Part shown: positions 1 through 20,653 of the stretch, piece after piece
Numbering within the stretch: position 1 is the stretch's first letter
How the letters are laid out: each line of letters begins with the position of its first letter
NCBI GenBank assembly: GCA_024975835.1
Contig: GCA_024975835.1_4840.2
DNA length: 20,653 nt
Reading direction: 5' to 3' (one strand)
Source: a phage
Notes under the pieces: generated by a model
What the model was told of the DNA's origin: nothing
Database searches by the model: none
What the model saw: only the letters and a program-made list of their open reading frames with translations
Position numbers and translations under genes: made by a program

Positions 1-56
1 ATTATTCAATAACTGGCGAACGATGGGTTCACCGGGTTGAAAGGTAAGATTATATC

Positions 57-296
57 ATGAAGAACAAAATGGTCGAAACTTCAGTAGAGATTGATCGCAA
101 TTGGGGATTGCTCCGCGCTAAAGGGTTCCGCCGTGTGTATGCGACCAAAGAAGTCTACGCACAGCGTCGTGACGTTATCATCAGCAAGAAGGGCAAAGAG
201 TGGGTTGCTGAAGAAGTTGATGTCGAGACAGGCATCGTGGGAAAGGTAAAGGCCAAGGCCGCGATCCTCTTCGCTCTTCTGAAGCACATCAGTTAA
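57..296 (+). CDS. hypothetical protein (79 aa)
   Basis: Complete ORF; ATG preceded by AAGGTAAGATTATATC, i.e. SD-like AGGT plus the recurring TATATC-ATG start context. No recognisable motifs. Confidence 0.5.
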   Translation: MKNKMVETSVEIDRNWGLLRAKGFRRVYATKEVYAQRRDVIISKKGKEWVAEEVDVETGIVGKVKAKAAILFALLKHIS

Positions 297-307
297 TTCT
301 ATAACTT

Positions 308-333
308 TGGGTGGGGTATGATTACCCCGCCCA
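308..333 (+). promoter_or_regulatory. strong intergenic hairpin (11-bp stem with one G.U, loop TGAT); possible terminator or RNA processing/stability element
   Basis: TGGGTGGGGTA-TGAT-TACCCCGCCCA read directly from sequence between the stop at 296 and the start at 356. Only a short T run follows, so it is not a textbook intrinsic terminator. Confidence 0.4.
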
Positions 334-355
334 TTTGAAACCAAGAGACTATATC

Positions 356-733
356 ATGAAAAAGTTAATCCTCGCTGTTGCCCTGCTGGGCGCTTCCTTT
401 GCTGCTGTTTCCGCCCCTTCTGTCATCACTGGGGTGTCTACCAACGGTGTTTATGCTTTCAAGGCGTATGGCCAAGACCTCGTTCTGTATAAGAACGGGA
501 AGATGATTGAGCGCTGCGTATCAGACGACGTGAATCGTGGGATCGACAATCAGGGTAGCCCATACGTCCTGGACATCTATTCCTGCTCCAACGGGACGAA
601 GTCCTTTGGCGTCAAGACCTTTGGCAACGTCGCCGACGGTGGCTGGGGCTTCATGTTCGAAACCCGCAACCACCACCCGGTCAAGACCATGCAAGAAGAG
701 TTCTTGATCTCTGTCGGGGGTGGAACATTATGA
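356..733 (+). CDS. secreted/periplasmic protein with cleavable signal peptide (about 125 aa)
   Basis: ATG at 356 inside the track ORF 311..733 (the track start at 311 is GTG). N-terminus MKKLILAVALLGASFAAVSA-PSV is a classic Sec signal (K-K, hydrophobic core, AxA-like site). Start sits in GACTATATC-ATG context. Confidence 0.6.
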   Translation: MKKLILAVALLGASFAAVSAPSVITGVSTNGVYAFKAYGQDLVLYKNGKMIERCVSDDVNRGIDNQGSPYVLDIYSCSNGTKSFGVKTFGNVADGGWGFMFETRNHHPVKTMQEEFLISVGGGTL

Positions 734-1017
734 CGCCTGAACAACGCCGTTCCGTGAAAGTCATGGTGAAAGGTAAGACTCAGCTGAGTTATGTCCAGTC
801 TGCCAATGTTGTCCGCCTGATGGAAGTCAAGAACGACATCGACAACTCCCGATTCCAATCGGCGCTCTACGGGCTTCTCGAGTTCGTTCTTCGCCAGGCT
901 GATCTTGGTCCTGTCTATACTCTTGATGATCTGACCAAGCTGTTGAACACGGGCGGGGAAGGTTTCGACACTGCTCGTATCCTGATTGACGGTGGACCTG
1001 AAGAAGACGAGGTATAA
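730..1017 (+). CDS. hypothetical protein (95 aa)
   Basis: ORF whose ATG overlaps the upstream stop (ATGA at 730-733), suggesting translational coupling. No recognisable motifs. Confidence 0.5.
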   Translation: MTPEQRRSVKVMVKGKTQLSYVQSANVVRLMEVKNDIDNSRFQSALYGLLEFVLRQADLGPVYTLDDLTKLLNTGGEGFDTARILIDGGPEEDEV

Positions 1018-1177
1018 TTTGGATAAAGAATTGGTTTGGGAAATTGTGAAGGGTGTCTTAGTAATAATCGCGGTGGTTTTCATCTTGGGTGGGAACTTCT
1101 TCTATTGGTTATTCCGATCCGACCAGAAACGTCGCAAACGCAAGGAGAAAGAGAGAAAGGATCGATGGATGCGCTAA
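986..1177 (+). CDS. small membrane protein, one predicted TM helix and basic C-terminal tail; start uncertain
   Basis: Hydrophobic segment VLVIIAVVFILGGNFFYWLF followed by KRRKRKEKERK. The ATG at 986 overlaps the upstream gene by 32 nt; alternative in-frame starts TTG 1019 (GAGGT 5 nt upstream) or GTG 1043 are equally plausible. Confidence 0.35.
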   Translation: MTVDLKKTRYNLDKELVWEIVKGVLVIIAVVFILGGNFFYWLFRSDQKRRKRKEKERKDRWMR

Positions 1178-1209
1178 CTAAGGGATAACCCTATATCCCG
1201 AGGTGTGTC

Positions 1210-1659
1210 ATGTTCCTTACATCCTTTATTGACTGGTTGAACATCATTAACGGCCTGAGGATCCCTGTTGGGAACCTCGGGCTTTCTCGTTCTTCTATGC
1301 CGCAAATCGATGCCGACAAACAAGAAGATTTTCACAAATATCTTGAAGACAACGGTGTGTCCATAGATGCTGTGCAAGTGCCCATCAAAATGCTTCGTCT
1401 CACCCAGAACGAAATCAACAAGATGAAGGTCTGGAAGATCATGAAGAACATCAGAAATAAGAAACCTATGGGTCGAGTTTGGGTGTCTTCTGACAATTAC
1501 GTTGTTGACGGTTCTCACCGATTTGTCGCTGCGTTGAACATGGACGGCAAACAGCGCATGAAGGTCTACAAAGTTGATTTGCCAGCGATGGAATTTATTA
1601 AACTCGCTAAACAGTTTCAGGGTGTGCGATACAGAACGGTCAGCGACACCCGTTTCTGA
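1210..1659 (+). CDS. ParB/sulfiredoxin-like (ParB N-terminal nuclease-type) domain protein
   Basis: Motif VVDGSHRFVAA resembles the ParB/Srx-fold signature (DG-HR-xAA). GAGG lies 8 nt upstream of the ATG. Assignment is by motif only. Confidence 0.5.
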   Translation: MFLTSFIDWLNIINGLRIPVGNLGLSRSSMPQIDADKQEDFHKYLEDNGVSIDAVQVPIKMLRLTQNEINKMKVWKIMKNIRNKKPMGRVWVSSDNYVVDGSHRFVAALNMDGKQRMKVYKVDLPAMEFIKLAKQFQGVRYRTVSDTRF

Positions 1660-1738
1660 ATACGATAGTTTATTGAATCCCTTTACTCATTATGGTGAGC
1701 CGCCTATCATTTCATCCAATGAAATAAGGAGAATCGCC

Positions 1739-2425
1739 ATGAAACGTTTAATCCTCGGGGTTGTGCTGGCTGGTCTGGCATTACCCGCCGCTGCCAAGCT
1801 GAACTCCACAGGTGATAAACTGTGGTCCGACCTTTCCTATTGTGCTGGGTTCTCCCAGGCGGTTGCCATCGACAAGTCTGGTTCCATAGAGAACTTCGCT
1901 GAACTCTGGAACACAGGTAACGTCTCCACTGCTGTCGTCAATGCCGGAATTGAGTTCAACCGTTACAAACAGGGAGCCTATAACCTCAAGGGCTACCTCA
2001 ATGACGACGAATTTAACCGTGGAGGCATGGAGGCTGGCGATTTGATCATGACTGGGCGTATGGGCACCCAAGGCCGAATGACCGTAAGACAGTGCCGTTC
2101 GCTCCCTTCTCCAGCATTACAGAAGGGTGTGCAGGTTGGTCGCCGCCACCTGAACCTTATCAACGATGGCAACCAGTGCATCAAAGTATTCGAATACAGC
2201 GCTACGCAGACCTCTGATCGCGTCCTGAAGAAGGAATGGCGCACCCGCGCTCTTGGTCTCAGAGCCTGGCTGGTTGAGAACGATTATTACTTTGAAGACA
2301 GGGTTCAGAACGGTCTGAAAGACCTGGCCACGAATCTGAGCGTGAACCTTGATGATCCCCGCATGTCGCGCGAACTCCAGCAGACTCGTGTTGACTGCGA
2401 CAATATGATGAAGGAGAACGAGTGA
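1739..2425 (+). CDS. secreted protein with signal peptide (about 228 aa)
   Basis: ATG at 1739 inside track ORF 1574..2425, preceded by strong SD AAGGAG at 7 nt. N-terminus MKRLILGVVLAGLALPAAA-KL is signal-peptide-like. Confidence 0.65.
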   Translation: MKRLILGVVLAGLALPAAAKLNSTGDKLWSDLSYCAGFSQAVAIDKSGSIENFAELWNTGNVSTAVVNAGIEFNRYKQGAYNLKGYLNDDEFNRGGMEAGDLIMTGRMGTQGRMTVRQCRSLPSPALQKGVQVGRRHLNLINDGNQCIKVFEYSATQTSDRVLKKEWRTRALGLRAWLVENDYYFEDRVQNGLKDLATNLSVNLDDPRMSRELQQTRVDCDNMMKENE

Positions 2426-2751
2426 TGAAATGTAAAATCCTGCTCTTGTTGGTACTGATAGCCGGGTGTGTAAACGCCGCGCCACCGTCCAAACTGAACA
2501 CATGTGTGGCGTGGATGGAGACGTATCAGCAGTTCCACCCAGATGACAAAGATACATCTATCCTCCTGTCCGACTTCGAGGGAGAGCTGAAGCGCCTTGA
2601 TCTGTTCAGTGTTGATCAGATAGAGAATGCGCTGGATCTTCCCATGATGCTGACTGCGGCTGACAACAGTCCACAAACGAAGAAAGACCTGATGTATTGC
2701 CGGGGGATTGCCCAGGACTTTGTCGGATTTCAAAATAAAGTTTCGGGTTAA
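2425..2751 (+). CDS. putative lipoprotein (about 108 aa)
   Basis: MKCKILLLLVLIAGC carries a lipobox-like LIAG-C. AAGGAG lies 8 nt upstream of ATG 2425; the start overlaps the upstream stop (TGATG). Confidence 0.6.
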   Translation: MKCKILLLLVLIAGCVNAAPPSKLNTCVAWMETYQQFHPDDKDTSILLSDFEGELKRLDLFSVDQIENALDLPMMLTAADNSPQTKKDLMYCRGIAQDFVGFQNKVSG

Positions 2752-2772
2752 AATTTAGCCCTACATTGTGAA

Positions 2773-3657
2773 ATGAAGGAATACACTGTGATGCTCCTGA
2801 CCAAAACAATCGCTGCAGCGATTATCGAAAAGAATAAGGCTTTTGCCCCCAACGCAGCCAAAGTTATGTTGGTACACGAAGACGCTCGCGTGATCTTCGC
2901 CGAGAAGTTCGAGATGGGCGCGAAGTTCTGGTATGCCGACAACTTGCGTGAGAGCAAACTTCAGGGTATCATCCACAAACTGACTCTGGTCGCCAAGCGT
3001 AATGACCAGGGTGACTGGGTCGGCGTTTCTGACTTCAGTACGAAGATCACCCCAAAGGCTCCGCTTTCTCGTCAAGAGCGCATTCTGGAAGCCCAGGAAA
3101 AGCTGCGTGCGGCTCGGAGTACCCCAAAGGCGAAACCAGATGCAAGCCCTGTTATCAAGCCAGCGGTTGTTCCTAAGTCCAAATACCTCCCTCCCGTGAG
3201 TCAAAAGGCTGTGGAGCAATTGGTTGAGAAGCGCAAGGGTGACGTTGTGATGAAGTCTGACTCTTCAGTGGAGCCGTTCAAGCCGGATCCAGCAGAAGTA
3301 CAGGCGCTGGCAGAAAAGGTAAAGAATTCACAATTCATTTCCCTGCGTGAACTTGAACCGCCTACTCGCCGTCGTGTCGCCAACGAGCTGTTTGTGTCGT
3401 TCAGGTCGGATGGCAAGATCGTCCTGTGCAAAGCCCTGCGCGATGCAATCCCTTGGACAACTCTGAACATGATGGTCACTCGCGACTTCAAGCGTTTCGG
3501 TATCATGCAAGGCAAGGACTACAACGTCAACCAGAGCGGGACTTATGTTAATCGCGCCATGTGTGACAAACTGACCTTCCCAGAAGATACTGGAACGATC
3601 CGTGTCGTTCTGAACTGGGACGACAAGCTGAATATGTATGTTGGTGATTTCCAATAA
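2773..3657 (+). CDS. hypothetical protein (about 290 aa)
   Basis: Long ORF with a Lys/Pro-rich middle region. Start ambiguous between ATG 2773, GTG 2788 and ATG 2791; AAGGA at 2775-2779 favours one of the latter two. Confidence 0.55.
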   Translation: MKEYTVMLLTKTIAAAIIEKNKAFAPNAAKVMLVHEDARVIFAEKFEMGAKFWYADNLRESKLQGIIHKLTLVAKRNDQGDWVGVSDFSTKITPKAPLSRQERILEAQEKLRAARSTPKAKPDASPVIKPAVVPKSKYLPPVSQKAVEQLVEKRKGDVVMKSDSSVEPFKPDPAEVQALAEKVKNSQFISLRELEPPTRRRVANELFVSFRSDGKIVLCKALRDAIPWTTLNMMVTRDFKRFGIMQGKDYNVNQSGTYVNRAMCDKLTFPEDTGTIRVVLNWDDKLNMYVGDFQ

Positions 3658-3668
3658 TCAATAACCTC

Positions 3669-3700
3669 GGGTGGCTTATCATAAAGCTGCCCTTTCATTT
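3669..3700 (+). terminator. hairpin plus T-rich tail, candidate intrinsic terminator
   Basis: GGGTGGC-(10-nt loop)-GCTGCCC, a 7-bp stem with two G.U pairs, followed by TTTCATTT. Lies just after the stop at 3657. Confidence 0.35.
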
Positions 3701-3713
3701 GAGTGACTATATC

Positions 3714-4376
3714 ATGGAAAAACTTTATTCTATTATCGTCGGTCCTGATCCTGACGGATTATTCTTCGCCCCGTTGTCTTATATTGCCCACGCCCGTATC
3801 GGTAGCTATTACGCATATTGCACACGTGGCCACGACGGTTCCAATATCCTCCATTATAGCCGCCTGAACGATTTCCTGGAACTTCAACCAGAAGATGTTG
3901 TGCTGGCGCGTCGCGTGTTCATCGACTTCAACGCGATGCACAACAACGAAATCGACGCTCGCTATCATGCCATGCGTTCTATGGAAGGGGGAGACTGCAT
4001 TTATCGTATAGACCATTTTAGTGAGTTTACCGAATGTATTGATTGGTTTATCTCTGATAAAGTGATGGGTGAAAGAATCGTCACAACTCCGTGGGCACAT
4101 GCGGAACAACTTCGTGTGTCTACCGATGCGTACAAAGAAGTCGACAATCTGTGCAACAAGTTCCGCATCTCGGTGACCTGTAATCAAGACCTGGGCGAAG
4201 AGATACAATGGACAGCTGAGTCTCCTCATTTCAGTGACCTGGTGATGACGGCCGAAACCCGTTCCCGTGCTGTTATCCAGTTAGTACTCTGGGCGTTCTA
4301 CCAGCGCACCCCGTTCTCGTACATGGGACAGAAAGAGATTGATGAACTCCTGAAGTCTCACGCGGTGGAGGTGTAA
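3714..4376 (+). CDS. hypothetical protein (about 220 aa)
   Basis: ATG at 3714 inside track ORF 3699..4376, in GACTATATC-ATG context. No recognisable catalytic motifs. Confidence 0.6.
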   Translation: MEKLYSIIVGPDPDGLFFAPLSYIAHARIGSYYAYCTRGHDGSNILHYSRLNDFLELQPEDVVLARRVFIDFNAMHNNEIDARYHAMRSMEGGDCIYRIDHFSEFTECIDWFISDKVMGERIVTTPWAHAEQLRVSTDAYKEVDNLCNKFRISVTCNQDLGEEIQWTAESPHFSDLVMTAETRSRAVIQLVLWAFYQRTPFSYMGQKEIDELLKSHAVEV

Positions 4377-4377
4377 T

Positions 4378-4656
4378 ATGGCTGGTGTATGGTGTGATGT
4401 CTTGCTGGTTCGTTACAGCGTAAATGGGTGTGTCCAAGTGCGTTCCGCCTTCTATCCAGTACCGTTCTCTTCCGGTGGCCTGACGGTTCAGCGAGTTCTC
4501 AATATTGAGGCAGAACTGAACAAAAAGTCTTTTGGTGTACAAGTCCTGGGGTACGATCTTCTGAATGAAATGATGGTTGAAGAAGACAAAGTTGAGACTG
4601 TCATTGGTCGTCAGGAGATGGAATCGTTAATCTCCAAATCGGAGGTCAAATCATGA
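4378..4656 (+). CDS. hypothetical protein (92 aa)
   Basis: ORF starting 2 nt after the upstream stop (TAATATG). No motifs recognised. Confidence 0.5.
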   Translation: MAGVWCDVLLVRYSVNGCVQVRSAFYPVPFSSGGLTVQRVLNIEAELNKKSFGVQVLGYDLLNEMMVEEDKVETVIGRQEMESLISKSEVKS

Positions 4657-4901
4657 GTCCCAACATGGCAATAATCTGGGTTGGTGAATCGTCAATGCGT
4701 TGTCCTCACAAGACGATCACCTTCTTGGACGATGAGCGCCTGGCCGAACAACGGGTTGAAGTCCGCGAAATGCAGGTTTCTTCAAAGGCGGTGAACGTTC
4801 CTGTGACTAATATTCAGACTTTTAAGCCTTGCGTCAGAGTGATTTGTGAACGCTGTGGATGTTATGGCACGATGACGACTGAAGACGTGGCGAAAGGCTA
4901 A
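4653..4901 (+). CDS. hypothetical protein with Cys-rich C-terminus (82 aa)
   Basis: ATGA overlap with the upstream gene. C-terminal CxxxxICERCGC cluster could bind a metal. Function unknown. Confidence 0.5.
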   Translation: MSPNMAIIWVGESSMRCPHKTITFLDDERLAEQRVEVREMQVSSKAVNVPVTNIQTFKPCVRVICERCGCYGTMTTEDVAKG

Positions 4902-4994
4902 TAATTTCGCTTTATTCAATATGTTTTGTTAGGTAAGATGTAGTCCTCTTGTAGTGAACATGAAAGTAAACATTAACCCAACGGAGAAATCCAG

Positions 4995-5273
4995 ATGAAT
5001 CGTACTGAATTTGTTGCCCACATTGCTTCGACCCAGAACATCACCAAAGGCGAAGCGGAGAAAGTAGTGGCATCCTTTATCGACGGTGTAAAAACTGCAG
5101 TTGCTGCAGGCGCATCTGTACAGCTGGTCGGCTTCGGTGCGTTCGAAGTGAAACACCAAGAAGCGCGTGAAGGTCGCAACCCTCTGAACGGCCAGACCAT
5201 TCAGATCGCGGCGAAAAACGTTGTGAAATTCAAAGTGGGCGAAGGTCTGAAGAACGCTGCCAACGGCAAGTAA
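4995..5273 (+). CDS. HU/IHF-family histone-like DNA-binding protein
   Basis: Protein is 92 aa, typical HU length. Contains the HU-family arm signature VQLVGFGAFEVKHQEAREGRNPLNGQTIQIAAKNVVKFKVG (compare bacterial HU GFGxF...R.GRNP...I.A...F..G). GGAG lies about 9 nt upstream. Confidence 0.85.
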   Translation: MNRTEFVAHIASTQNITKGEAEKVVASFIDGVKTAVAAGASVQLVGFGAFEVKHQEAREGRNPLNGQTIQIAAKNVVKFKVGEGLKNAANGK

Positions 5274-5322
5274 TTCTATCTGACGCGCGGCCAGGCTCTG
5301 CAATCAGGGCATGGCAAAAGAG

Positions 5323-5355
5323 AAAGCCGGAGTACAATGCTCCGGCTTTTTCGTT
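5323..5355 (+). terminator. rho-independent terminator
   Basis: AAAGCCGGAG-(7-nt loop)-CTCCGGCTTT followed by TTTTTCGTTCTT, directly downstream of the HU-like gene. Confidence 0.7.
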
Positions 5356-5401
5356 CTTGGGGATCGGGTAAACTATAGGCGAATCCCATAGGAGGAAGAA
5401 A

Positions 5402-7120
5402 GTGACAGCATTCAACCAATATACTAAGGCGCTTGACGGCGTCGGACCAGTCAGCATAGACCGCATCAAGTCTCTTGCCACTGAGTTCTTCCCGTATGAC
5501 ACCGCCAACCCCGGCCAGATGGAATGCATCGTTGAAGCCATCGATGCCCTTGTGAATAAGAAATTCAAACACGTGATCATCGAGGCTCCGACTGGTGTAG
5601 GTAAATCCCTCATCGGCACTACCATCCATAACGTGCTTCGCCATTTGGTTCTTGAGCACAACCCGTATGGTCAGTTCCGCACGTCTATCACGACGCCGAC
5701 CAAAGGTTTACAGGATCAGTATGCAGCAGAGAAAGCCGTGGCGATAGACATCCTGAAGGGCAAGAAGAATTACCGTTGCCACATCAGTCCCGACCTATAC
5801 TACAACGCCATTCAGTGCCGTATGGCATGCCGTGATGGCCAGTGTAGTAAGAATCGTTGCCCATATGTTCAGGCGCGTCGACAGTGGACCGACGTCTCCT
5901 CCCTGCGCTGCACCAACGCCGCCATGATGGTGGAGATGTGCACGACGATCTGTATGAAGCCGGAAAACCGTGCCGATATGCTGATCCTTGACGAGTGTCA
6001 TAAAATGCCCTCTACGCTCCTAGAGCATACTATCATGGAATACAACATAAAGGCTGTGGAAGGGCTGCTTACGATCCCAGAGGGGGTGCCTATCGTGGAG
6101 ACCATCAAGGATATCATCATCCGCACAGAGAACTATGAATTGGGCAACCTGTATTCCCTGTCTGGTGAGATGCATGCGATATTTGATGAACTGCACGGCA
6201 AGGTTGAAGCCCTGTTGGAAACTCTTGAGGAACTGGTAGAGGACGAGCGCCTGACTGAAGCCCAGGTGATGAAGCTGTCTGATATTATTGATACTCTTCA
6301 CAACCTCAGCGACTACTGTGGTATCATGGGGCAGACCAACGCCAGCACTTTCATCGTACAGGAGAAGGACAAGGGTATGATTCAGTTCAAGCCTGTCATC
6401 GCCTCTGATGTATCCCAGTTCGGCCTGTTCCGCAAGGGTGACTACCACGTCCACATGTCGGCTACCATTTGTGGGATTGACTCGTACGCCCGGTCACTGG
6501 GTATCCGCGAGGGTGAGTACCACAAGATACAGATCGGCAACCCTATCCCGATTGAGAACCGGAAAGTCAACTACATGCCCATCATGAAGATGACAGCGAA
6601 CATGGGTGACTATGAGATGAAGAAGCTGGCCGAATACGTTGATGAAATCATCGCATTCCACCCTGGGCAGTCTGGTATCATTCACACAGTAAGTTATGAC
6701 CGCGCCCTGGCTATACAGAAGTTCAGTAAGTACCGGAATATGATTCACGTTCCTCGTACTCGTAAGGCTCTGATGGACATCATGGAACACGCGTTCAGGA
6801 CGAAGACGCCTTGTGTCATCGCCAGTCCGGCCATGGAAGAGGGGTATGACTTCAAAGGCGATTACAGTCGATTTCAGATCTTGATCAAGGTGCCATACGA
6901 TTACCTTGGTGATCCTCTGGTGGCCCACGTCAACAGTGTGGACCCATCGGCGTACTTCAGGATGGCGGTACTGCGTATCGTTCAGATGTGTGGGCGTTCG
7001 GTCAGGGGCGTGAATGACTGGGCTGCGACGTACATCCTTGATTCTTCTTTTGAATCACTGATGATGCGCAACCCAGAGTTCTTCCCCGCTTGGTTCACTG
7101 ATGCCGTGTTTGAGGTTTAG
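5402..7120 (+). CDS. SF2 DExH-box helicase with Cys-rich insert between motifs I and II (DinG/XPD-like architecture)
   Basis: GTG start with AGGAGG 6 nt upstream. Walker A EAPTGVGKS, motif II LILDECH, motif III SAT (HMSATICG), motif VI QMCGRSVRG. Five Cys within about 30 residues (RCH...QCRMACRDGQCSKNRCP) lie between motifs I and II, where XPD/DinG helicases carry their Fe-S domain. Confidence 0.8.
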   Translation: MTAFNQYTKALDGVGPVSIDRIKSLATEFFPYDTANPGQMECIVEAIDALVNKKFKHVIIEAPTGVGKSLIGTTIHNVLRHLVLEHNPYGQFRTSITTPTKGLQDQYAAEKAVAIDILKGKKNYRCHISPDLYYNAIQCRMACRDGQCSKNRCPYVQARRQWTDVSSLRCTNAAMMVEMCTTICMKPENRADMLILDECHKMPSTLLEHTIMEYNIKAVEGLLTIPEGVPIVETIKDIIIRTENYELGNLYSLSGEMHAIFDELHGKVEALLETLEELVEDERLTEAQVMKLSDIIDTLHNLSDYCGIMGQTNASTFIVQEKDKGMIQFKPVIASDVSQFGLFRKGDYHVHMSATICGIDSYARSLGIREGEYHKIQIGNPIPIENRKVNYMPIMKMTANMGDYEMKKLAEYVDEIIAFHPGQSGIIHTVSYDRALAIQKFSKYRNMIHVPRTRKALMDIMEHAFRTKTPCVIASPAMEEGYDFKGDYSRFQILIKVPYDYLGDPLVAHVNSVDPSAYFRMAVLRIVQMCGRSVRGVNDWAATYILDSSFESLMMRNPEFFPAWFTDAVFEV

Positions 7121-7884
7121 TAACCCGCAACGAAGGACAGATGGCACTTGACATTCGGTTCCAACGACGTCACAGAAACCGTCATATTGTCCGTATCTTG
7201 GCTGAAGTCAATGGTGGCGAGAGGTTTGGTCTGAATATGGTTGTAAACACTGTAGATCAGATCCTCGCCACGATACCCTACCTTCCCGTCGGTGTCTTGC
7301 CAATGACCCAGTGTCTCATCGTAGACATGTACTCTGAACTCGATCATATGGAAGAGTGCCTTGGGGATGTCCTTGAGCACGCTGGTGCCAACCACGGGAA
7401 TCTCTATGCTGGAATCATTGGAGTTCCCTTCATAGACCGAAGCCCATGCAAAGGTAGGATCACCCCCAGCAACAGGGGTTCGCTTCCAGTATTGGAATTC
7501 TGGGTTGCCTGAAGCGTTCTTCTGAAGTAGAATGACCTCACCACCTTTGAAGTTCGAAGTATCGATGTCGCCTCGCTGAAGTTCATCTGCTGGAGATCCA
7601 ATAAATTTCCAGCCTTCGCGATCCAATAAAGACTTATAATAGTCGGTGAACACGTTGCTGTCTTCTGCATCGTTGATGGCATCTTTGAGACCTTGGCCTG
7701 TCACCATCTCGTTGAGCTTCAACCACATGTTCTTGACAGCAGACGCTGCTGCGACTTGTCCAGCAGTCCCACCTGCAGCATAATCATAGATGATATCTTC
7801 TGACTTGATAGCATCATAGATAGAGAGGAGCAATTGCTCAATCTGCGGGGCGGTGAGACTGAAACGATATGCGCGGGGTGCCAT
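7117..7884 (-). CDS. hypothetical late protein (about 255 aa), only convincing minus-strand gene in the window
   Basis: Start assigned to ATG 7884 (MAPRAYRF...) within track ORF 7117..8043, because GAGGAA lies about 8 nt upstream and a TATAAATA box lies about 36 nt upstream on the minus strand. 3' end converges on, and overlaps, the helicase stop. No catalytic motif recognised. Confidence 0.6.
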   Translation of the reverse strand: MAPRAYRFSLTAPQIEQLLLSIYDAIKSEDIIYDYAAGGTAGQVAAASAVKNMWLKLNEMVTGQGLKDAINDAEDSNVFTDYYKSLLDREGWKFIGSPADELQRGDIDTSNFKGGEVILLQKNASGNPEFQYWKRTPVAGGDPTFAWASVYEGNSNDSSIEIPVVGTSVLKDIPKALFHMIEFRVHVYDETLGHWQDTDGKVGYRGEDLIYSVYNHIQTKPLATIDFSQDTDNMTVSVTSLEPNVKCHLSFVAGY

Positions 7885-7919
7885 AGTTTCATTCCTCTTT
7901 CTATAAAACCAGTTTGGGA

Positions 7920-7927
7920 TATTTATA
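7920..7927 (-). promoter_or_regulatory. T4-type late promoter box TATAAATA on the minus strand
   Basis: Plus-strand TATTTATA at 7920-7927 is the reverse complement of TATAAATA, positioned upstream of the minus-strand ATG at 7884. A gp55-like late sigma factor is encoded in this same window. Confidence 0.5.
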
Positions 7928-7929
7928 TC

Positions 7930-8457
7930 ATGATAGAAATTTATTCTGACGGGGGTTCTAACCCGAAGACCAACCAGGCCGCAGGTTGGGCATTTGTCAT
8001 CAGGCCAATAACGGGTATGCAATGGAAGGTGTTCTTCGGCCATCTACCTCCCCCGTCCACTAACAATATCGCCGAGTTGTTGGGCGTGACCAACGCATTG
8101 AAGCTGCTGTGGGCATTCTCAGGAAAGGGTGAGCGCAGAATACCAAAGGCAACAATTTGGTCTGACAGCCAATATGCCATCAAGAGTGTCACCGAATGGC
8201 GAACGAAGTGGGAGTATCAGGGTTTCCCAGACAAGAACGTTGAACTCATCAAAGATCTGTTCAGAATCTATGATCTCGTTTGTTCAATTTGTGATGTTGA
8301 ACTAAAATGGGTTAAGGGTCATGCGGGGCACGAAGGCAACGAACTTGCCGATGACTGGGCCACAGCAGCCAAAAACGACAGCAACTTCCTGATTGAGAAT
8401 GACAAGATCTCAGTGAAGAAGGTTGTTGGATCTTTTGATGAATTTATCGGTATCTGA
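7930..8457 (+). CDS. rnhA: ribonuclease H, type 1 (RnhA-like)
   Basis: Start ATG 7930 (MIEIYSDGG...) within track ORF 7834..8457. Catalytic signatures IYSDGG, NNIAEL, SDSQY and WVKGHAGHEGNELADDWA correspond to the D-E-D-H-D active-site pattern of E. coli RNase HI. Confidence 0.85.
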   Translation: MIEIYSDGGSNPKTNQAAGWAFVIRPITGMQWKVFFGHLPPPSTNNIAELLGVTNALKLLWAFSGKGERRIPKATIWSDSQYAIKSVTEWRTKWEYQGFPDKNVELIKDLFRIYDLVCSICDVELKWVKGHAGHEGNELADDWATAAKNDSNFLIENDKISVKKVVGSFDEFIGI

Positions 8458-8468
8458 GGGCTTTCATA

Positions 8469-9260
8469 ATGGGAATGAACTTCGTGGACAGAGGGGAGAA
8501 TGTCGTCAAATATTTCACGGACGAAGACAACGAGCGTGTCATCAGTATCCTTCGTGATTGGATCCCTGCTCGTAAGAAGGCTCTGGCTGAAGGCACCAGG
8601 CTTCCAAAGATCCCCAACTATGTTGCTCTACAGGTCCAGCGCATCATCACCAAGATGAGTACCCGCTACAACTATCGCGACTATCCCTTCCGTGAAGACA
8701 TGGTCTCTGAAGCAATAGTCAACATCCTGCGCTACCTCCACACCTTTGACGTCGAACACATTGGAAAGAAAGGGAAGATCAACTTCTTCTCTTGGGTGAC
8801 CATGTGTGCTGATCGCTCATTTGCTCGTAAACTGAACATCGAAGAAGAGCACACGTACATTAAATTGCGCTCATTTGAAGAGGCGGGTGGGTTCGCAGGC
8901 CTGGCAGACGATCCCGACTTCCAACAAGAGATCTTTGTTGATGCTACAGGAATTGGCATGGACTTCCGTGAGCGTATCGGTAACTTTGAGAACAAAAAGG
9001 ACGCTCAAAGACAGAAGGAGCGAGAGAAGGTGGAGGCAGCTCGTCTCGCAGAATCGAATAAAAAGATTGCGAAAGGCATACTTCAATACATGGCGCAGGC
9101 TAAGAATACGGTAACAGCGCAGGCCGAAGACAATTCAGATCAGGACTTTGGCAAAACCCAATTCAATCTGGAAGATGATATCTGTGCGATGGAACCAGAT
9201 TGGGAAGCCCTCAAACAAAGATTAGAAGAACGGGAGAAAAAGAATAATGGCGATTGCTAA
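8469..9260 (+). CDS. gp55-like late-transcription sigma factor with extended charged C-terminal tail
   Basis: Pattern RYNYRDY...VNILRYLHTFD...NFFSWVTMCADRSFARKL parallels T4 gp55 as I recall it (RFNFSGY...LHNFD...YITQACFNAFVQRI). Protein is about 80 aa longer than T4 gp55, with a Lys/Glu-rich C-terminal region. Confidence 0.75.
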   Translation: MGMNFVDRGENVVKYFTDEDNERVISILRDWIPARKKALAEGTRLPKIPNYVALQVQRIITKMSTRYNYRDYPFREDMVSEAIVNILRYLHTFDVEHIGKKGKINFFSWVTMCADRSFARKLNIEEEHTYIKLRSFEEAGGFAGLADDPDFQQEIFVDATGIGMDFRERIGNFENKKDAQRQKEREKVEAARLAESNKKIAKGILQYMAQAKNTVTAQAEDNSDQDFGKTQFNLEDDICAMEPDWEALKQRLEEREKKNNGDC

Positions 9261-10362
9261 AATCGGCGATCTGCATATCGGGAGCCGTAATGGTTCCCGA
9301 TACGTTCGCGACTTCATCAAGAACTATCTCATCAATTATTTCATCCCTGAACTTGTCGACTCTGATATCAAAGAGGTCTGGCAGTTCGGTGATACGTTTG
9401 ATGTCCGCAAATTCATGTACGGGCGTGACAAGGACTGGTTGAAAGATGAGCTGACTCCGGCGCTGAAAGCTGCTGGGATCAAGTGGAATGGTATTGTTGG
9501 TAACCACGACATCACCCTGGAAGAGTCTAACCGCATCAACTGGCCATCCTACCTGAACGAACTCGACCCAGATGTGTACTGCTATTATAGCGAACCGACC
9601 GAAGTGATGATCGAGGGTGTCAAGACTCTGCTCCTACCGTGGATCAACAAGGAGAACTATGATGCGTCTATTAAGGCGATACAAGATACAGACGCCGAGT
9701 ACTGTTTTGCGCATCTGGAGCTGGCAGGGTTCAAAATGTACCAGTCCTCTACTTGTGATCACGGTCAGATCGACGTTGCGTTGCTTTCCAAGTTTACCAG
9801 GGTCGACACGGGACATTTCCATACCCGTTCGATGGAAGGTAACATTCAGTATCTTGGGACTCCGTATCACCTGAACTGGGAAGACTACAAAGATGGCACC
9901 AACCGTGGCTTCTATGTGGACGACATGCGCGGTGGTGAGGTCTTTATCCCGAACGCCGAGAATCAGACGTTGTTCCGCTATGTGGAATATGATTACACCA
10001 AGTTGTCCTCAGACGATGAGGGTAACTGGATCAACCCGGAATGGCTGAACACAGGCTTGGGTATTGAAGGGCAAATCGTTAAGGTTATTGTACAGAATCG
10101 CGACAATGCTAAGCATTATGAAAAGTTCTGTGATGCCATGAAGCGCTGTAAGTGCATTGACTACAACTTCATCGACCGGACTATTACCGTAGCGGCTGAG
10201 AAGGTTGAGGTCACCGAAGAGATGGTGGCAACCGACGCAGTGGAAGTCCTAAAGAAGGATATCCGCGCCGGGAACAACATCCAGCGCCCTGAAAACGTCT
10301 GCAAGCTGGCAGAGCACTTCTACAACGCTGCCCAACAACGTCTGAATACACTGGATGCATAA
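9247..10362 (+). CDS. gp47-like Mre11/SbcD-family recombination nuclease (calcineurin-like phosphoesterase)
   Basis: Phosphoesterase motifs GDLHIG, GDTFD, GNHD and GHFH, with N-terminal similarity to T4 gp47. Overlaps the gp55-like gene by 14 nt. Confidence 0.85.
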   Translation: MAIAKIGDLHIGSRNGSRYVRDFIKNYLINYFIPELVDSDIKEVWQFGDTFDVRKFMYGRDKDWLKDELTPALKAAGIKWNGIVGNHDITLEESNRINWPSYLNELDPDVYCYYSEPTEVMIEGVKTLLLPWINKENYDASIKAIQDTDAEYCFAHLELAGFKMYQSSTCDHGQIDVALLSKFTRVDTGHFHTRSMEGNIQYLGTPYHLNWEDYKDGTNRGFYVDDMRGGEVFIPNAENQTLFRYVEYDYTKLSSDDEGNWINPEWLNTGLGIEGQIVKVIVQNRDNAKHYEKFCDAMKRCKCIDYNFIDRTITVAAEKVEVTEEMVATDAVEVLKKDIRAGNNIQRPENVCKLAEHFYNAAQQRLNTLDA

Positions 10363-12700
10363 CATGACTCAAAGTACAGATATCCTGGCCAAATTTGGCA
10401 ATCTTTTGAAGGAAGCTGACACCCCGGTAGAGGTGGAAGTCCCATTTGAAGTGCGTGATAACGTTACGCACAAACTAACTTTCCGCAAAGGTCGTGCCAA
10501 AAACTTCCGTTCCATCGGCAATCAGTTCATGGAGATTGATTATCAGCGCAACCCAGCCACCCTTGTCACGTCTGATGACAACGGCGCGGGTAAATCCACG
10601 ATGTTGGTATGGCTGCTGTTCTTCGTACTGTACAACACCACGTACAGTAAGAAGGAGAAGAAGGCAGGCCTGGTTAACTCACAAAGCCGCAAGGAATGTG
10701 TGGGTGAGGTAGAGTTTGCCTGTCGTGGTAGTGAATGGAAAGTTCGCCGGGGTATCAAGCCCGACTTTGTTGAAGTCTACCAGATGGTGGACGGTAAGTG
10801 GTTGAAGATCGATAACGAAGCAGCCAAAGCCGACATGAACAAGTACATCGTGAATCTCATCGGTGTAGACCAGAAGATGTTTGAGAACTCTCTGGTGCTG
10901 GGCAAAGAGAAGTTCATTCCGTTCACGGAGATGTACACAGCCGACCGCCGCGCCATGGTGGAGACTATCTGGGACTTGGGCTTCTTCAGCCTGATGAACG
11001 AAGATGTCAAGGCATCCATCAAGAAAGCGAACGAAAAGCTGGACGCGATCGCGAATGAATGTGCGTTGAAGGTTGTTGACCACACCAACAAGAAGACGCA
11101 GCTACAGCAGATAGAGCGGTCCAATGCCCTTATCCAACAGCAGTCGGCCGATATCCTTGTGCAGCAACAGGAAGCCCTGACTTCCCTAGACGCTGACATC
11201 GCCGCCCAGAATGAAGAGCGCACCCGCCTCACTGCGGTTGAGTTCGAAGCCGCCCAGGAAATGAAGATAGTAGAAAGCCGCCTGCATGATGAATCCATGG
11301 TGGAGATCGATGCTGTCAAGAAAGACTTTGATGCCAAGATCCAGGCGGTGAAGGATGCCGCTCAGGAAAAGGCCGATGATTATGAGCGTATCGAAGTGTC
11401 TATTGCGGAGCATGATCTTCAGGTCTTGCGTGACCGCGCCTTTACAGTGGCCGAACGCAAGAACACCCTGCTCACCGAGCGCAACACAAACCTGGACGCC
11501 CTGAACGCTGCTATCCAGCGCCGTCAGCAGGGTGAGAACTTCCGTATCAAGTTCCAGACCGAAATGGATGGACATCAGTCGGCCATCAAGCGCTTCCACG
11601 ACATGGGGACTTGCCCAACATGTACCCAACTGGTGTCAGACGATACCAAGGCGCGTATTGAAAGCGAGTACAATCCTCAGATCCAGGAACTGCAGTCGAA
11701 GTTAGATCAACTGGACAAAGTTACCGCCGATATCAATGTCCTGATCGATGATCACAAGGCTCAGGACGATAAGTTGGTTGCTGACATTGCTGTGTTGGAT
11801 GCTGAACTGGATGCAATGCGCAAGCAGGCCGACGAAATCGTTGACAACATCAAGCAGCTGCGCCGTGATATTCAAGGTTTTCATGATGCCGCCACGATTG
11901 AGTGTAATTCGCTGAACCGTGAATGCCAACAGAAGATCCTTGACATCCGTAAGGCACTGAACGTTCGTTTTGAAGACATCACTGCGTCACTACAACAAAC
12001 TCGAGAGAATGCCGTCAGCGGGATTAAAGCCGTCGATGATAAGATCGCCGAGCTGAAAGCCCGTCGTGCTCCTCTCGTGGCGTCTATTGCCGATCTGGAG
12101 CGTAAACTGGCTGTACAGCCAACACCTACCACCGACCTGGAGAACTCTATCGCTGCGTTGGAAGGTGAACTGGAGTCTCTGTATGAACTCCGTGAAGATG
12201 CAGATGAGGAACTCCAGGACTTACAGCACCTGCTGTTCTTCTTGAAAGATGACCAGACCAAGGCGCGTATCATCGCCCTGTACTTGCCATTCCTCAATAG
12301 CAAGATCAACGAGTATCTTGAAGCCCTCAACATGTTCTTGGACATCGTTGTTGACGATACCTTTGAGATCACCATGAGCGCAGCAGGCCGCAAGGGACAG
12401 AGCATCTTCTCCCTGTCTACTGGCCAACGCAGTCGCCTGAACCTGGCTGTGACATTAGCTCTGCGCGATGTGGCTAACCTCAAGGCGTCTGTACAATGTA
12501 ACCTGTTCGTGCTGGACGAGATCCTTGAGAACATGAGCGAGCGCGGGGTGCAGGAATCGGTTGAGATGTTGAAGCATAAGTTCGGCGGGAACAACCTGTT
12601 TGTTATTAGCCAGCGCGAACAGGAGTTCCAGGAATACTTCCAACACAACATTCGCTACGGCCTGCGAAACGGCCTGACTGAAGTTATCAAGAAGGATTGA
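10355..12700 (+). CDS. gp46-like Rad50/SbcC-family ATPase
   Basis: Walker A DDNGAGKSTM, long coiled-coil middle, ABC signature LSTGQRSRLNLA, Walker B LFVLDE. Start is ATG 10355 or 10364 adjoining the gp47 stop; there is an N-terminal extension of about 35 aa relative to my recollection of T4 gp46. Confidence 0.85.
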   Translation: MHNMTQSTDILAKFGNLLKEADTPVEVEVPFEVRDNVTHKLTFRKGRAKNFRSIGNQFMEIDYQRNPATLVTSDDNGAGKSTMLVWLLFFVLYNTTYSKKEKKAGLVNSQSRKECVGEVEFACRGSEWKVRRGIKPDFVEVYQMVDGKWLKIDNEAAKADMNKYIVNLIGVDQKMFENSLVLGKEKFIPFTEMYTADRRAMVETIWDLGFFSLMNEDVKASIKKANEKLDAIANECALKVVDHTNKKTQLQQIERSNALIQQQSADILVQQQEALTSLDADIAAQNEERTRLTAVEFEAAQEMKIVESRLHDESMVEIDAVKKDFDAKIQAVKDAAQEKADDYERIEVSIAEHDLQVLRDRAFTVAERKNTLLTERNTNLDALNAAIQRRQQGENFRIKFQTEMDGHQSAIKRFHDMGTCPTCTQLVSDDTKARIESEYNPQIQELQSKLDQLDKVTADINVLIDDHKAQDDKLVADIAVLDAELDAMRKQADEIVDNIKQLRRDIQGFHDAATIECNSLNRECQQKILDIRKALNVRFEDITASLQQTRENAVSGIKAVDDKIAELKARRAPLVASIADLERKLAVQPTPTTDLENSIAALEGELESLYELREDADEELQDLQHLLFFLKDDQTKARIIALYLPFLNSKINEYLEALNMFLDIVVDDTFEITMSAAGRKGQSIFSLSTGQRSRLNLAVTLALRDVANLKASVQCNLFVLDEILENMSERGVQESVEMLKHKFGGNNLFVISQREQEFQEYFQHNIRYGLRNGLTEVIKKD

Positions 12701-12702
12701 TC

Positions 12703-12867
12703 ATGAACTACGAACAAATTAAACTCGCAATCCTGGTCTTTGCATGCATCATTGACATCATTGCATTTTCTCGTGAAGTCGAAAGGAAAAACTACCTGAA
12801 AGCACTGGGGTATCTCGGGTTCTCTGTCTGGTTCTGTTATCTACTTGCAGGTCAAATCCTGAAATGA
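12703..12867 (+). CDS. small membrane protein with two predicted TM segments (54 aa); absent from the ORF track because it is under 60 aa
   Basis: ATG 12703 lies 2 nt after the gp46 stop and the stop overlaps the next ATG (ATGA). Hydrophobic stretches IKLAILVFACIIDIIAF and LGYLGFSVWFCYLLAG read from my own translation. Confidence 0.4.
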   Translation: MNYEQIKLAILVFACIIDIIAFSREVERKNYLKALGYLGFSVWFCYLLAGQILK

Positions 12868-13193
12868 AAGTCGTCCACTTCAAGAAGGAGCCATATGACG
12901 TCTACATTGGTCGGCCTGGTAAATGGGGGAACCCGTTTGAGGTCAAAGACCATGGACGAGGCGTCTGTATCGAACTGTTTGAGGACGACCTGTATGTGCG
13001 CCTGATTGAAGGGGATATCACTGAGGATGAACTCCTTGATCTTGACGGGAAGGTATTGGGGTGCTGGTGTAAGCCGCGCCCCTGTCACGGAGATGTTTAC
13101 GTCAAAGTCATTGGTCGTATTAAACTATTCCGCAAGCTGGGTAAATCCTTTACTGAACACCTGAGACAAACATATGTCAGAATCAAAAGATGA
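12864..13193 (+). CDS. conserved protein with GNPF and CWCxPxxCHG motifs (I believe the DUF4326 family)
   Basis: Motifs WGNPF and CWCKPRPCHGDV in a roughly 110-aa protein. Family assignment is from memory of the motif pair and is not database-verified. Confidence 0.55.
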   Translation: MKVVHFKKEPYDVYIGRPGKWGNPFEVKDHGRGVCIELFEDDLYVRLIEGDITEDELLDLDGKVLGCWCKPRPCHGDVYVKVIGRIKLFRKLGKSFTEHLRQTYVRIKR

Positions 13194-13458
13194 TATCCAA
13201 GACTCCTGTGACATTGCGGTTGAAATCTGGAACCGTCGGAACCCGCATTACCAGGTGACCGTCACGCCAAATCGCTACCTTGAGCAGGGCGGTTTGATTG
13301 TTGTTGATGCTGTACTTGCGTTCAACAAGTACACCGACATGCAAATCCTGGACGGCAACTTCACTGTCGCGACCAAGACGGCTTGGGATGACCCGATGGA
13401 GTTTGTCTATGGCTGGCTGGAATGCATCGAGGAATCCTACCACCTCATCTATGAATGA
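13174..13458 (+). CDS. hypothetical protein (94 aa)
   Basis: ORF overlapping the upstream gene end by 20 nt. No motifs recognised. Confidence 0.5.
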   Translation: MSESKDDIQDSCDIAVEIWNRRNPHYQVTVTPNRYLEQGGLIVVDAVLAFNKYTDMQILDGNFTVATKTAWDDPMEFVYGWLECIEESYHLIYE

Positions 13459-13463
13459 GGCTG

Positions 13464-13497
13464 AAGGGCACTAAATATCACGTGCCCTTTATCTTTT
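13464..13497 (+). terminator. hairpin plus T-rich tail, candidate intrinsic terminator
   Basis: AAGGGCAC-(10-nt loop)-GTGCCCTT followed by TATCTTTT, a few nt after the stop at 13458. Confidence 0.55.
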
Positions 13498-13555
13498 AAC
13501 ACCTGTCAGGAGGCTCAAGCGAGCTGCAAGTCGACAAAACATAAGGAACGCCATC

Positions 13556-14170
13556 ATGACGATGACAACGTTGAAGGCCATGGCCTTGTCCGTGACCTTT
13601 ACCATTGCCAGCGGGAATGTGCACGCTTCCCAAAGTACCACCCAATGTGATTATAATTTCTCCGAGCAACAACTCAATACACTGGCAACCGCCTATCACG
13701 TAGGCAAGACACAAGATCTTGGCTACACTCTGGCCGCCATATCTTGGCGAGAGAGCCGCGCTGGTGAAGATGTAGTGTCAATGCGATACGGCCTCAAGGC
13801 GGCCAACATGGGAGCCTTTCAGAACAAGGTGAAGACAGTTGGTGATCGCGAAGGTTGTAAGAATCGCAAGTGCTATGCCAATGTCGCCATAAAGTTGCTG
13901 ACCGACCAAGAATATGCCGCGCAAGCCGCCCTCGATGAGATGCAGTTCTGGCTGACCTATCACAATCAGAATATCCGCAAATCCCTCTCCTCTTACAATG
14001 CTGGCTTCGCCCGTAATCCCGCATCGAACGCGTATGCTGCCGACGTCGTGAAGAAAGCTAAATATCTTCAGAAATGTGTGTCCTTCGAAGGCCGGACCAT
14101 CTCCGAGGTAGATCCTCAGGTGATCGCCATGAACAAGCACACAATAGAGAAACTGAAGAGGACAAGATAA
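13556..14170 (+). CDS. SLT-domain lytic transglycosylase-like protein with N-terminal signal or SAR-like segment
   Basis: Order of motifs SWRES...GAFQ...SYNAG mirrors family-1 lytic transglycosylases (ES...GLMQ...AYNAG). N-terminus LKAMALSVTFTIASGNVHA is hydrophobic and Ala/Ser/Thr/Gly-rich. AAGGAA lies 8 nt upstream. Confidence 0.6.
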   Translation: MTMTTLKAMALSVTFTIASGNVHASQSTTQCDYNFSEQQLNTLATAYHVGKTQDLGYTLAAISWRESRAGEDVVSMRYGLKAANMGAFQNKVKTVGDREGCKNRKCYANVAIKLLTDQEYAAQAALDEMQFWLTYHNQNIRKSLSSYNAGFARNPASNAYAADVVKKAKYLQKCVSFEGRTISEVDPQVIAMNKHTIEKLKRTR

Positions 14171-14808
14171 TGAACATCACTCCATCTCAGGCCGGATATG
14201 AACATATCTTGGTCTTCATTGCTCTACAGGGTGCGAAGGAAGGCATCATCGTATCCGAGTACTCAGGCACGGTTCGCCTTGCTGATTATGTCGCGCCAGA
14301 GGCGTTCATTAAGAAGTGTATTGACGCATGGTGCCTCTATGCCCTCAGCACATACCCTGCTCCTCCTGAGGGTGAGCTGTTGTTTACTGTGCCGACTCCG
14401 GCTGTTGGCGATACAGACGCGATCTTTGCCGATATGCTGACCAAGGGGTATCTGGTGTATGACCTCACCCACGATGTCTACTCCTTTACTTCGCTGAACA
14501 CCGTGTTTGGATTCACCATCACATCTGAAGCCAACATCCCTGACTGGGGTATCTTGGCTTGGGGTGTTGACGGTCTGGGTGCAACCTACGCATCGTCTGA
14601 CGTCGGTGCGGTTCTGATTGATGAGGGTGTCACCATGGAGCAGTACCTTGCCCAGTTCCCTCAGCACAATATCACAGGCAGCGACATCATTTTGGTCCAG
14701 CCTGGCGCTATCGCTCTCCCCCGTTTGGTGGATGGATGGAATCCTCGGCTGAAGGACATCATCGCAGGTATTCGGTCCCACATTCCGGTTGTGAATCCGA
14801 CGCCGTAA
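14170..14808 (+). CDS. hypothetical protein (about 212 aa)
   Basis: ATG 14170 within track ORF 14074..14808, overlapping the upstream stop by 1 nt (TAATG). No motifs recognised. Confidence 0.6.
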   Translation: MNITPSQAGYEHILVFIALQGAKEGIIVSEYSGTVRLADYVAPEAFIKKCIDAWCLYALSTYPAPPEGELLFTVPTPAVGDTDAIFADMLTKGYLVYDLTHDVYSFTSLNTVFGFTITSEANIPDWGILAWGVDGLGATYASSDVGAVLIDEGVTMEQYLAQFPQHNITGSDIILVQPGAIALPRLVDGWNPRLKDIIAGIRSHIPVVNPTP

Positions 14809-14822
14809 AAATAATTCAATAA

Positions 14823-14849
14823 AAGGGGCTTTTGCCCCTTTACTTCTTC
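14823..14849 (+). terminator. rho-independent terminator
   Basis: AAGGGGC-TTTT-GCCCCTT followed by TACTTCTTC, 15 nt after the stop at 14808. Confidence 0.6.
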
Positions 14850-14915
14850 AATATCCTTCCCTATACTTCATTCCATAAGCAGTACGACACCAACTTGAAA
14901 AGCAGGAACTATATC

Positions 14916-15251
14916 ATGACACAACTCAAGAACTTCACCGCCGATGACATGTTTGCCTTCCAGGGTGCTGAGCACTTTGCTGACGGCTCCGTACCTCGCA
15001 TCTACTACTTCTCCGACGAAGAAATGGAAGATTTCTTCGCCCTGATGGAAAAGGACTACGAATCGGGCGACTTCGTTTATATCATCCATCACGCTGAAGG
15101 ACTGACATTGGGTTGGACGGCCAACAATGAACCAGAAGAAGTAAACTTCCCTGAAGGTATCATGTCAGAGCGCGTCGAATATCTACTGGAAGCCCTGGAC
15201 CCCCACACCCTCCCGCTCTGGGCGATGTCTGTAGCCCAAGTTCAAAAATAA
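14916..15251 (+). CDS. hypothetical acidic protein (about 111 aa)
   Basis: ATG 14916 within track ORF 14832..15251, in AGGAACTATATC-ATG context. Asp/Glu-rich. Confidence 0.55.
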   Translation: MTQLKNFTADDMFAFQGAEHFADGSVPRIYYFSDEEMEDFFALMEKDYESGDFVYIIHHAEGLTLGWTANNEPEEVNFPEGIMSERVEYLLEALDPHTLPLWAMSVAQVQK

Positions 15252-15255
15252 GACA

Positions 15256-15299
15256 AGGGGCTTCGGCTCCCTTCTGGTTTCGCTAATTAAGGGAAACCA
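15256..15299 (+). promoter_or_regulatory. tandem intergenic hairpins, the first with a UUCG-type tetraloop; terminator or RNA-stability element
   Basis: AGGGGC-TTCG-GCTCCCT (one G.U), then TGGTTTC-(11-nt loop)-GAAACCA, between the stop at 15251 and the start at 15324. Confidence 0.4.
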
Positions 15300-15323
15300 A
15301 CTCATTCCATCAGGAGATATAAA

Positions 15324-20653: not shown

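Follow-up and report, generated by a model that had tools for sequence, protein, structure and literature searches.

Here, we show that the nine-base string TATATCATG, in which TATATC is fused to ATG, marks true start codons in a phage DNA stretch of 20,653 nt (the window), at genes preceded by an intergenic region of their own. The best explanation, to which we give a probability of roughly 0.6, is that the string comprises the spacer between Shine-Dalgarno sequence (SD) and AUG, plus the start codon, of a UUGAAW(W)-GCAGGAAC-UAYAYY-AUG module that ends repeated early promoter/leader cassettes in the Ackermannviridae. Genome alignments indicate that the same cassette is kept across genera with the downstream gene exchanged, homology ending in or beside the module. 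The arrangement would be a fairly ordinary regulatory one, to which a phage RegA-type translational repressor could also bind.

Results

The window contains five exact copies of TATATCATG, every one of them on the + strand, with the − strand free of copies; dinucleotide-preserving shuffles contain 0.09 on average and never more than 1. They are located at 51–59, on the ATG of a 79-aa gene of unknown function (57–296, phrog_804); at 350–358, on gene 356–733 (125 aa, phrog_5474), whose product starts with the signal-peptide-like N-terminus MKKLILAVALL; at 3708–3716, on gene 3714–4376 (220 aa, phrog_5426); at 7924–7932, on the RNase H gene (7930–8457; PF00075, E=3.8e-25); and at 14910–14918, on gene 14916–15251 (111 aa, phrog_9866). 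As the first-pass annotation had claimed, all five ATGs are genuine starts; they are also annotated as starts in phages YX22 and vB_CECAV_050, and the PHROG/Pfam profile alignments begin at residue 1–3 in each of the five products.

The genome-wide count that had been suggested was carried out in YX22, the nearest complete relative (154,890 bp, 95.7% identical), where eight of the nine TATATCATG copies are at annotated starts, with P~1e-11 since starts make up only 3.2% of the ATGs. The string is therefore not equally common elsewhere, and the earlier view that its recurrence is not due to chance holds. In S118, 5/7 copies are at starts, and at one copy the start is probably mis-annotated. TATATC is the top hexamer at −6 to −1 in YX22 (8 of 186 genes, where independent columns predict 0.75; P~1e-6), next to TACATC and ATTATC with four genes each, and TATATC and TACATC are again the commonest in S118. 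TATATC alone is not enriched in the YX22 genome (58 copies on both strands, nine of them followed by ATG). ATC-ATG is found in 30 of the 186 YX22 genes, including capsid, portal and tailspike, and at the top-expressed late genes ATC-ATG occurs without the TAYATC form. Of the 12 TAYATC genes of YX22, 11 have an upstream intergenic stretch of 20 nt or more.

Judging by sequence comparison, a longer module, TTGAAW(W)-GCAGGAAC-TAYAYY-ATG, contains TATATCATG as its core, and in it an upstream A/U box, an SD, a G-free spacer of 8 nt and the AUG follow each other; the hexamer at −6 to −1 has A/U at five of six bases and no G. The SD-like purine run noticed earlier is present at all five window sites as an octamer spanning −14 to −7, with the SD at −13 to −8: GGTAAGAT (43–50), CAAGAGAC (342–349), TGAGTGAC (3700–3707), GGGATATT (7916–7923) and GCAGGAAC (14902–14909), all on the + strand. 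The genome-wide G/A peak upstream of starts is at −12 to −8. In S118 the variants TATATT, TATACC and TATAAC stand 3′ of the same GCAGGAAC. A TTGAAA box 8–9 nt 5′ of the hexamer is indeed found at three sites (37–42 at copy 1, 335–340 and 14895–14900, + strand); its location is fixed relative to the SD and not to the promoter, and in YX22 it occurs in 6/12 TAYATC genes versus 4/174 others (Fisher P=3e-6). The extended flank that had been proposed, (G/A)A(C/T) before the hexamer and (A/G)A after the ATG, applies to three of the five sites and fails at 7924 (ATT...ATGAT) and 14910 (ATGAC).

RNAalifold detects no conserved structure in seven leaders (0 pairs), and the predicted accessibility of the start region in motif genes, 0.50 compared with 0.44–0.46 in other genes, is not significantly higher (P=0.1–0.2). 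Keeping the site open therefore fails to explain the choice of this hexamer.

The module sits in unstructured 5′ leaders, 25–50 nt 3′ of sigma70-like promoters with fused G/C hairpins. Upstream of copy 2, an element resembling promoter-early stem-loop (PeSL) cassettes (297–332, + strand) consists of TTCTAT (297–302), N14 and TATGAT (317–322) in the loop of a G/C hairpin (309–332; fold −23.6 kcal/mol, z=−4.4), and both hairpin and loop TATGAT are unchanged across six cassette copies. Another PeSL-like element precedes copy 3 (3657–3692, + strand), with ATCAAT (3657–3662), N14 and TATCAT (3677–3682), the latter occupying the loop of hairpin 3669–3692. The cassette 5′ of copy 5 (14815–14869, + strand) has TTCAATAAA, a G/C hairpin (14821–14841) and then a sigma70-like promoter, TTTACT (14839–14844), N17, TATACT (14862–14867), with a leader of ~48 nt between promoter and ATG. 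Promoters of this TTTACT-N17-TATACT class have TAYAHY-ATG 48–51 nt downstream in 7/7 cases (YX22 3/3, S118 4/4); for the TTCAAT-N14-TATAAT class a module follows in 3/22. TTCAAT[N14]TATAAT is the published promoter motif of the family (PMC7283392). The copy-2 and copy-3 hairpin promoters (297–322 and 3657–3682) fit it with one mismatch per hexamer. These published motifs are transcription signals, unlike the start-codon-linked module, and in the literature accessible to us we found neither that module described nor the class of TTTACT-N17-TATACT promoters with a fixed leader. A clear G/C hairpin with promoter is missing at sites 1 and 4, so some copies stand outside PeSL-like cassettes. Instead of the 9 nt taken as the unit at first, the repeat unit is ~24 nt (the module) to ~110 nt (the cassette).

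Whole cassettes of ~110 nt are kept in three genera in front of different genes, and the homology ends at the ATG. We find the 30-mer CAACTTGAAAAGCAGGAACTATATCATGAC in 338 phage records, essentially all from Ackermannviridae, with 2–4 sites in each genome; its identity is 100% in those Kutterviruses whose DNA, where alignable over the window, is only ~79–81% identical. In one alignment (A1) the cassette is kept up to the ATG; what comes next is the 111-aa gene in YX22 and the window, and a 91-aa gene in CECAV_050, S118 and Menlow. CECAV_050 possesses both genes, each with GGAACTAYAYCATGA, and the arrangement in the window is therefore a deletion between two modules. In a second alignment (A2), a single hairpin cassette stands before g356, an Alt-like gene or denV. 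CECAV_050 also has an extra Alt-like gene between two cassette copies, and in S118 a 77-aa gene is inserted directly 3′ of the module.

Comparison of orthologs, which the first-pass annotation had recommended, shows that the starts are shared with YX22 and CECAV_050 and that the hexamers drift between relatives (TATATC, TACACC, TATATT). At locus 14916 the hexamer changes by transitions next to an invariant SD and leader. At the RNase H locus (copy 4), Taipeivirus Menlow retains TATATC with GTG as start codon, and Kuttervirus S118 has TTATAC. TATAT at locus 3714 is invariant in four genomes from three genera and is more conserved than the adjacent SD. This outlasting of the SD, like the ten-fold excess of exact TATATC over the independent-column expectation, runs counter to the cassette account and would also fit a sequence-specific factor.

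Discussion

What would such a cassette do? Host RNA polymerase would initiate 25–50 nt upstream of the start, and the module may then serve as an efficient stand-alone ribosome-binding site for promoter-proximal, translationally uncoupled cistrons. Features that would favor ribosome binding are the AGGA/GAG SD, the near-optimal 8-nt G-free A/pyrimidine-rich spacer and the A/U-rich box that immediately precedes the SD. The repeated module would offer ~15–25 nt of homology, by which phage recombination may insert, delete and swap accessory genes, as for the PeSLs of T4-like phages. That non-homologous genes share an identical hexamer could stem from shared cassette ancestry or homogenisation, together with purifying selection on the ribosome-binding site. 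Given cassette recombination and a ribosome-binding role, this identity would therefore need no dedicated 9-nt operator.

A strong leader with a very similar spacer is that of T7 gene 10, used in pET vectors, which reads GGAG-ATATACAT-ATG or GGAGATATACC-ATG. Both have an SD, alternating A/T and a pyrimidine before the AUG, and in both an A/U-rich enhancer-like box stands just 5′ of the SD. A difference from T7 gene 10 is that any rRNA complementarity of the TTGAAA box would be putative, and the strength of the module is a predicted one.

The cassettes are similar in layout to the PeSLs of T4-like phages RB49/phi1, PST and nt-1 (Arbiol et al, 2010, PMC2839356; Comeau et al, 2014, PMC4122927). 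In PeSLs, AT-rich DNA and a sigma70-like promoter are combined with a polyG/polyC stem-loop, placed over the promoter boxes or between them, and with a 3′ SD plus start codon; their crossovers map downstream of the −10 box and upstream of the ATG (PMC2839356, PMC4122927). Both are repeated intergenic composites of an AT-rich stretch, sigma70-like promoter, GGGG...CCCC stem-loop and SD plus start; both are tied to small genes of unknown function, and copies of both flank gene insertions, deletions and replacements with junctions within the cassette. Here, the sigma70-like −35/−10 pair is found in the seven TTTACT-N17-TATACT cassette copies and at copies 2 and 3, being less clear at sites 1 and 4; the G/C stem-loop lies between or overlaps the promoter boxes at 309–332, 3669–3692 and 14821–14841; the SD and start codon of the downstream gene form the 3′ end; and copies flank the gene indels or swaps of A1, A2, the S118 insertion and CECAV_050. 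Unlike the PeSLs, the present cassettes belong to the family Ackermannviridae, and their likeness to those of RB49 is one of architecture. Conservation is strongest at their translation-start end, TTGAAWW-GCAGGAAC-TAYAYY-ATG, and one subclass has a fixed 48–51-nt leader. The promoter and terminator activity and the mini-circle formation that belong to PeSLs would be putative in the present cassettes.

It is rather unlikely, though compatible with the cassette account, to which it would add a function of the module, that UAUAUC-AUG, or a wider GGAAC-UAYAYY-AUG, is the target of a phage RegA homolog, which would compete with the 30S subunit on a set of early and middle mRNAs for a later translational shut-off. 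T4 RegA acts on about 30 mRNAs, and the sites of T4/RB69 RegA, found on early and middle mRNAs, are A+U-rich and unstructured and either overlap the AUG or lie between SD and AUG (PMC3014915). The motif resembles these sites as a short, A/U-rich, predicted unstructured sequence between SD and AUG, and it may mark a subset of early/middle mRNAs; sigma70-like promoters lie upstream of the motif genes, and on sequence grounds strict TAYATC is confined to non-structural genes (structural 0/12 in YX22, 0/8 in S118). A RegA homolog is encoded outside the window, in the same genomic position as in T4/RB69, directly after gp44/gp62 (YX22 87152–87616; PF01818 E=2e-34; E=4e-26 against T4 RegA, PDB 1REG), and S118 gp125 is annotated as RegA-like. 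Residues T18, R21 and W81 are conserved in the YX22 protein, but K14, R91 and F106, implicated in RNA binding, are not. The sole non-start copy in YX22 is 13 nt 5′ of the ATG of gp44, gene 44 being a classical T4 target, although S118 does not have the ORF that holds this copy. As a calibration within T4, two known targets, rIIA and 44, have AATGAGGAAATTATGATTA in common, and AAATT-ATG at 4/86 early genes gives a genomic footprint of similar size. However, the site here is UAUAUC as opposed to AAAUU or UAA repeats, and the motif is missing at the starts of regA itself, 44, 45, 62, rIIB, dexA, 32 and 43 in YX22 and S118. The free change of orthologous hexamers by transitions beside a constant SD and leader also argues against a fixed operator. 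The first-pass annotation was right in placing the action of the motif at the translation-initiation region, and its analogy to RegA sites is apt but unproven. A simpler account that fits is that promoter/leader cassettes recombine and keep the motif as their conserved 3′ terminus.

We regard it as very improbable that the motif is an RNA-processing or stability signal, at which a RegB-like enzyme with S1, or host RNase E/G, inactivates or matures early mRNAs at the ribosome-binding site. Strong T4 RegB sites are likewise long motifs beginning in the SD, GG*AGRAYARAA (PMC3014915), the motif is A/U-rich and predicted to be single-stranded, and the ortholog of a neighbouring gene is called an 'endoribonuclease' in one record. 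However, GGAG and the A-rich 3′ tract of the RegB consensus are absent, the label is unsupported by Pfam, PHROGs, NCBIfam and PDB, and no RegB homolog was seen.

Hardly credible is a transcription signal, with TATATC as −10 and TTGAAA as −35 element or with leaderless transcripts starting at the ATG: the AT-rich motif adjoins promoter-bearing intergenic regions and the hexamers match TATAAT at 4/6 and TTGACA at 5/6 positions, but their spacing is 8–9 nt instead of the 16–18 nt of sigma70, the final C stands where the −10 (TANNNT) needs T, a transcription start 6–8 nt 3′ of TATATC would fall within the ORF, and the motif is strand- and ATG-locked. We reject the pair as a sigma70 promoter, as the first-pass annotation did because of the spacing. 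The leaderless class it had offered as an alternative is rejected as well; the SD-like run is present at 5/5 sites with no −10-like hexamer at −12 to −7, and better promoter elements stand at a fixed distance, with −10-like elements 25–50 nt upstream (14839–14867, 317–322, 3677–3682).

Results

By megablast, the 20.6-kb window comes from an Agtrevirus-like phage of the Ackermannviridae, from the part of the genome that holds early and replication genes, with 95.7% identity to Escherichia phage YX22, about 92% to Ag3 and SKML-39, about 89% to Limestonevirus and about 77–81% to Kuttervirus and Taipeivirus; its genes run in the order helicase, RNase H, gp55 late sigma factor, gp47/gp46, primase. 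The nine-base motif TATATCATG (TATATC joined to ATG) occurs here exactly five times, on the + strand only (51–59, 350–358, 3708–3716, 7924–7932 and 14910–14918; copies 1–5), in agreement with the first-pass annotation, and dinucleotide shuffles yield a mean of 0.09. As also proposed there, each copy is a gene start: the ATGs open ORFs 57–296, 356–733, 3714–4376, 7930–8457 and 14916–15251 and are annotated starts in two close relatives as well, and family profiles match each of the five products from its first residues. The SD-like purine run that had been described takes the form of a purine octamer at −14..−7 in 5/5 sites, and TTGAAA does lie 8–9 nt 5' of TATATC at three; the wider flanking pattern quoted with them holds at three of the five sites and fails at the other two.

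Genome-wide tests used the complete YX22 genome, assembled with its 186 annotated genes. Eight of its nine TATATCATG copies are annotated starts, where 3.2% of ATGs are starts (P~1e-11), which bears out the enrichment, and TATATC is the most common hexamer at −6..−1 (8 genes vs 0.75 expected under independent positions). TATATC itself is not over-represented in YX22 (58 copies, nine followed by ATG), and a simple genome-wide excess of TATATCATG can be rejected, as it lies outside the commonest NNNNNNATG words, themselves a codon-driven set; what stands out is a positional lock to starts. The sole non-start copy in YX22 (89073–89081, − strand) sits 13 nt upstream of the ATG of the clamp-loader gene gp44, within the terminal part of the ORF before it, 89062–89718, which is absent from S118, and begins a 6-codon mini-ORF, MEIHNV. 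In the Kuttervirus S118 (203 genes), TATATC and TACATC again lead the hexamer ranking, and five of seven TATATCATG copies are at starts, one gene with an evidently mis-called TTG start included. For that gene (NC_049437.1 142804–143397, − strand) the annotated TTG is probably wrong, and the ATG at 143349 is favoured because of the YX22 ortholog and the context of hairpin, TTTGAAC, SD and TATATCATG.

Exact copies are surrounded by a graded series of hexamers (TACATC, ATTATC, TATATT, TATACC, TATAAC), and both exact and near-exact copies lie within TTGAAW(W)-GCAGGAAC/GAGAGAC-TAYAYY-ATG, a translation-start module of about 24 nt made up of A/U box, SD, spacer and ATG. In YX22, TTGAA is strongly associated with TAYATC (6/12 vs 4/174 genes, P=3e-6), and 11 of the 12 TAYATC genes are preceded by 20 nt or more of intergenic DNA and are therefore not translationally coupled. 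ATC-ATG is found at 30/186 YX22 genes, capsid, portal and tailspike among them, and at 27/203 S118 genes; a general preference for A, T and C at −3, −2 and −1 in both genomes extends to late structural genes and does not depend on the TATATC class.

A 30-mer that covers the module matches 338 phage records, practically all from Ackermannviridae, at 2–4 places per genome, and beyond the family the search returned chance-level partial matches only. It is 100% identical in Kutterviruses, whereas identity over alignable window DNA is only about 79–81%. Among orthologous starts, locus 3714 keeps TATAT in all four genomes compared, but the hexamer varies at 14916 and at RNase H. At 14916 it reads TATATC, TACACC, TATATT or TACATT, with SD and leader invariant; at RNase H, S118 has TTATAC and the Taipeivirus Menlow retains TATATC with a GTG start (record L011, 10575–10586), so here conservation of the hexamer does not depend on the ATG. 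On the sequences compared, conservation of the hexamer is real but loose.

Upstream of copies 2 and 3 lie G/C hairpins that carry an invariant −10-like hexamer in the loop, 14 nt after a TTCAAT-like box; from box to hexamer these elements span 297–322 and 3657–3682, and they fit the motif that PMC7283392 gives for the family. Copy 5 has a sigma70-like promoter, TTTACT-N17-TATACT, 48 nt upstream, adjoining a GGGGC...GCCCC hairpin. These promoter-like elements place the motif inside a short 5' leader. Genome-wide, the TTTACT-N17-TATACT class is followed by TAYAHY-ATG at 48–51 nt in 7/7 cases and the published TTCAAT-N14-TATAAT class in 3/22. Local hairpins are part of the promoter or terminator and not of the start region, and a search of seven paralogous leaders for conserved RNA structure found none. 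Upstream of copy 1 (window 1–44), the TTCAAT box (5–10) is the reverse complement of the start-module TTGAA (37–41), and the two pair at the foot of a predicted hairpin (−15.5 kcal/mol, z=−1.7), a feature seen at none of the other copies.

When Agtrevirus-like, Kuttervirus and Taipeivirus genomes are aligned, whole intergenic cassettes, promoter/leader units of about 110 nt ending in the module, prove to be conserved while the downstream gene differs. At locus 14916, homology extends as far as ATGA, beyond which the window and YX22 have a 111-aa gene; in S118, Menlow and the close relative vB_CECAV_050 (CECAV_050; record L001) a 91-aa gene (MKIILDAYI...), which the window and YX22 lack, follows instead. 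CECAV_050 has both genes, each behind GGAACTAYAYCATGA, so that the window arrangement is explained by a deletion between two modules; its junction lies inside GGAACTAYAYCATGA (window 14809–14918 vs L001 15629–16035). Depending on the phage, the copy 2 hairpin cassette stands before g356, an Alt-like gene or denV, and in CECAV_050 this cassette (GGCGGGGTATGATTACCCCG) is duplicated, one copy on either side of an extra gene. That gene (L001 781–1436, 168 aa, annotated as 'RNA polymerase ADP-ribosylase') lies between the g57 and g356 orthologs and is absent from the window. In S118, a 77-aa gene is inserted directly after a module.

Discussion

What does the motif mark? The best explanation, to which we give a probability of roughly 0.6, is that early promoter/leader cassettes, which resemble the promoter-early stem-loop (PeSL) cassettes of T4-like phages, carry a conserved stand-alone ribosome-binding module at their 3' end. 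Such cassettes would be reused before many accessory genes and would double as recombination points. T4-like PeSL cassettes likewise carry an SD plus ATG at their 3' end, with crossovers falling in the stretch from −10 box to ATG, and the Ackermannviridae cassettes have the same architecture and behaviour (PMC2839356, PMC4122927).

The first-pass annotation correctly recognized a translation-initiation-region element and suggested, as one option, a RegA-like operator. A genuine homolog of this translational repressor is encoded in the family, directly after gp44/gp62, and GGAAC-UAYAYY-AUG (core UAUAUCAUG) might be its natural RNA operator, a proposal we consider rather unlikely. T4 RegA sites are A+U-rich, unstructured and positioned over the AUG or between SD and AUG in about 30 early and middle mRNAs, descriptive criteria that the motif satisfies (PMC3014915). 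In a calibration on the first 50 kb of T4 (86 genes), the known targets rIIA and 44 have a 19-mer around the ATG in common and AAATT-ATG occurs on 4/86 genes, so a RegA regulon leaves a genomic footprint of similar size. However, the homolog does not retain three residues implicated in RNA binding by T4 RegA. The motif is also absent from regA itself and from the orthologs of 44, 45, 62, rIIB and dexA, and on this ground we reject a regulon orthologous to that of T4 RegA. The RegA-operator and cassette explanations are compatible, not mutually exclusive.

The other option, a leaderless transcript class, is not borne out, as the sites keep an SD and have promoter-like elements upstream of them; a literature search for transcriptome or 5'-end data on Ackermannviridae found none. 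Accessibility fails as an explanation because its predicted value is raised only slightly at motif starts, and not significantly. TTGAAA as −35 with TATATC as −10 is rejected on the 8–9 nt spacing, the final C and a predicted start inside ORFs. A RegB-like nuclease is dismissed, since the 'endoribonuclease' label on the ortholog of 13556–14170, which comes from Klebsiella phage XDRKpn-1, was not reproduced; Pfam has only a sub-threshold SLT match, and PHROGs, NCBIfam and PDB hold no support for a nuclease.

With the ribosome-binding module as the preferred reading, 'regulatory cassette plus accessory gene' shuffling, known from T4-like phages, would operate in Ackermannviridae too, with the ribosome-binding site itself as the crossover point. 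For annotation, the module should reliably point to genuine start codons and to early genes with expression of their own in about 300 Ackermannviridae sequences, often from phages in biocontrol use, and it already reveals at least one mis-called start. The cassette may also offer a ready-made unit for inserting and expressing payload genes. Mechanistically, the 24-nt module is a concrete candidate RNA with which to look for a defined operator of the conserved RegA homolog. If there is one here, the early accessory genes would form a compact regulon set apart by sequence-specific recognition. T4 RegA operators are degenerate and, to our knowledge, RegA–RNA recognition in T4 has never been resolved; an Ackermannviridae operator would be a much crisper target for such studies.

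The promoter-like class upstream of copy 5, GTTTACTTCTTCAATAAC...TATACTTC (window 14839–14869), is distinct and occurs 3–4 times per genome in YX22 and S118, always with an unstructured leader of 48–51 nt that carries a shared G(C/T)AGTACGA(A)CA in the middle, and may be a separate temporal (middle?) class. The commonest 9-mer of the whole S118 genome, TTCAATAAA/TTTATTGAA (24 copies), presumably represents the box on the −35 side of early promoters in the family. Just upstream of gene 18760–19113, a terminator-like hairpin, AATCCCCCTAAATACAGGGGGATT (18715–18738), has a loop that contains CTAAATAC, a late-promoter-like motif of the family; the early cassettes show a similar 'promoter inside hairpin' layout.

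Follow-up and report, generated by a model that had tools for sequence, protein, structure and literature searches.

An Ackermannviridae-specific pair of exported phage proteins whose spanin label is not supported

What do envelope-targeted proteins do when their genes are clustered amid the replication and recombination genes of a phage? This question is raised by bases 356-2751 of a 20,653-nt stretch of phage DNA (the whole of which is referred to here as the window), where a sequence-only reading had recognized two secreted proteins, a membrane protein and a lipoprotein, and had suggested that they might be exclusion or receptor-masking factors. The phage belongs to the Ackermannviridae and shows 97% identity to Escherichia phage YX22. 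The T4-type frame of that reading therefore does not hold in the strict sense, as this is not a T-even phage, although the genes do sit among replication genes. Similarly, the proposed envelope block was confirmed in part: four of the seven genes in bases 1-2751 are envelope-targeted, compared with one of approximately 23 across the remaining window (Fisher p = 0.006), which is more clustered than chance, but they do not constitute a single unit. The features of the region are as follows.

356-733, plus strand: p356, a 125-aa Sec-exported small periplasmic protein, predicted from sequence
730-1017, plus strand: p730, a 95-aa acidic protein without an export signal; phrog_4458
1019-1177, plus strand: a predicted small single-pass inner-membrane protein of 52 aa; phrog_14464, 'membrane protein'
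1210-1659, plus strand: p1210, a 149-aa cytoplasmic protein with a ParB/Srx-like domain (DGSHR); phrog_2859
1682-1710, plus strand: a candidate sigma-70-like promoter from a consensus scan, TTTACT-17-TATCAT, 29 nt upstream of the p1739 start
1739-2425, plus strand: p1739, a predicted 228-aa Sec-exported periplasmic protein; 'i-spanin' in some records
2425-2751, plus strand: p2425, a predicted 108-aa exported small helical protein
3669-3692, plus strand: an intrinsic-terminator-like hairpin (9-bp stem, 5 GC pairs, T-rich tail), a consensus match only

Export of the proteins of this block to the envelope is well supported by their N-terminal sequences. The signal-peptide calls rest on n-, h- and c-region anatomy together with conservation among homologues, and p356, p1739 and the p2425 family all have a basic n-region, an h-region of 7-15 residues and small residues at -3 and -1, as in Sec substrates of SPase I. 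Across all homologues, including some of only about 30% identity, these small residues are invariant or conservatively replaced and the hydrophobic cores are variable. The Sec signal peptides proposed at 356 and 1739 were both borne out, each with a conserved AxA cleavage site. In p356, the signal comprises residues 1-20 (bases 356-415; MKKLILAVALLGASFAAVSA followed by P, with cleavage between AVSA and P). In p1739, it comprises residues 1-19 (bases 1739-1795; MKRLILGVVLAGLALPAAA followed by K, with cleavage between LPAAA and K) and includes a 16-residue uncharged stretch, Pro at -4 and invariant Ala at -3 and -1 (LPAxA before K); remote p1739 homologues likewise bear AxA-type sites. It appears strongly supported, on this basis, that p1739 and p2425 are Sec-exported and that SPase I cleaves them in most of the family. 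Conserved cysteines number two in p356 (Cys54 and Cys77, conserved with the signal in an alignment of 11 homologues), four in p1739 (residues 35, 119, 147 and 220) and two in p2425 (Cys27 and Cys92). These counts are compatible with periplasmic disulfides, and the pattern would fit two disulfides in p1739 and one in p2425.

The membrane protein had been read from a TTG at 986. Its single-pass architecture with a polybasic tail stands, but the start is most likely the TTG at 1019, which lies 1 nt past the p730 stop with GAGG 6 nt upstream, whereas no ribosome-binding site precedes the TTG at 986. The phrog_14464 alignment begins at residue 14 of the longer version, and Maynard_92 and Marshall_92 are annotated from the same start as TTG 1019, with a ribosome-binding site. 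The resulting 52-aa protein has a short N-terminus, a TM segment (GVLVIIAVVFILGGNFFYWLF) and a polybasic C-tail; its predicted topology by the positive-inside rule is N-out/C-in. Menlow_111 matches it in architecture, and Pfam gives no above-threshold match. The gene interleaved within the block, p730, is not envelope-targeted (best KD19 hydrophobicity 0.75). The p356 protein matches phrog_5474, an entry with no assigned function, and has no match in Pfam or the PDB (the latter searched by sequence, with noise only); the motif CTATATC directly adjoins its ATG.

These genes differ in how widely they occur. We found p356 in 105 phage records (Agtrevirus-like, Limestonevirus, Taipeivirus and a few Kuttervirus phages), the 52-aa membrane protein in 59, p1739 in 271 and p2425 in 282, and these differing distributions indicate that the four genes are not one unit. 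We regard p356 and the 52-aa protein as separate envelope accessories, more narrowly distributed than the p1739/p2425 pair, in a genomic slot where different lineages accumulate genes of this kind. Lineages differ in what lies between the acyl-carrier-protein and HU genes, a region that collects small genes, and the slot downstream of the pair holds further membrane proteins and lipoproteins in other lineages; in Serratia 3M, it holds a P22 gp17-type gene annotated as superinfection exclusion. In the window, the gene at 2791-3657 was considered as a counterpart of the SPFH lipoprotein that L006 and Bue1 have downstream, but the two have no similarity. NCBIfam and PADLOC searches gave no meaningful match.

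The evidence that p1739 and p2425 form an Ackermannviridae-specific two-gene module is strong. In the window, the p1739 stop and the p2425 start overlap by 1 nt (TGATG). The overlap is kept in six lineages, and every lineage examined retains gene order and overlap together, even at approximately 30% identity. The two genes have matching record counts in the main host groups, with p2425 present in an additional 11 Serratia and Erwinia records, and the pair occurs in phages of Salmonella, Escherichia, Klebsiella, Dickeya, Serratia and Erwinia. A p1739 profile search of 1.84 billion representatives returned only 11 matches; the real ones all came from phage contigs of Ackermannviridae type in which the genes are in the same order, and one other (P0086) was rejected as a repeat-protein false positive. 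The p1210 gene, which also weakly matches a ParB-like phrog, immediately precedes the pair in all lineages examined (with synteny in L005, L006, L008 and L015) and is 92% identical to its Menlow counterpart and 60-68% identical to those of deep lineages. The pair itself is only 31-46% identical in deep lineages, compared with 60-64% for neighbouring core genes, and in Serratia 3M only the N-terminal half of p1739 is present. The pair is present almost throughout the family, as is more typical of a core function, and this counts against an exclusion accessory.

Because the two genes are translationally coupled, their products are probably made in similar amounts. In the candidate promoter at 1682-1710, TTTACT and a -10-like TAnnAT recur in Maynard and Menlow, and L006 has only a -10-like TACTAT; sigma-70-like sites are as numerous in the region as expected from shuffled sequence, and this site is a consensus match only. 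The hairpin at 3669-3692, which follows the gene at 2791-3657, probably ends a p1739-p2425-p2791 transcription unit. Exact copies of the late-promoter motif (TATAAATA) are confined to 7920 (minus strand) and 18308 (plus strand), each just upstream of another gene, and bases 1-5000 contain no copy even when one mismatch is allowed. Searches of the literature turned up neither an Ackermannviridae transcriptome nor a lysis experiment.

AlphaFold2 models, built without deep-lineage orthologues, predict that both proteins are compact, soluble periplasmic bundles of short packed helices (pLDDT 83 and 86 for p1739 and p2425, respectively; pTM 0.73). The p1739 model has 11 packed helices, each of 25 residues or fewer (pTM 0.73), and the mature protein is predicted to be globular, all-helical and two-lobed; p2425 is modelled as a compact, well-folded helical domain. 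By sequence, p1739 matches nothing in the PDB, and p2425 gives noise only, with no known family similar to it. The idea that p2425 is a paralogue of a p1739 domain was rejected, as the hhalign match (20%) covers the signal peptide only.

The fourth envelope protein, p2425, had been described as a lipobox lipoprotein, and for the window sequence this description is accurate. Its N-terminus (MKCKILLLLVLIAG followed by C) has the lipobox LIAG before Cys, with I-A-G-C at residues 12-15 (bases 2458-2469) after the n-region MKCK and the h-region ILLLLVL, in agreement with the consensus [LVI][ASTVI][GAS]C. The Val at +2 suggests an outer-membrane destination. However, the lipobox is a derived feature: of 36 full-length cluster representatives, just 6 carry it, each of them 95% or more identical to the window protein, and approximately 83% do not. 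In the nearest relative beyond this group, Ser replaces the Cys, and all other homologues, including those of the deep lineages L006, L007, Serratia 3M and Erwinia Bue1, have AxA followed by (A/S/T/V/E/Q)P. The ancestral SPase I site is kept even in the window protein (VNA followed by AP, bases 2470-2484), four residues past the lipobox Cys, and the mature domain is conserved where the lipobox is absent. The sequences indicate that the lipobox arose in the window subclade by a single Ser/Gly-to-Cys change, and the window protein is probably membrane-tethered via a 4-residue linker. As the lipobox is confined to one subclade, tethering would seem to be tolerated rather than required. Labels of 'putative lipoprotein' elsewhere, such as that of moki_66, have been copied by homology onto proteins without a signal Cys. 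The window p2425 is a clean case of a lipobox born by one substitution within an ordinary signal peptide.

In databases, the pair carries a more specific identity: it is labelled as i-/o-spanin in GenBank (RefSeq), SpaninDB and PHROGs/Pharokka, with p2425 appearing as 'o-spanin', 'Rz-like spanin' or 'lipoprotein'. The sequence-only reading had overlooked these existing labels on two of its four genes. The earliest that we found is that of phage Marshall, in a 2013 student genome announcement, where it has no experimental basis (PMC3853055); the name of PHROG 3843 matches Marshall's existing label, and moki explicitly copies it. The Marshall pair is listed in SpaninDB, as a singleton in both family tables, and the literature yielded no experimental report of the pair in outer-membrane disruption or lambda Rz/Rz1 complementation. 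There are nevertheless resemblances. Two-component spanins (lambda Rz/Rz1; T4 PseT.3/PseT.2, which has the 'separated' architecture) are, like the pair, encoded by adjacent genes, large then small, with both products exported, and the pair shares with them the stop/start overlap and, in the window subclade, a lipobox on the small protein. Furthermore, the T4 spanin genes and the pair are alike in lying far from the endolysin gene.

However, the features that define spanins differ. Where an i-spanin has an uncleaved N-terminal TMD and a long coiled-coil periplasmic domain, p1739 is predicted, from sequence and conservation, to have a cleavable signal peptide, no TMD and a globular fold without a coiled coil (the SpaninDB coiled-coil table gives 0 for Marshall); T4 PseT.3, unlike p1739, has a 19-residue TMD without an LPAxA-type site. 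The periplasmic part of p1739 (206 residues) is about twice that of the other separated i-spanins shown from SpaninDB, in which the pair is the longest two-component spanin (300 residues). The o-spanin lipobox anchor is present in the window sequence but not at the level of the p2425 family, whose members are mostly non-lipoproteins with a folded helical domain rather than a short proline-rich lipopeptide. Profile comparison of the pair with PseT.3 and PseT.2 by hhalign gave 0.2% and 0.1%, and Pfam and NCBIfam give no match at all, to characterized spanin families or otherwise. Judged by these sequences and models, the spanin label is not supported.

If the pair is not a canonical spanin, which known systems does it resemble? 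The claim that none of the four proteins resembles T4 Imm or Sp held up: Pfam, PHROG and NCBIfam contain nothing relating them, hhalign of the p2425 family with Sp gave 11% probability, confined to the signal peptide and with no shared homology or fold, and BLASTP of the 52-aa membrane protein with Imm gave E = 7.6. Like the 52-aa protein, Imm is a small phage inner-membrane protein whose gene lies among replication genes, but Imm has two TM segments and the 52-aa protein has one, with a polybasic cytoplasmic tail. The likeness of p2425 to Spackle (Sp, gp61.3), the periplasmic inhibitor of the gp5 tail lysozyme, is one of design. Both are Sec-signal precursors of about 100 aa (97 in Spackle), with a small mature part that has one Cys near each end and, in p2425, is predicted to be helical and disulfide-bonded; the Spackle signal, too, has a lipobox-like LASC before its AxA site. 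The sp and imm genes of T4 sit among early replication genes, as the window block does, and the Ackermannviridae are annotated with a gp5-type tail lysozyme (PMC10892097). Spackle acts alone, in contrast to the two-protein module described here.

Taken together, the explanation that we favour, tentatively and as a possibility short of probable, is that p1739 and p2425 form a soluble, disulfide-bonded periplasmic complex, made before the late phase, that conditions the infected cell's envelope or protects it and is not a membrane-fusing spanin. A host-type promoter, rather than a late one, would drive the pair before late transcription; the two proteins may act as a complex; and they could be the functional counterpart of the early Spackle and Imm of T4, for example by binding a periplasmic enzyme or an entry component. 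The fit to an Imm/Sp-like early role is circumstantial, and consists of the missing late promoter, the replication-gene setting and the neighbouring envelope slots.

Alternatively, the four proteins could be unrelated minor accessories (host-specific envelope tweaks or anti-defence proteins), with p1739 and p2425 merely co-transcribed and forming no complex. The unequal record counts, the variable acyl-carrier-protein-HU region, the faster divergence of the pair than of neighbouring core genes and the truncated p1739 of Serratia 3M all speak for this, but the overlap and order kept in every lineage examined, and the joint retention of the two genes (271/282 records) in the same main host groups, make it unlikely, if still worth serious consideration. 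The window p2425, with its consensus lipobox and Val at +2, could instead be an outer-membrane lipoprotein that masks a receptor, as do T5 Llp and Cor, which are small disulfide-bearing phage lipoproteins; the identical Maynard protein was annotated as a lipoprotein by the Texas A&M Center for Phage Technology. This likeness is restricted to the window subclade, there is no sequence relation, and the hosts of the family are not known to share one receptor. As lipidation is not a family feature (no deep lineage has the lipobox, although the mature domain is conserved), and as lipoprotein labels have spread to Cys-less signals, we regard this as the least likely reading of all. Only slightly better placed, and still very improbable, is a periplasmic lysis-timing sensor analogous to the T4 RI antiholin and the holin periplasmic domain, for which the predicted periplasmic, helical, disulfide-bonded character of the proteins and the carriage of rIIA/rIIB by these phages (PMC3853055; PMC9409062) can be cited.

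A further alternative is a lysis role. Canonical spanins were not found in Vi01, CBA120, AG3, Maynard, SFP10, PhaxI, ECML-4 or RC-2014 (Kongari 2018, PMC6139136), and so another outer-membrane route must exist in those phages. A non-canonical, anchor-less disruption module, such as a periplasmic complex acting after endolysin has removed the wall, would supply one; the pair is family-wide, its overlapping genes encode two exported proteins in the large-then-small order of separated spanins, and the Marshall pair has its SpaninDB entry. The T4 spanin genes are also distant from the holin and endolysin genes, in the early region, so position and timing are not decisive against such a role. On the other hand, the scarcity of the lipobox, the conserved LPAxA site in place of a TMD, the folded domain of p2425 without any coiled coil, the negligible hhalign scores, the lack of a late promoter and the experimentally unfounded label weigh against it, and Maynard, whose small protein is identical, was itself called spanin-less (PMC6139136). 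We therefore consider this module rather unlikely. A broader proposal, that the pair is a new anchor-less periplasmic system providing either the missing outer-membrane-disruption step or a two-component inhibitor of the tail lysozyme of Spackle type, is a little less doubtful but still on the unlikely side.

In summary, phages of the Ackermannviridae (Vi01, CBA120 and Limestone-like) are common agents of phage therapy and food biocontrol, and ten of them were classed as spanin-less in a 2018 spanin census (PMC6139136). The finding that the p1739/p2425 family is without the defining spanin anchors removes a false answer to the question of how these phages breach the outer membrane. It also leaves a conserved exported module as an obvious candidate to examine, whether for envelope protection or for a lysis route of a new kind, and either anchor-less reading of the pair would, if true, be a mechanism without a characterized homologue.

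Matches to bases 1-5000 of the window place the phage in the Vi01-like group of the Ackermannviridae, to which all 275 phage records found by megablast belong (top match Escherichia phage YX22, 97% over full length). The window encodes several T4-type core functions, namely gp46/47-type nuclease subunits, primase, RNase H, helicase, an HU-type protein and a gp55-type late sigma factor (8469-9260). As these sit in a Vi01-like genome with a G+C content of about 50%, kinship with T4 is limited to core modules.

The sequence-only reading had proposed a block of four envelope-targeted genes, and all four open reading frames are present, each with a plausible ribosome-binding site:

356-733 (+), exported protein, p356; 105 phage records
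1019-1177 (+), 52-residue membrane protein; 59 phage records
1739-2425 (+), exported protein, p1739; 271 phage records
2425-2751 (+), exported protein, p2425; 282 phage records

Their clustering is real: four of the seven genes in bases 1-2751 are envelope-targeted, whereas the rest of the window has one such gene in about 23 (Fisher p = 0.006). Signal peptides were judged by signal anatomy and by conservation among homologues, and on both counts the Sec signals of p356 and p1739 are borne out (a slash marks the end of a signal). In p356, the signal MKKLILAVALLGASFAAVSA/P and two cysteines are kept in 11/11 homologues. In p1739, with signal MKRLILGVVLAGLALPAAA/K, residues L15, P16, A17 and A19 are invariant (16 sequences), four cysteines are conserved, and in homologues of about 30% identity the hydrophobic stretch likewise closes with ASA/A, ANA/G, AWS/E or VHA/R. 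The earlier reading was largely right, with two corrections. The membrane protein exists, but the start proposed at 986 has no ribosome-binding site; TTG 1019 lies 1 base past the preceding stop and 6 nt 3' of GAGG, and gives a 52-residue product exactly as annotated in two curated relatives. Similarly, p2425 does carry a consensus lipobox in the window (IAG/C, residues 12-15), but this is derived and not general among its homologues.

The lipobox occurs in 6/36 full-length p2425 cluster representatives, all six sharing 95% identity or more with the version in the window, and by identity bands it is possible in at most about 28 of the 282 phage records. The nearest relative beyond these six reads LMAGSVNA/TP, with Ser at the position of the window's Cys, while all other members have an ordinary signal with an AxA end followed by an invariant xP. 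No lipobox was found in the orthologues of four deep lineages (a food-metagenome phage, a second metagenome contig, Serratia phage 3M and Erwinia phage Bue1), and the ancestral site, VNA/AP, is still present in the window protein four residues past the Cys. The lipobox was thus acquired recently. Labels such as 'putative lipoprotein' for moki_66 are homology copies; the moki_66 signal has no Cys.

The four genes are not distributed alike, and the conserved unit among them is the p1739/p2425 pair, since the host-genus counts of the two agree (p2425 has additional records from Serratia and Erwinia), and their order and stop/start overlap (1 or 4 nt) are kept in six lineages. A ParB-like gene always precedes the pair. 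Its ParB/Srx-like product (1210-1659 (+), DGSHR motif), encoded directly upstream, shows high conservation, with 92% identity to its Menlow counterpart and 60-68% in the deep lineages, and record annotations for it vary between 'structural protein' and 'cytidyltransferase'. The slots around the pair are variable, and elsewhere hold small membrane proteins, an SPFH lipoprotein, another lipoprotein or a GP17-type gene. Directly downstream of the pair we found:

Metagenome phage (L006), 7028-8028, and Erwinia phage Bue1 (L015), 2454-3233: 69-residue two-TM protein and SPFH/Band_7 lipoprotein
Serratia phage 3M (L008), 6711-7835: 38-residue TM protein, 91-residue lipoprotein and PF17420 GP17-type gene, the last annotated as superinfection exclusion

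An additional 167-residue gene, annotated as 'RNA polymerase ADP-ribosylase', directly before the p356 homologue of the close relative Salmonella phage vB_CECAV_050 (L003 3356-3859) is further evidence of slot variability.

Searches of Pfam, NCBIfam and PADLOC with the pair gave no matches, and PHROGs returned family-specific groups only, among them 3843, which bears the name 'Rz-like spanin'. When 1.84 billion representatives were searched in full with a profile, 11 proteins came up, and the real matches all lie on Ackermannviridae-type phage contigs with identical gene order. AlphaFold2 predicts a globular, all-helical p1739 of 11 short helices (pLDDT 83, pTM 0.73) and, for p2425, a compact domain of 4-5 helices (pLDDT 86). 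The pair, at 31-46% identity in the deep lineages vs 60-64% for neighbouring core genes, evolves faster than they do. The p1739 homologues of Serratia 3M (L008 6001-6381) and Erwinia Bue1 (L015 1004-1501) are short (126 or 165 residues) and correspond to the N-terminal lobe, and the small partner is full length in both; the minimal unit may be the N-lobe plus the small partner.

The earliest spanin label found for the pair is in GenBank record KF669653 (phage Marshall, 2013), where the orthologues are named i-spanin and o-spanin; the announcement offers no evidence for these names (PMC3853055), which were copied into further records, and PHROG 3843 bears the spanin name too. In a 2018 spanin census Marshall is entered among the two-component spanins of the 'separated' type; it stands alone as a singleton in both of the family tables, no coiled coil is predicted for it and, at 300 residues, its periplasmic length is the longest in the census (PMC6139136). 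Maynard carries a small protein identical to that of Marshall, yet the same census counts it as spanin-less, together with Vi01, CBA120, PhaxI, ECML-4, SFP10, SJ2, SJ3, AG3 and RC-2014 (PMC6139136). Of the census's own spanin features, the family of the pair shows gene adjacency only. Because the lipobox is not conserved, a predicted cleavable signal takes the place of a TMD and no coiled coil is predicted, the spanin annotation, though widely propagated, is not upheld. With hhalign, no similarity to T4 PseT.3 or PseT.2 was found (0.2% and 0.1%).

Signals relevant to the timing of expression are as follows:

1682-1710, sigma-70-like site, TTTACT-17-TATCAT
3669-3692, terminator-like hairpin after the gene next to the pair
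7920-7927 (-), exact T4-type late-promoter motif TATAAATA, 36 nt upstream of a virion-protein gene (start 7884, minus strand)
18308-18315 (+), the same motif, 26 nt upstream of ATG 18341

The two exact late motifs, the only copies in the window, fit T4-like late transcription via the gp55-type sigma factor; bases 1-5000 hold none, even with one mismatch allowed. The putative sigma-70-like site, whose TTTACT and -10-like elements also occur in Maynard and Menlow, and the hairpin are consensus matches rather than proof. A separate 10-mer, YTATATCATG, adjoins the start codons of five (+) genes (50-59, 349-358, 3707-3716, 7923-7932 and 14909-14918, abutting the ATGs at 57, 356, 3714, 7930 and 14916), among them p356 and neither p1739 nor p2425. 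Five matches compare with 0.05 expected, and five were reached in 0/100 shuffles. The close relatives YX22, CAU_YEP3, CECAV_050, Maynard and Marshall keep it, but Menlow and the deep lineages lack it. As the family encodes a RegA-like repressor, the 10-mer could be a translational operator; it could also be an RNA processing site.

What, then, might the pair do? The coupling of the two genes is well supported, and their products are, from their signals, very probably exported and processed; they are predicted, with strong support, to be disulfide-bonded, and modelled as soluble helical periplasmic proteins. We tentatively favour, at somewhat less than even probability, a pre-late periplasmic complex in the niche of T4 Spackle and Imm: the two proteins would work together, be produced ahead of late transcription, and serve to condition the envelope or protect it. 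In build, the nearest analogue of p2425 is Spackle (T4 sp, L011 3759-4052 (-)), whose signal has a lipobox-like LASC five residues before AMA/G, an arrangement shared by the window's p2425; homology or fold similarity between the two was undetectable. An anchor-less lysis module is improbable, and is kept alive by the lack of any recognised spanin in this phage family. Timing alone cannot decide between functions, because the T4 spanin genes likewise lie in an early region. The remaining probability falls to unrelated accessory roles of the proteins.

Also bearing on the lysis route of these phages is a 204-residue protein (13556-14170 (+), phrog_600) with a near-threshold SLT lytic-transglycosylase match (Pfam E = 4e-4, 20.3 bits vs a cut-off of 21.3), which may be a second muralytic enzyme. 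About 700 nt upstream of its gene lies that of the window's only other small membrane protein (56 residues, 12697-12867 (+)).

The negative result on the spanin label is the more useful outcome of this analysis; it leaves the pair as a conserved periplasmic module peculiar to this phage family.

Follow-up and report, generated by a model that had tools for sequence, protein, structure and literature searches.

The window, by which we mean the whole stretch of 20,653 nucleotides that was analyzed, carries near its start an open reading frame (ORF) encoding a 149-aa protein of 17.3 kDa and pI 9.9, here termed the ParB/Srx protein after its predicted ParB/sulfiredoxin fold. The first 6 kb of the window were 97% identical to Escherichia phage vB_EcoM-RPN242 and 91–95% identical to Agtrevirus phages, an identity from which the window can be assigned to a lytic phage of the Ackermannviridae (Aglimvirinae). 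The gene, its parts, and its surroundings are as follows.

311–733, signal-peptide protein gene, flanking the ParB/Srx gene
986–1177, transmembrane (TM) protein gene, flanking the ParB/Srx gene
~1180–1850, recombinant patch carrying the ParB/Srx gene (sliding-window identity, per-ORF identity, and blastn segments)
1200–1205, plus strand, Shine-Dalgarno-like GAGGTG, with 4 nt between it and the ATG (read from the sequence)
1210–1659 including the stop codon, plus strand, ParB/Srx-fold gene, 149 aa, ATG start (ORF list, PHROG 2859, homologues, and dN/dS)
1210–1359, plus strand, family-specific N-terminal extension, aa 1–50 (helix 2–14, strand 20–25, loop, helix 35–47)
1288–1305, plus strand, R27-S-S-M30-P31-Q32 motif (conservation across the clade)
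1360–1614, plus strand, predicted core ParB/Srx domain, aa ~51–135
1399–1413, plus strand, L64-T-Q66-N-E68 motif (conservation counts; profile match to SerK)
1501–1533, plus strand, VVDGSHRFVAA, aa 98–108 (D-G-S-H-R at the N-terminus of helix 102–111)
1739–2425, signal-peptide protein gene, flanking the ParB/Srx gene
2422–2751, lipobox Rz-like spanin gene, flanking the ParB/Srx gene
4378–4656, gene for a DUF7425 protein (full-length Pfam match, E 3e-47), another conserved phage protein whose function is unknown, within the block of the ParB/Srx gene

The ORF at 1210–1659 matched 276 phage records at E<1e-60 (tblastn), its dN/dS was 0.04–0.12 against six orthologues, and peptides have been recovered by mass spectrometry from orthologues 84% and 97% identical to its product; on the strength of these matches, this selection, and these peptides, it is a real and strongly conserved phage gene. 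The protein has 40 close homologues. An antisense ORF (1174–1518, minus strand, 114 aa, GTG start) overlaps the gene, but both the selection and the peptides fit the plus-strand frame, which leaves the antisense ORF without support as a coding sequence.

The gene is part of a long run of co-directional genes, a block that extends between the clamp and clamp-loader genes on one side and those for helicase, RNase H, gp55, and gp47/46 on the other. The preliminary description had placed it among early genes and between envelope-targeted ones, and the latter part held, with signal-peptide, TM, and lipobox spanin products identified on its flanks. The envelope genes are missing around a metagenomic homologue of 41% identity that occupies the same replication module, so this envelope-gene neighborhood appears to be incidental. 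Regarding the timing, the gene may be expressed early, judging from synteny with replication genes and from the early promoter that the LIMEstone1 annotators predicted at the head of the replication block; no Ackermannviridae transcriptome was found in the literature. Directly upstream of the gene, we detected no convincing sigma-70, T4-late (TATAAATA), or Ag3-type promoter (motifs sought: CTAAATAcCcc and TTCAAT-N14-TATAAT), and no late-promoter motif was found near it. Across distant homologues, the neighborhoods differ and revealed no conserved partner; the solo ones among them lie beside unrelated genes (a baseplate hub gene, thymidine kinase, ADP-ribosylglycohydrolase). In Stenotrophomonas phage IME-SM1, the solo homologue (4995–5396) and the start of a T4 gp26-like baseplate hub gene share 13 nt, an overlap that links the ParB/Srx gene there to a structural gene. 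On a metagenomic contig (1796–4279), a 48%-identical homologue stands beside genes for a HAD_SAK_2 phosphatase-like protein, an Rv2179c-like exonuclease, and, on the opposite strand, an ADP-ribosylglycohydrolase.

The gene was further found on a patch of DNA with a distinct history. This patch (~670 bp) comprises the ParB-like ORF and ~200 nt of the next gene, and its nucleotide identity to Kuttervirus Sajous1 was 91–100% over 1161–1558 and 88–94% over 1559–1853, compared with 68–85% to Agtrevirus vB_CECAV_050, save for one 96% bin (intergenic, 1654–1753). The flanks of the patch were 92–99% identical to vB_CECAV_050 and 57–90% identical to Sajous1. We interpret ~1180–1850 as a gene-sized allele exchange of Kuttervirus origin inside otherwise Agtrevirus-like DNA. 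Elsewhere in the alignment with vB_CECAV_050, a ~500-nt indel was observed at ~310–360 of the window; the vB_CECAV_050 genome has an extra gene (3356–3859), labeled 'RNA polymerase ADP-ribosylase' and absent from the window, between the homologues of window ORFs 57–296 and 311–733.

From the VVDGSHRFVAA string alone, a ParB N-terminal-type domain had been read, with structure prediction named as a check. The AlphaFold2 model that we obtained from 21 homologues (pLDDT 84, pTM 0.79) gave the ParB/Srx fold: the best 46 Foldseek matches in the PDB all belonged to this superfamily, the matches spanned about 80–96 residues (aa ~51–135), and ParB, Noc, and KorB were included. The initial reading of the domain was thus upheld by both the predicted fold and the conservation of the motif residues, and we regard it as very probable that the protein adopts the ParB/Srx fold. 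The assignment is correct yet already public in UniProt and GenBank, and UniRef names the close homologues 'ParB/Sulfiredoxin domain-containing protein'. No counterpart of the extension (aa 1–50) was found in solved ParB/Srx structures. Sequence searches with the 149-aa protein gave no significant match in Pfam, NCBIfam, or PADLOC, and searches of PDB sequences with the single protein or with a 21-sequence profile returned only noise (e.g., von Willebrand factor and a Z-DNA-binding protein). The protein matched phrog_2859, of unknown function, at E 1e-44, with three ParB-like PHROGs matched marginally.

We addressed the conservation of individual residues over 185 domain copies of the wider family (109 solo and 76 fused). 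In the extension, R27 was present in 175 of the copies, and M30, P31, and Q32 were near-invariant (174–180/185; P31 in 180 and Q32 in 174). Within the core, all copies but one (184/185) have Q66 of the T-Q-x-E motif, and position 68 is Glu in 150 and mainly Asp in the remainder. D95 is near-invariant; D100, G101, and H103 are invariant; and R104 is found in 174/185. The D-G-S-H-R sequence occupies the position of the phosphate-binding motif of the superfamily, at the N-terminus of helix 102–111, and the conserved Arg that the superfamily has at the start of the second core helix (G-x-x-R or G-[HC]-H-R) is present in D100-G-S-H-R104. Because of the invariance of D100, G101, and H103, the high frequency of R104, and the predicted fold, VVDGSHRFVAA can be taken as no chance match. 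Position 102 differs between the two kinds of copies: it is His in 74 of the 76 fused copies and Ser in 61 of the 109 solo copies, including the protein studied here. Since Ser replaces the first His of DGHHR in this solo subclade, its catalysis may differ from that of the fused copies or may have been lost.

When 1.84 billion representative proteins were searched with a profile, 4,871 clusters were recovered at E<=1e-3, of which 2,275 reached E<=1e-10, the clusters (about 4,900) being representatives at 50% identity. No Pfam or NCBIfam model covers this clade, which by its conserved positions can be recognized from an N-terminal R-x-x-M-P-Q extension together with the T-Q-x-E and D-G-[H/S]-H-R motifs, and the 149-aa protein is best described as a solo member of this large, unmodeled, and uncharacterized ParB/Srx clade with the R-x-x-M-P-Q extension. 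Many of the matches were internal domains, in proteins as long as 2,359 aa. The fusion partners that Pfam identified in 69 long homologues were Zeta_toxin (7 proteins), AAA_33 kinases (5), CTP_transf_like (4), PolyA_pol, RelA_SpoT, and PT-HINT (2 each), and Portal_Mu, ADPrib_exo_Tox, ART-PolyVal, Acb1, GNAT, and DUF3990 (1 each); BFVD gave the same picture of fusions. Polyvalent proteins, which are predicted to be injected into the host, combine ART, kinase, NTase, RelA/SpoT, MuF/portal, and peptidase modules (Iyer et al. 2017, PMC5512222). The observed fusion partners match this repertoire; the clade domain is thus a common module of polyvalent proteins, and the 149-aa protein itself is a solo version of it.

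Some further observations concern the fused homologues. The domain of the clade is harbored by a 3,164-aa ORF (3749–13243) of Ralstonia phage Claudette, a giant polyvalent-type protein that carries no annotation; a CysH/PAPS-reductase-like gene lies two genes upstream of it, with a gene for a 509-aa hypothetical protein in between. Two domain copies, tandem or separated, were observed in six long homologues (P0051, P0054, P0058, P0069, P0074, and P0117), and in some of these proteins the N-terminal R-x-x-M-P-Q element is missing from the second copy. The orthologue in Salmonella phage vB_CECAV_050 (4767–5216) is labeled 'cytidyltransferase'; we rejected this label for the 149-aa protein, which has no CTP_transf_like domain, and the label looks like an annotation transfer from homologues fused to CTP_transf_like.

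A known family with a shared lifestyle is the DdrB-like ParB domain (PF18763). It occurs in polyvalent proteins and as solo phage genes unaccompanied by ParA, and it has been predicted to be virion-delivered and to work by NTP sensing or degradation, not in partition (PMC5512222). Both this family and our clade are ParB/Srx domains that are solo or embedded in polyvalent proteins, without ParA, and incorporated into virions, and the predicted role of the DdrB-like domain as an NTP-dependent early effector is the one that we propose for the clade. Nevertheless, membership in the DdrB-like family was rejected. PF18763, which matches P1 DdrB residues 36–167 at E 2e-39, did not match the 149-aa protein even at E<=10, gave weak matches (E>=0.014) in only 3 of 40 diverse clade members, and was not one of the 25 families found most often in the 69 long homologues. 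An hhalign comparison of the clade with DdrB-like ParB gave a probability of 0.1%, and an HMM of 206 clade sequences scored −0.8 bits on DdrB, which has a QPRDR-type N-terminal motif where this clade has T-Q-x-E. By sequence alignment only, no conserved Tyr was seen in the C-terminal part of the clade, the sole near-invariant Tyr being Y97, before DGSHR. The PF18763, hhalign, and HMM comparisons indicate that the clade, while having the lifestyle of DdrB-like ParB, is to be regarded as a family of its own, for which there is no curated model.

ParBc_2 (PF08857, 'putative ParB-like nuclease'; Atu1540, PDB 2hwj), itself functionally uncharacterized, was the nearest Pfam family by weak matches, which were obtained for 24 of the 40 members (best E 1e-4), but the individually shown relatives scored 20.8–22.6 bits, below the gathering threshold of 23.6 bits, and the 149-aa protein had no match; the clade differs from ParBc_2 by its own N-terminal R-x-x-M-P-Q extension. 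The best PDB sequence match of the clade profile was the free serine kinase SerK, at an insignificant E of 0.026, in an alignment that sets the clade motifs against PH(E/Q)Q and DGHHRW of SerK. Q66 there aligns with the catalytic Glu30 of SerK, so that this clade has Gln where the kinase has its catalytic Glu, and the top-scoring entry was the SerK E30Q mutant (5x0j), with Q on Q. SerK (PDB 5x0b) and SbnI (PDB 5ujd) are proteins of ~240–250 aa whose C-terminal half is missing from the 149-aa protein, which ends after the core. Sulfiredoxin (PDB 6ky4, 1yzs, and 3cyi) lacks the N-terminal extension of this clade and, unlike sulfiredoxin, the clade has no link to peroxiredoxin. Finally, the canonical CTP switches ParB, Noc, and KorB share the fold of their N-terminal domain with the 149-aa protein, whereas their HTH, dimerization domain, GERRxR box, and ParA context are missing from it, and for a protein that has no DNA-binding domain parS repeats would be moot.

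The orthologues of the protein have been detected in virions, and this detection is already public. The LIMEstone1 orthologue (84% identical; HE600015, 7879–8328) is labeled 'unknown structural protein; confirmed structural protein' in GenBank and corresponds to the 17.31-kDa entry in Table 2 of PMC3296691, for which 5 unique peptides gave a coverage of 35.57%. The numbering of LIMEstone1 is off by one between the two sources: the 17.31-kDa protein is ORF102 in PMC3296691 and the 149-aa CDS is ORF101 in GenBank, where ORF102 has 80 aa only. The Sajous1 orthologue, gp192 (97% identical), gave 11 spectra from CsCl-purified virions; accordingly, several Kuttervirus records label the orthologue 'putative structural protein'. 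The proteomes of two further Ackermannviridae, phiD3 and EspM4VN, from excised major gel bands only, are uninformative on the ParB/Srx protein. The same virion lists also include nonstructural proteins, namely RegB (31 spectra) and SSB (5) in Sajous1 and ligase, clamp loader, and PhoH in LIMEstone1. Because of these proteins and its basic pI, the 149-aa protein could, as a DNA-associated protein, be passively carried over with DNA. A position in the replication/recombination block, together with the early promoter predicted for that block in LIMEstone1 and no late-promoter motif near the gene, is likewise unusual for a packaged protein. On balance, we consider that the protein is probably genuinely virion-borne.

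Taken together, we proposed that the 149-aa protein is a virion-carried, nucleotide-dependent ParB/Srx enzyme with a role in host takeover or counter-defense when the DNA enters or shortly afterward, a reading to which we assign a probability of about 0.5. In the ParB/Srx core, the T-Q-x-E and D-G-S-H-R motifs line the predicted phosphate pocket, where the protein would bind a nucleoside triphosphate and then hydrolyze it or transfer its phosphate; the chances that the protein is a nucleotide-dependent enzyme are roughly even. It would travel in the particle, enter the cell with the DNA, and take effect there during entry or immediately after it, working for host takeover or against host defense in the manner of the same domain when embedded in polyvalent proteins.

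The alternative that survives best is that the protein is an intracellular accessory of replication or recombination, i.e., a nonspecific DNA-binding or nicking ParB-like nuclease of early or middle expression that shows up in virion preparations only by sticking to packaged or contaminating DNA. The place of the gene in the clamp-loader ... helicase–RNase H–gp55–gp47/46 module, conserved even in the 41%-identical homologue, fits this alternative, as do the early promoter predicted upstream of the block in LIMEstone1, the pI of 9.9, the nonstructural proteins in the same proteomes, and the weak matches to ParBc_2 with its nuclease name. However, the coverage in LIMEstone1 (35.6%, 5 peptides) is similar to that of bona fide structural proteins and far above that of the flagged contaminants (<5%), and the detection comes from two independent studies in two genera. 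In addition, the domain of the clade is embedded with Mu-portal/MuF and other virion-delivered modules, and the motifs by themselves do not allow nuclease activity to be predicted. We therefore regard a purely intracellular accessory role as possible but rather unlikely.

A more specific proposal is a virion-delivered counter-defense enzyme whose pocket consumes, phosphorylates, or sequesters a nucleotide of host immunity, or a protein that poisons the host ParB-fold defense NTPases (GmrS/DUF262, BrxU, SspE, and DndB-type) that attack hypermodified phage DNA. In this specific form the proposal is speculative and seems improbable; if it were true, arms-race selection would lie behind the gene-sized exchange of alleles that Kuttervirus and Agtrevirus have undergone. 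Even less credit can be given to a phosphotransferase of the thymidine hypermodification of Ackermannviridae, in which a ParB/Srx-fold kinase resembling SerK, SbnI, or sulfiredoxin would act on 5-hydroxymethyl-dU DNA or its precursor. Members of the clade occur in many phages unrelated to one another and in polyvalent proteins, the gene is not beside the PLP-enzyme/polymerase/kinase cluster listed for Sajous1, and a conserved partner gene is lacking. Furthermore, the position of the SerK catalytic Glu is Gln, and the protein has Ser at position 102 (Ser or His in this clade), which we align with the catalytic Cys in the G-G-C-H-R motif of sulfiredoxin. The weakest alternative, a ParB of partition or segregation or a CTP-switch DNA clamp of the ParB, Noc, and KorB kind, has in its favor the fold that it shares with those structures and is already effectively refuted, since the 149 aa hold no HTH or C-terminal dimerization domain, DGSHR stands in place of the GERRxR box, ParA is not nearby, the phage family is lytic, and tblastn found no plasmid homologues. 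The preliminary description had judged a partition role unlikely on the ground that no partner partition ATPase was present, and both statements agree with our results: no ParA-like gene is annotated in the 38 kb around the 98%-identical orthologue of phage RPN242, and the protein, for which Pfam gave no HTH or ParBc match, consists of a single domain with an N-terminal extension. It has no sequence-specific DNA-binding domain and is almost certainly not a partition protein.

Four points are new here: a very large unmodeled ParB/Srx clade, distinct from DdrB-like ParB and defined by the R-x-x-M-P-Q extension; the place of this clade as a hub module of polyvalent proteins; the Ser that replaces the first His of DGHHR in the solo subclade; and the location of the gene on a recombinant patch of ~670 bp that came from Kuttervirus. 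ParB/Srx domains act as CTP switches, as kinases, and as NTPases in defense systems, and to our knowledge the phage-borne solo versions have not been studied. Ackermannviridae such as Vi01, CBA120, LIMEstone, and Ag3 serve in biocontrol and therapy. Their version of the clade is a protein of 17 kDa, small enough to be tractable and assigned to the particle by two proteomes; knowing its ligand and target would give a function to thousands of phage proteins. Such work would also test the prediction that injected ParB-like modules act by NTP sensing or degradation (Iyer et al. 2017, PMC5512222).

Follow-up and report, generated by a model that had tools for sequence, protein, structure and literature searches.

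At positions 4995-5273 of the phage DNA analyzed here (a stretch of 20,653 nucleotides, hereafter the window) lies a gene for an HU-family protein, which sits among genes of replication and recombination:

4995-5273, plus strand: HU-family (type II DNA-binding protein) gene, ATG start, 92 amino acids plus stop, assigned from Pfam, PHROG and fold
5402-7120, plus strand: DinG/XPD-type helicase, assigned from Pfam (Helicase_C_2, DEAD, ResIII), phrog_2488 and synteny
7834-8457, same strand as the HU gene: RNase H
8469-9260, same strand as the HU gene: gp55-like late sigma factor (phrog_234)
9247-10362, same strand as the HU gene: gp47/SbcD-like gene
10355-12700, same strand as the HU gene: gp46/SbcC-like gene
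19278-20414, same strand as the HU gene: primase

The window derives from an Agtrevirus (Ackermannviridae, Aglimvirinae): its whole 20.6 kb is about 95-96% identical to several Agtrevirus genomes in GenBank, among them that of Salmonella phage CECAV_050 (95.9% over 96% of the window), while for Shigella phage Ag3 the figure is 92.5%; the HU region taken alone reaches an identity of 98-99% with Escherichia phages RPN242 and YX22. These matches rule out a T-even phage as the source. The initial annotation had pointed to gp47 following gp55 directly, with no alpha-glucosyltransferase gene between them, and the coordinates above bear out that arrangement; however, since the window is not from a T-even genome, the lack of an intervening alpha-gt is simply the normal order of the family.

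The HU gene belongs to the core genome of the family, in which it directly adjoins the helicase (PMC10892097). Consistent with this, the helicase is the unvarying downstream neighbor of the HU gene in all the genera that we compared, and the order common to five genera runs from a set of variable genes through the HU gene, its terminator and the helicase to a virion protein encoded on the reverse strand. Upstream, gene content differs among relatives with a breakpoint at about position 4877, while the conserved upstream block described below, the HU gene and its terminator stay together.

Family, distribution and origin of the protein

The product of ORF 4995-5273 is an Ackermannviridae core HU-family protein. 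It matches the PF00216 (Bac_DNA_binding) profile of Pfam end to end, with residues 1-90 aligned on the 90 profile positions (E 6.1e-30; 103.8 bits against a curated cut-off of 22.4), and PHROG 379 ("DNA binding protein") with an E-value of 4e-36, while a search of the PDB retrieves solved HU, IHF and TF1 chains. An AlphaFold2 model built with 49 homologues as input has the HU topology at a mean pLDDT of 96.3, with predicted helices at residues 3-14, 18-37 and 83-90 and a predicted strand region at 42-81; Foldseek aligns this model to HU and IHF structures with a probability of 1.00 and TM-scores of 0.85-0.90. Thus, the initial call of a clear HU-family protein, together with its coordinates, agrees with Pfam, PHROG and AlphaFold2/Foldseek alike. 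The GFG.F strand (G46-F47-G48-x-F50) and the R-x-G-R-N-P motif of the arm tip (R58, G60, R61, N62, P63) are present and invariant within the clade, the one departure from the HU arm motif being Gln55 in place of Arg55. Judged by homology, then, this is a small dimeric DNA-bending protein.

Within the superfamily, the protein reaches none of the NCBIfam equivalog cut-offs, scoring 67-73 bits where 111-162 are needed. The individual values are 69.7 bits for HU-beta (cut-off 157), 67.3 for HU-alpha (162), 72.9 for IHF-alpha (111; NCBIfam/TIGRFAM) and 67.9 for IHF-beta (115). The nominally highest scores go to IHF-alpha among the NCBIfam models and to single-chain IHF in the PDB (E 1.2e-21).

HU homologues are detectable by tblastn in 538 of 50,697 phage records, so that it is fair to call them uncommon in phages, as had been stated at the outset. 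About half of these records (approximately 270 of the 538) are at least 60% identical to the window protein and belong to Ackermannviridae. Within the family, annotated proteins of phages ZQ1 and PC3 are 100% identical to it, and identity falls from 97% (Limestonevirus) through 85% (Kuttervirus) and 74-75% (Taipeivirus) to 48% (Erwinia phage Bue1). The gene has a dN/dS of 0.08-0.15, with synonymous sites saturated between genera (dS > 1), and its divergence tracks that of the neighboring helicase. As far as sequence comparison can tell, the HU gene has been inherited vertically under purifying selection across five genera. Outside phages, even the best homologue in a set of 5.8 billion proteins does not exceed 53% identity, and identity to the E. 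coli proteins is 40% for HU-alpha and 41% for HU-beta. In neighbor-joining trees the Ackermannviridae core clade is recovered in 97 of 100 bootstrap replicates and is joined to E. coli HU in none, which speaks against the recent hupA/hupB copy that the initial annotation had named among the findings that would undo its reading. As a sequence feature, the gene is ordinary and already on record, being annotated in more than 250 genomes.

The proposed transcription unit

The gene is flanked by the following elements, for which the evidence is of uneven strength:

4909-4957, plus strand: conserved non-coding block of 49 nt, a candidate for a promoter joined to an operator or to the initial transcribed sequence
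4911-4916, plus strand: putative -35-like hexamer TTTATT, with TTTA.T unchanged across six phages from five genera
4934-4939, plus strand: putative -10-like hexamer TAAGAT, of which TAA..T is invariant, as is a G two bases upstream
4940-4957, plus strand: GTAGTCCTCTTGTAGTGA, with a tandem pair of TGTAGT motifs (11 nt apart) closely following the -10-like hexamer
4983-4986, plus strand: Shine-Dalgarno GGAG, 8 nt before the ATG, with GGAG in five of six phages
5290-5315, plus strand: hairpin nearest to the stop codon on its 3' side, a weakly evidenced feature whose sequence is not conserved across genera
5320-5358, plus strand: intrinsic terminator with a 15-pair stem and CAA loop followed by TTTTTCGTTCTT, and with an A run before the stem

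The spacer upstream of the HU gene (4902-4994) is 93 bp long and has a GC content of 33%, the window as a whole having 49%, in keeping with the AT-rich upstream region that had been noticed earlier. Its alignment across six phages from five genera delimits the block at 4909-4957, which is 88-92% identical among Agtrevirus, Limestonevirus, Kuttervirus and Taipeivirus, with 66% for Bue1; by comparison, nucleotide identity in the HU coding sequence is no more than 71-78%, and the non-coding block is thus better conserved than the gene it precedes. The two hexamers within it are 17 nt apart (18 in Bue1), and a promoter-like site at 14839-14867, which is called by the scan, has the same TTTAYT-17-TAnnnT layout. 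As the sigma-70 consensus scan calls no promoter upstream of the HU gene, the promoter that we propose there is inferred from conservation and layout; it is also not among the promoter predictions of the LIMEstone1 authors. Past the -10-like hexamer, all six aligned phages share TGTA..CCTCTT.TAG without change, and the tandem TGTAGT element has no second copy in the window or in the 150 kb of CECAV_050.

Several alternative identities of these upstream sequences were considered and set aside. They do not constitute a recurrent class of phage promoter, with GGTAAGMTGTAGT, CCTCTTGTAGTGA and the full block each occurring once per genome; the sole look-alike of the motifs, GGTAAACTATAG, precedes the neighboring helicase, and two such hits are within chance expectation (14 of 100 shuffles). 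The block opens with (T/C)GCTTTA, reminiscent of the MotA box of T4 middle promoters, but its spacing to TAnnnT is 19 nt rather than about 12, and such a promoter is also ruled out by the family being without MotA and AsiA (PMC3184105). A known RNA element in the leader or the 3' region is likewise rejected: Rfam yields only a sub-threshold chance match there (ar35, 19.9 bits against 45), and the HU leader contains no stable fold (z = +1.5).

At the other end of the unit, the hairpin at 5320-5352 with its T run has a folding energy of -22.9 kcal/mol (z = -7.5 against shuffles), and the site at 5320-5358 ranks first among the terminator-like sites of the window, so that the strong terminator originally ascribed to the gene stands. 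The terminator scan registered this hairpin on the minus strand only; preceded by an A run and followed by a T run, the hairpin reads as a terminator both ways, and we accordingly describe it as symmetric and potentially bidirectional. Compensatory double changes are seen in two of 14 stem pairs across genera, with no break in the stem proper, and Bue1 has at the same position an unrelated hairpin followed by a T run. The genome records of phages Marshall and LIMEstone1 annotate the HU terminator that corresponds to 5320-5358. Taken together with the absence of the probable late-promoter motif described below, the variable upstream genes, the covariation in the stem and the replacement hairpin of Bue1 support a monocistronic unit transcribed before the late phase.

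Codon usage adds a hint as to the level of expression. The fraction of E. coli-optimal codons (Fop) in the HU gene is 0.747, the highest among the 24 ORFs of the window (median 0.55), and the orthologue in CECAV_050 ranks third among 164 ORFs, just below the major head protein. Such capsid-like codon usage suggests that the HU protein is abundant, and a leader free of stable structure points the same way. With regard to timing, a k-mer screen of CECAV_050 found the motif CTAAATA before head, tail and terminase genes in 11 regions against 0.7 expected, and this is probably the gp55-type late promoter of the family. CTAAATA is absent upstream of the HU gene, the leader of which has only GTAAACA, and a late promoter for this gene is rejected as unlikely on that account. 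Given that the proposed HU promoter escapes the consensus scan, what is said here of timing and abundance draws solely on codon usage and the absence of this motif.

Modified DNA and the possible roles of the protein

The modified thymine of the ViI-like phages is already published: in ViI, CBA120, CBA6 and 1.255.O about 40% of T is exchanged for 5-NeOmdU, or 5-(2-aminoethoxy)methyl-dU, which is made post-replicatively from 5-hmdU (PMC5889632). The phages encoding a 5-hmdU DNA kinase, or 5-HMUDK, include Ag3 and SKML-39 (PMC5889632; review PMC11721090), and CBA120, which does not incorporate thymidine, carries an SPO1-like dUMP hydroxymethylase (PMC3184105). While the 20.6-kb window holds no thymine-modification genes, the search for hydroxymethylase-type genes in the rest of the genome, proposed in the initial annotation, was rewarded in CECAV_050. 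This close relative encodes a divergent protein of the thymidylate-synthase fold, which scores far below the TS equivalog cut-offs, the kinases HMUDK_HMUD1 (PF18748, E 1.6e-108) and HMUD2 (PF18747, E 1e-156), an amino-acid:DNA transferase (PF18724, E 3e-59) and, in addition, a PLP enzyme; YX22 and Ag3 have the 5-hmdU kinase as well. Hence, of the suggestion that this genome carries a non-T4 base modification, the substance survives, in the form of an hmdU-derived modification whose pathway genes are found in CECAV_050, but the argument from the adjacency of gp55 and gp47 does not, that being the ordinary gene order of the family.

The presence of an HU gene had also been read as a pointer to base modification, and for thymine modification this does not generalize. 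The 5-hmdU kinase is found in 54 Pseudomonas and 45 Vibrio phage records, and neither name is among the ten commonest in the HU search, which implies at most 10 HU records for each; at least 44 Pseudomonas phage records with the kinase thus show no HU. Conversely, HU occurs in 94 Ralstonia phage records, while the kinase search does not have Ralstonia among its ten commonest names. The counts for these three groups do not support a general co-occurrence of HU and thymine hypermodification.

Where the family's protein does stand apart is in its beta-arms. Gln55 is invariant in the Ackermannviridae HU clade, while the residue is Arg in 76 of the 78 HUs compared, as well as in E. coli HU and TF1. 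Glu51, Glu22, Ser41 and Glu83 are likewise invariant in the clade, at positions where cellular HUs mostly have Lys, Arg or neutral residues. Over the arm (residues 51-76) the net charge averages +0.7 in the clade (range 0 to +2) against +4.4 in the nearest cellular HUs, a difference that is to be taken as an observation and not as a test because the cellular set is biased toward the nearest hits to the query; the corresponding values are +4 for E. coli HU-alpha and HU-beta and +2 for TF1 and Bue1. Together with the upstream block and the capsid-like codon usage, these unusually uncharged arms are the details that are new in this analysis.

As the best overall explanation we advance, with belief slightly outweighing doubt, that this is an HU that coats phage DNA and acts on 5-NeOmdU-containing DNA in the manner of TF1. 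Briefly, the mechanism would be as follows. The host sigma-70 RNA polymerase would transcribe the HU gene as a monocistronic unit from TTTATT-17-TAAGAT before the onset of late transcription, and the protein would be made in large amounts, early or in the middle period, as a homodimer. Its two beta-ribbon arms would lie in the minor groove and kink the DNA through the Arg58-Gly-Arg61-Asn-Pro63 tip. The dimers would thereby coat and bend the phage DNA as it replicates, with about 40% of its T being the cationic 5-NeOmdU, and on such modified DNA they might support replication or recombination, late transcription or condensation, in the way that TF1 serves SPO1 on hmU DNA. An adaptation to 5-NeOmdU DNA may lie in the invariant Gln55 and in the almost complete lack of arm charge. 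It is by analogy that we infer a TF1-like role on modified DNA; we found no literature on the binding, expression, knockout, transcription, proteomics or function of Ackermannviridae HU, and the effect of modified T on promoters and regulation in ViI is described as remaining to be studied (PMC6449724).

A bolder version, which we regard as rather unlikely, would have the protein organize a "phage chromatin": it would be an HU specifically adapted to 5-NeOmdU, a convergent Gram-negative counterpart of TF1, with the conserved block serving as its autoregulated promoter and operator. On this reading almost all of the net positive charge of the arms would have been lost through Gln55, Glu51, Glu56 and, in some members including that of the window, Glu59. 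Were it true, the protein would tell phage from host DNA and would organize replication, the partial post-replicative modification or late transcription.

Two other readings, both of which we consider unlikely, shift the target of the protein. The first is that it acts mainly on the host nucleoid as a takeover factor, aiding shut-off and the scavenging of nucleotides; it could do so by displacing host HU, by forming inactive heterodimers with HU-alpha and HU-beta, or by compacting or unfolding host DNA. Probable early and strong expression and the retention of the dimer-interface core of the HU fold would suit such a role, and Ackermannviridae are without early regulators of the T4 Alc, MotA and AsiA type (PMC3184105), such that other host-directed factors are to be expected. 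However, heterodimers are uncertain at only 40-41% identity to host HU, and the weakly charged arms predict poorer rather than stronger binding to ordinary DNA.

The second, which we weigh the same, is that the protein is an IHF-like factor that bends one or a few phage sites instead of coating the DNA generally; such sites could be an origin of replication, a hotspot of recombination, late promoters or the promoter block of its own gene. That the top NCBIfam and PDB matches are nominally to IHF-alpha (72.9 bits) and single-chain IHF (E 1.2e-21) would fit, as would the unique and invariant tandem TGTAGT element as a possible autoregulatory site; TF1 itself prefers certain sites on hmU DNA, at least as Greene et al. 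1986 are cited in PMC6449724. Yet the IHF scores are far below their equivalog cut-offs and no better than the HU scores, and capsid-like codon usage suits an abundant protein over a factor with few sites.

The remaining readings fare worse. It is very improbable that the protein condenses DNA for packaging, one of the two roles named in the initial annotation, and enters the capsid along with the genome. HU-type proteins do condense DNA, and a link has been drawn between the cationic putT of phiW-14 and a denser packing of DNA (PMC6449724), making compaction a theme in such phages. Against this, the HU gene is without the CTAAATA late-promoter-like motif and lies amid replication genes, and the LC-MS/MS list for CsCl-purified virions of the Kuttervirus Sajous1 has no HU or DNA-binding entry (PMC10892097 Table 6), although this list is not absolute because mass spectrometry can miss small basic proteins. 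Finally, a moron, in the shape of a host hupA/hupB copy acquired recently and serving no role specific to the phage, to which one might be led by the bacterial origin of the HU family and by the gene name "HU-beta" in some database records, is scarcely credible and as a recent capture refuted, in view of an identity of 40-41% to the two E. coli HU proteins, scores below every NCBIfam equivalog cut-off, the union with E. coli HU in none of 100 bootstrap replicates, and a syntenic core gene in five genera with a dN/dS of about 0.1 and divergence parallel to that of the helicase.

What hangs on the preferred reading, that of a TF1-like HU on 5-NeOmdU DNA, can be stated briefly. To our knowledge, TF1 of SPO1 was for decades the only nucleoid-type protein studied as reading a modified base. 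Typing and biocontrol make wide use of the ViI-like phages, which combine chemically defined hypermodified DNA with genetically tractable hosts. If their core HU does prefer 5-NeOmdU DNA, they would furnish a second, independent and easily manipulated system beside TF1, one that would bear on how architectural proteins and RNA polymerase handle bulky, charged adducts in the major groove and on how a phage distinguishes its own DNA from that of the host. If there is no such preference, it would be one more phage-borne HU.

Comparison with known systems

Set against cellular HUs, such as those of E. coli, Bacillus and Anabaena, the window protein shares the full-length PF00216 domain and retains Arg58, Gly60, Arg61, Asn62, Pro63 and GFG.F, and its model superposes on the chains of the Anabaena HU-DNA co-crystals with TM-scores of 0.86-0.88. 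Identity is nonetheless 40-45%, the scores are below the NCBIfam HU cut-offs, and the protein differs in Gln55 and in being phage-encoded by a monocistronic gene with a phage-specific conserved upstream block. IHF alpha/beta has the same fold and nominally the best sequence scores; these are 30-40% below the equivalog cut-offs, there is no sign of sequence-specific binding, and, as only a single HU gene is present, a homodimer is expected in place of the alpha/beta heterodimer of IHF. Other virus-encoded members of the family include YonN of SPbeta, those of Ralstonia temperate phages and of Acinetobacter phage SH-Ab 15599, and pA104R of ASFV. They are 30-43% identical to the window protein and occur in unrelated contexts, most of them without known thymine modification; SH-Ab 15599 is one further phage that has both an HU homologue and hypermodified thymine, the latter according to PMC13458397.

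A close parallel is TF1 of SPO1, the sequence of which we recovered from an SPO1-like genome and found identical to PDB 1WTU. Both are phage-encoded HU-family proteins of about 90-100 amino acids with the same fold, from large myovirus genomes in which thymine is replaced via a dUMP hydroxymethylase pathway; both genes lie beside replication genes, namely DNA polymerase in Goe2/SPO1 and the helicase here; and both have beta-arms that are less basic than those of cellular HUs (+2 and +0.7 against +4 in E. coli). The differences are as instructive. The two proteins are 39% identical, the window protein being no closer to TF1 than to cellular HUs; it has Arg61 where TF1 has Phe61, GFGAF where TF1 has GFLNI, and it ends in "NGK" at residue 92, without the 9-residue C-terminal tail of the 99-residue TF1. 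Phe61 and this extension are what we take to be the determinants of TF1, reportedly on the strength of work by Geiduschek and Grove. The DNA differs as well, with about 40% cationic 5-NeOmdU here as against more than 98% neutral hmU in the SPO1 type.

The likeness to TF1 drawn in the initial annotation therefore falls short at the level of the protein, with no Phe61, no tail, 39% identity and no specific relatedness. On the last point, a common origin with TF1 had received 54 of 100 bootstrap replicates in a first neighbor-joining tree, but the grouping vanished (0 of 100) once Firmicutes HUs were added, which marks it as a sampling artefact. The nearest solved relative of TF1 is instead Bacillus HU (E 3e-17, 47% identity). 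Taken together, the loss of this support and the Bacillus affinity of TF1 indicate that HU was recruited independently by the two phage lineages.

Surroundings of the HU unit and possible mosaicism with phage Marshall

Directly upstream of the HU unit lie three ORFs:

3699-4376, ORF
4378-4656, ORF with a DUF7425 domain
4653-4901, ORF

These ORFs (stretch 3765-4876) are absent in Salmonella phage Marshall and many Agtrevirus genomes, and in other genera superinfection-exclusion or lipoprotein genes occupy this position. The stretch 3765-4876 is thus a variable slot, one that ends about 32 nt upstream of the conserved non-coding block preceding the HU gene. On the other side of the HU gene, an element at 5367-5378 upstream of the DinG/XPD-type helicase gene (GGTAAACTATAG) resembles GGTAAGATGTAG of that block; these are the only matches genome-wide (n = 2), a number within chance (14 of 100 shuffles).

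On a larger scale, positions 1-8462 are 95-98% identical to Marshall, which is classified as a Kuttervirus while our window is Agtrevirus-like, but across 8475-13632 the identity falls to 78-88%. The switch (8462/8475) coincides with the insertion, in Marshall, of a GIY-YIG homing endonuclease gene between those for RNase H and the gp55-like late sigma factor; this coincidence suggests inter-genus recombination at a homing site.

Candidate promoter elements

In the close relative CECAV_050, structural genes show a strong enrichment of CTAAATA(C/T)C at 25-60 nt before their starts, with the motif in 11 upstream regions against 0.7 expected. There are many sites in L002-L004, which are apparently stretches of the CECAV_050 genome; the copies in the window are:

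13471, motif copy
14058, motif copy
18722, motif copy, within a hairpin loop

This motif probably represents the phage family's late promoter of gp55 type, which earlier papers had been unable to define. A second repeated element, TTTACTTCTTCAATA-N9-TATACTTCATTCCATAAGCAGTAC, defines a promoter-plus-leader family found at several genome sites, with a hairpin ahead of every copy:

window 14839-14890, copy
L003, about 12365 and 46326 (minus strand), copies

These are likely to be strong early promoters sharing a 5' leader.

Two ORFs of unassigned function were also observed. The 980-aa product of 15324-18266 belongs to phrog_3867; a Pfam search returned no matches, and a short C-terminal part is similar to the internal head protein phrog_7673 (E 4e-10). 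Just beyond the window end, the 162-aa phrog_3764 protein (L003 4544-5032) has the highest fraction of E. coli-optimal codons in the whole genome (0.82), exceeding even the major head protein.

Histone-like proteins and thymine modification

Outside the window, phrog_4164 (166 aa; L002 6570-7070) is the second 'histone family DNA-binding' protein in the family's core set, and its gene lies near those for rIIB and topoisomerase. It corresponds to the core 'histone like protein' entry of PMC10892097, and searches of Pfam and NCBIfam returned no matches to it. As for HU itself, a homologue is encoded by the Acinetobacter phage SH-Ab 15599 (MH517022.1 41491-41751), for which a published account (PMC13458397) reports a new hypermodified thymine, alpha-dapT. 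On that account, SH-Ab 15599 is a third large phage lineage with both thymine replacement and HU.

What the first reader, a model, noticed from the sequence alone, without database searches (positions are those of the whole stretch)
7117..7932. Lone minus-strand late gene whose TATAAATA box shares sequence with the RNase H start
All other confident genes run left to right, but a 255-aa ORF runs right to left from 7884. Its promoter box TATAAATA (minus strand, 7920-7927) overlaps the plus-strand ATTTATATC-ATG start context of the RNase H gene at 7930, so one 12-bp stretch serves as a late promoter on one strand and a translation start context on the other. The gene also converges on the helicase gene with overlapping stops. 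The product has no recognisable motif.
Basis: seen in the sequence. Interest (0 to 1): 0.55.

Follow-up and report, generated by a model that had tools for sequence, protein, structure and literature searches.

The report
Late virion gene beside RNase H
This is a real backwards-facing gene in a Vi1-like (Ackermannviridae) phage that makes a particle protein, probably switched on late by a T4-style promoter box; the arrangement was already annotated in a sister phage in 2012, so it is ordinary, although the protein now looks like the tail-fibre socket protein gp9 that this family was thought to lack.

Summary
The window is an Agtrevirus-like Ackermannviridae phage, 98.5% identical to Salmonella phage vB_CECAV_050. 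A 255-aa ORF (7117-7884, minus strand) is annotated in all relatives. Its start and GAGGA ribosome-binding site are conserved, and its stop overlaps the helicase stop by 4 nt. An exact TATAAATA (7920-7927, minus) lies 35 nt upstream and 2 nt from the RNase HI ATG at 7930.

The interpretation as a gp55-type late promoter is well supported but not new. The GenBank record of Dickeya phage LIMEstone1 (2012) marks the same box as "putative late promoter". It marks the 92%-identical ortholog ORF093 as a "confirmed structural protein" (8 peptides, 41% coverage). The box keeps its position across genera: TATAAATA, TATAAGTA in Kuttervirus, CTAAATA in Vibrio phages. It always sits 0-2 nt from the RNase H start or overlaps it.

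"No recognisable motif" is only partly right:
- Foldseek matches T4 gp9 (E 1e-8).
- Profile-profile comparison with gp9 gives E 5e-5.
- The N-terminal module is fused to tail-fibre proteins elsewhere.

These point to a gp9-like baseplate-periphery protein. Any functional coupling between late transcription and RNase H/gp55 expression is untested.

The parts
7117..7884 (-). 255-aa virion protein gene. Orthologs: LIMEstone1 ORF093, Vi01_105, AG3 orf00124. Family phrog_3833. Predicted gp9-like baseplate-periphery or fibre-connector protein.
   Evidence: ORF and translation. Annotated CDS in relatives. PHROG hit E 4e-160. The 92%-identical ortholog was detected in virions by ESI-MS/MS (PMC3296691). 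Fold and profile similarity to gp9.
7892..7899 (-). Shine-Dalgarno AAGAGGAA. The GAGG core lies 9 nt before the ATG at 7884.
   Evidence: Read from the sequence. A GAGGA core is conserved upstream of the same start in most genera.
7885..7914 (-). Predicted 30-nt 5' leader of the late mRNA. The +1 is inferred at about 7914 by T4 geometry, with the box at -13 to -6.
   Evidence: Inference from T4 late promoter geometry (PMC2988020). The leader has no unusual structure (z -0.46).
7920..7927 (-). TATAAATA, a T4-type (gp55-dependent) late promoter box.
   Evidence: Exact match, 2 in the window against 0.2 expected. The same bases are annotated 'putative late promoter' in HE600015. Position conserved across genera.
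7916..7919 (+). GGGA, a weak Shine-Dalgarno-like element for RNase H. It lies opposite the first transcribed bases of the late mRNA. The spacer between it and the ATG is the complement of the late box.
   Evidence: Read from the sequence. The equivalent element is GGAG in Taipeivirus and GGGG in Serratia phage (my reading).
7930..8457 (+). RNase HI gene (175 aa).
   Evidence: Pfam RNase_H E 3.8e-25 and phrog_531 E 3.6e-59. The N-terminus MIEIYSDGG carries what is probably the catalytic Asp, by comparison with other RNase HI.
5402..7120 (+). DNA helicase gene. It converges on the late gene with a 4-nt stop-codon overlap at 7117-7120.
   Evidence: phrog_2488 E 4e-259. Pfam Helicase_C_2, ResIII and DEAD. 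Overlap read.
8469..9260 (+). gp55-like late sigma factor gene, in the same plus-strand gene string as RNase H.
   Evidence: phrog_234 'late sigma transcription factor' E 3.4e-52. Annotated Gp55 in relatives.

Best explanation
The 255-aa ORF is a late-expressed virion gene embedded backwards in a plus-strand replication and recombination gene string (helicase, RNase HI, gp55, gp47, gp46).

How it is expressed (inferred from the T4 system): RNA polymerase carrying the phage's own gp55, helped by gp33 and the DNA-loaded clamp gp45, recognises the 8-bp TATAAATA at 7920-7927. It starts near 7914 and makes a 30-nt leader with a good ribosome-binding site. A promoter of this class needs no -35 element, so it fits in the 45-bp divergent spacer. 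As a result it lies back-to-back with the RNase H translation-initiation region.

How the neighbours are transcribed (inferred): there is no conserved promoter and no terminator between the helicase stop and the RNase H start. RNase H and gp55 are therefore probably transcribed by read-through from the helicase gene, antisense to the late gene. The two strands would then be used at different times, as happens at several T4 loci.

What the product is: shown to be a particle component in two relatives. It is inferred, with moderate support, to be a trimeric gp9-like protein of the baseplate periphery. It would have an N-terminal helical or fibre-repeat module that anchors it and a C-terminal beta-sandwich socket domain.
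For: Gene:
- Conserved 255-aa length, start and ribosome-binding site in Aglimvirinae, Kuttervirus, Taipeivirus, Miltonvirus and Vibrio Ackermannviridae.
- Synteny helicase / this gene / RNase H / gp55 / gp47 is conserved.

Late and virion status:
- LIMEstone1 ORF093, 92% identical: 28.3 kDa, 40.8% coverage, 8 peptides in purified virions.
- Vi01_105 is labelled 'conserved phage associated protein'.

Promoter:
- Exact T4 consensus, enriched in the window and in LIMEstone1 (7 observed against 1.5 expected).
- In LIMEstone1, 5 of 7 TATAAATA and 24 of 54 TAAATA sites are followed at 21-42 nt by a ribosome-binding site, a start codon and an ORF. Permuted control motifs give 13-15%. This gene's spacing is 35 nt.
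- The box is retained at the same place while flanking spacer sequence diverges. It becomes CTAAATA, the family's main late motif, in Vibrio phages.
- gp55 is encoded in the window. gp33 and gp45 are annotated in LIMEstone1.
- T4 late promoters are an 8-bp -10 element with no -35. C at -12 occurs in relatives, and both strands are transcribed at some loci (PMC2988020).

Product fold:
- Foldseek against PDB: top hit T4 gp9 1qex, E 1.1e-8.
- hhalign, family profile against gp9 profile: E 4.9e-5, probability 68%, residues 97-254 aligned to gp9 76-280.
- BFVD hits include proteins annotated as gp9 or baseplate wedge subunits.
- The N-terminal 1-160 module is fused to tail-fibre or tail proteins in metagenomic relatives. 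Residues 60-90 are a tail-fibre repeat unit.
Against: - No transcript data exist for any Ackermannviridae phage in the searched literature. Late timing and the +1 are inferred.
- All nine Kuttervirus loci examined, from the largest group of relatives, have TATAAGTA, a one-base departure. Other Vi01 late genes use CTAAATA or TTAAATA. Either the box tolerates the change or that genus uses something else.
- The segment just downstream of the box (TCCCAAAC) is not AT-rich as it is in T4.
- Virion mass spectrometry also picks up a few non-structural proteins, such as ligase and gp44 at one peptide each. This does not apply at 8 peptides.
- gp9 assignment: no Pfam T4_gp9_10 hit for any of 33 family members.
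- No sequence hit to PDB, even with a profile.
- The hhalign probability is only 68%.
- Foldseek TM-scores are low (0.31-0.36).
- The gene is not in a baseplate cluster.
Confidence: 0.72

Rival explanations
1. The TATAAATA is not a working promoter. It would be an AT-rich spacer selected for RNase H translation initiation, or present by chance. The virion gene would be expressed from another, unrecognised signal.
For: Kuttervirus has TATAAGTA at this site, yet its ortholog is still particle-associated. The CBA120 paper states that the late promoter sequence of the ViI family had not been identified. 2 of 7 exact boxes in LIMEstone1 do not precede genes.
Against: The box stays at a fixed distance from the virion gene start and switches to the family's main late motif, CTAAATA, in Vibrio phages, where the rest of the spacer is unrelated. 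Exact boxes strongly associate with gene starts. There is no other candidate signal in the 45-bp spacer, and everything further upstream is RNase H coding sequence.
Confidence: 0.13
2. The product is a virion protein but not a gp9 counterpart. It could be a short fibre or the 'prong', a head decoration protein, or a particle-associated accessory protein. The gp9 resemblance would reflect a common beta-sandwich and fibre-repeat vocabulary.
Against: The top hit of two independent structure-search methods is gp9. A sequence-profile comparison is co-linear over about 155 residues at E 5e-5. The size is similar (255 against 288 aa), and so is the helix-then-two-beta-regions order.
Confidence: 0.4
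3. The true gene is the 308-aa ORF starting at ATG 8043, as annotated in Shigella phage ChubbyThor. The box would then lie inside coding sequence and the promoter-gene relationship would disappear.
For: The frame is open for 53 codons upstream, with an ATG, in this window. One database entry uses this start (P0002).
Against: The extension is open only in Aglimvirinae. Kuttervirus closes after 12 codons, Miltonvirus after 6, and one unassigned lineage (L032) after 3. Nearly all homologs are 254-257 aa and align from the 7884 methionine. A conserved ribosome-binding site precedes 7884. The extension would run antisense through the first 38 codons of RNase H.
Confidence: 0.03

Closest known systems
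LIMEstone1 ORF093 with its annotated 'putative late promoter' (GenBank HE600015; Adriaenssens et al. 2012, PMC3296691). Also Vi01_105 and AG3 orf00124.
   Same: Orthologous locus. The protein is 92% identical, and the 90 bp upstream of the start are identical, including the box. The flanks are the same (helicase, RNase HI, gp55), as is the 4-nt stop overlap.
   Different: Nothing material. The earlier annotation marks TAAATA as a -10 signal and calls the product an 'unknown structural protein'. It does not comment on the RNase H start or on any fold.
T4 late promoters (gp55, gp33, gp45-dependent; consensus TATAAATA at -13 to -6)
   Same: Exact 8-bp consensus with no room or need for a -35. The phage encodes gp55 here, and gp33 and gp45 elsewhere in the family. 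The box drives a virion gene. Opposite-strand use at different times is known in T4 (PMC2988020).
   Different: The family mostly uses CTAAATA, as reported for Aeromonas phage Aeh1. The sequence downstream of the box is not AT-rich. Nothing has been tested biochemically in this family.
T4 gp9, the baseplate wedge tail-fibre connector (PDB 1QEX/1S2E; Pfam PF07880 + PF23618)
   Same: Similar size. N-terminal helical part followed by beta domains. The C-terminal sandwich is the best structural match. Profile-profile E is 4.9e-5. It is a virion protein.
   Different: No Pfam-level sequence match. Part of the gp9 middle domain appears to be deleted in the alignment. The gene is isolated among replication genes rather than in the 6-7-8-9-10-11-12 cluster. 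The family has tailspikes rather than long tail fibres. Reviews state that the family lacks gp9-gp11 (PMC11721090).
Other isolated opposite-strand late islands in the same genomes (LIMEstone1 gp54 ORF050, gp26 ORF059, gp5-gp25)
   Same: Single or few virion genes on the strand opposite to the surrounding early genes. Each has a TAAATA-type box in a short divergent spacer.
   Different: Those encode recognised T4 baseplate proteins. This one had no assigned role.

Membership tests
T4-type gp55-dependent late promoter | 8-bp TATAAATA element, single deviations tolerated, about one helical turn upstream of the start site | tested here: met
   Exact TATAAATA at 7920-7927 on the minus strand. The T4 definition is taken from PMC2988020.
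T4-type gp55-dependent late promoter | The phage encodes the gp55 sigma factor, the co-activator gp33 and the sliding clamp gp45 | tested here: met
   gp55 at 8469-9260, phrog_234 E 3.4e-52. gp33 (ORF053) and gp45 (ORF120) are annotated in LIMEstone1 and reported for AG3, CBA120 and ViI. They lie outside this window.
T4-type gp55-dependent late promoter | Placed just upstream of a late (virion or lysis) gene, with the motif enriched at such positions genome-wide | tested here: met
   The box ends 35 nt before the ATG of a virion protein gene. In LIMEstone1, 5 of 7 exact boxes and 44% of TAAATA sites precede gene starts at 21-42 nt, against 13-15% for controls.
T4-type gp55-dependent late promoter | AT-rich segment immediately downstream of the box | tested here: not met
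   The downstream sequence is TCCCAAAC, 4 of 8 A/T. Other boxes annotated in the family are similar. This is a T4 tendency rather than a strict requirement.
T4-type gp55-dependent late promoter | Replication-dependent primary transcript 5' end downstream of the box; activity requires gp55 | not testable with these tools
   No Ackermannviridae transcriptome or 5'-end data were found in the library.
T4 gp9 baseplate wedge tail-fibre connector | Sequence match to Pfam T4_gp9_10_N (PF07880) and T4_gp9_10_C (PF23618) | tested here: not met
   No hit for the window protein or any of 33 family members at E up to 1. T4 gp9 itself scores 1e-73 and 1e-42.
T4 gp9 baseplate wedge tail-fibre connector | Remote homology detectable by profile-profile comparison | tested here: inconclusive
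   hhalign A2 against A3: probability 67.7%, E 4.9e-5, 153 columns, co-linear. With a single gp9 sequence as target: E 0.075.
T4 gp9 baseplate wedge tail-fibre connector | gp9 fold: N-terminal coiled coil, middle beta-sandwich, C-terminal beta-sandwich | tested here: inconclusive
T4 gp9 baseplate wedge tail-fibre connector | Homotrimer located on the baseplate periphery that holds a fibre | not testable with these tools
   Only virion presence is known. No Ackermannviridae baseplate structure was found.
T4 gp9 baseplate wedge tail-fibre connector | Gene located in the baseplate wedge cluster | tested here: not met
   Here the gene lies between the helicase and RNase H genes. In T4, gene 9 lies between genes 8 and 10.
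RNase HI (neighbouring gene) | RNase_H domain including the N-terminal catalytic Asp | tested here: met
   Pfam PF00075 E 3.8e-25 over residues 3-147. The N-terminus is MIEIYSDGG; its Asp is probably the catalytic one, by comparison with other RNase HI.

The most novel reading that the evidence does not exclude
The geometry could form a feedback circuit on the late sigma factor.

No conserved promoter or terminator was found between the helicase stop and the RNase H start. The RNase H-gp55-gp47-gp46 string may therefore depend on read-through that runs antisense across the late gene and through the late promoter itself.

Once gp55 accumulates, polymerase bound at or firing from the box would meet that read-through head-on. 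It would also produce a 0.8-kb complementary RNA. Both effects would throttle further synthesis of gp55 and RNase H.

A second, better supported but less radical reading is that the product is the missing gp9-type socket to which the TSP4 anchor domain attaches. I put that at a probability of about 0.4.
Probability: 0.1. Interest if true: 0.55.

Novelty: already known. Interest (0 to 1): 0.22.

Why it matters
As a regulatory observation it adds little. The same promoter box and the same virion gene were annotated in LIMEstone1 in 2012, and T4 biology already explains how an 8-bp late promoter can sit against a divergent early gene.

Two points have some practical value:
- Late promoter motif: the CBA120 paper said the family's late promoter had not been identified. 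The data here show a CTAAATA / TATAAATA class with a 21-42 nt spacing to start codons. That could be used to annotate late genes across several hundred Ackermannviridae genomes.
- Baseplate: reviews state that these phages lack the gp9-gp11 baseplate periphery, and the baseplate partner of the TSP4 anchor domain is not known. A conserved, abundant, gp9-like virion protein encoded away from the tail cluster is a concrete candidate for that partner. This matters for engineering host range in phages used for biocontrol.

Tried and rejected
- Pfam, PDB sequence and PDB profile searches of the product returned nothing usable.
- Internal plus-strand promoter for RNase H: two sigma-70-like matches inside the gene (7505-7533 and 7756-7784) occur at chance frequency and their -10 hexamers are not conserved in other genera. 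Rejected.
- Synonymous-site conservation along the gene, as a sign of a hidden overlapping element: raised at codons 1-20 and 66-95. I attribute the latter stretch to its richness in two-codon amino acids (D, N, F, Y, K) and to the weighting of close relatives. Not pursued.
- Terminator between the convergent genes: none found. The nearest minus-strand terminator-like hairpin is at 5349-5323.
- Structure in the late mRNA leader: not different from shuffled sequences.
- Rfam: no family in the window.
- Literature search for Ackermannviridae transcriptomes or a baseplate cryo-EM structure: none found.
- The 308-aa alternative start: rejected on conservation.
Full report
**What the window is.** Megablast of 5400-9300 finds 154 phage records that cover at least 80% of the query. 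The best is Salmonella phage vB_CECAV_050 (Ackermannviridae, Aglimvirinae, Agtrevirus) at 98.5% identity. Next come Escherichia phage A221 and others, then Shigella phage AG3 at 94.7%. In these records the stretch reads: DNA helicase (plus), a 255-aa CDS (minus), RNase HI, the gp55-like late sigma factor, gp47/SbcD and gp46/SbcC (all plus). PHROG and Pfam scans of the window's own ORFs agree.

**Checking the observation.**
- The minus-strand ORF runs 7117-8043. The ATG at 7884 gives 255 aa and is preceded by AAGAGGAA.
- TATAAATA is on the minus strand at 7920-7927. It occurs twice in the window against 0.20 expected.
- The RNase H ATG is at 7930. The product begins MIEIYSDGG and matches Pfam RNase_H from residue 3. 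The box is therefore positions -10 to -3 of the RNase H start.
- The helicase stop (TAG, 7118-7120) and the minus-gene stop (TAA, 7117-7119) overlap.

The one correction is that the box abuts the RNase H start codon rather than overlapping it in this phage.

**Is the 255-aa start right?** The would-refute clause names a better alternative start.
- The only candidate is the ATG at 8043 (308 aa), used in the ChubbyThor annotation.
- Across 25 loci the upstream frame is open for 53 or more codons only in Aglimvirinae. It closes after 12 codons in Kuttervirus, after 6 in Miltonvirus and after 3 in one unassigned lineage (L032), without a start codon.
- Homologs are almost all 254-257 aa and align from the 7884 methionine.
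- A GAGGA core precedes that start in most genera.

The 7884 start stands.

**Is the gene late?** No transcript data for this family were found, so timing is inferred from the product.
- The LIMEstone1 ortholog ORF093 is 92% identical. It was recovered from purified virions by ESI-MS/MS with 8 unique peptides and 40.8% coverage. That is comparable to the portal and neck proteins in the same table (PMC3296691).
- The Vi01 ortholog Vi01_105 carries the label 'conserved phage associated protein'. In that record the same label is carried by other ORFs that LIMEstone1 confirms as virion proteins. I could not read the Vi01 proteomics paper itself.

**Is the box a promoter?**
- GenBank HE600015 already annotates bases 68385-68390 (the TAAATA of this same box, in an identical 90-bp upstream sequence) as 'minus_10_signal, putative late promoter'. 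It annotates ORF093 as 'confirmed structural protein'. The core of the finding has therefore been public since 2012.
- Independent test in 150 kb of LIMEstone1: there are 7 exact TATAAATA against 1.5 expected. Five of them lie 24-35 nt before a ribosome-binding site, a start codon and an ORF. Four of those five lead into mass-spectrometry-confirmed virion genes (gp26, ORF080, ORF093, ORF168/169).
- Of 54 TAAATA hexamers, 24 (44%) are so placed, against 13-15% for permuted control motifs. Spacing from box to ATG is 21-42 nt, and this gene has 35.
- Most promoters annotated in that genome before the capsid, sheath, tube, gp6 and tailspike genes read CTAAATA. TATAAATA is the minority form of the family motif. 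The T4 late-transcription review records a C at -12 for Aeromonas phage Aeh1. [quoted passage not shown]

**Conservation of the junction.** Oriented with the virion gene forward, the spacer reads as follows:

| Lineage | Sequence at the junction |
|---|---|
| Aglimvirinae | CAT-ga-TATAAATA |
| Kuttervirus (all nine loci) | CAT-g-TATAAGTA |
| Taipeivirus (RNase H starts with GTG) | CAC-ga-TATAAATA |
| Miltonvirus | CAT-g-TATAAATA |
| Two 62-64%-identical lineages | caTATAAATA, with the box overlapping the RNase H start codon |
| Vibrio phage BX-1 | CAT-TCTAAATA |
| Vibrio phage K444 | CAT-ACTAAATA |

- The protein is only 27-34% identical in the Vibrio phages, and the rest of the spacer is unrelated. 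Even so, a late-type box sits 0-2 nt from the RNase H start and 29-39 nt from the virion gene start.
- That is a good phylogenetic footprint.
- The Kuttervirus A-to-G change is the main blemish. Other Vi01 late genes in the 45 kb examined use CTAAATA or TTAAATA.
- Vibrio phage Kuja has the gene in a different context with no obvious box.

**How the two strands probably interact.**
- Between the helicase stop and the RNase H start the plus strand has no terminator-like site. Sigma-70-like matches occur at chance frequency (6 found against 5.2 expected over 5000-9500).
- The two matches inside the gene are not conserved in other genera.
- The simplest reading, which is an inference, is that RNase H, gp55, gp47 and gp46 are reached by read-through from the helicase gene. 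That read-through would be antisense to the late gene. The late transcript starting near 7914 would run head-on into it.
- This is the ordinary T4 situation. Whether it has regulatory consequences for RNase H or gp55 is untested, and I give it a low probability.
- The 'shared 12 bp' is best seen as a consequence of packing. An 8-bp promoter is all that fits in a 45-bp divergent spacer that must also hold two ribosome-binding sites.
- The weak RNase H Shine-Dalgarno-like GGGA (7916-7919) lies opposite the first transcribed bases of the late RNA. The box is the A/T-rich spacer before the RNase H ATG.
- The late leader shows no special structure, and Rfam finds nothing in the window.
- The pattern of a lone opposite-strand late gene recurs in the same genomes. 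In LIMEstone1, gp54, gp26 and gp5-gp25 are similar islands, each with a TAAATA-type box.

**What the product is.**
- By sequence it is phrog_3833, function unknown. There is no Pfam or PDB sequence match, even with a profile.
- An AlphaFold model from 26 homologs is confident for residues 160-255, a beta-sandwich. A second model from 30 homologs has mean pLDDT 77.8. It shows helices at 12-21, 47-61, 63-72 and 81-90, then beta strands from 117 to 254.
- Foldseek against the PDB ranks T4 gp9 first (1qex_A, E 1.1e-8), then a baseplate chain of Klebsiella phage KP1, then tailspike and tail-fibre chains; I take the matched parts to be their N-terminal anchor domains.
- BFVD returns the Vibrio orthologs, then Aeromonas phage 65 'gp9plus10', a phiAS4 baseplate wedge subunit and nt-1 gp9.
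- A profile of the family including the Vibrio members was compared with a profile of 28 gp9 sequences. It gives E 4.9e-5 and probability 68%, co-linear over residues 97-254 against gp9 76-280. A shared FH..E and QSVDG(K/R) pattern is visible in the single-sequence alignment.
- A profile search of 1.84 billion representatives finds about 60 full-length relatives of about 250 aa. It also finds proteins in which the N-terminal 150-230 residues are fused to longer C-terminal parts that match PHROG 'tail fiber' or 'tail protein' families (P0223, P0216).
- The same search finds many tail-fibre proteins in which residues 60-90 (…DSNVFTD..K.KL…) recur as a tandem repeat.
- Together these place the protein among tail and baseplate-periphery proteins and make a gp9-like connector the best single guess.
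- By analogy, and this is inference only, the C-terminal sandwich here could be the socket for the TSP4 anchor domain. The baseplate partner of that domain is not identified in the CBA120 work (PMC8825819).
- A 2024 review states that the family lacks gp9-gp11 (PMC11721090). This assignment would therefore be a modest correction if confirmed.
- Membership in the gp9 family is not established. The Pfam test fails, the profile test is borderline and the location is unknown.

**Verdict.** It is already in the public annotation of a sister phage and follows known T4 rules. The claimed functional interplay with RNase H has no evidence for or against it. The added value from this second look is the family-wide motif picture (CTAAATA major, TATAAATA minor) and a gp9-like identity for a protein previously called unknown. 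Interest is low for the finding as stated and moderate-low for the by-product.

Noticed in passing
window 18308-18315 (+) and 18722-18728 (+): The second exact TATAAATA lies 25 nt before the 106-aa ORF 18341-18661 (phrog_4048, weak TOBE-domain hit). A CTAAATA lies 31 nt before the DUF5856 ORF 18760-19113. These look like late promoters for a plus-strand gene cluster; Vi01, LIMEstone1 and vB_CECAV_050 annotate virion or hypothetical proteins in this stretch. The window therefore holds late genes on both strands.
   Followed up: partly
window 15324-18266 (+): A 980-aa ORF with no Pfam domain. It matches phrog_3867 (unknown function), and residues 905-962 match an 'internal head protein' PHROG. 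A large ORF in the corresponding stretch differs in length between relatives (1024 aa in vB_CECAV_050; about 800 aa for Vi01_094c, 'phage associated protein'); orthology was inferred from position only.
   Followed up: partly
LIMEstone1 genome (L010-L012), Vi01 (L036): The dominant late-promoter-like motif of Ackermannviridae is CTAAATA, 21-42 nt before start codons, not T4's TATAAATA. The 2011 CBA120 paper said the family's late promoter was unidentified.
   Followed up: partly
window 5323-5349: A 10-bp GC-rich hairpin followed by a T-run on the minus strand, between the DNA-binding protein gene and the helicase gene. It is the first terminator-like site a late minus-strand transcript would meet, about 1.8 kb beyond the gene's stop, after crossing the whole helicase gene in antisense.
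   Followed up: no
window protein residues 60-90 (nt about 7615-7705); P0208, P0211, P0218, P0222: The segment ...AINxAxDSNVFTDxxKxxLD... is a repeat unit found 4-9 times in long tail-fibre proteins. One of these has His-x-His motifs and another a pectate-lyase beta-helix.
   Followed up: partly
database annotations of relatives: Start-codon inconsistencies in public records. The virion protein is annotated as 308 aa in ChubbyThor and 279 aa in K5lambda5. RNase H is annotated from an internal start in phage A221 (146 aa, which would lose the N-terminal IYSDGG Asp that is probably catalytic). In Vibrio phage K444 it is annotated from an upstream start that overlaps the virion gene by 137 nt.
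   Followed up: partly
Salmonella phage Marshall (H9/H10): In Marshall the homologous 3.9-kb stretch is about 725 bp longer and includes an annotated GIY-YIG homing endonuclease. The virion-gene/RNase H spacer itself is unchanged (L013).
   Followed up: no
window 9247-9260: The gp55 gene (8469-9260) and the gp47/SbcD gene (9247-10362) overlap by 14 nt. Relatives annotate different gp55 and gp47 starts.
   Followed up: no

What the first reader, a model, noticed from the sequence alone, without database searches (positions are those of the whole stretch)
5402..7120. SF2 helicase with a Cys-rich insert where XPD/DinG helicases carry an Fe-S cluster
All canonical SF2 motifs are present (GVGKS, DECH, SAT, QxxGRxxR). 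Five cysteines are packed between motif I and motif II, the position of the Fe-S domain in XPD/DinG-type 5'-3' helicases. T4-type replisomes normally use DnaB-like gp41, Dda and UvsW. An Fe-S or zinc-containing XPD-like helicase next to an HU-like protein and RNase HI suggests a non-canonical repair or replication-restart module.
Basis: partly seen in the sequence, partly recalled or inferred. Interest (0 to 1): 0.55.

Follow-up and report, generated by a model that had tools for sequence, protein, structure and literature searches.

The report
Phage XPD/DinG-type iron-sulfur helicase gene
The gene at 5402-7120 is a conserved helicase of Ackermannviridae phages that belongs to the XPD/DinG family and keeps the four cysteines that hold an iron-sulfur cluster in that family; public phage genomes already annotate it as a DNA helicase, so it is a sound but fairly ordinary finding.

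Summary
ORF 5402-7120 (+, 572 aa, GTG start behind an AGGAGG ribosome-binding site) has all the SF2 motifs. It has eight cysteines between motifs I and II, five of them within 28 residues.

The XPD/DinG assignment holds:
- Pfam Helicase_C_2 is matched above its cutoff.
- A family profile hits E. coli DinG (4e-20) and archaeal XPD (5e-15).

C126, C139, C148 and C153 are invariant in 118 of 118 full-length homologues. C126, C148 and C153 align with DinG cluster ligands C120, C199 and C205. Metal content and polarity could not be tested.

The window is an Ackermannviridae phage fragment, 98% identical to Salmonella phage Marshall. The gene is already annotated there as DNA helicase, DinG or Rad3-related.

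The closest complete genome also encodes gp41-like and UvsW helicases but has no Dda homologue. An accessory 5'-3' helicase role is therefore plausible but only inferred.

The proposed HU/helicase/RNase HI module is not supported. A terminator-like hairpin and an opposite-strand virion gene separate the three genes, and the neighbours change in distant relatives.

Verdict: a new member of a known kind, of modest interest.

The parts
5402..7120 (+). Complete gene for a 572-aa XPD/DinG-family SF2 DNA helicase (GTG start, TAG stop)
   Evidence: ORF list; phrog_2488 'DNA helicase' at E 3.9e-259; Pfam Helicase_C_2 at 46.6 bits against a cutoff of 25.3; annotated as DNA helicase in phage Marshall and in vB_CECAV_050.
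5390..5395 (+). Shine-Dalgarno sequence AGGAGG, six bases before the GTG start
   Evidence: Sequence read directly. Phage Marshall annotates a ribosome-binding site at the equivalent place.
5323..5349 (.). 10-bp GC-rich hairpin (AAAGCCGGAG-TACAATG-CTCCGGCTTT) with T-rich flanks, between the HU-like gene and the helicase; probably a two-way terminator
   Evidence: Terminator scan, which flagged it on the minus strand; sequence; annotated as a terminator in Marshall at the equivalent position.
5489..5518 (+). Q-motif region (aa 30-39, FPYDTANPGQ); F30, G38 and Q39 are invariant
5585..5608 (+). Motif I / Walker A (aa 62-69, APTGVGKS)
   Evidence: K68 is present in all 136 diverse representatives.
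5693..5722 (+). Motif Ia (aa 98-107, TPTKGLQDQY)
   Evidence: L103, Q104, Q106 and Y107 are invariant. The segment aligns with DinG 'TANVALQDQ'.
5756..5977 (+). Predicted Fe-S domain inserted in helicase domain 1 (aa about 119-192)
   Evidence: It lies between motifs Ia and II. The model is helical here with pLDDT 81-92. The segment aligns with the DinG Fe-S domain but lacks DinG's insertion of about 70 aa.
5777..5860 (+). Cysteine cluster C126-x12-C139-x8-C148-x4-C153 (with a variable C143); the predicted ligands of a 4Fe-4S cluster
   Evidence: The four cysteines are invariant in 54 of 54 and 118 of 118 homologues. At least four Cys occur in this segment in 128 of 136 diverse representatives. 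C126, C148 and C153 align with DinG C120, C199 and C205. C153 in 'CPY' aligns with FANCJ C350.
5990..6001 (+). Motif II / Walker B, DECH (aa 197-200)
6014..6436 (+). Predicted Arch domain inserted between motifs II and III (aa about 205-345; long helical hairpin plus beta hairpin)
6437..7117 (+). Helicase domain 2, with motif III (SAT, 6458-6466), motif V (6824-6862) and motif VI (QMCGRSVRG, 6983-7009)
   Evidence: Pfam Helicase_C_2 matches aa 465-565; invariant residues; coordinates.
4995..5273 (+). Upstream neighbour: HU-like DNA-binding protein (92 aa); not shown to work with the helicase
   Evidence: Pfam Bac_DNA_binding at 6.1e-30; phrog_379.
7117..7884 (-). Convergent downstream neighbour: virion structural protein (255 aa), whose end overlaps the helicase stop codon by 4 nt
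   Evidence: phrog_3833; annotated as a virion structural protein in vB_CECAV_050; translation.
7930..8457 (+). RNase HI (175 aa), the first gene of the RNase H - gp55 - gp47 - gp46 block
   Evidence: Pfam RNase_H at 3.8e-25; phrog_531.

Best explanation
The gene encodes a catalytically intact, compact (572 aa) XPD/DinG-family superfamily-2 DNA helicase of an Ackermannviridae phage.

The domain plan is two RecA-like motor domains plus two insertions in the first one: an Fe-S domain between motifs Ia and II, and an Arch domain between motifs II and III. C126, C139, C148 and C153 most likely hold a [4Fe-4S] cluster. That cluster would fold the small domain that, together with the Arch domain, forms the ssDNA channel and the strand-separating wedge.

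By analogy with XPD and DinG, the enzyme should load on ssDNA, move 5' to 3' using ATP, and unwind forks, D-loops or R-loops.

It is not the replicative helicase, because the phage lineage also has a gp41-like DnaB helicase with its loader, and UvsW. Its most likely job is that of an accessory helicase in T4-style replication, recombination and repair. It would fill the 5'-3' accessory slot that Dda fills in T4, since no Dda homologue was found in the closest complete genome.

Shown here: family, fold, domain order and cysteine conservation. Inferred only: the bound metal, the polarity, the substrates and the Dda-like role.
For: - Family, by sequence: Pfam Helicase_C_2 at 5e-12 and above its cutoff, matched by all 54 aligned relatives, 8 of which also match DEAD_2. 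The best NCBIfam hits are DinG, YoaA and rad3. The family profile against PDB gives DinG 4.4e-20, FmaDinG 5e-18, TaXPD 5.5e-15, then Rad3, XPD, FANCJ and CHL1.
- Cysteines: four are invariant in 54 of 54 and 118 of 118 homologues, and they are kept in Vibrio, Aeromonas, Acinetobacter, Rhizobium and halovirus relatives. 128 of 136 representatives at 50% identity have at least four Cys in the segment.
- Ligand equivalence: C126, C148 and C153 align with DinG C120, C199 and C205 (the residue numbers of the DinG ligands are from my own knowledge of Ren et al. 2009, which could not be opened). C153 aligns with FANCJ C350 in the 'CPY' signature (that A349 sits next to the fourth conserved cysteine is stated in PMC3378879).
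- DNA contact: the invariant R159 aligns with DinG R211, an ssDNA-contacting arginine at the HD1/FeS interface (PMC6300356).
- Activity: all ATPase residues are intact (K68, D197, E198, H200, R532, R535).
- Other helicases in the closest genome: gp41-like (Pfam DnaB_C), its loader and UvsW (Pfam UvsW_N) are present. T4 Dda finds nothing by tblastn (best E 0.65).
- Context: the gene always lies among replication, recombination or repair genes in relatives.
Against: - No metal, polarity or substrate was measured. The tools did not return model coordinates, so I could not check that the four thiols converge.
- The second ligand is ambiguous in the pairwise alignment with DinG. DinG C194 aligns with the variable C143, while the invariant C139 falls opposite a non-ligand cysteine.
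- Some XPD-family members have a degenerate Fe-S domain with no cluster (CasDinG, S. aureus DinG; PMC13650095), so the fold alone does not prove a cluster.
- The query itself does not reach Pfam DEAD_2, and it scores far below the equivalog cutoffs for DinG, YoaA and rad3.
- The Dda-replacement idea rests on the absence of Dda in a single complete genome and on analogy.
Confidence: 0.8

Rival explanations
1. The four conserved cysteines hold a structural zinc ion, or no metal at all, in place of a 4Fe-4S cluster. The protein would then be an XPD-fold helicase with a zinc-stabilised or pseudo-Fe-S wedge domain.
For: Four-cysteine sites can bind zinc. The span from C126 to C153 is short (28 residues, median 28 across the family), far shorter than the 86 residues between DinG C120 and C205. 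Cluster-free pseudo-FeS variants exist within the XPD family (PMC13650095).
Against: The known pseudo-FeS variants have lost their cysteines, whereas here the cysteines are invariant. The first, third and fourth cysteines and their flanking signatures (a basic G-K/R-x-N-Y-x-C stretch, then C-P-Y/F followed by Arg) align with known Fe-S ligands of DinG and FANCJ. To my knowledge, every characterised family member with four cysteines at this position binds 4Fe-4S (review PMC3378879).
Confidence: 0.1
2. It is a dedicated DNA-damage helicase with an XPD-like excision-repair or YoaA-like gap-repair role, and not a general replication accessory helicase.
For: XPD, DinG and YoaA are all repair-linked (PMC6300356; bioRxiv 10.1101/2024.06.21.600097). 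In the rhizobiophages phiM9 and RL2RES the homologue lies one to three genes from a T4 endonuclease V (pyrimidine-dimer glycosylase)-like gene and a T4-type RNase H. Halovirus HF2 has an ERCC4-type nuclease about 4 kb away.
Against: The endonuclease V neighbour is confined to one clade. In the window and in the Vibrio phage the neighbours are RNase HI, gp55 and gp46/47. In Rhizobium phage TM3_3_6 they are ligase, primase, an exonuclease and DNA polymerase A. No NER partner such as XPB or UvrA/B/C was seen in the closest genome's annotation.
Confidence: 0.15
3. This is the first reader's reading: HU-like protein, helicase and RNase HI form one co-regulated, non-canonical repair or replication-restart module.
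For: The three genes are adjacent in the window. The helicase-to-RNase H proximity is kept in a Vibrio phage at 45% identity. DinG is linked to R-loop removal (PMC6300356), and RNase HI degrades the RNA strand of R-loops.
Against: A terminator-like hairpin lies between the HU gene and the helicase. An opposite-strand virion gene lies between the helicase and RNase HI. HU is absent next to the helicase in the Vibrio, Aeromonas, Acinetobacter, Rhizobium and HF2 relatives. RNase HI belongs to the conserved T4-like RNase H - gp55 - gp47 - gp46 block.
Confidence: 0.08
4. The helicase is tuned to the phage's hypermodified thymidine DNA. For example, it might expose DNA for the post-replicative modification enzymes, or act against host defences.
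For: The closest genome encodes a 5-hmdU DNA kinase and an amino-acid:DNA transferase. The helicase family also occurs in Delftia phage PhiW-14 (P0073), which from my own knowledge is another phage with hypermodified thymine.
Against: The family also occurs in haloviruses, rhizobiophages and thousands of metagenomic clusters with no demonstrated link to modification. The modification genes are not near the helicase. Co-occurrence was not tested.
Confidence: 0.04

Closest known systems
E. coli DinG (PDB 6FWR/6FWS), a bacterial XPD-family 4Fe-4S 5'-3' helicase
   Same: Best sequence-profile hit (4.4e-20) and best Foldseek hit (2.8e-26, TMq 0.66). It has the same domain order: motor domain 1 with Fe-S and Arch insertions, then motor domain 2. 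Phage C126, C148 and C153 align with DinG C120, C199 and C205, and R159 aligns with R211.
   Different: Only 16-18% identical. 572 aa against 716 aa. It lacks DinG's insertion of about 70 aa between the first and second cysteine. It scores 66 bits against the DinG equivalog cutoff of 598, so it is not a DinG orthologue. It is encoded by a phage, not by an SOS-regulated host gene.
Archaeal XPD (S. acidocaldarius 3CRV, S. tokodaii 2VL7, T. acidophilum 4A15/9P55)
   Different: 14-18% identity. The rad3 subfamily model scores 23.5 bits against a cutoff of 247. The cysteine spacing differs (C-x12-C-x8-C-x4-C here). No TFIIH or NER context.
Finegoldia magna EndoDinG (PDB 9KQH)
   Different: The phage protein has no N-terminal PD-(D/E)XK nuclease domain. 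15% identity.
CasDinG / Csf4 (type IV CRISPR) and S. aureus DinG
   Same: Same XPD-family fold (Foldseek about 1e-20).
   Different: Those proteins have a vestigial Fe-S domain without the cysteine ligands (PMC10450177 abstract; PMC13650095), whereas the phage protein keeps all four. The Csf4 model scores only E 0.053.
T4 Dda (SF1B 5'-3' accessory helicase)
   Same: Possible functional analogue: a non-replicative 5'-3' helicase in a T4-type replication and recombination system. Dda is absent from the closest complete genome, which carries this gene instead.
   Different: No homology. Dda belongs to a different superfamily (SF1B) and has no Fe-S domain.
PHROG 2488 and phage genes annotated 'DNA helicase', 'ATP-dependent helicase', 'DinG' or 'Rad3-related'
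   Same: The window protein is a full-length member (E 3.9e-259). It is 98-99% identical to the genes in phages Marshall, Maynard, ZQ1 and vB_CECAV_050.
   Different: None of substance; this is the same gene. The Fe-S site is not mentioned in those annotations or in any paper I found.

Membership tests
XPD/DinG (Rad3) family of SF2 helicases | SF2 core motifs Q, I, Ia, II (DExH), III, V and VI are intact | tested here: met
   FPYDTANPGQ, APTGVGKS, TPTKGLQDQY, DECH, SAT, SPAMEEGYDFKGD and QMCGRSVRG. The key residues are invariant in 54 homologues and in 134-136 of 136 diverse representatives.
XPD/DinG (Rad3) family of SF2 helicases | C-terminal domain matches Pfam Helicase_C_2 (PF13307) above the gathering score | tested here: met
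   46.6 bits against a cutoff of 25.3, E 5e-12. All 54 aligned relatives match.
XPD/DinG (Rad3) family of SF2 helicases | N-terminal domain matches Pfam DEAD_2 (PF06733) | tested here: inconclusive
   The query itself does not match. 8 of 54 relatives do (best E 2e-5).
XPD/DinG (Rad3) family of SF2 helicases | Domain with four conserved cysteines inserted between motifs Ia and II | tested here: met
   C126, C139, C148 and C153 are invariant in 118 of 118 homologues. Three of them align with DinG ligands. 128 of 136 diverse representatives have at least four Cys in the segment.
XPD/DinG (Rad3) family of SF2 helicases | Arch domain inserted between motifs II and III | tested here: met
XPD/DinG (Rad3) family of SF2 helicases | Overall fold is closest to solved XPD/DinG structures | tested here: met
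XPD/DinG (Rad3) family of SF2 helicases | Bound [4Fe-4S] cluster | not testable with these tools
   This needs purified protein (UV-visible spectrum, EPR, iron and sulfide analysis).
XPD/DinG (Rad3) family of SF2 helicases | ATP-dependent 5'-3' translocation and unwinding | not testable with these tools
   Inferred from family membership only.
E. coli DinG orthologues (NCBIfam NF008729 equivalog) | Score above the equivalog cutoff | tested here: not met
   66.1 bits against a cutoff of 598.
YoaA orthologues (NCBIfam NF053712 equivalog) | Score above the equivalog cutoff | tested here: not met
   55.8 bits against a cutoff of 680.
Rad3/XPD subfamily (TIGR00604) | Score above the subfamily cutoff | tested here: not met
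   23.5 bits against a cutoff of 246.95.
CasDinG/Csf4 and other pseudo-FeS DinG variants | Degenerate Fe-S domain that lacks the cysteine ligands | tested here: not met
   All four cysteines are present and invariant. The Csf4 model scores E 0.053, 11.7 bits against a cutoff of 400.
PHROG 2488 (phage DNA helicase) | Full-length match to the profile | tested here: met
   E 3.9e-259; residues 19-572 match profile positions 3-579 of 579.
T4 Dda-like SF1B helicases | Sequence homology to T4 Dda | tested here: not met
   T4 Dda run by tblastn against the whole closest genome gives nothing better than E 0.65, and no hit at the helicase locus.

The most novel reading that the evidence does not exclude
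A whole branch of T4-related phages (Ackermannviridae and relatives) has replaced the SF1B accessory helicase Dda with a compact [4Fe-4S] XPD-type helicase. If so, phage replication, recombination and repair would depend on the host's Fe-S assembly machinery and would be sensitive to redox or nitrosative stress. With thousands of viral relatives, this would be the first characterised virus-encoded Fe-S helicase and a very small model for XPD mechanics.
Probability: 0.3. Interest if true: 0.5.

Novelty: new member of a known kind. Interest (0 to 1): 0.3.

Why it matters
If the cluster is real, a core replication or repair enzyme of a large, therapeutically used phage family (Kuttervirus, Agtrevirus, Limestonevirus) needs a host-made Fe-S cofactor. 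Phage DNA metabolism would then be linked to host iron, ISC/SUF function and oxidative stress. At 572 aa and with only 28 residues spanning its four cysteines, the protein could also be a convenient small XPD-family model for structural and single-molecule work. It might explain how Dda-less T4-like phages clear obstacles at forks. None of this changes how the gene should be classified: it is a phage XPD/DinG-like helicase and is already annotated as a helicase.

Tried and rejected
2. An orthologue of DinG, YoaA or Rad3. Rejected, because the scores fall far below the curated cutoffs.
3. A pseudo-FeS variant of the CasDinG or S. aureus DinG type. Rejected, because the cysteines are invariant.
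4. The cysteine cluster as chance. The single-sequence statistics are only moderate (p about 0.025 for 5 in 28 aa), so I relied on conservation instead.
5. The replicative helicase of the phage. Rejected, because a gp41-like DnaB_C helicase and its loader are present in the closest genome.
6. Literature. I found no paper on this phage helicase family or on a phage Fe-S helicase. Ren et al. 2009 (PMC2643519) was not held, so the numbering of the DinG ligands rests on my own knowledge plus the alignment.
7. Thiol geometry. I could not measure Cys-Cys distances because the model coordinates are not exposed.
8. Promoters. The sigma-70 promoter scan was no better than shuffled sequence (5 found against 3.9 expected) and says nothing about how the gene is transcribed.
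Full report
**What is there.**
The window holds an ORF at 5402..7120 on the + strand, 572 aa long. It starts with GTG. AGGAGG lies six bases upstream, at 5390-5395. The first internal Met is M40, and starting there would delete the invariant F30/G38/Q39, so the GTG start stands.

The cysteine count was slightly low. Eight cysteines lie between motifs I and II (126, 139, 143, 148, 153, 170, 180, 184), and C199 lies inside DECH. Five of them fall within 28 residues. Shuffling the protein gives p of about 0.025 for 5 Cys in some 28-aa window, and about 4e-4 for 9 Cys in some 74-aa window. On one sequence alone the clustering is therefore only moderately unusual.

**Origin of the window.**
The helicase gene is 98.3-98.5% identical in DNA to Salmonella phages Marshall, Maynard and vB_CECAV_050 and to several Escherichia phages. 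All of these belong to the Ackermannviridae (Kuttervirus or Agtrevirus). The whole window is collinear with vB_CECAV_050 at 94-97% identity.

An identical protein is filed as a hypothetical protein of 'Escherichia coli' on a 20.7-kb contig. The window is therefore probably a phage contig inside a bacterial assembly.

In the phage records the gene is already called DNA helicase, ATP-dependent helicase, or once 'ATP-dependent DNA helicase DinG'. It is a full-length member of phrog_2488, 'DNA helicase' (E 3.9e-259).

**Family and fold.**
- Pfam gives Helicase_C_2, the C-terminal domain of the DinG/XPD group, at 46.6 bits against a cutoff of 25.3. All 54 aligned relatives match it, and 8 also match DEAD_2.
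- NCBIfam's best hits are DinG, YoaA, a DinG-related family and rad3. All score far below their curated cutoffs, so the protein is a relative and not an orthologue.
- A profile built from 54 homologues (A1) finds E. coli DinG at 4.4e-20, Finegoldia DinG at 5e-18 and Thermoplasma XPD at 5.5e-15. Rad3, human XPD, FANCJ and CHL1 follow.
- The AlphaFold2 model is confident, with mean pLDDT 89.8 and pTM 0.88.
- Foldseek against the PDB lists only XPD/DinG-family structures down to about rank 43. The best is EcDinG with ssDNA at E 2.8e-26 and TMq 0.66.

**The cysteine site.**
In A1 (54 sequences, down to 36% identity) the invariant cysteines are C126, C139, C148, C153 and C357, and C199 is nearly invariant. 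In all 118 full-length hits C126, C139, C148 and C153 are 118 of 118, while C143, C170, C180 and C184 vary.

Distant relatives all keep at least four cysteines in this segment, with small shifts in register. They include a Vibrio phage, two further Ackermannviridae that infect Aeromonas and Acinetobacter, three rhizobiophages from two families, and halovirus HF2.

An exhaustive profile search found 4,328 cluster representatives at E of 1e-30 or better. Of 136 diverse full-length representatives, C126 is kept in 136 and C153 in 134, and 128 have at least four Cys between those two columns. The span is 22-45 residues, with a median of 28.

When E. coli DinG is added to the alignment:
- C126 falls on DinG C120, C148 on C199 and C153 on C205.
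- R159 falls on R211, which contacts ssDNA at the HD1/FeS interface (PMC6300356).
- DinG C194 falls on the variable C143. The invariant C139 falls opposite a non-ligand cysteine, because DinG has about 70 extra residues between its first two ligands. From conservation, C139 is the likelier second ligand.
- C153 in 'CPY' also aligns with the 'ACPYY' of FANCJ, whose A349 sits next to the fourth conserved Fe-S cysteine (PMC3378879).

The site lies between motif Ia and motif II. In the model it is a small helical domain of pLDDT 81-92: C139 lies in a helix at 137-144, and C153 sits immediately before a helix at 154-165.

This is the position and signature of the XPD-family Fe-S domain. It differs from the cluster-free pseudo-FeS domains of CasDinG and S. 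aureus DinG, which have lost the cysteines (PMC13650095). I could not test metal content or thiol geometry.

**Mechanism (inferred).**
All ATPase and DNA-binding motif residues are intact, so the enzyme should be active. By analogy with XPD and DinG, ssDNA should run across motor domains 2 and 1 and through the channel closed by the Arch and Fe-S domains. The enzyme should move 5' to 3', with the Fe-S domain acting as the wedge (PMC6300356; PMC3378879).

**Role in the phage.**
The closest complete genome, vB_CECAV_050, encodes a gp41-like helicase (Pfam DnaB_C), a gp59-like loader and UvsW (Pfam UvsW_N). It also encodes UvsX, UvsY, gp32, gp43, the clamp and clamp loader, primase, and gp46/47. 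The XPD-like enzyme is therefore an additional helicase.

T4 Dda finds no homologue anywhere in that genome (best tblastn E 0.65), although Dda relatives occur in 2,344 other phage records. It is a reasonable but untested inference that this enzyme fills the 5'-3' accessory helicase niche. That role could include clearing proteins or R-loops ahead of forks and processing D-loops in recombination-dependent replication. DinG is linked to such tasks (PMC6300356).

**The proposed HU / helicase / RNase HI module.**
The neighbours are real. HU is at 4995-5273 (Pfam Bac_DNA_binding, 6e-30) and RNase HI is at 7930-8457 (Pfam RNase_H, 4e-25). Three observations argue against a dedicated module:
- A 10-bp GC-rich hairpin with T-rich flanks at 5323-5349, annotated as a terminator in Marshall, lies between HU and the helicase.
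- A convergent virion structural gene (7117-7884, minus strand) overlaps the helicase stop codon and separates it from RNase HI.
- The context changes with phylogenetic distance:
  - A Vibrio phage at 45% identity keeps helicase ... RNase H - gp55 - gp47 - gp46 but has no HU.
  - Aeromonas and Acinetobacter Ackermannviridae have other neighbours.
  - Rhizobium phage TM3_3_6 places the gene between dCMP deaminase and a PolA-type polymerase, near ligase and primase.
  - phiM9 and RL2RES place it near an endonuclease V-like gene and a T4-type RNase H.
  - HF2 has it among hypothetical genes.

The constant feature is 'among DNA-metabolism genes', not a fixed trio.

**Novelty and score.**
The gene, its helicase nature and its DinG/Rad3 relationship are already in public annotation. 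Here I add:
- the confident fold assignment;
- the family-wide four-cysteine signature with its ligand equivalences;
- the compact size of the Fe-S domain;
- the absence of Dda in the closest genome.

I found no paper that characterises this phage family or any phage Fe-S helicase. I rate it a new member of a known kind and score its interest at 0.3. The most novel reading still open is a lineage-wide replacement of Dda by an Fe-S helicase, tying phage replication to host Fe-S biogenesis. I give that a probability of about 0.3.

Noticed in passing
whole window (1-20653): An identical helicase protein (P0001) is filed as 'hypothetical protein N1226_003836 [Escherichia coli]' on a 20,725-bp contig, yet the window is 94-97% identical and collinear with an Agtrevirus phage genome. 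The window is probably a phage contig inside an E. coli assembly.
   Followed up: partly
window 4587-4899: This stretch has no counterpart in the closest genome, vB_CECAV_050 (a gap in the blastn alignment). It holds an 82-aa ORF (4653-4901) with five cysteines that matches phrog_31251 but no Pfam family. It looks like a small variable insertion just upstream of the HU-like gene.
   Followed up: partly
window 8457-8469; L001 17068-17802: Phage Marshall carries a homing endonuclease gene between RNase H and the late sigma factor gp55. The window has only 11 bases there, so this is a presence/absence polymorphism of a mobile endonuclease.
   Followed up: no
window 7117-7120: The helicase gene and the minus-strand virion structural gene (7117-7884) converge and overlap by 4 nt at their stop codons.
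   Followed up: yes
window 15324-18266: A 980-aa ORF with no Pfam match (phrog_3867). Its C-terminal residues 905-962 resemble an internal head protein family, phrog_7673.
   Followed up: no
window 8469-9260: The gp55-like late sigma factor is 263 aa, and only residues 13-208 match the 181-position profile. The remainder is a charged, acidic C-terminal tail, and the ORF overlaps the start of the gp47-like gene at 9247.
   Followed up: no
L011 7135-7518 and L012 5922-6320: In the rhizobiophages phiM9 and RL2RES the helicase homologue lies one to three genes upstream of a T4 endonuclease V (pyrimidine-dimer glycosylase)-like gene and a T4-type RNase H. This hints at a repair link in that clade.
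   Followed up: partly
L003 34645-35868 and L004 46800-48035 (closest genome): The closest complete genome encodes a 5-hmdU DNA kinase (PF18723, 8e-82) and an amino-acid:DNA transferase (PF18724, 2.7e-59), the enzymes of thymidine hypermodification. The helicase family also occurs in Delftia phage PhiW-14. Co-occurrence was not tested.
   Followed up: no
hits H29 and H43: In Enterobacter phage EspM4VN and Salmonella phage 38 the helicase match is split into two pieces, or annotated as two 'DNA helicase' CDSs. This suggests a frameshift or a sequencing error in those records.
   Followed up: no
L010 4832-4899: Halovirus HF2 has an annotated type II hammerhead ribozyme immediately upstream of its helicase homologue.
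   Followed up: no

Follow-up and report, generated by a model that had tools for sequence, protein, structure and literature searches.

Published in-silico work has placed the DUF4326 domain in the RapZ-C/DUF488/DUF4326 branch of the rhodanese-phosphatase superfamily, with a predicted involvement in ribose-phosphate or ADP-ribose processing (PMC7824862, PMC9503650). Fusions of NADAR and DUF4326 domains to each other have been reported in giant viruses (PMC7824862). The leading regions of conjugative elements carry islands of genes for SSB, methylases and anti-restriction proteins (Samuel et al. 2024, PMC11541004). The searchable literature on DUF4326 holds in-silico predictions only, with no biochemical or genetic data for any member, in line with the opinion of a first-pass annotation of this DNA that the domain is without an experimentally established function. 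A classification paper by Burroughs and Aravind (2023, in NAR Genom Bioinform) reportedly counts among these predictions.

Among the uncharacterised protein families of phages, DUF4326 is one of the larger, comprising 24,661 clusters at 50% identity. Members occur in 2,171 of 50,697 phage records, equivalent to approximately 4% of deposited phage genomes, T4 included. They are also encoded in many bacterial and archaeal genomes, and are found on 52 of the 72,556 plasmids in PLSDB; these 52 are mostly non-mobilizable. The majority are stand-alone proteins of approximately 100 amino acids, as is the one described here. Some DUF4326 genes are labelled ‘NrdA-like ribonucleotide reductase’ in databases; these labels derive from the name of the T4 gene, nrdA.1, and not from homology to NrdA.

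Here, we describe a DUF4326 gene within a window of 20,653 nucleotides, which is the whole stretch of phage DNA that was analysed. The source phage is a Vi1-like, Aglimvirinae-like member of the Ackermannviridae, with DNA that is 95% identical to that of Escherichia phage vB_EcoM-RPN242 and the same order of genes. Near-identical genes have been deposited previously and some are labelled DUF4326, for example gp66 of SilasIsHot. The observation of these genes is correct and already known, and this particular locus adds little that is new, since the same genes have been deposited and labelled in close relatives. Of potential use are the linkage to gp46, the associations with FEN, RNase H, ligase and SLOG proteins, the SSB, RadC and ArdC neighbours, and the constant adjacency of a gene for a 94-aa protein.

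Three small genes behind gp46

The region 12703–13458 is the 3' tail of a co-oriented gp55-gp47-gp46 gene string (Table 1). The first-pass annotation had recognized three small genes directly behind the Rad50-like gene, and had described all of them as linked by overlapping stops and starts and closed by a terminator. The region encodes three genuine proteins, because dN/dS values show purifying selection on all three ORFs: 0.23–0.37 within allele classes of the 54-aa ORF, 0.04–0.06 for the 109-aa gene, and 0.06 for the 94-aa gene. Overlaps are present at the two internal junctions. The DUF4326 start overlaps the stop of the 54-aa ORF in the sequence ATGA at 12864–12867, and the DUF4326 and 94-aa genes share 20 nt (13174–13193). 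The description fails at the first junction, where the TGA of gp46 ends at 12700 and two bases follow before the ATG at 12703. The three small genes are arranged for translational coupling and are closed by a conserved hairpin, a predicted terminator. Searches with the PADLOC and NCBIfam model libraries matched none of the three proteins to defence or named bacterial families.

Table 1. Coordinates of the gp47-gp46 gene string and of the features that follow it in the window.
Feature	Position	Strand	Basis
gp47 / SbcD (Mre11)-like nuclease subunit	9247..10362	+	phrog_100 E=1e-107; weak Metallophos match; string head
gp46 / SbcC (Rad50)-like ATPase subunit	10355..12700	+	phrog_77 E=1e-162; SMC_N E=1e-10
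54-aa basic protein with two hydrophobic helices	12703..12867	+	ORF with ATG start; phrog_34593 E=1e-40
109-aa DUF4326 protein, T4 NrdA.1 homologue	12864..13193	+	PF14216, 82.6 bits; phrog_464 E=2e-45
94-aa acidic protein, Ackermannviridae-restricted	13174..13458	+	phrog_4165 (unknown function) E=3e-50
Intrinsic-terminator-like hairpin with T-rich tail	13464..13497	+	Fold energy; stem kept in 6 phages
Highly conserved intergenic leader of the next gene	13498..13555	+	Second invariant hairpin ~13504-13536; AAGGA ribosome-binding site

The DUF4326 protein

Assignment of the 109-aa protein to DUF4326 had been made from its GNPF and CWCxPxxCHG motifs, and is confirmed by a family search. Residues 3–79 align to positions 3–80 of the 82 in the PF14216 profile (E=3.2e-23), at a score well beyond the Pfam gathering cutoff of 25 bits. 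The motifs themselves are WGNPF at residues 21–25 and CWCKPRPCHG at residues 67–76. Across 149 diverse members of the family, the only invariant residues are C67, C69, C74 and H75 (C-x-C-x4-C-H). A further seven residues, D12, R17, W21, G22, N23, P24 and R32, are conserved in at least 90% of these representatives and are all present in this protein, which is basic (pI 8.9). T4 NrdA.1 is 41% identical to it over 78% of the protein and has both the GNPF and CxCx4CHG motifs. The two genes differ in location, with T4 nrdA.1 lying between td/nrdA.2 and nrdA and the gene described here following gp46. A C-terminal extension of approximately 25 aa (helix 96–108) is common only to the Ackermannviridae copies.

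Structure prediction with inference of an active site had been suggested as a check. In the AlphaFold2 (AF2) model (pLDDT 95), a strand at 64–67 ends at C67, a loop occupies 68–74, and a helix at 75–91 starts at H75. At the level of the model, this arrangement, in which a strand ends in a cysteine and leads through a loop into the N-terminal end of a helix, is the one that characterizes the rhodanese-phosphatase superfamily. The arginine of the CX4-5R or CX5R motif is absent, since R72 varies among homologues (K, Q, L, M or E); the conserved arginines, R17 and R32, are elsewhere. Furthermore, members of the superfamily use one catalytic cysteine, whereas DUF4326 has three invariant cysteines and a histidine.

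Comparisons with other families gave faint signals at most. Sub-threshold matches to PF22751, the ‘Active DUF488-N3 subclade’ (DUF488-N3a), were obtained for 13 of 53 and 28 of 149 DUF4326 members, with a best E of 0.006, and they cover the half of the protein containing the cysteine motif. Alignment of DUF4326 by hhalign with E. coli YeaO (DUF488), RapZ and YbiA did not reproduce a superfamily link. Likewise, none of 202 DUF4326 members matched the HMM of NADAR (YbiA-like, PF08719). Searches for a solved relative in the PDB gave only chance matches with profile HMMs, and nothing with E<1 in Foldseek.

Genomic contexts of DUF4326

Analysis of gene neighbourhoods across phages, also proposed at the outset, extends the link with gp46. 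In each of the five Ackermannviridae lineages examined, the gene directly behind gp46 encodes DUF4326 or is separated from it only by small ORFs; these lineages are Kuttervirus, Agtrevirus, Limestonevirus, and phages of Klebsiella (Taipeivirus-like) and Erwinia (Nezavisimistyvirus). An unrelated viral contig (L046) has this order too, as SbcD-SbcC-DUF4326, and among 50 non-redundant viral loci, 3 have an SbcC-like gene no more than two genes away from DUF4326.

Other associations involve a range of enzymes that act on nucleic acids. For example, a 5'-3' exonuclease is fused to DUF4326 in one locus (L089) and adjoins it in another (L032), and fusions to RNase H, RRM and DprA were also found. 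One gene string contains Rnl1, a P-loop kinase, DUF4326, DNA ligase and Rnl2. In another context, DUF4326 lies 3 kb downstream of a DNA ligase gene and directly upstream of an RNase T-like gene with a faint Pfam match. YqaJ, primase/MCM and DNA methylases are also among the neighbours. In 56 cellular loci, with shadow ORFs overlapping the DUF4326 gene left out of the clustering, the recurrent neighbours are SSB (11), SLOG/YAcAr (6), RadC (5), ArdC-N (4) and TrwC (3). All of these tallies are raw counts, and the neighbourhoods are heterogeneous. Genes of DNA metabolism are frequently found next to early phage genes of any kind, which counts against a DNA- or nucleotide-directed interpretation.

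The presence of cellular DUF4326 genes near SSB, ArdC-N, RadC and TrwC relaxase is reminiscent of the anti-defence islands in conjugative leading regions (PMC11541004). Membership of plasmid leading regions was considered for the family itself and found no support: the 52 PLSDB plasmids that carry it are mostly non-mobilizable, and DUF4326 is not in the supplements of that study.

Possible functions

The role that we consider most likely for DUF4326, with a probability of about 0.4, is that of an auxiliary or counter-defence enzyme directed at DNA or nucleotides. It would be a small alpha/beta enzyme-like domain, and a candidate active site is formed by C67-x-C69-x4-C74-H75, at the strand end, loop and helix N-terminus, together with D12, R17, N23 and R32. 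The most likely activity would be the processing of a phosphate- or ribose-linked group on DNA, at ends or in single strands, or of nucleotide or ADP-ribose-type moieties. In this respect, the protein may act as an accessory factor for DNA protection, repair or counter-defence, made with the phage end-processing nuclease early in DNA metabolism. A nucleic-acid or nucleotide-directed role, possibly anti-defence, had been suggested by the first-pass annotation from attachment to the recombination-nuclease operon; it agrees with published predictions (PMC7824862, PMC9503650), and the genomic contexts described above strengthen it.

The 94-aa protein would probably be a partner or modulator of DUF4326. 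It is an orphan, as first described, with no Pfam match and a pI of 4.3. Its C-terminal segment W71–S88 is conserved, with all residues except I85 invariant, and an invariant helix, WDDPMEFVYGWLECIEES, is a candidate interface for a partnership between the two proteins. Overall, the protein is only approximately 40% identical in a Klebsiella phage. In phiEa2809, the orf94 homologue still adjoins and overlaps the DUF4326 gene, though the order of the two is inverted. In CBA120, orf94 is retained where DUF4326 has been deleted; it is therefore not solely a cofactor for DUF4326.

A more speculative proposal, which we regard as unlikely, is that DUF4326 and its 94-aa partner constitute a previously unrecognised module for counter-defence or DNA repair. 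Mobile elements would use it on DNA that is entering the cell or being replicated. Where host immunity had blocked such DNA with a phosphate, phospho-ribose or ADP-ribose-type group, the module would take the group off and clear the way for the phage Mre11/Rad50 nuclease, flap exonucleases and ligases. If true, a family of more than 24,000 clusters, and T4 nrdA.1 with it, would gain a biochemical function for the first time. Establishing the chemistry of DUF4326 would allow very many ‘hypothetical proteins’ to be annotated, and might show that the processing of DNA ends or ADP-ribose in phage–host conflict includes a step not recognised so far.

The strongest alternative, possible although on the unlikely side, is that the substrates of DUF4326 are diffusible small molecules derived from NAD+ or ADP-ribose rather than DNA. 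ADP-ribose derivatives or their breakdown products would lose a terminal phosphate to it, and nucleotides that signal in host immunity or arise as its by-products would thereby be quenched or recycled, in concert with SLOG/LOG, Macro or NADAR enzymes. This is an explicit prediction of Iyer et al., and it fits with the fusion or adjacency of SLOG/YAcAr domains to DUF4326 in locus L035, in 2 of 149 members together with LOG and DprA-like fusions, and in the six cellular loci noted above. Moreover, SLOG-like homologues of the anti-Avs protein ORF83 in amoeba viruses carry a C-terminal DUF4326. However, no SLOG, Macro or NADAR gene adjoins DUF4326 here or in the Ackermannviridae relatives inspected, and no fusion to Macro or NADAR was present among the sampled members. 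Similarity to NADAR is weak, and its HMM was matched by none of the members.

A different and quite unlikely possibility is that C-x-C-x4-C-H binds a metal (zinc) in a structural or redox capacity. DUF4326 would then be a non-catalytic accessory that binds nucleic acids or proteins and might, for example, modulate gp46/gp47, SSB or exonucleases. The restriction of invariance to three cysteines and one histidine within nine positions is consistent with this, as are the small size and basic character of the protein and the fusion of the domain to many different nucleic-acid enzymes, as for a generic binding module. The four invariant residues could equally be a zinc site, and this was counted against the enzymatic explanation. 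Against a zinc site are the near-invariant polar residues D12, R17, N23 and R32 outside the cysteine cluster, which are typical of a catalytic pocket, and the weak matches to a Pfam family curated as an ‘active’ DUF488 subclade. In addition, adjacent residues such as C74 and H75 are an unusual pair of ligands for a single zinc ion.

It is very doubtful that DUF4326 is an auxiliary of deoxynucleotide synthesis, such as a thiol relay or a phosphatase for ribonucleotide reductase or for thymidylate metabolism. This role is implied by the name of T4 nrdA.1; in its favour are the position of that gene, the order NrdA-NrdB-DUF4326 in locus L034, and the presence of genes for dUTPase, ThyX and guanylate kinase near other members. 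Within the rhodanese-phosphatase superfamily, arsenate reductases provide examples of three-cysteine relays. In the Ackermannviridae and most of the sampled loci, however, the DUF4326 gene is not beside ribonucleotide reductase, the ‘NrdA-like’ labels stem from the T4 gene name, and cellular contexts are of the SSB/RadC/ArdC type and not of nucleotide synthesis. The location of the T4 homologue in a nucleotide-synthesis cluster (td, nrdA), and not beside genes 46 and 47, was also counted against the DNA- or nucleotide-directed reading.

The membrane protein and the independence of the three genes

The smallest gene was described initially as encoding a membrane protein with two helices, and hydropathy supports this, with hydrophobic stretches at residues ~7–23 and ~34–52 and a pI of 8.7. 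The ORF is preceded by an AAGGA Shine-Dalgarno sequence and matches phrog_34593 end to end. Its conservation in related phages had been set beforehand as a test of the annotation, and homologues are annotated or detectable in 38 phage records, 26 at 92–100% identity and 12 at 40–48%. Both of the allele classes examined, which are 41–47% identical to each other, retain the length of 54 aa and the two hydrophobic stretches. The Klebsiella and Erwinia relatives lack this ORF, which makes it a conserved accessory gene. A GC content of 41%, compared with 48–51% in neighbouring genes, suggests a separate origin, and the gene may be an independent accessory insertion.

A RefSeq record (Shigella phage MK-13, NC_049455) labels the homologue of this ORF a holin. 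The protein shares two hydrophobic helices with holins, for which a charged C-terminal tail, late expression and an endolysin neighbour are also expected; its C-terminus is AGQILK. The label was rejected because the gene belongs to the gp47-gp46 string and no T4-type late-promoter motif (TATAAATA) occurs between 7920 and 18308.

Relatives can lack any one of the three small genes independently of the others, and so the three do not form an obligate unit. DUF4326 is itself accessory, since in CBA120-like phages (CBA120 and STML-13-1) it is deleted down to a 28-codon remnant; the BPS6 copy carries D12N. A single obligate system, such as a membrane-anchored effector with its inhibitor or a holin-like lysis element, is disfavoured and highly improbable: the tight packing with overlapping start and stop codons, the holin label and the SLT-like protein with a signal peptide encoded by the next gene speak for it, and against it are the independent losses, the extra ORFs inserted in Kamild and BPS6, the terminator before the SLT-like gene, the lack of a nearby late-promoter motif and the low GC of the membrane ORF. 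Several records label this next gene ‘RegB’; that label was rejected, as the product is SLT/Vs.1-like.

Predicted terminator and conserved leader

The terminator that had been proposed behind the three genes is represented by a hairpin located 6 nt past the stop codon. An 8-bp stem (13464–13471 and 13482–13489, AAGGGCAC and GTGCCCTT) contains five G-C pairs and encloses a loop of 10 nt, and the tail, TATCTTTT, runs to 13497. With a hairpin followed by a U-rich tract, this is a predicted intrinsic terminator. A consensus terminator scanner, which accepts loops of no more than 8 nt, did not report it for that reason. The hairpin folds at −17.4 kcal/mol (z=−2.6), and its stem is preserved in six phages of three genera, where the only changes are from A-U to G-U. 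An Rfam search of 12000–14500 gave nothing better than chance. The leader that follows has a mean column identity of 95% across Kuttervirus, Limestonevirus and a Klebsiella phage.

Gene string and the three small genes

The window is a piece of the genome of an Ackermannviridae (Vi1-like) phage. Across positions 12400-13700 it shares 95.3% identity with Escherichia phage vB_EcoM-RPN242 (Aglimvirinae), and 272 phage records match this stretch at 80% identity or above. Their hosts are nearly all Salmonella, Klebsiella, Escherichia, Dickeya, and other enterobacteria, and the records inspected belong to Ackermannviridae throughout, bar one with no assigned family. An unannotated 38.5 kb record named 'Enterococcus phage Efm 3-10' (OR844944.1) is 88% identical to the Ackermannviridae region of the window and encodes a membrane-ORF product with 94% identity to that of the window; contamination or a wrong label is the probable explanation.

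Features of the gene string around the three small genes
Feature	Position	Strand
Late sigma factor gp55	8469-9260	+
gp47 / SbcD-like	9247-10362	+
gp46 / SbcC-like	10355-12700	+
54-aa ORF (membrane ORF)	12703-12867	+
109-aa ORF (DUF4326)	12864-13193	+
94-aa ORF	13174-13458	+
Hairpin terminator	13464-13497	+
SLT/Vs.1-like protein with signal peptide	13556-14170	+

Three small genes lie behind gp46, as the first-pass annotation described. The product of the first, proposed to be a two-helix membrane protein, is basic, with two hydrophobic stretches whose Kyte-Doolittle maxima over 15 residues are 2.9 and 1.6; the GC content of its gene is 41%, compared with 48-51% in the neighbours. The 109-aa product carries the expected GNPF and CWCxPxxCHG motifs as WGNPF and CWCKPRPCHG, and from its profile match (PF14216, 82.6 bits against a cutoff of 25) the proposed membership of DUF4326 is certain. 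The acidic 94-aa product had been called an orphan, and searches of Pfam, NCBIfam, and PADLOC gave no match to it. Linkage of all three genes by overlapping stops and starts holds at two junctions, with an ATGA overlap between the membrane ORF and the DUF4326 gene and a 20-nt overlap between the latter and the 94-aa gene, but not behind gp46, where TGA and ATG are separated by two bases. This is the one small correction to an observation and interpretation that are right.

All three genes are genuine by a test of selection. The dN/dS ratio is 0.04-0.06 for the DUF4326 gene and 0.06 for the 94-aa gene (between alleles, pN 0.09 against a saturated pS of 0.87-0.89), and 0.23-0.37 within allele classes of the membrane ORF (between classes, pN 0.38 against pS 0.82). 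The feature is not new, as the same genes and the same domain label are already present in public phage genomes: RPN242 has an identical arrangement with the three genes annotated as hypothetical, and Salmonella phage SilasIsHot labels them 'putative membrane protein', 'putative DUF4326 domain-containing protein', and 'hypothetical protein'.

Mosaicism behind gp46

The slot behind gp46 is mosaic across Ackermannviridae lineages. In Dickeya phages, Shigella phage MK-13, and SFP10-type Kutterviruses, gp46 is followed by an extra 102-aa ORF and then the membrane ORF; Kuttervirus BPS6 shares both and has another 122-aa ORF separating DUF4326 from the 94-aa gene. The BPS6 DUF4326 (locus L009, 1653-2331) has D12N at a near-invariant position and an altered C-terminus, and may be a decaying copy. 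The membrane ORF is absent after gp46 in Klebsiella phage KFM-TASP06. In CBA120 (locus L003, 3573-4020) and STML-13-1, it is deleted together with the first ~80 codons of DUF4326, and a 28-codon C-terminal remnant overlaps the start of an intact 94-aa gene; CBA120-type Kutterviruses have a basic 102-aa ORF (orf117) directly behind gp46 instead. The order is swapped in Erwinia phage phiEa2809, where a gap left blank in the RefSeq annotation (locus L011, 2664-3318) contains two unannotated genes overlapping by 10 nt: a 105-aa homologue of the 94-aa protein at 2693-3010 (hhalign probability 94%, E=1e-7) and, downstream, a 102-aa DUF4326 with a GTG start at 3001-3309.

Although dispensable, DUF4326 has stayed behind gp46 in each of the five Ackermannviridae lineages that were examined. 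A search with its N-terminal 66 residues gave matches at 80% identity or above in 233 phage records; the 94-aa protein is present in 278 records. The membrane ORF could be detected in 38 records and falls into two allele classes of equal length, so that the conservation anticipated for it in related phages was found. The 94-aa gene is the most faithful neighbour of DUF4326, and the membrane ORF is an independent, unrelated accessory. A 'holin' label given to the membrane protein in one RefSeq record is unsupported by gene position or distribution.

The 94-aa protein has a predicted alpha-beta3-alpha fold (pLDDT 92) and a conserved C-terminal segment, W71-S88, that is invariant except for I85. 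Because its adjacency to DUF4326 is kept in either gene order, it is probably a partner or modulator of DUF4326; since the gene survives deletion of DUF4326, it must also be of some use on its own. The 5' part of the DUF4326 gene (12864-13061) has 100% DNA identity with Escherichia and Salmonella phages YX22, LHE287, and CECAV_050, and the best megablast matches of the 94-aa gene are Dickeya Limestoneviruses (93.7%). These different best relatives suggest recombination within the gene pair (local mosaicism).

The DUF4326 family

Among 1.84 billion cluster representatives, a profile search identified 24,661 DUF4326 members at E<=1e-3 and 10,804 at E<=1e-10. A copy was detected by tblastn in 2,171 of 50,697 phage records, and in only 52 of the 72,556 plasmids in PLSDB. 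The T4 copy is nrdA.1 (41% identity), located between td/nrdA.2 and nrdA. Some proteins (P0134-P0139 in the profile search) have two or three tandem domains, one of 352 aa having three matched stretches.

Residues C67, C69, C74, and H75 alone show no variation among 149 diverse representatives; conservation reaches 90% or more at D12, R17, W21, G22, N23, P24, R32, G66, P71, and G76. An AlphaFold2 model (pLDDT 95) is a small alpha/beta unit in which strand 64-67 ends at C67 and helix 75-91 starts at H75; it has no close solved relative, as neither Foldseek against the PDB nor searching PDB sequences with profiles found anything. Apart from DUF4326 itself, PF22751, 'Active DUF488-N3 subclade', is the one Pfam family that members touch recurrently, with matches in 13/53 and 28/149 members that are always sub-threshold (best E 0.006) and cover the Cys-motif half. 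The NADAR model matched none of the members, and hhalign comparisons with YeaO of E. coli (from DUF488-N3; as single sequence and as profile), RapZ, and YbiA were negative. The modelled strand-Cys-loop-helix architecture fits the rhodanese-phosphatase superfamily, but the Cys loop lacks the canonical arginine, because R72 is variable. Taken together, these results make placement in that superfamily plausible and the resemblance to NADAR only a hint.

A literature search returned in-silico mentions of DUF4326 and no experimental study among them, in line with the earlier statement that its function has not been established experimentally. A classification paper dedicated to the family was published by Burroughs & Aravind in 2023 (lqad029). 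The family already has published predictions made in silico, and the modest interest left in the finding comes from the biochemistry of this very large family, of which a T4 gene is a member.

Genomic neighbourhoods and suggested role

Genes within two positions of DUF4326 were scanned against Pfam at 50 non-redundant viral loci outside Ackermannviridae; these and the cellular counts below are raw, without background normalisation, and therefore suggestive only. The viral neighbours include SbcC/Rad50-like proteins (3), Metallophos (2), 5'-3' exonucleases (2), YqaJ (2), Toprim/primase (3), MCM (2), DNA methylases (4), dUTPase (2), and SLOG/YAcAr (2), with one each of RNR, Rnl1, an RNA-repair HAD domain, and a cyclic-phosphate-processing receiver domain. 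The gene order of the window, SbcD-SbcC-DUF4326, recurs at one viral locus (L046), and in another (L032) a 5'-3' exonuclease is directly upstream. DUF4326 is fused to a 5'-3' exonuclease in L089 and to SLOG in L035, and among the 149 representatives it is also joined to RNase H, RRM, DprA-like, and LOG-like domains. One metagenomic phage encodes Rnl1, a P-loop kinase, DUF4326, DNA ligase, and Rnl2 consecutively; in another, DUF4326 is directly followed by an RNase T-like gene (a faint Pfam match), and a DNA ligase gene lies 3 kb upstream. Cas12f1-like TNB domains appear twice among the neighbours, and on the AT-rich viral contig with SbcD-SbcC-DUF4326 a TnpB/Cas12f-like gene lies 320 bp downstream (L046 5630-6838, minus strand).

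The neighbours that recur at 56 non-redundant loci from bacteria and archaea are SSB (11 loci), SLOG/YAcAr (6), RadC (5), ArdC-N (4), and TrwC relaxase (3). Such a combination recalls the islands of SSB, methylase, and anti-restriction genes in conjugative leading regions (PMC11541004), in whose supplements DUF4326 is not listed.

These neighbour and fusion contexts, although suggestive only, agree with the nucleic-acid- or nucleotide-directed role first proposed. We favour DUF4326 as a DNA- or nucleotide-directed auxiliary enzyme that mobile elements would produce during replication, recombination, or establishment of their DNA, and whose Cys/His cluster, with D12, R17, N23, and R32, may process a phosphate- or ribose-linked group. 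The contexts with Rad50/Mre11, FEN, RNase H, ligase, and SSB speak for action at nucleic-acid ends, with a probability of roughly 40%. Action on diffusible ADP-ribose derivatives, to which the SLOG, Macro, and NADAR links point, is the second, less probable version. Iyer et al. predicted an enzyme joining NAD+-based signalling to DNA modification, and proposed processing of terminal phosphates on the ribose of ADP-ribose or of products of its breakdown (PMC7824862 / PMC9503650); a 2025 preprint describes amoeba-virus homologues of the SLOG-like anti-Avs protein ORF83 with a C-terminal DUF4326. It is improbable that the Cys/His cluster is a structural zinc site with no catalysis, and a role linked to RNR is very improbable.

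Predicted terminator and downstream region

The terminator said to close the three genes was recovered as a hairpin (-17.4 kcal/mol, z=-2.6) whose stem is preserved in six phages; a consensus terminator scan missed it because of its 10-nt loop. Identity across the intergenic region 13459-13555 is 95% between Kuttervirus, Limestonevirus, and one Klebsiella phage; the 94-aa protein encoded beside it is only ~40% identical in the Klebsiella phage. In addition to the terminator, the region includes another hairpin, which is invariant (about 13504-13536, with GTCGAC), and it may be a promoter or leader element of the SLT-like gene. The 204-aa product of that gene (phrog_600) has a signal peptide at its N-terminus and matches SLT (lytic transglycosylase) below threshold, and the CBA120 annotation of its homologue notes similarity to T4 Vs.1. 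The label 'RegB endoribonuclease' in several GenBank records appears to be an annotation error.

Exact T4-type late-promoter motifs (TATAAATA) occur twice in the window, at 18308-18315 (+) and 7920-7927 (-), with 0.2 expected by chance. The absence of exact matches between these two sites agrees with the view that the gp55-gp47-gp46 string is not a late unit. One of the motifs is just upstream of an ORF at 18341-18661.

Follow-up and report, generated by a model that had tools for sequence, protein, structure and literature searches.

Organization of the locus

The window, that is, the whole stretch of 20,653 nucleotides analysed here, comes from a Vi1-like phage (Ackermannviridae). Its positions 13556-14808 had been described in a sequence-only reading as a single gene for an SLT-like transglycosylase. 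The start of that feature, the ATG of an open reading frame at 13556, stands, while its end does not: the SLT-like reading frame stops at 14170, and 14167-14808 is a second gene in another frame, joined by an ATGA start/stop overlap and matching DUF7270 (E = 7e-111). The features of the region are as follows.

13459..13498, plus strand: hairpin with T-rich tail, GAAGGGCAC-loop-GTGCCCTTTATCTTTT; fold -15.6 kcal/mol, z = -3.8
13499..13555, plus strand: non-coding leader of unusually conserved primary sequence, with Shine-Dalgarno AAGGA (13543-13547)
13556..14170, plus strand: Vs.1-family GH23 / family-1 lytic-transglycosylase-like CDS, 204 aa
13556..13627, plus strand: predicted cleavable Sec signal peptide, residues 1-24 (n-region MTMTTLK, h-region AMALSVTFTIASG, c-region NVHA)
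13751-13753, plus strand: putative catalytic Glu66, motif I
13811-13822, plus strand: motif II GAFQ, residues 86-89
13991-14005, plus strand: motif III SYNAG, residues 146-150
Further features of the SLT-like protein: Tyr160, and Cys101/Cys106, a probable disulfide
14167..14808, plus strand: DUF7270 / phrog_3923 CDS, 213 aa, ATGA overlap, no signal peptide
14822..14849, plus strand: hairpin with T-rich tail, AAAGGGGC-TTTT-GCCCCTTT; fold -14.2 kcal/mol, z = -3.7
14839-14867, overlapping the preceding hairpin: sigma-70-like promoter for the next gene, TTTACT-17-TATACT, found by scan

The second gene is translationally coupled to and co-transcribed with the SLT-like gene, yet is no part of the enzyme. 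Its product is cytoplasmic and unrelated to the SLT-like protein, and the LIMEstone1 orthologue (ORF085) is one of the 39 virion proteins confirmed by mass spectrometry in that phage. Several of the genes that follow also encode LIMEstone1 virion proteins, and the SLT-like gene heads a block of virion-protein genes. That the DUF7270 protein confers immunity to the enzyme or inhibits it was considered and rejected as unsupported: it has no signal peptide, its fold is winged-helix-like, it is a virion protein in LIMEstone1, and the ATGA coupling is broken in the relative L015. By profile matches, the neighbours of the SLT-like gene are DUF4326, phrog_4165 and DUF7270; neither gene of the pair matched an NCBIfam model.

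Both hairpins are conserved in Det7 and XDRKpn-1. The upstream one, for which none of 200 shuffles folded as well, is probably the intrinsic terminator of the preceding transcription unit (gp47-gp46-...-13174..13458), and was missed by a consensus terminator scan because its loop is 10 nt long. It forms the left border of the two-gene unit. The downstream hairpin, detected on the minus strand by the terminator scan, is probably a (bidirectional) terminator that closes the unit; at the matching place, the LIMEstone1 annotation has a terminator together with a 'middle promoter'.

Between the upstream hairpin and the start codon, the leader shares 90-91% nucleotide identity with Kuttervirus and a Klebsiella Vi1-like phage, compared with 78% for the CDS, and is almost invariant in L015, where the SLT-like protein is just 59% identical. 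Two explanations for this conservation were tried and discarded. A structured RNA is not indicated by covariation, folding energy (MFE z = +0.28, which is ordinary) or an Rfam match, and a promoter class is not indicated either, the motif having no second copy in either the window or the A221 genome. The late promoter TATAAATA does not occur near the SLT-like gene. The 'late promoter' annotated upstream of LIMEstone1 ORF086, the orthologue of the SLT-like gene, reads TATGAATG; it has two mismatches, lies upstream of the terminator hairpin and was proposed from similarity to the T4 consensus alone, and we set it aside as weak.

Family membership, fold and active site

The SLT-like protein is an ordinary, already catalogued Vs.1-type protein. 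It is 99.5% identical to a deposited phage protein, has homologues in 2128 phage records, and matches phrog_600 (E = 1.8e-59) with residues 7-179 on profile positions 4-176 of 178, far more than chance would give. T4 Vs.1 (P13311) is likewise annotated as phrog 600 and is 29% identical over 171 residues by BLASTP (E = 4e-18), and tblastn recovers T4, T2 and T6 at E of about 1e-7. On its own, the protein scores just below the gathering threshold of the Pfam SLT family (PF01464; 20.3 against 21.3 bits, E = 4e-4), while 51 of 64 relatives match this family at E <= 0.01 (best 1.3e-7) and no other. A PADLOC hit to Cas7d (E = 0.006) was dismissed as noise, and PADLOC returned nothing else of meaning.

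The motif order ES...GAFQ...SYNAG, which had led to the transglycosylase assignment, is borne out as E66-S67 (13751-13756), G86-A-F-Q89 (13811-13822) and S146-Y-N-A-G150 (13991-14005). Conservation among the aligned relatives is close to complete for Glu66 (266/267), Ser or Thr at 67 (267/267), G86 (264 of 269 sequences), Y147 and G150 (each 268/268) and Y160 (267), with N148 kept in 248; at position 89, 166 sequences have Q and 91 have H. After motif II, a second acidic residue is not conserved in these relatives: the positions following Q89 are N/I/A and Y/L/N/K. Goose-type lysozymes carry an Asp after motif II, where the Vs.1 family has no conserved acid. This residue pattern is an indirect indication only of transglycosylase rather than hydrolase chemistry, and the product would most likely be 1,6-anhydroMurNAc.

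An AF2 model of the SLT-like protein (pLDDT 89.6, pTM 0.82) places the domain above 90 and the N-terminal signal region below 50, and the predicted domain has a lysozyme-like GH23 fold. Similarity to individual solved structures is remote: all Foldseek matches of the model to the PDB have E above 0.001, a PDB sequence search with the single protein returned nothing at E <= 10, and a profile search gave marginal matches only, to EtgA (E = 0.054) and g-lysozyme (E = 0.086). Co-variation of the cysteine pair suggests a disulfide between Cys101 and Cys106.

A predicted cleavable signal peptide rather than a SAR anchor

Because of its N-terminus, the protein had been likened to signal-anchor-release (SAR) endolysins, in which an uncleaved signal-anchor keeps an inactive enzyme at the inner membrane; once a (pin)holin has depolarised that membrane, the enzyme is set free, becomes active and causes lysis. 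Some observations speak for this proposal. The N-terminus is indeed rich in Ala, Ser, Thr and Gly (MTMTTLKAMALSVTFTIASGNVHA; 8/13 of residues 8-20), and residues 8-31 form an uncharged run of 24 residues, the length found in P1 Lyz and P21 R. The hydrophobic core, however, is only 13 residues long, with a maximal 19-residue Kyte-Doolittle mean of 1.12, whereas in the SAR endolysins P1 Lyz and P21 R, the sequences of which were checked against primers given in PMC8385771, the corresponding domain has about 20 residues and values of 2.07-2.11. Beyond the core, the uncharged run consists of polar residues (N, H, Q, S, T). The core is followed by a cleavage site of the A-x-A type, with a rule-based prediction of signal peptidase I cutting after Ala24 (between VHA and SQ). 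By the published criterion (PMC8385771), a SAR domain differs from a cleavable signal peptide in that it typically has no likely cleavage site.

The wider family agrees with the cleavable reading. Each of the 27 Vi1-like cluster representatives has a site of the form [V/A/G]-x-[A/S], cut before S, with position -2 variable. An N-terminal h-region (median 13 aa) is present in 212 of 233 single-domain family members, preceded by K or R in 199 and accompanied by a -3/-1 site in 198 of the 212; by these features about 90% of the family, T4 Vs.1 included, appear to carry classical cleavable signal peptides. At the corresponding position, the homologues in T4, in Felix O1-like phages and in S13 carry short, strongly hydrophobic signal peptides of the classical kind. 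Two observations are less favourable to export. The h-region is weakly hydrophobic (11-residue Kyte-Doolittle mean 1.85, compared with about 2.5 for OmpA and PhoA), and the LIMEstone1 annotation, which used SignalP and lists signal peptides on ORF099 and ORF100, records none for the orthologue ORF086. On balance, the N-terminus looks like a normal cleavable export signal and does not look like a SAR membrane anchor.

Lysis genes elsewhere in the genome

No holin, endolysin or spanin gene adjoins the SLT-like gene, which lies outside any lysis cluster, as had been noted. The 54-aa two-helix protein pointed to in that reading is also real: a two-TM open reading frame occupies 12703-12867, about 0.7 kb upstream, and the Ag3 annotation gives it two TMDs, its authors regarding it as a holin candidate. 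Against a (pin)holin linkage, this frame is separated from the SLT-like gene by two genes and a terminator, and it is absent from Limestonevirus genomes, which retain the SLT-like gene.

A canonical endolysin is encoded elsewhere. The evidence comes from relatives with the same gene order and 96% nucleotide identity, the locus itself being beyond the window. In A221, 73374-74168 encodes a protein with PG_binding_1 and Muramidase (PF11860, E = 7e-59) domains that matches the PHROG 'endolysin' (E = 3e-133); the gene is also annotated as endolysin in CECAV_050 and in LIMEstone1 (ORF070). By synteny, it would lie about 3 kb to the right of the window end and about 9 kb downstream of the SLT-like gene. 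The same three genomes encode a gp5-like OB+CHAP tail lysin of the baseplate at another place, and a spanin-like lipoprotein lies inside the window (2422-2751). We identified no holin for the Vi1-like phage group, and PMC9902359 contains nothing on Vi1-like lysis genes.

The proposal of a SAR endolysin had itself named a complete separate lysis cassette elsewhere as evidence against it, and this is largely what was found: a canonical endolysin and a CHAP tail lysin in the relatives, and a spanin-like lipoprotein in the window. The SLT-like enzyme is neither the main endolysin nor the virion lysin, because both are encoded separately, and it does not appear to be the sole or dedicated late murein hydrolase of the phage.

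Expression timing and earlier literature

In T4, Vs.1 is classed as 'early RNA / middle protein', and the e and gp5 proteins as 'late' (PMC9697503 supplements). The Vi1-like phages may follow another schedule than T4, given the coupling to a virion gene and the predicted weak late promoter; the PhageExpressionAtlas text holds no expression data for a Vi1-like phage. On function, the literature that we found on Vs.1 consists of a comparative-genomics note (Nolan et al. 2006), in which 'some role in cell lysis' was suggested for the Vs.1-type gene, and includes no enzymatic or genetic data on any family member.

A probable periplasmic, accessory lytic transglycosylase

The reading that best accommodates these data, to which we assign a probability of roughly 0.7, is that 13556-14170 encodes the Vi1-like orthologue of T4 Vs.1, a Sec-exported, processed and soluble periplasmic lytic transglycosylase with an accessory role in wall remodelling. 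The preprotein would be exported via SecYEG and cut by signal peptidase I after Ala24, leaving residues 25-204 in the periplasm as a soluble domain of about 20 kDa, stabilised by at least the Cys101-Cys106 disulfide. There, Glu66 would act as the single catalytic acid and, aided by Ser67, GAFQ, SYNAG and Tyr160, would cleave the MurNAc-GlcNAc bonds of host murein, a substrate that the enzyme could reach without a holin. Since a separate endolysin and a virion lysin are encoded, we read the enzyme as an accessory, holin-independent one that may remodel or loosen murein in the infected cell, either ahead of lysis or until lysis sets in. It should be noted that a muralytic enzyme active in the periplasm before lysis would need some restraint, and this counts against the reading. 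The sequence-only reading had offered periplasmic murein remodelling, during DNA entry or exclusion, as its second option; the remodelling part comes close to our conclusion, while action at DNA entry is unlikely for a protein that is absent from the LIMEstone1 virion proteome, the virion having its own lysin.

A broader and more speculative proposal, which we think unlikely to hold as a whole, is that the Vs.1 family represents a conserved, holin-independent, pre-lysis editing of murein in large virulent myoviruses (T4-like, Vi1-like and Felix O1-like). A secreted lytic transglycosylase would be dosed deliberately into the periplasm well before lysis, either opening the sacculus for trans-envelope complexes (spanins, antiholin-holin) or tuning lysis timing or lysis inhibition. 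In the Vi1-like phages, the leader together with the start region (13499-13590), which is specific to the gene and almost invariant, might serve as an operator of translation or transcription that limits how much enzyme is made.

Alternative explanations

Four other roles were weighed against that of an accessory periplasmic enzyme.

1. A Sec-exported endolysin with a cleavable signal peptide. The model here is Lys44 of Oenococcus phage fOg44. The protein would be a genuine, possibly redundant lysis effector, sent out and processed early, inactive in the energised cell and activated when a holin collapses the membrane potential. The predicted cleavable signal peptide and the intact muralytic active site fit this proposal, as does the gene context in two other lineages: the homologue of Cronobacter phage S13 lies immediately upstream of Rz/Rz1-like spanins, and that of the Felix O1-like phage momo, annotated as 'putative lysin', about 1.2 kb upstream of i-/o-spanins. 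Late expression together with a virion protein, possible in Vi1-like phages, and the suggestion of Nolan et al. (2006) point the same way. Spanin adjacency was, however, seen in these two lineages only, every lineage examined has a dedicated endolysin (T4 e; the PF11860 muramidase of Vi1-like phages), and T4 Vs.1 belongs to the middle protein class, earlier than the e protein. Furthermore, we know of no pmf-dependent control of Gram-negative periplasmic lytic transglycosylases. We regard this role as improbable.

2. A superinfection-exclusion or competition factor. In this case, the periplasmic enzyme would alter murein or hamper incoming tails or DNA in cells already infected. A predicted periplasmic location, pre-late expression in T4 and a gene that looks dispensable while being widely conserved in virulent myoviruses are consistent with such a factor, and the known T4 exclusion proteins likewise act at the envelope (Spackle is discussed in PMC7650644). 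On the other hand, exclusion by a lytic transglycosylase would be without mechanistic precedent, incoming tails should be aided rather than hindered by cuts in the murein, and PADLOC gave no match. Family members also occur on bacterial chromosomes, adjoining exbBD, rplI and dnaB, which suggests a generic murein-turnover activity and argues further against exclusion. This explanation is very unlikely.

3. A SAR endolysin. The length of the uncharged run, the small-residue composition and the nearby two-TM protein are outweighed by the short and weakly hydrophobic core, the cleavage site conserved in Vi1-like phages, the classical signal peptides of the homologues and the canonical endolysin encoded elsewhere, and we hold SAR-type release to be highly improbable.

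4. A packaged, virion-associated enzyme that helps the tail to cross the wall. The coupled DUF7270 protein and several of the following gene products are LIMEstone1 virion proteins, but a secretion signal is incompatible with packaging in the cytoplasm, ORF086 is not among the 39 confirmed virion proteins whereas its neighbour ORF085 is, and the baseplate already has a gp5-like OB+CHAP lysin, leaving this role hardly credible.

Significance

The initial finding is mostly corrected by this analysis: the locus holds two genes, the signal peptide appears normal, and the enzyme is a catalogued SLT-domain protein of the Vs.1 type that was already known. The practical value lies in annotation. In many GenBank records, the Vi1-like gene is wrongly named 'RegB' (an endoribonuclease) or its signal peptide is truncated, and both errors hide its predicted identity as a secreted muralytic protein. 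When Vi1-like phages are mined for enzybiotics, the SLT-like protein should not be mistaken for the endolysin. What remains of interest is that T4-like, Vi1-like and Felix O1-like phages all keep a lytic transglycosylase predicted to be Sec-exported, which in T4 is made before the lysis enzymes.

Comparison with known systems

T4 Vs.1 shares with the SLT-like protein its size class, N-terminal signal peptide, PHROG and the ES, G-x-F-Q, S-Y-N-x-G and Y motifs, and both genes lie among early/middle-type genes of nucleotide metabolism and recombination, not among lysis genes. The Vi1-like proteins differ in having a CxxxxC pair (C101/C106), two further cysteines (Cys31 and Cys174) and, at the C-terminus, about 30 additional residues of basic character, and in missing the T4 insertion of about 15 residues after helix 1. 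The neighbours differ as well, being regB and vs in T4 and DUF4326 and DUF7270 in the present phage.

Bacterial family-1 (GH23) lytic transglycosylases (Slt70, Slt, MltF, MltC, MltE and EtgA) have in common with the SLT-like protein the catalytic Glu-Ser, an AYNxG-type motif and a periplasmic location, the latter predicted for the phage protein. EtgA is its best, though weak, PDB sequence-profile match. Unlike these enzymes, the phage protein is a minimal single domain without superhelical, lipoprotein or LysM modules, and its motif II reads G-A-F-Q (Q or H in relatives) instead of G-L-M-Q; its similarity to them is marginal (Pfam SLT 20.3 bits against 21.3; Foldseek E at least 0.03).

As predicted for the SLT-like protein, the SAR endolysins P1 Lyz and P21 R are muralytic enzymes whose export depends on Sec and needs no holin, and they likewise have an N-terminus rich in small residues. 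They are set apart by their longer hydrophobic segment (about 20 residues versus 13) and by the conserved signal peptidase I site, the lack of an adjacent pinholin and the relatives' separate endolysin on the side of the SLT-like gene.

The canonical Vi1-like endolysin (PG_binding_1 plus the N-acetylmuramidase PF11860, formerly DUF3380) is also a murein glycosidase and belongs to the same genome type. In contrast to the SLT-like protein, it has no signal peptide, carries a cell-wall-binding domain and represents another catalytic family, and the LIMEstone1 annotators placed a predicted late promoter before it.

A parallel for the N-terminus is the T4 antiholin RI, a periplasmic phage protein which is no enzyme and shows no homology to the SLT-like protein, but which has a similarly weakly hydrophobic, SAR-inviting N-terminus with a -3/-1 site after residue 24. 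Its cleavable signal peptide was once taken for a SAR domain until processing was demonstrated experimentally (PMC8385771).

Genomic context

On sequence grounds, the window is assigned to a Vi1-like myovirus (Ackermannviridae, Aglimvirinae). The region 12600-15400 shows 96% nucleotide identity to E. coli phages RPN242 and A221 and has matches in 273 records of phages belonging to the Agtrevirus, Limestonevirus, Kuttervirus and Klebsiella Vi1-like groups. The sequence-only reading had placed a single gene at 13556-14808; two ORFs in different frames are present instead, and PHROG scans put them within a T4-type replication/recombination block:

5402-7120, helicase
7834-8457, RNase H
8469-9260, gp55 late sigma factor
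9247-10362, gp47
10355-12700, gp46
13556-14170 (+), gene 1, 204 aa, stop TGA at 14168-14170
14167-14808 (+), gene 2, ATG at 14167 in the other frame, ATGA overlap with gene 1
19278-20414, primase

The gene 2 protein matches Pfam DUF7270 (E = 7e-111) and phrog_3923 over the full length. A lone minus-strand gene (7117-8043) is interposed between helicase and RNase H. Annotations of its orthologues name a virion structural protein (LIMEstone1 ORF093, confirmed by mass spectrometry, MS), and a perfect T4-type late promoter motif, TATAAATA, stands just upstream on the minus strand (7920-7927). The plus-strand block 15324-19113 has LIMEstone1 orthologues (ORF078, 080, 081, 082) that are MS-confirmed 'unknown structural proteins', and the C-terminal part of the 980-aa protein at 15324-18266 (+) matches PHROG 'internal head protein' (E = 4e-10). 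Another perfect TATAAATA (18308-18315, +) is located just upstream of ORF 18341.

Family identity and active site

The identity of gene 1 as a Vs.1-family GH23 protein, with a family-1-type lytic-transglycosylase fold, its catalytic Glu intact, and with a cleavable Sec signal, is well supported. The ES...GAFQ...SYNAG order noticed earlier is borne out (E66-S67, G86-A-F-Q89 and S146-Y-N-A-G150, in that order). Pfam SLT gives the protein alone 20.3 bits, which is 1 bit below the gathering threshold, and this motif reading therefore needed independent support. Gene 1 matches phrog_600 (E = 1.8e-59), to which T4 Vs.1 is likewise assigned, and is 29% identical to T4 Vs.1 over 171 residues (E = 4e-18). 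Among 64 relatives, 51 individually match Pfam SLT and no other family was matched. Homologues were found by tblastn in 2128 phage records (T4-like Straboviridae, Felix O1-like, Vi1-like, Vibrio and Aeromonas phages), and an exhaustive profile search returned 1018 clusters (50% identity) at E <= 0.001, 133 of them at E <= 1e-30. In bacteria (Nitrospirota-like MAG loci L017, 3600-4274, and L018, 1844-2518) a 224-aa branch is encoded on the chromosome, between exbB-exbD and rplI-dnaB-alr; the family is therefore not phage-specific but a clade of small GH23 enzymes, predicted to be secreted, that bacteria and phages have in common.

Active-site conservation was assessed in two alignments, one of 64 sequences and an HMM alignment of 269. 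Of 267 aligned relatives, 266 have Glu66 and all have Ser/Thr67; in the HMM alignment G86 is conserved in 264 sequences, Y147 and G150 in 268 each, and Y160 in 267. Neither alignment has a conserved acidic residue directly after motif II (GAFQ), which favours single-acid lytic-transglycosylase chemistry over goose-lysozyme-type hydrolysis.

Both gene 1 and its resemblance to SLT have been recorded before, in publications as well as databases, and the finding is an ordinary one. Nolan et al. 2006, citing PSI-BLAST results of the 2003 T4 genome review, reported marginal SLT similarity of vs.1 and suggested 'some role in cell lysis' (PMC1524935). Labels of the orthologues differ: Ag3 has 'Vs.1' (N-terminally truncated), LIMEstone1, ZQ1 and many others have 'putative RegB', pSal-SNUABM-02 has 'MltF-like', and UniRef uses 'Transglycosylase SLT domain-containing protein'. 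The 'RegB' label looks like an error passed on from record to record, since regB adjoins vs.1 in T4; as 'RegB endoribonuclease' it is widespread in GenBank, probably transferred from the T4 neighbour gene (records L001, L003, L009 and L012 compared). In Ag3, ZQ1 and A221 the orthologue is annotated as a protein of 130-162 aa that starts at an internal Met, so that the signal peptide is lost, and the A221 annotation places a spurious 38-aa minus-strand ORF across the gene 1 leader.

Transcription unit and leader

Two hairpins flank genes 1 and 2, and both are kept in Kuttervirus and one Klebsiella Vi1-like phage:

13459-13494 (+), hairpin and T-run, -15.6 kcal/mol, z = -3.8
14822-14841 (+), hairpin, -14.2 kcal/mol, z = -3.7

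A motif scan found no TATAAATA near gene 1; the LIMEstone1 'late promoter' upstream of the orthologue is a two-mismatch match predicted solely by T4 similarity. Expression of Vs.1 is seen in T4, where it belongs to the 'early RNA / middle protein' class and the e and gp5 proteins to the 'late' one (PMC9697503, supplementary files 4 and 6). In LIMEstone1, the gene 2 orthologue ORF085 is an MS-confirmed virion protein (22.75 kDa, 4 peptides), as are the products of the genes after it, which hints at late expression of gene 1 in Vi1-like phages. The gene 1 orthologue ORF086 is not in the LIMEstone1 virion protein list.

The segment 13499-13590 (57-nt leader plus first eight codons) retains 90-91% nucleotide identity across genera, versus 78% for the CDS. 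In one relative (L015) it is almost invariant though the protein is only 59% identical, and in L016 it is absent. Within it there is no covariation, unusual stability or Rfam match, and the genome holds no second copy of the leader motif. The segment could plausibly be an operator or a translational control site specific to gene 1.

Lysis functions elsewhere

A search for the canonical endolysin and spanins located the former in relatives and a spanin-like lipoprotein in the window. Relatives have the window's gene order, and the A221 SLT-like protein is 99.5% identical to the window's. About 1 kb past the primase-distal genes, A221 encodes a 264-aa protein with PG_binding_1 and N-acetylmuramidase PF11860 (E = 7e-59) domains that matches endolysin PHROGs (E = 3e-133); its orthologues are annotated 'endolysin' (CECAV_050) and 'putative endolysin' (LIMEstone1 ORF070). 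By synteny, the endolysin gene would lie about 3 kb beyond the window's right end. The virion lysin of relatives is a gp5-like baseplate protein that combines OB and CHAP domains and is present in LIMEstone1 virions. Two overlapping genes are a candidate two-component spanin, the second lying 11 kb upstream of gene 1:

1739-2425 (+), 228-aa protein with N-terminal signal/anchor, 4-nt overlap with the next; LIMEstone1 orthologue ORF100 annotated as coiled coil (predicted)
2422-2751 (+), 109-aa lipoprotein, lipobox LIAGC (MMKCKILLLLVLIAGC), PHROG 'Rz-like spanin' (E = 9e-55)

Gene 1 is indeed outside a lysis cassette, as the sequence-only reading held, with endolysin and spanin-like genes at separate places. 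In this genome type, as in T4, lysis genes are dispersed, and this location therefore carries little weight.

The 54-aa two-helix protein remarked upon earlier exists (ORF 12703-12867, +), with two TMDs annotated in Ag3, and is translationally coupled to gp46 and a DUF4326 (NrdA.1-like) gene. The Ag3 paper (2011) described neither a holin nor a lysin and named gene 117, this protein, as one of its holin candidates (PMC3121705). It is unlikely to be the group's holin, because it is missing from Limestonevirus (Dickeya) genomes, which keep the SLT-like gene, and other small ORFs take its place in distant relatives.

Vs.1-family genes lie directly upstream of Rz/Rz1-like spanins in Cronobacter phage S13 (L007, 2498-3680) and about 1.2 kb upstream of i-/o-spanins in the Felix O1-like Escherichia phage momo (L005, 2417-4676). 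This may reflect a recurrent association with genes for outer-membrane lysis, or it may be coincidental to the pseT neighbourhood.

Role and N-terminus of the gene 1 enzyme

We favour an accessory, holin-independent periplasmic murein-remodelling role for gene 1; what such a conserved secreted Vs.1-type enzyme does during infection is of modest residual interest. The proposed SAR endolysin is not supported, given the short core, the conserved predicted cleavage site and the separate endolysin of relatives. Its SAR-like N-terminus holds in part: the segment is rich in small residues and uncharged over residues 8-31, but the hydrophobic core (AMALSVTFTIASG) spans just 13 residues, is followed by polar NVHASQSTTQ and has a predicted cleavage site behind it. 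Lys7 precedes the core and V-H-A|S follows. The signal peptide was predicted from core length, hydropathy and cleavage-site pattern. Its h-region has weak hydrophobicity, and in LIMEstone1, which was annotated with the help of SignalP, no signal peptide is recorded on ORF086.

In the 27 representatives of Vi1-like clusters the residues at the site are VHA, VHS, VYA, VNA, ANA, ATA, AAA or GLA, with Ser next in all; -3 and -1 are constrained and -2 is free, as is characteristic of signal peptidase I sites. An N-terminal hydrophobic stretch occurs in 212 of 233 single-domain family members (median 13 aa, 5th-95th percentile 8.5-17); 199 of these have K/R ahead and 198 a -3/-1 site, and cores of at least 18 residues occur in only 10 members. 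Cys101 and Cys106 co-occur across the family (both in 37, one in 3, neither in 229), the pattern expected of a disulfide in an exported protein. The presence of a likely signal peptidase I site is the published discriminator between SAR domains and cleavable signals, validated for T4 RI (PMC8385771), and it also points to a cleavable signal for gene 1.

Compared with known systems, the best 19-residue Kyte-Doolittle mean is 1.12 for gene 1 versus 2.07-2.11 for the SAR domains of P1 Lyz and P21 R (references checked against primer sequences in PMC8385771), whose cores are about 20 residues long. Textbook signal peptides occupy the homologous position in T4 Vs.1 (MRKALLAGLLAISMMAHS|SEH), in the Felix O1-like homologue (MKKLILGLCLMFTAHLSYA|VD) and in the S13 homologue.
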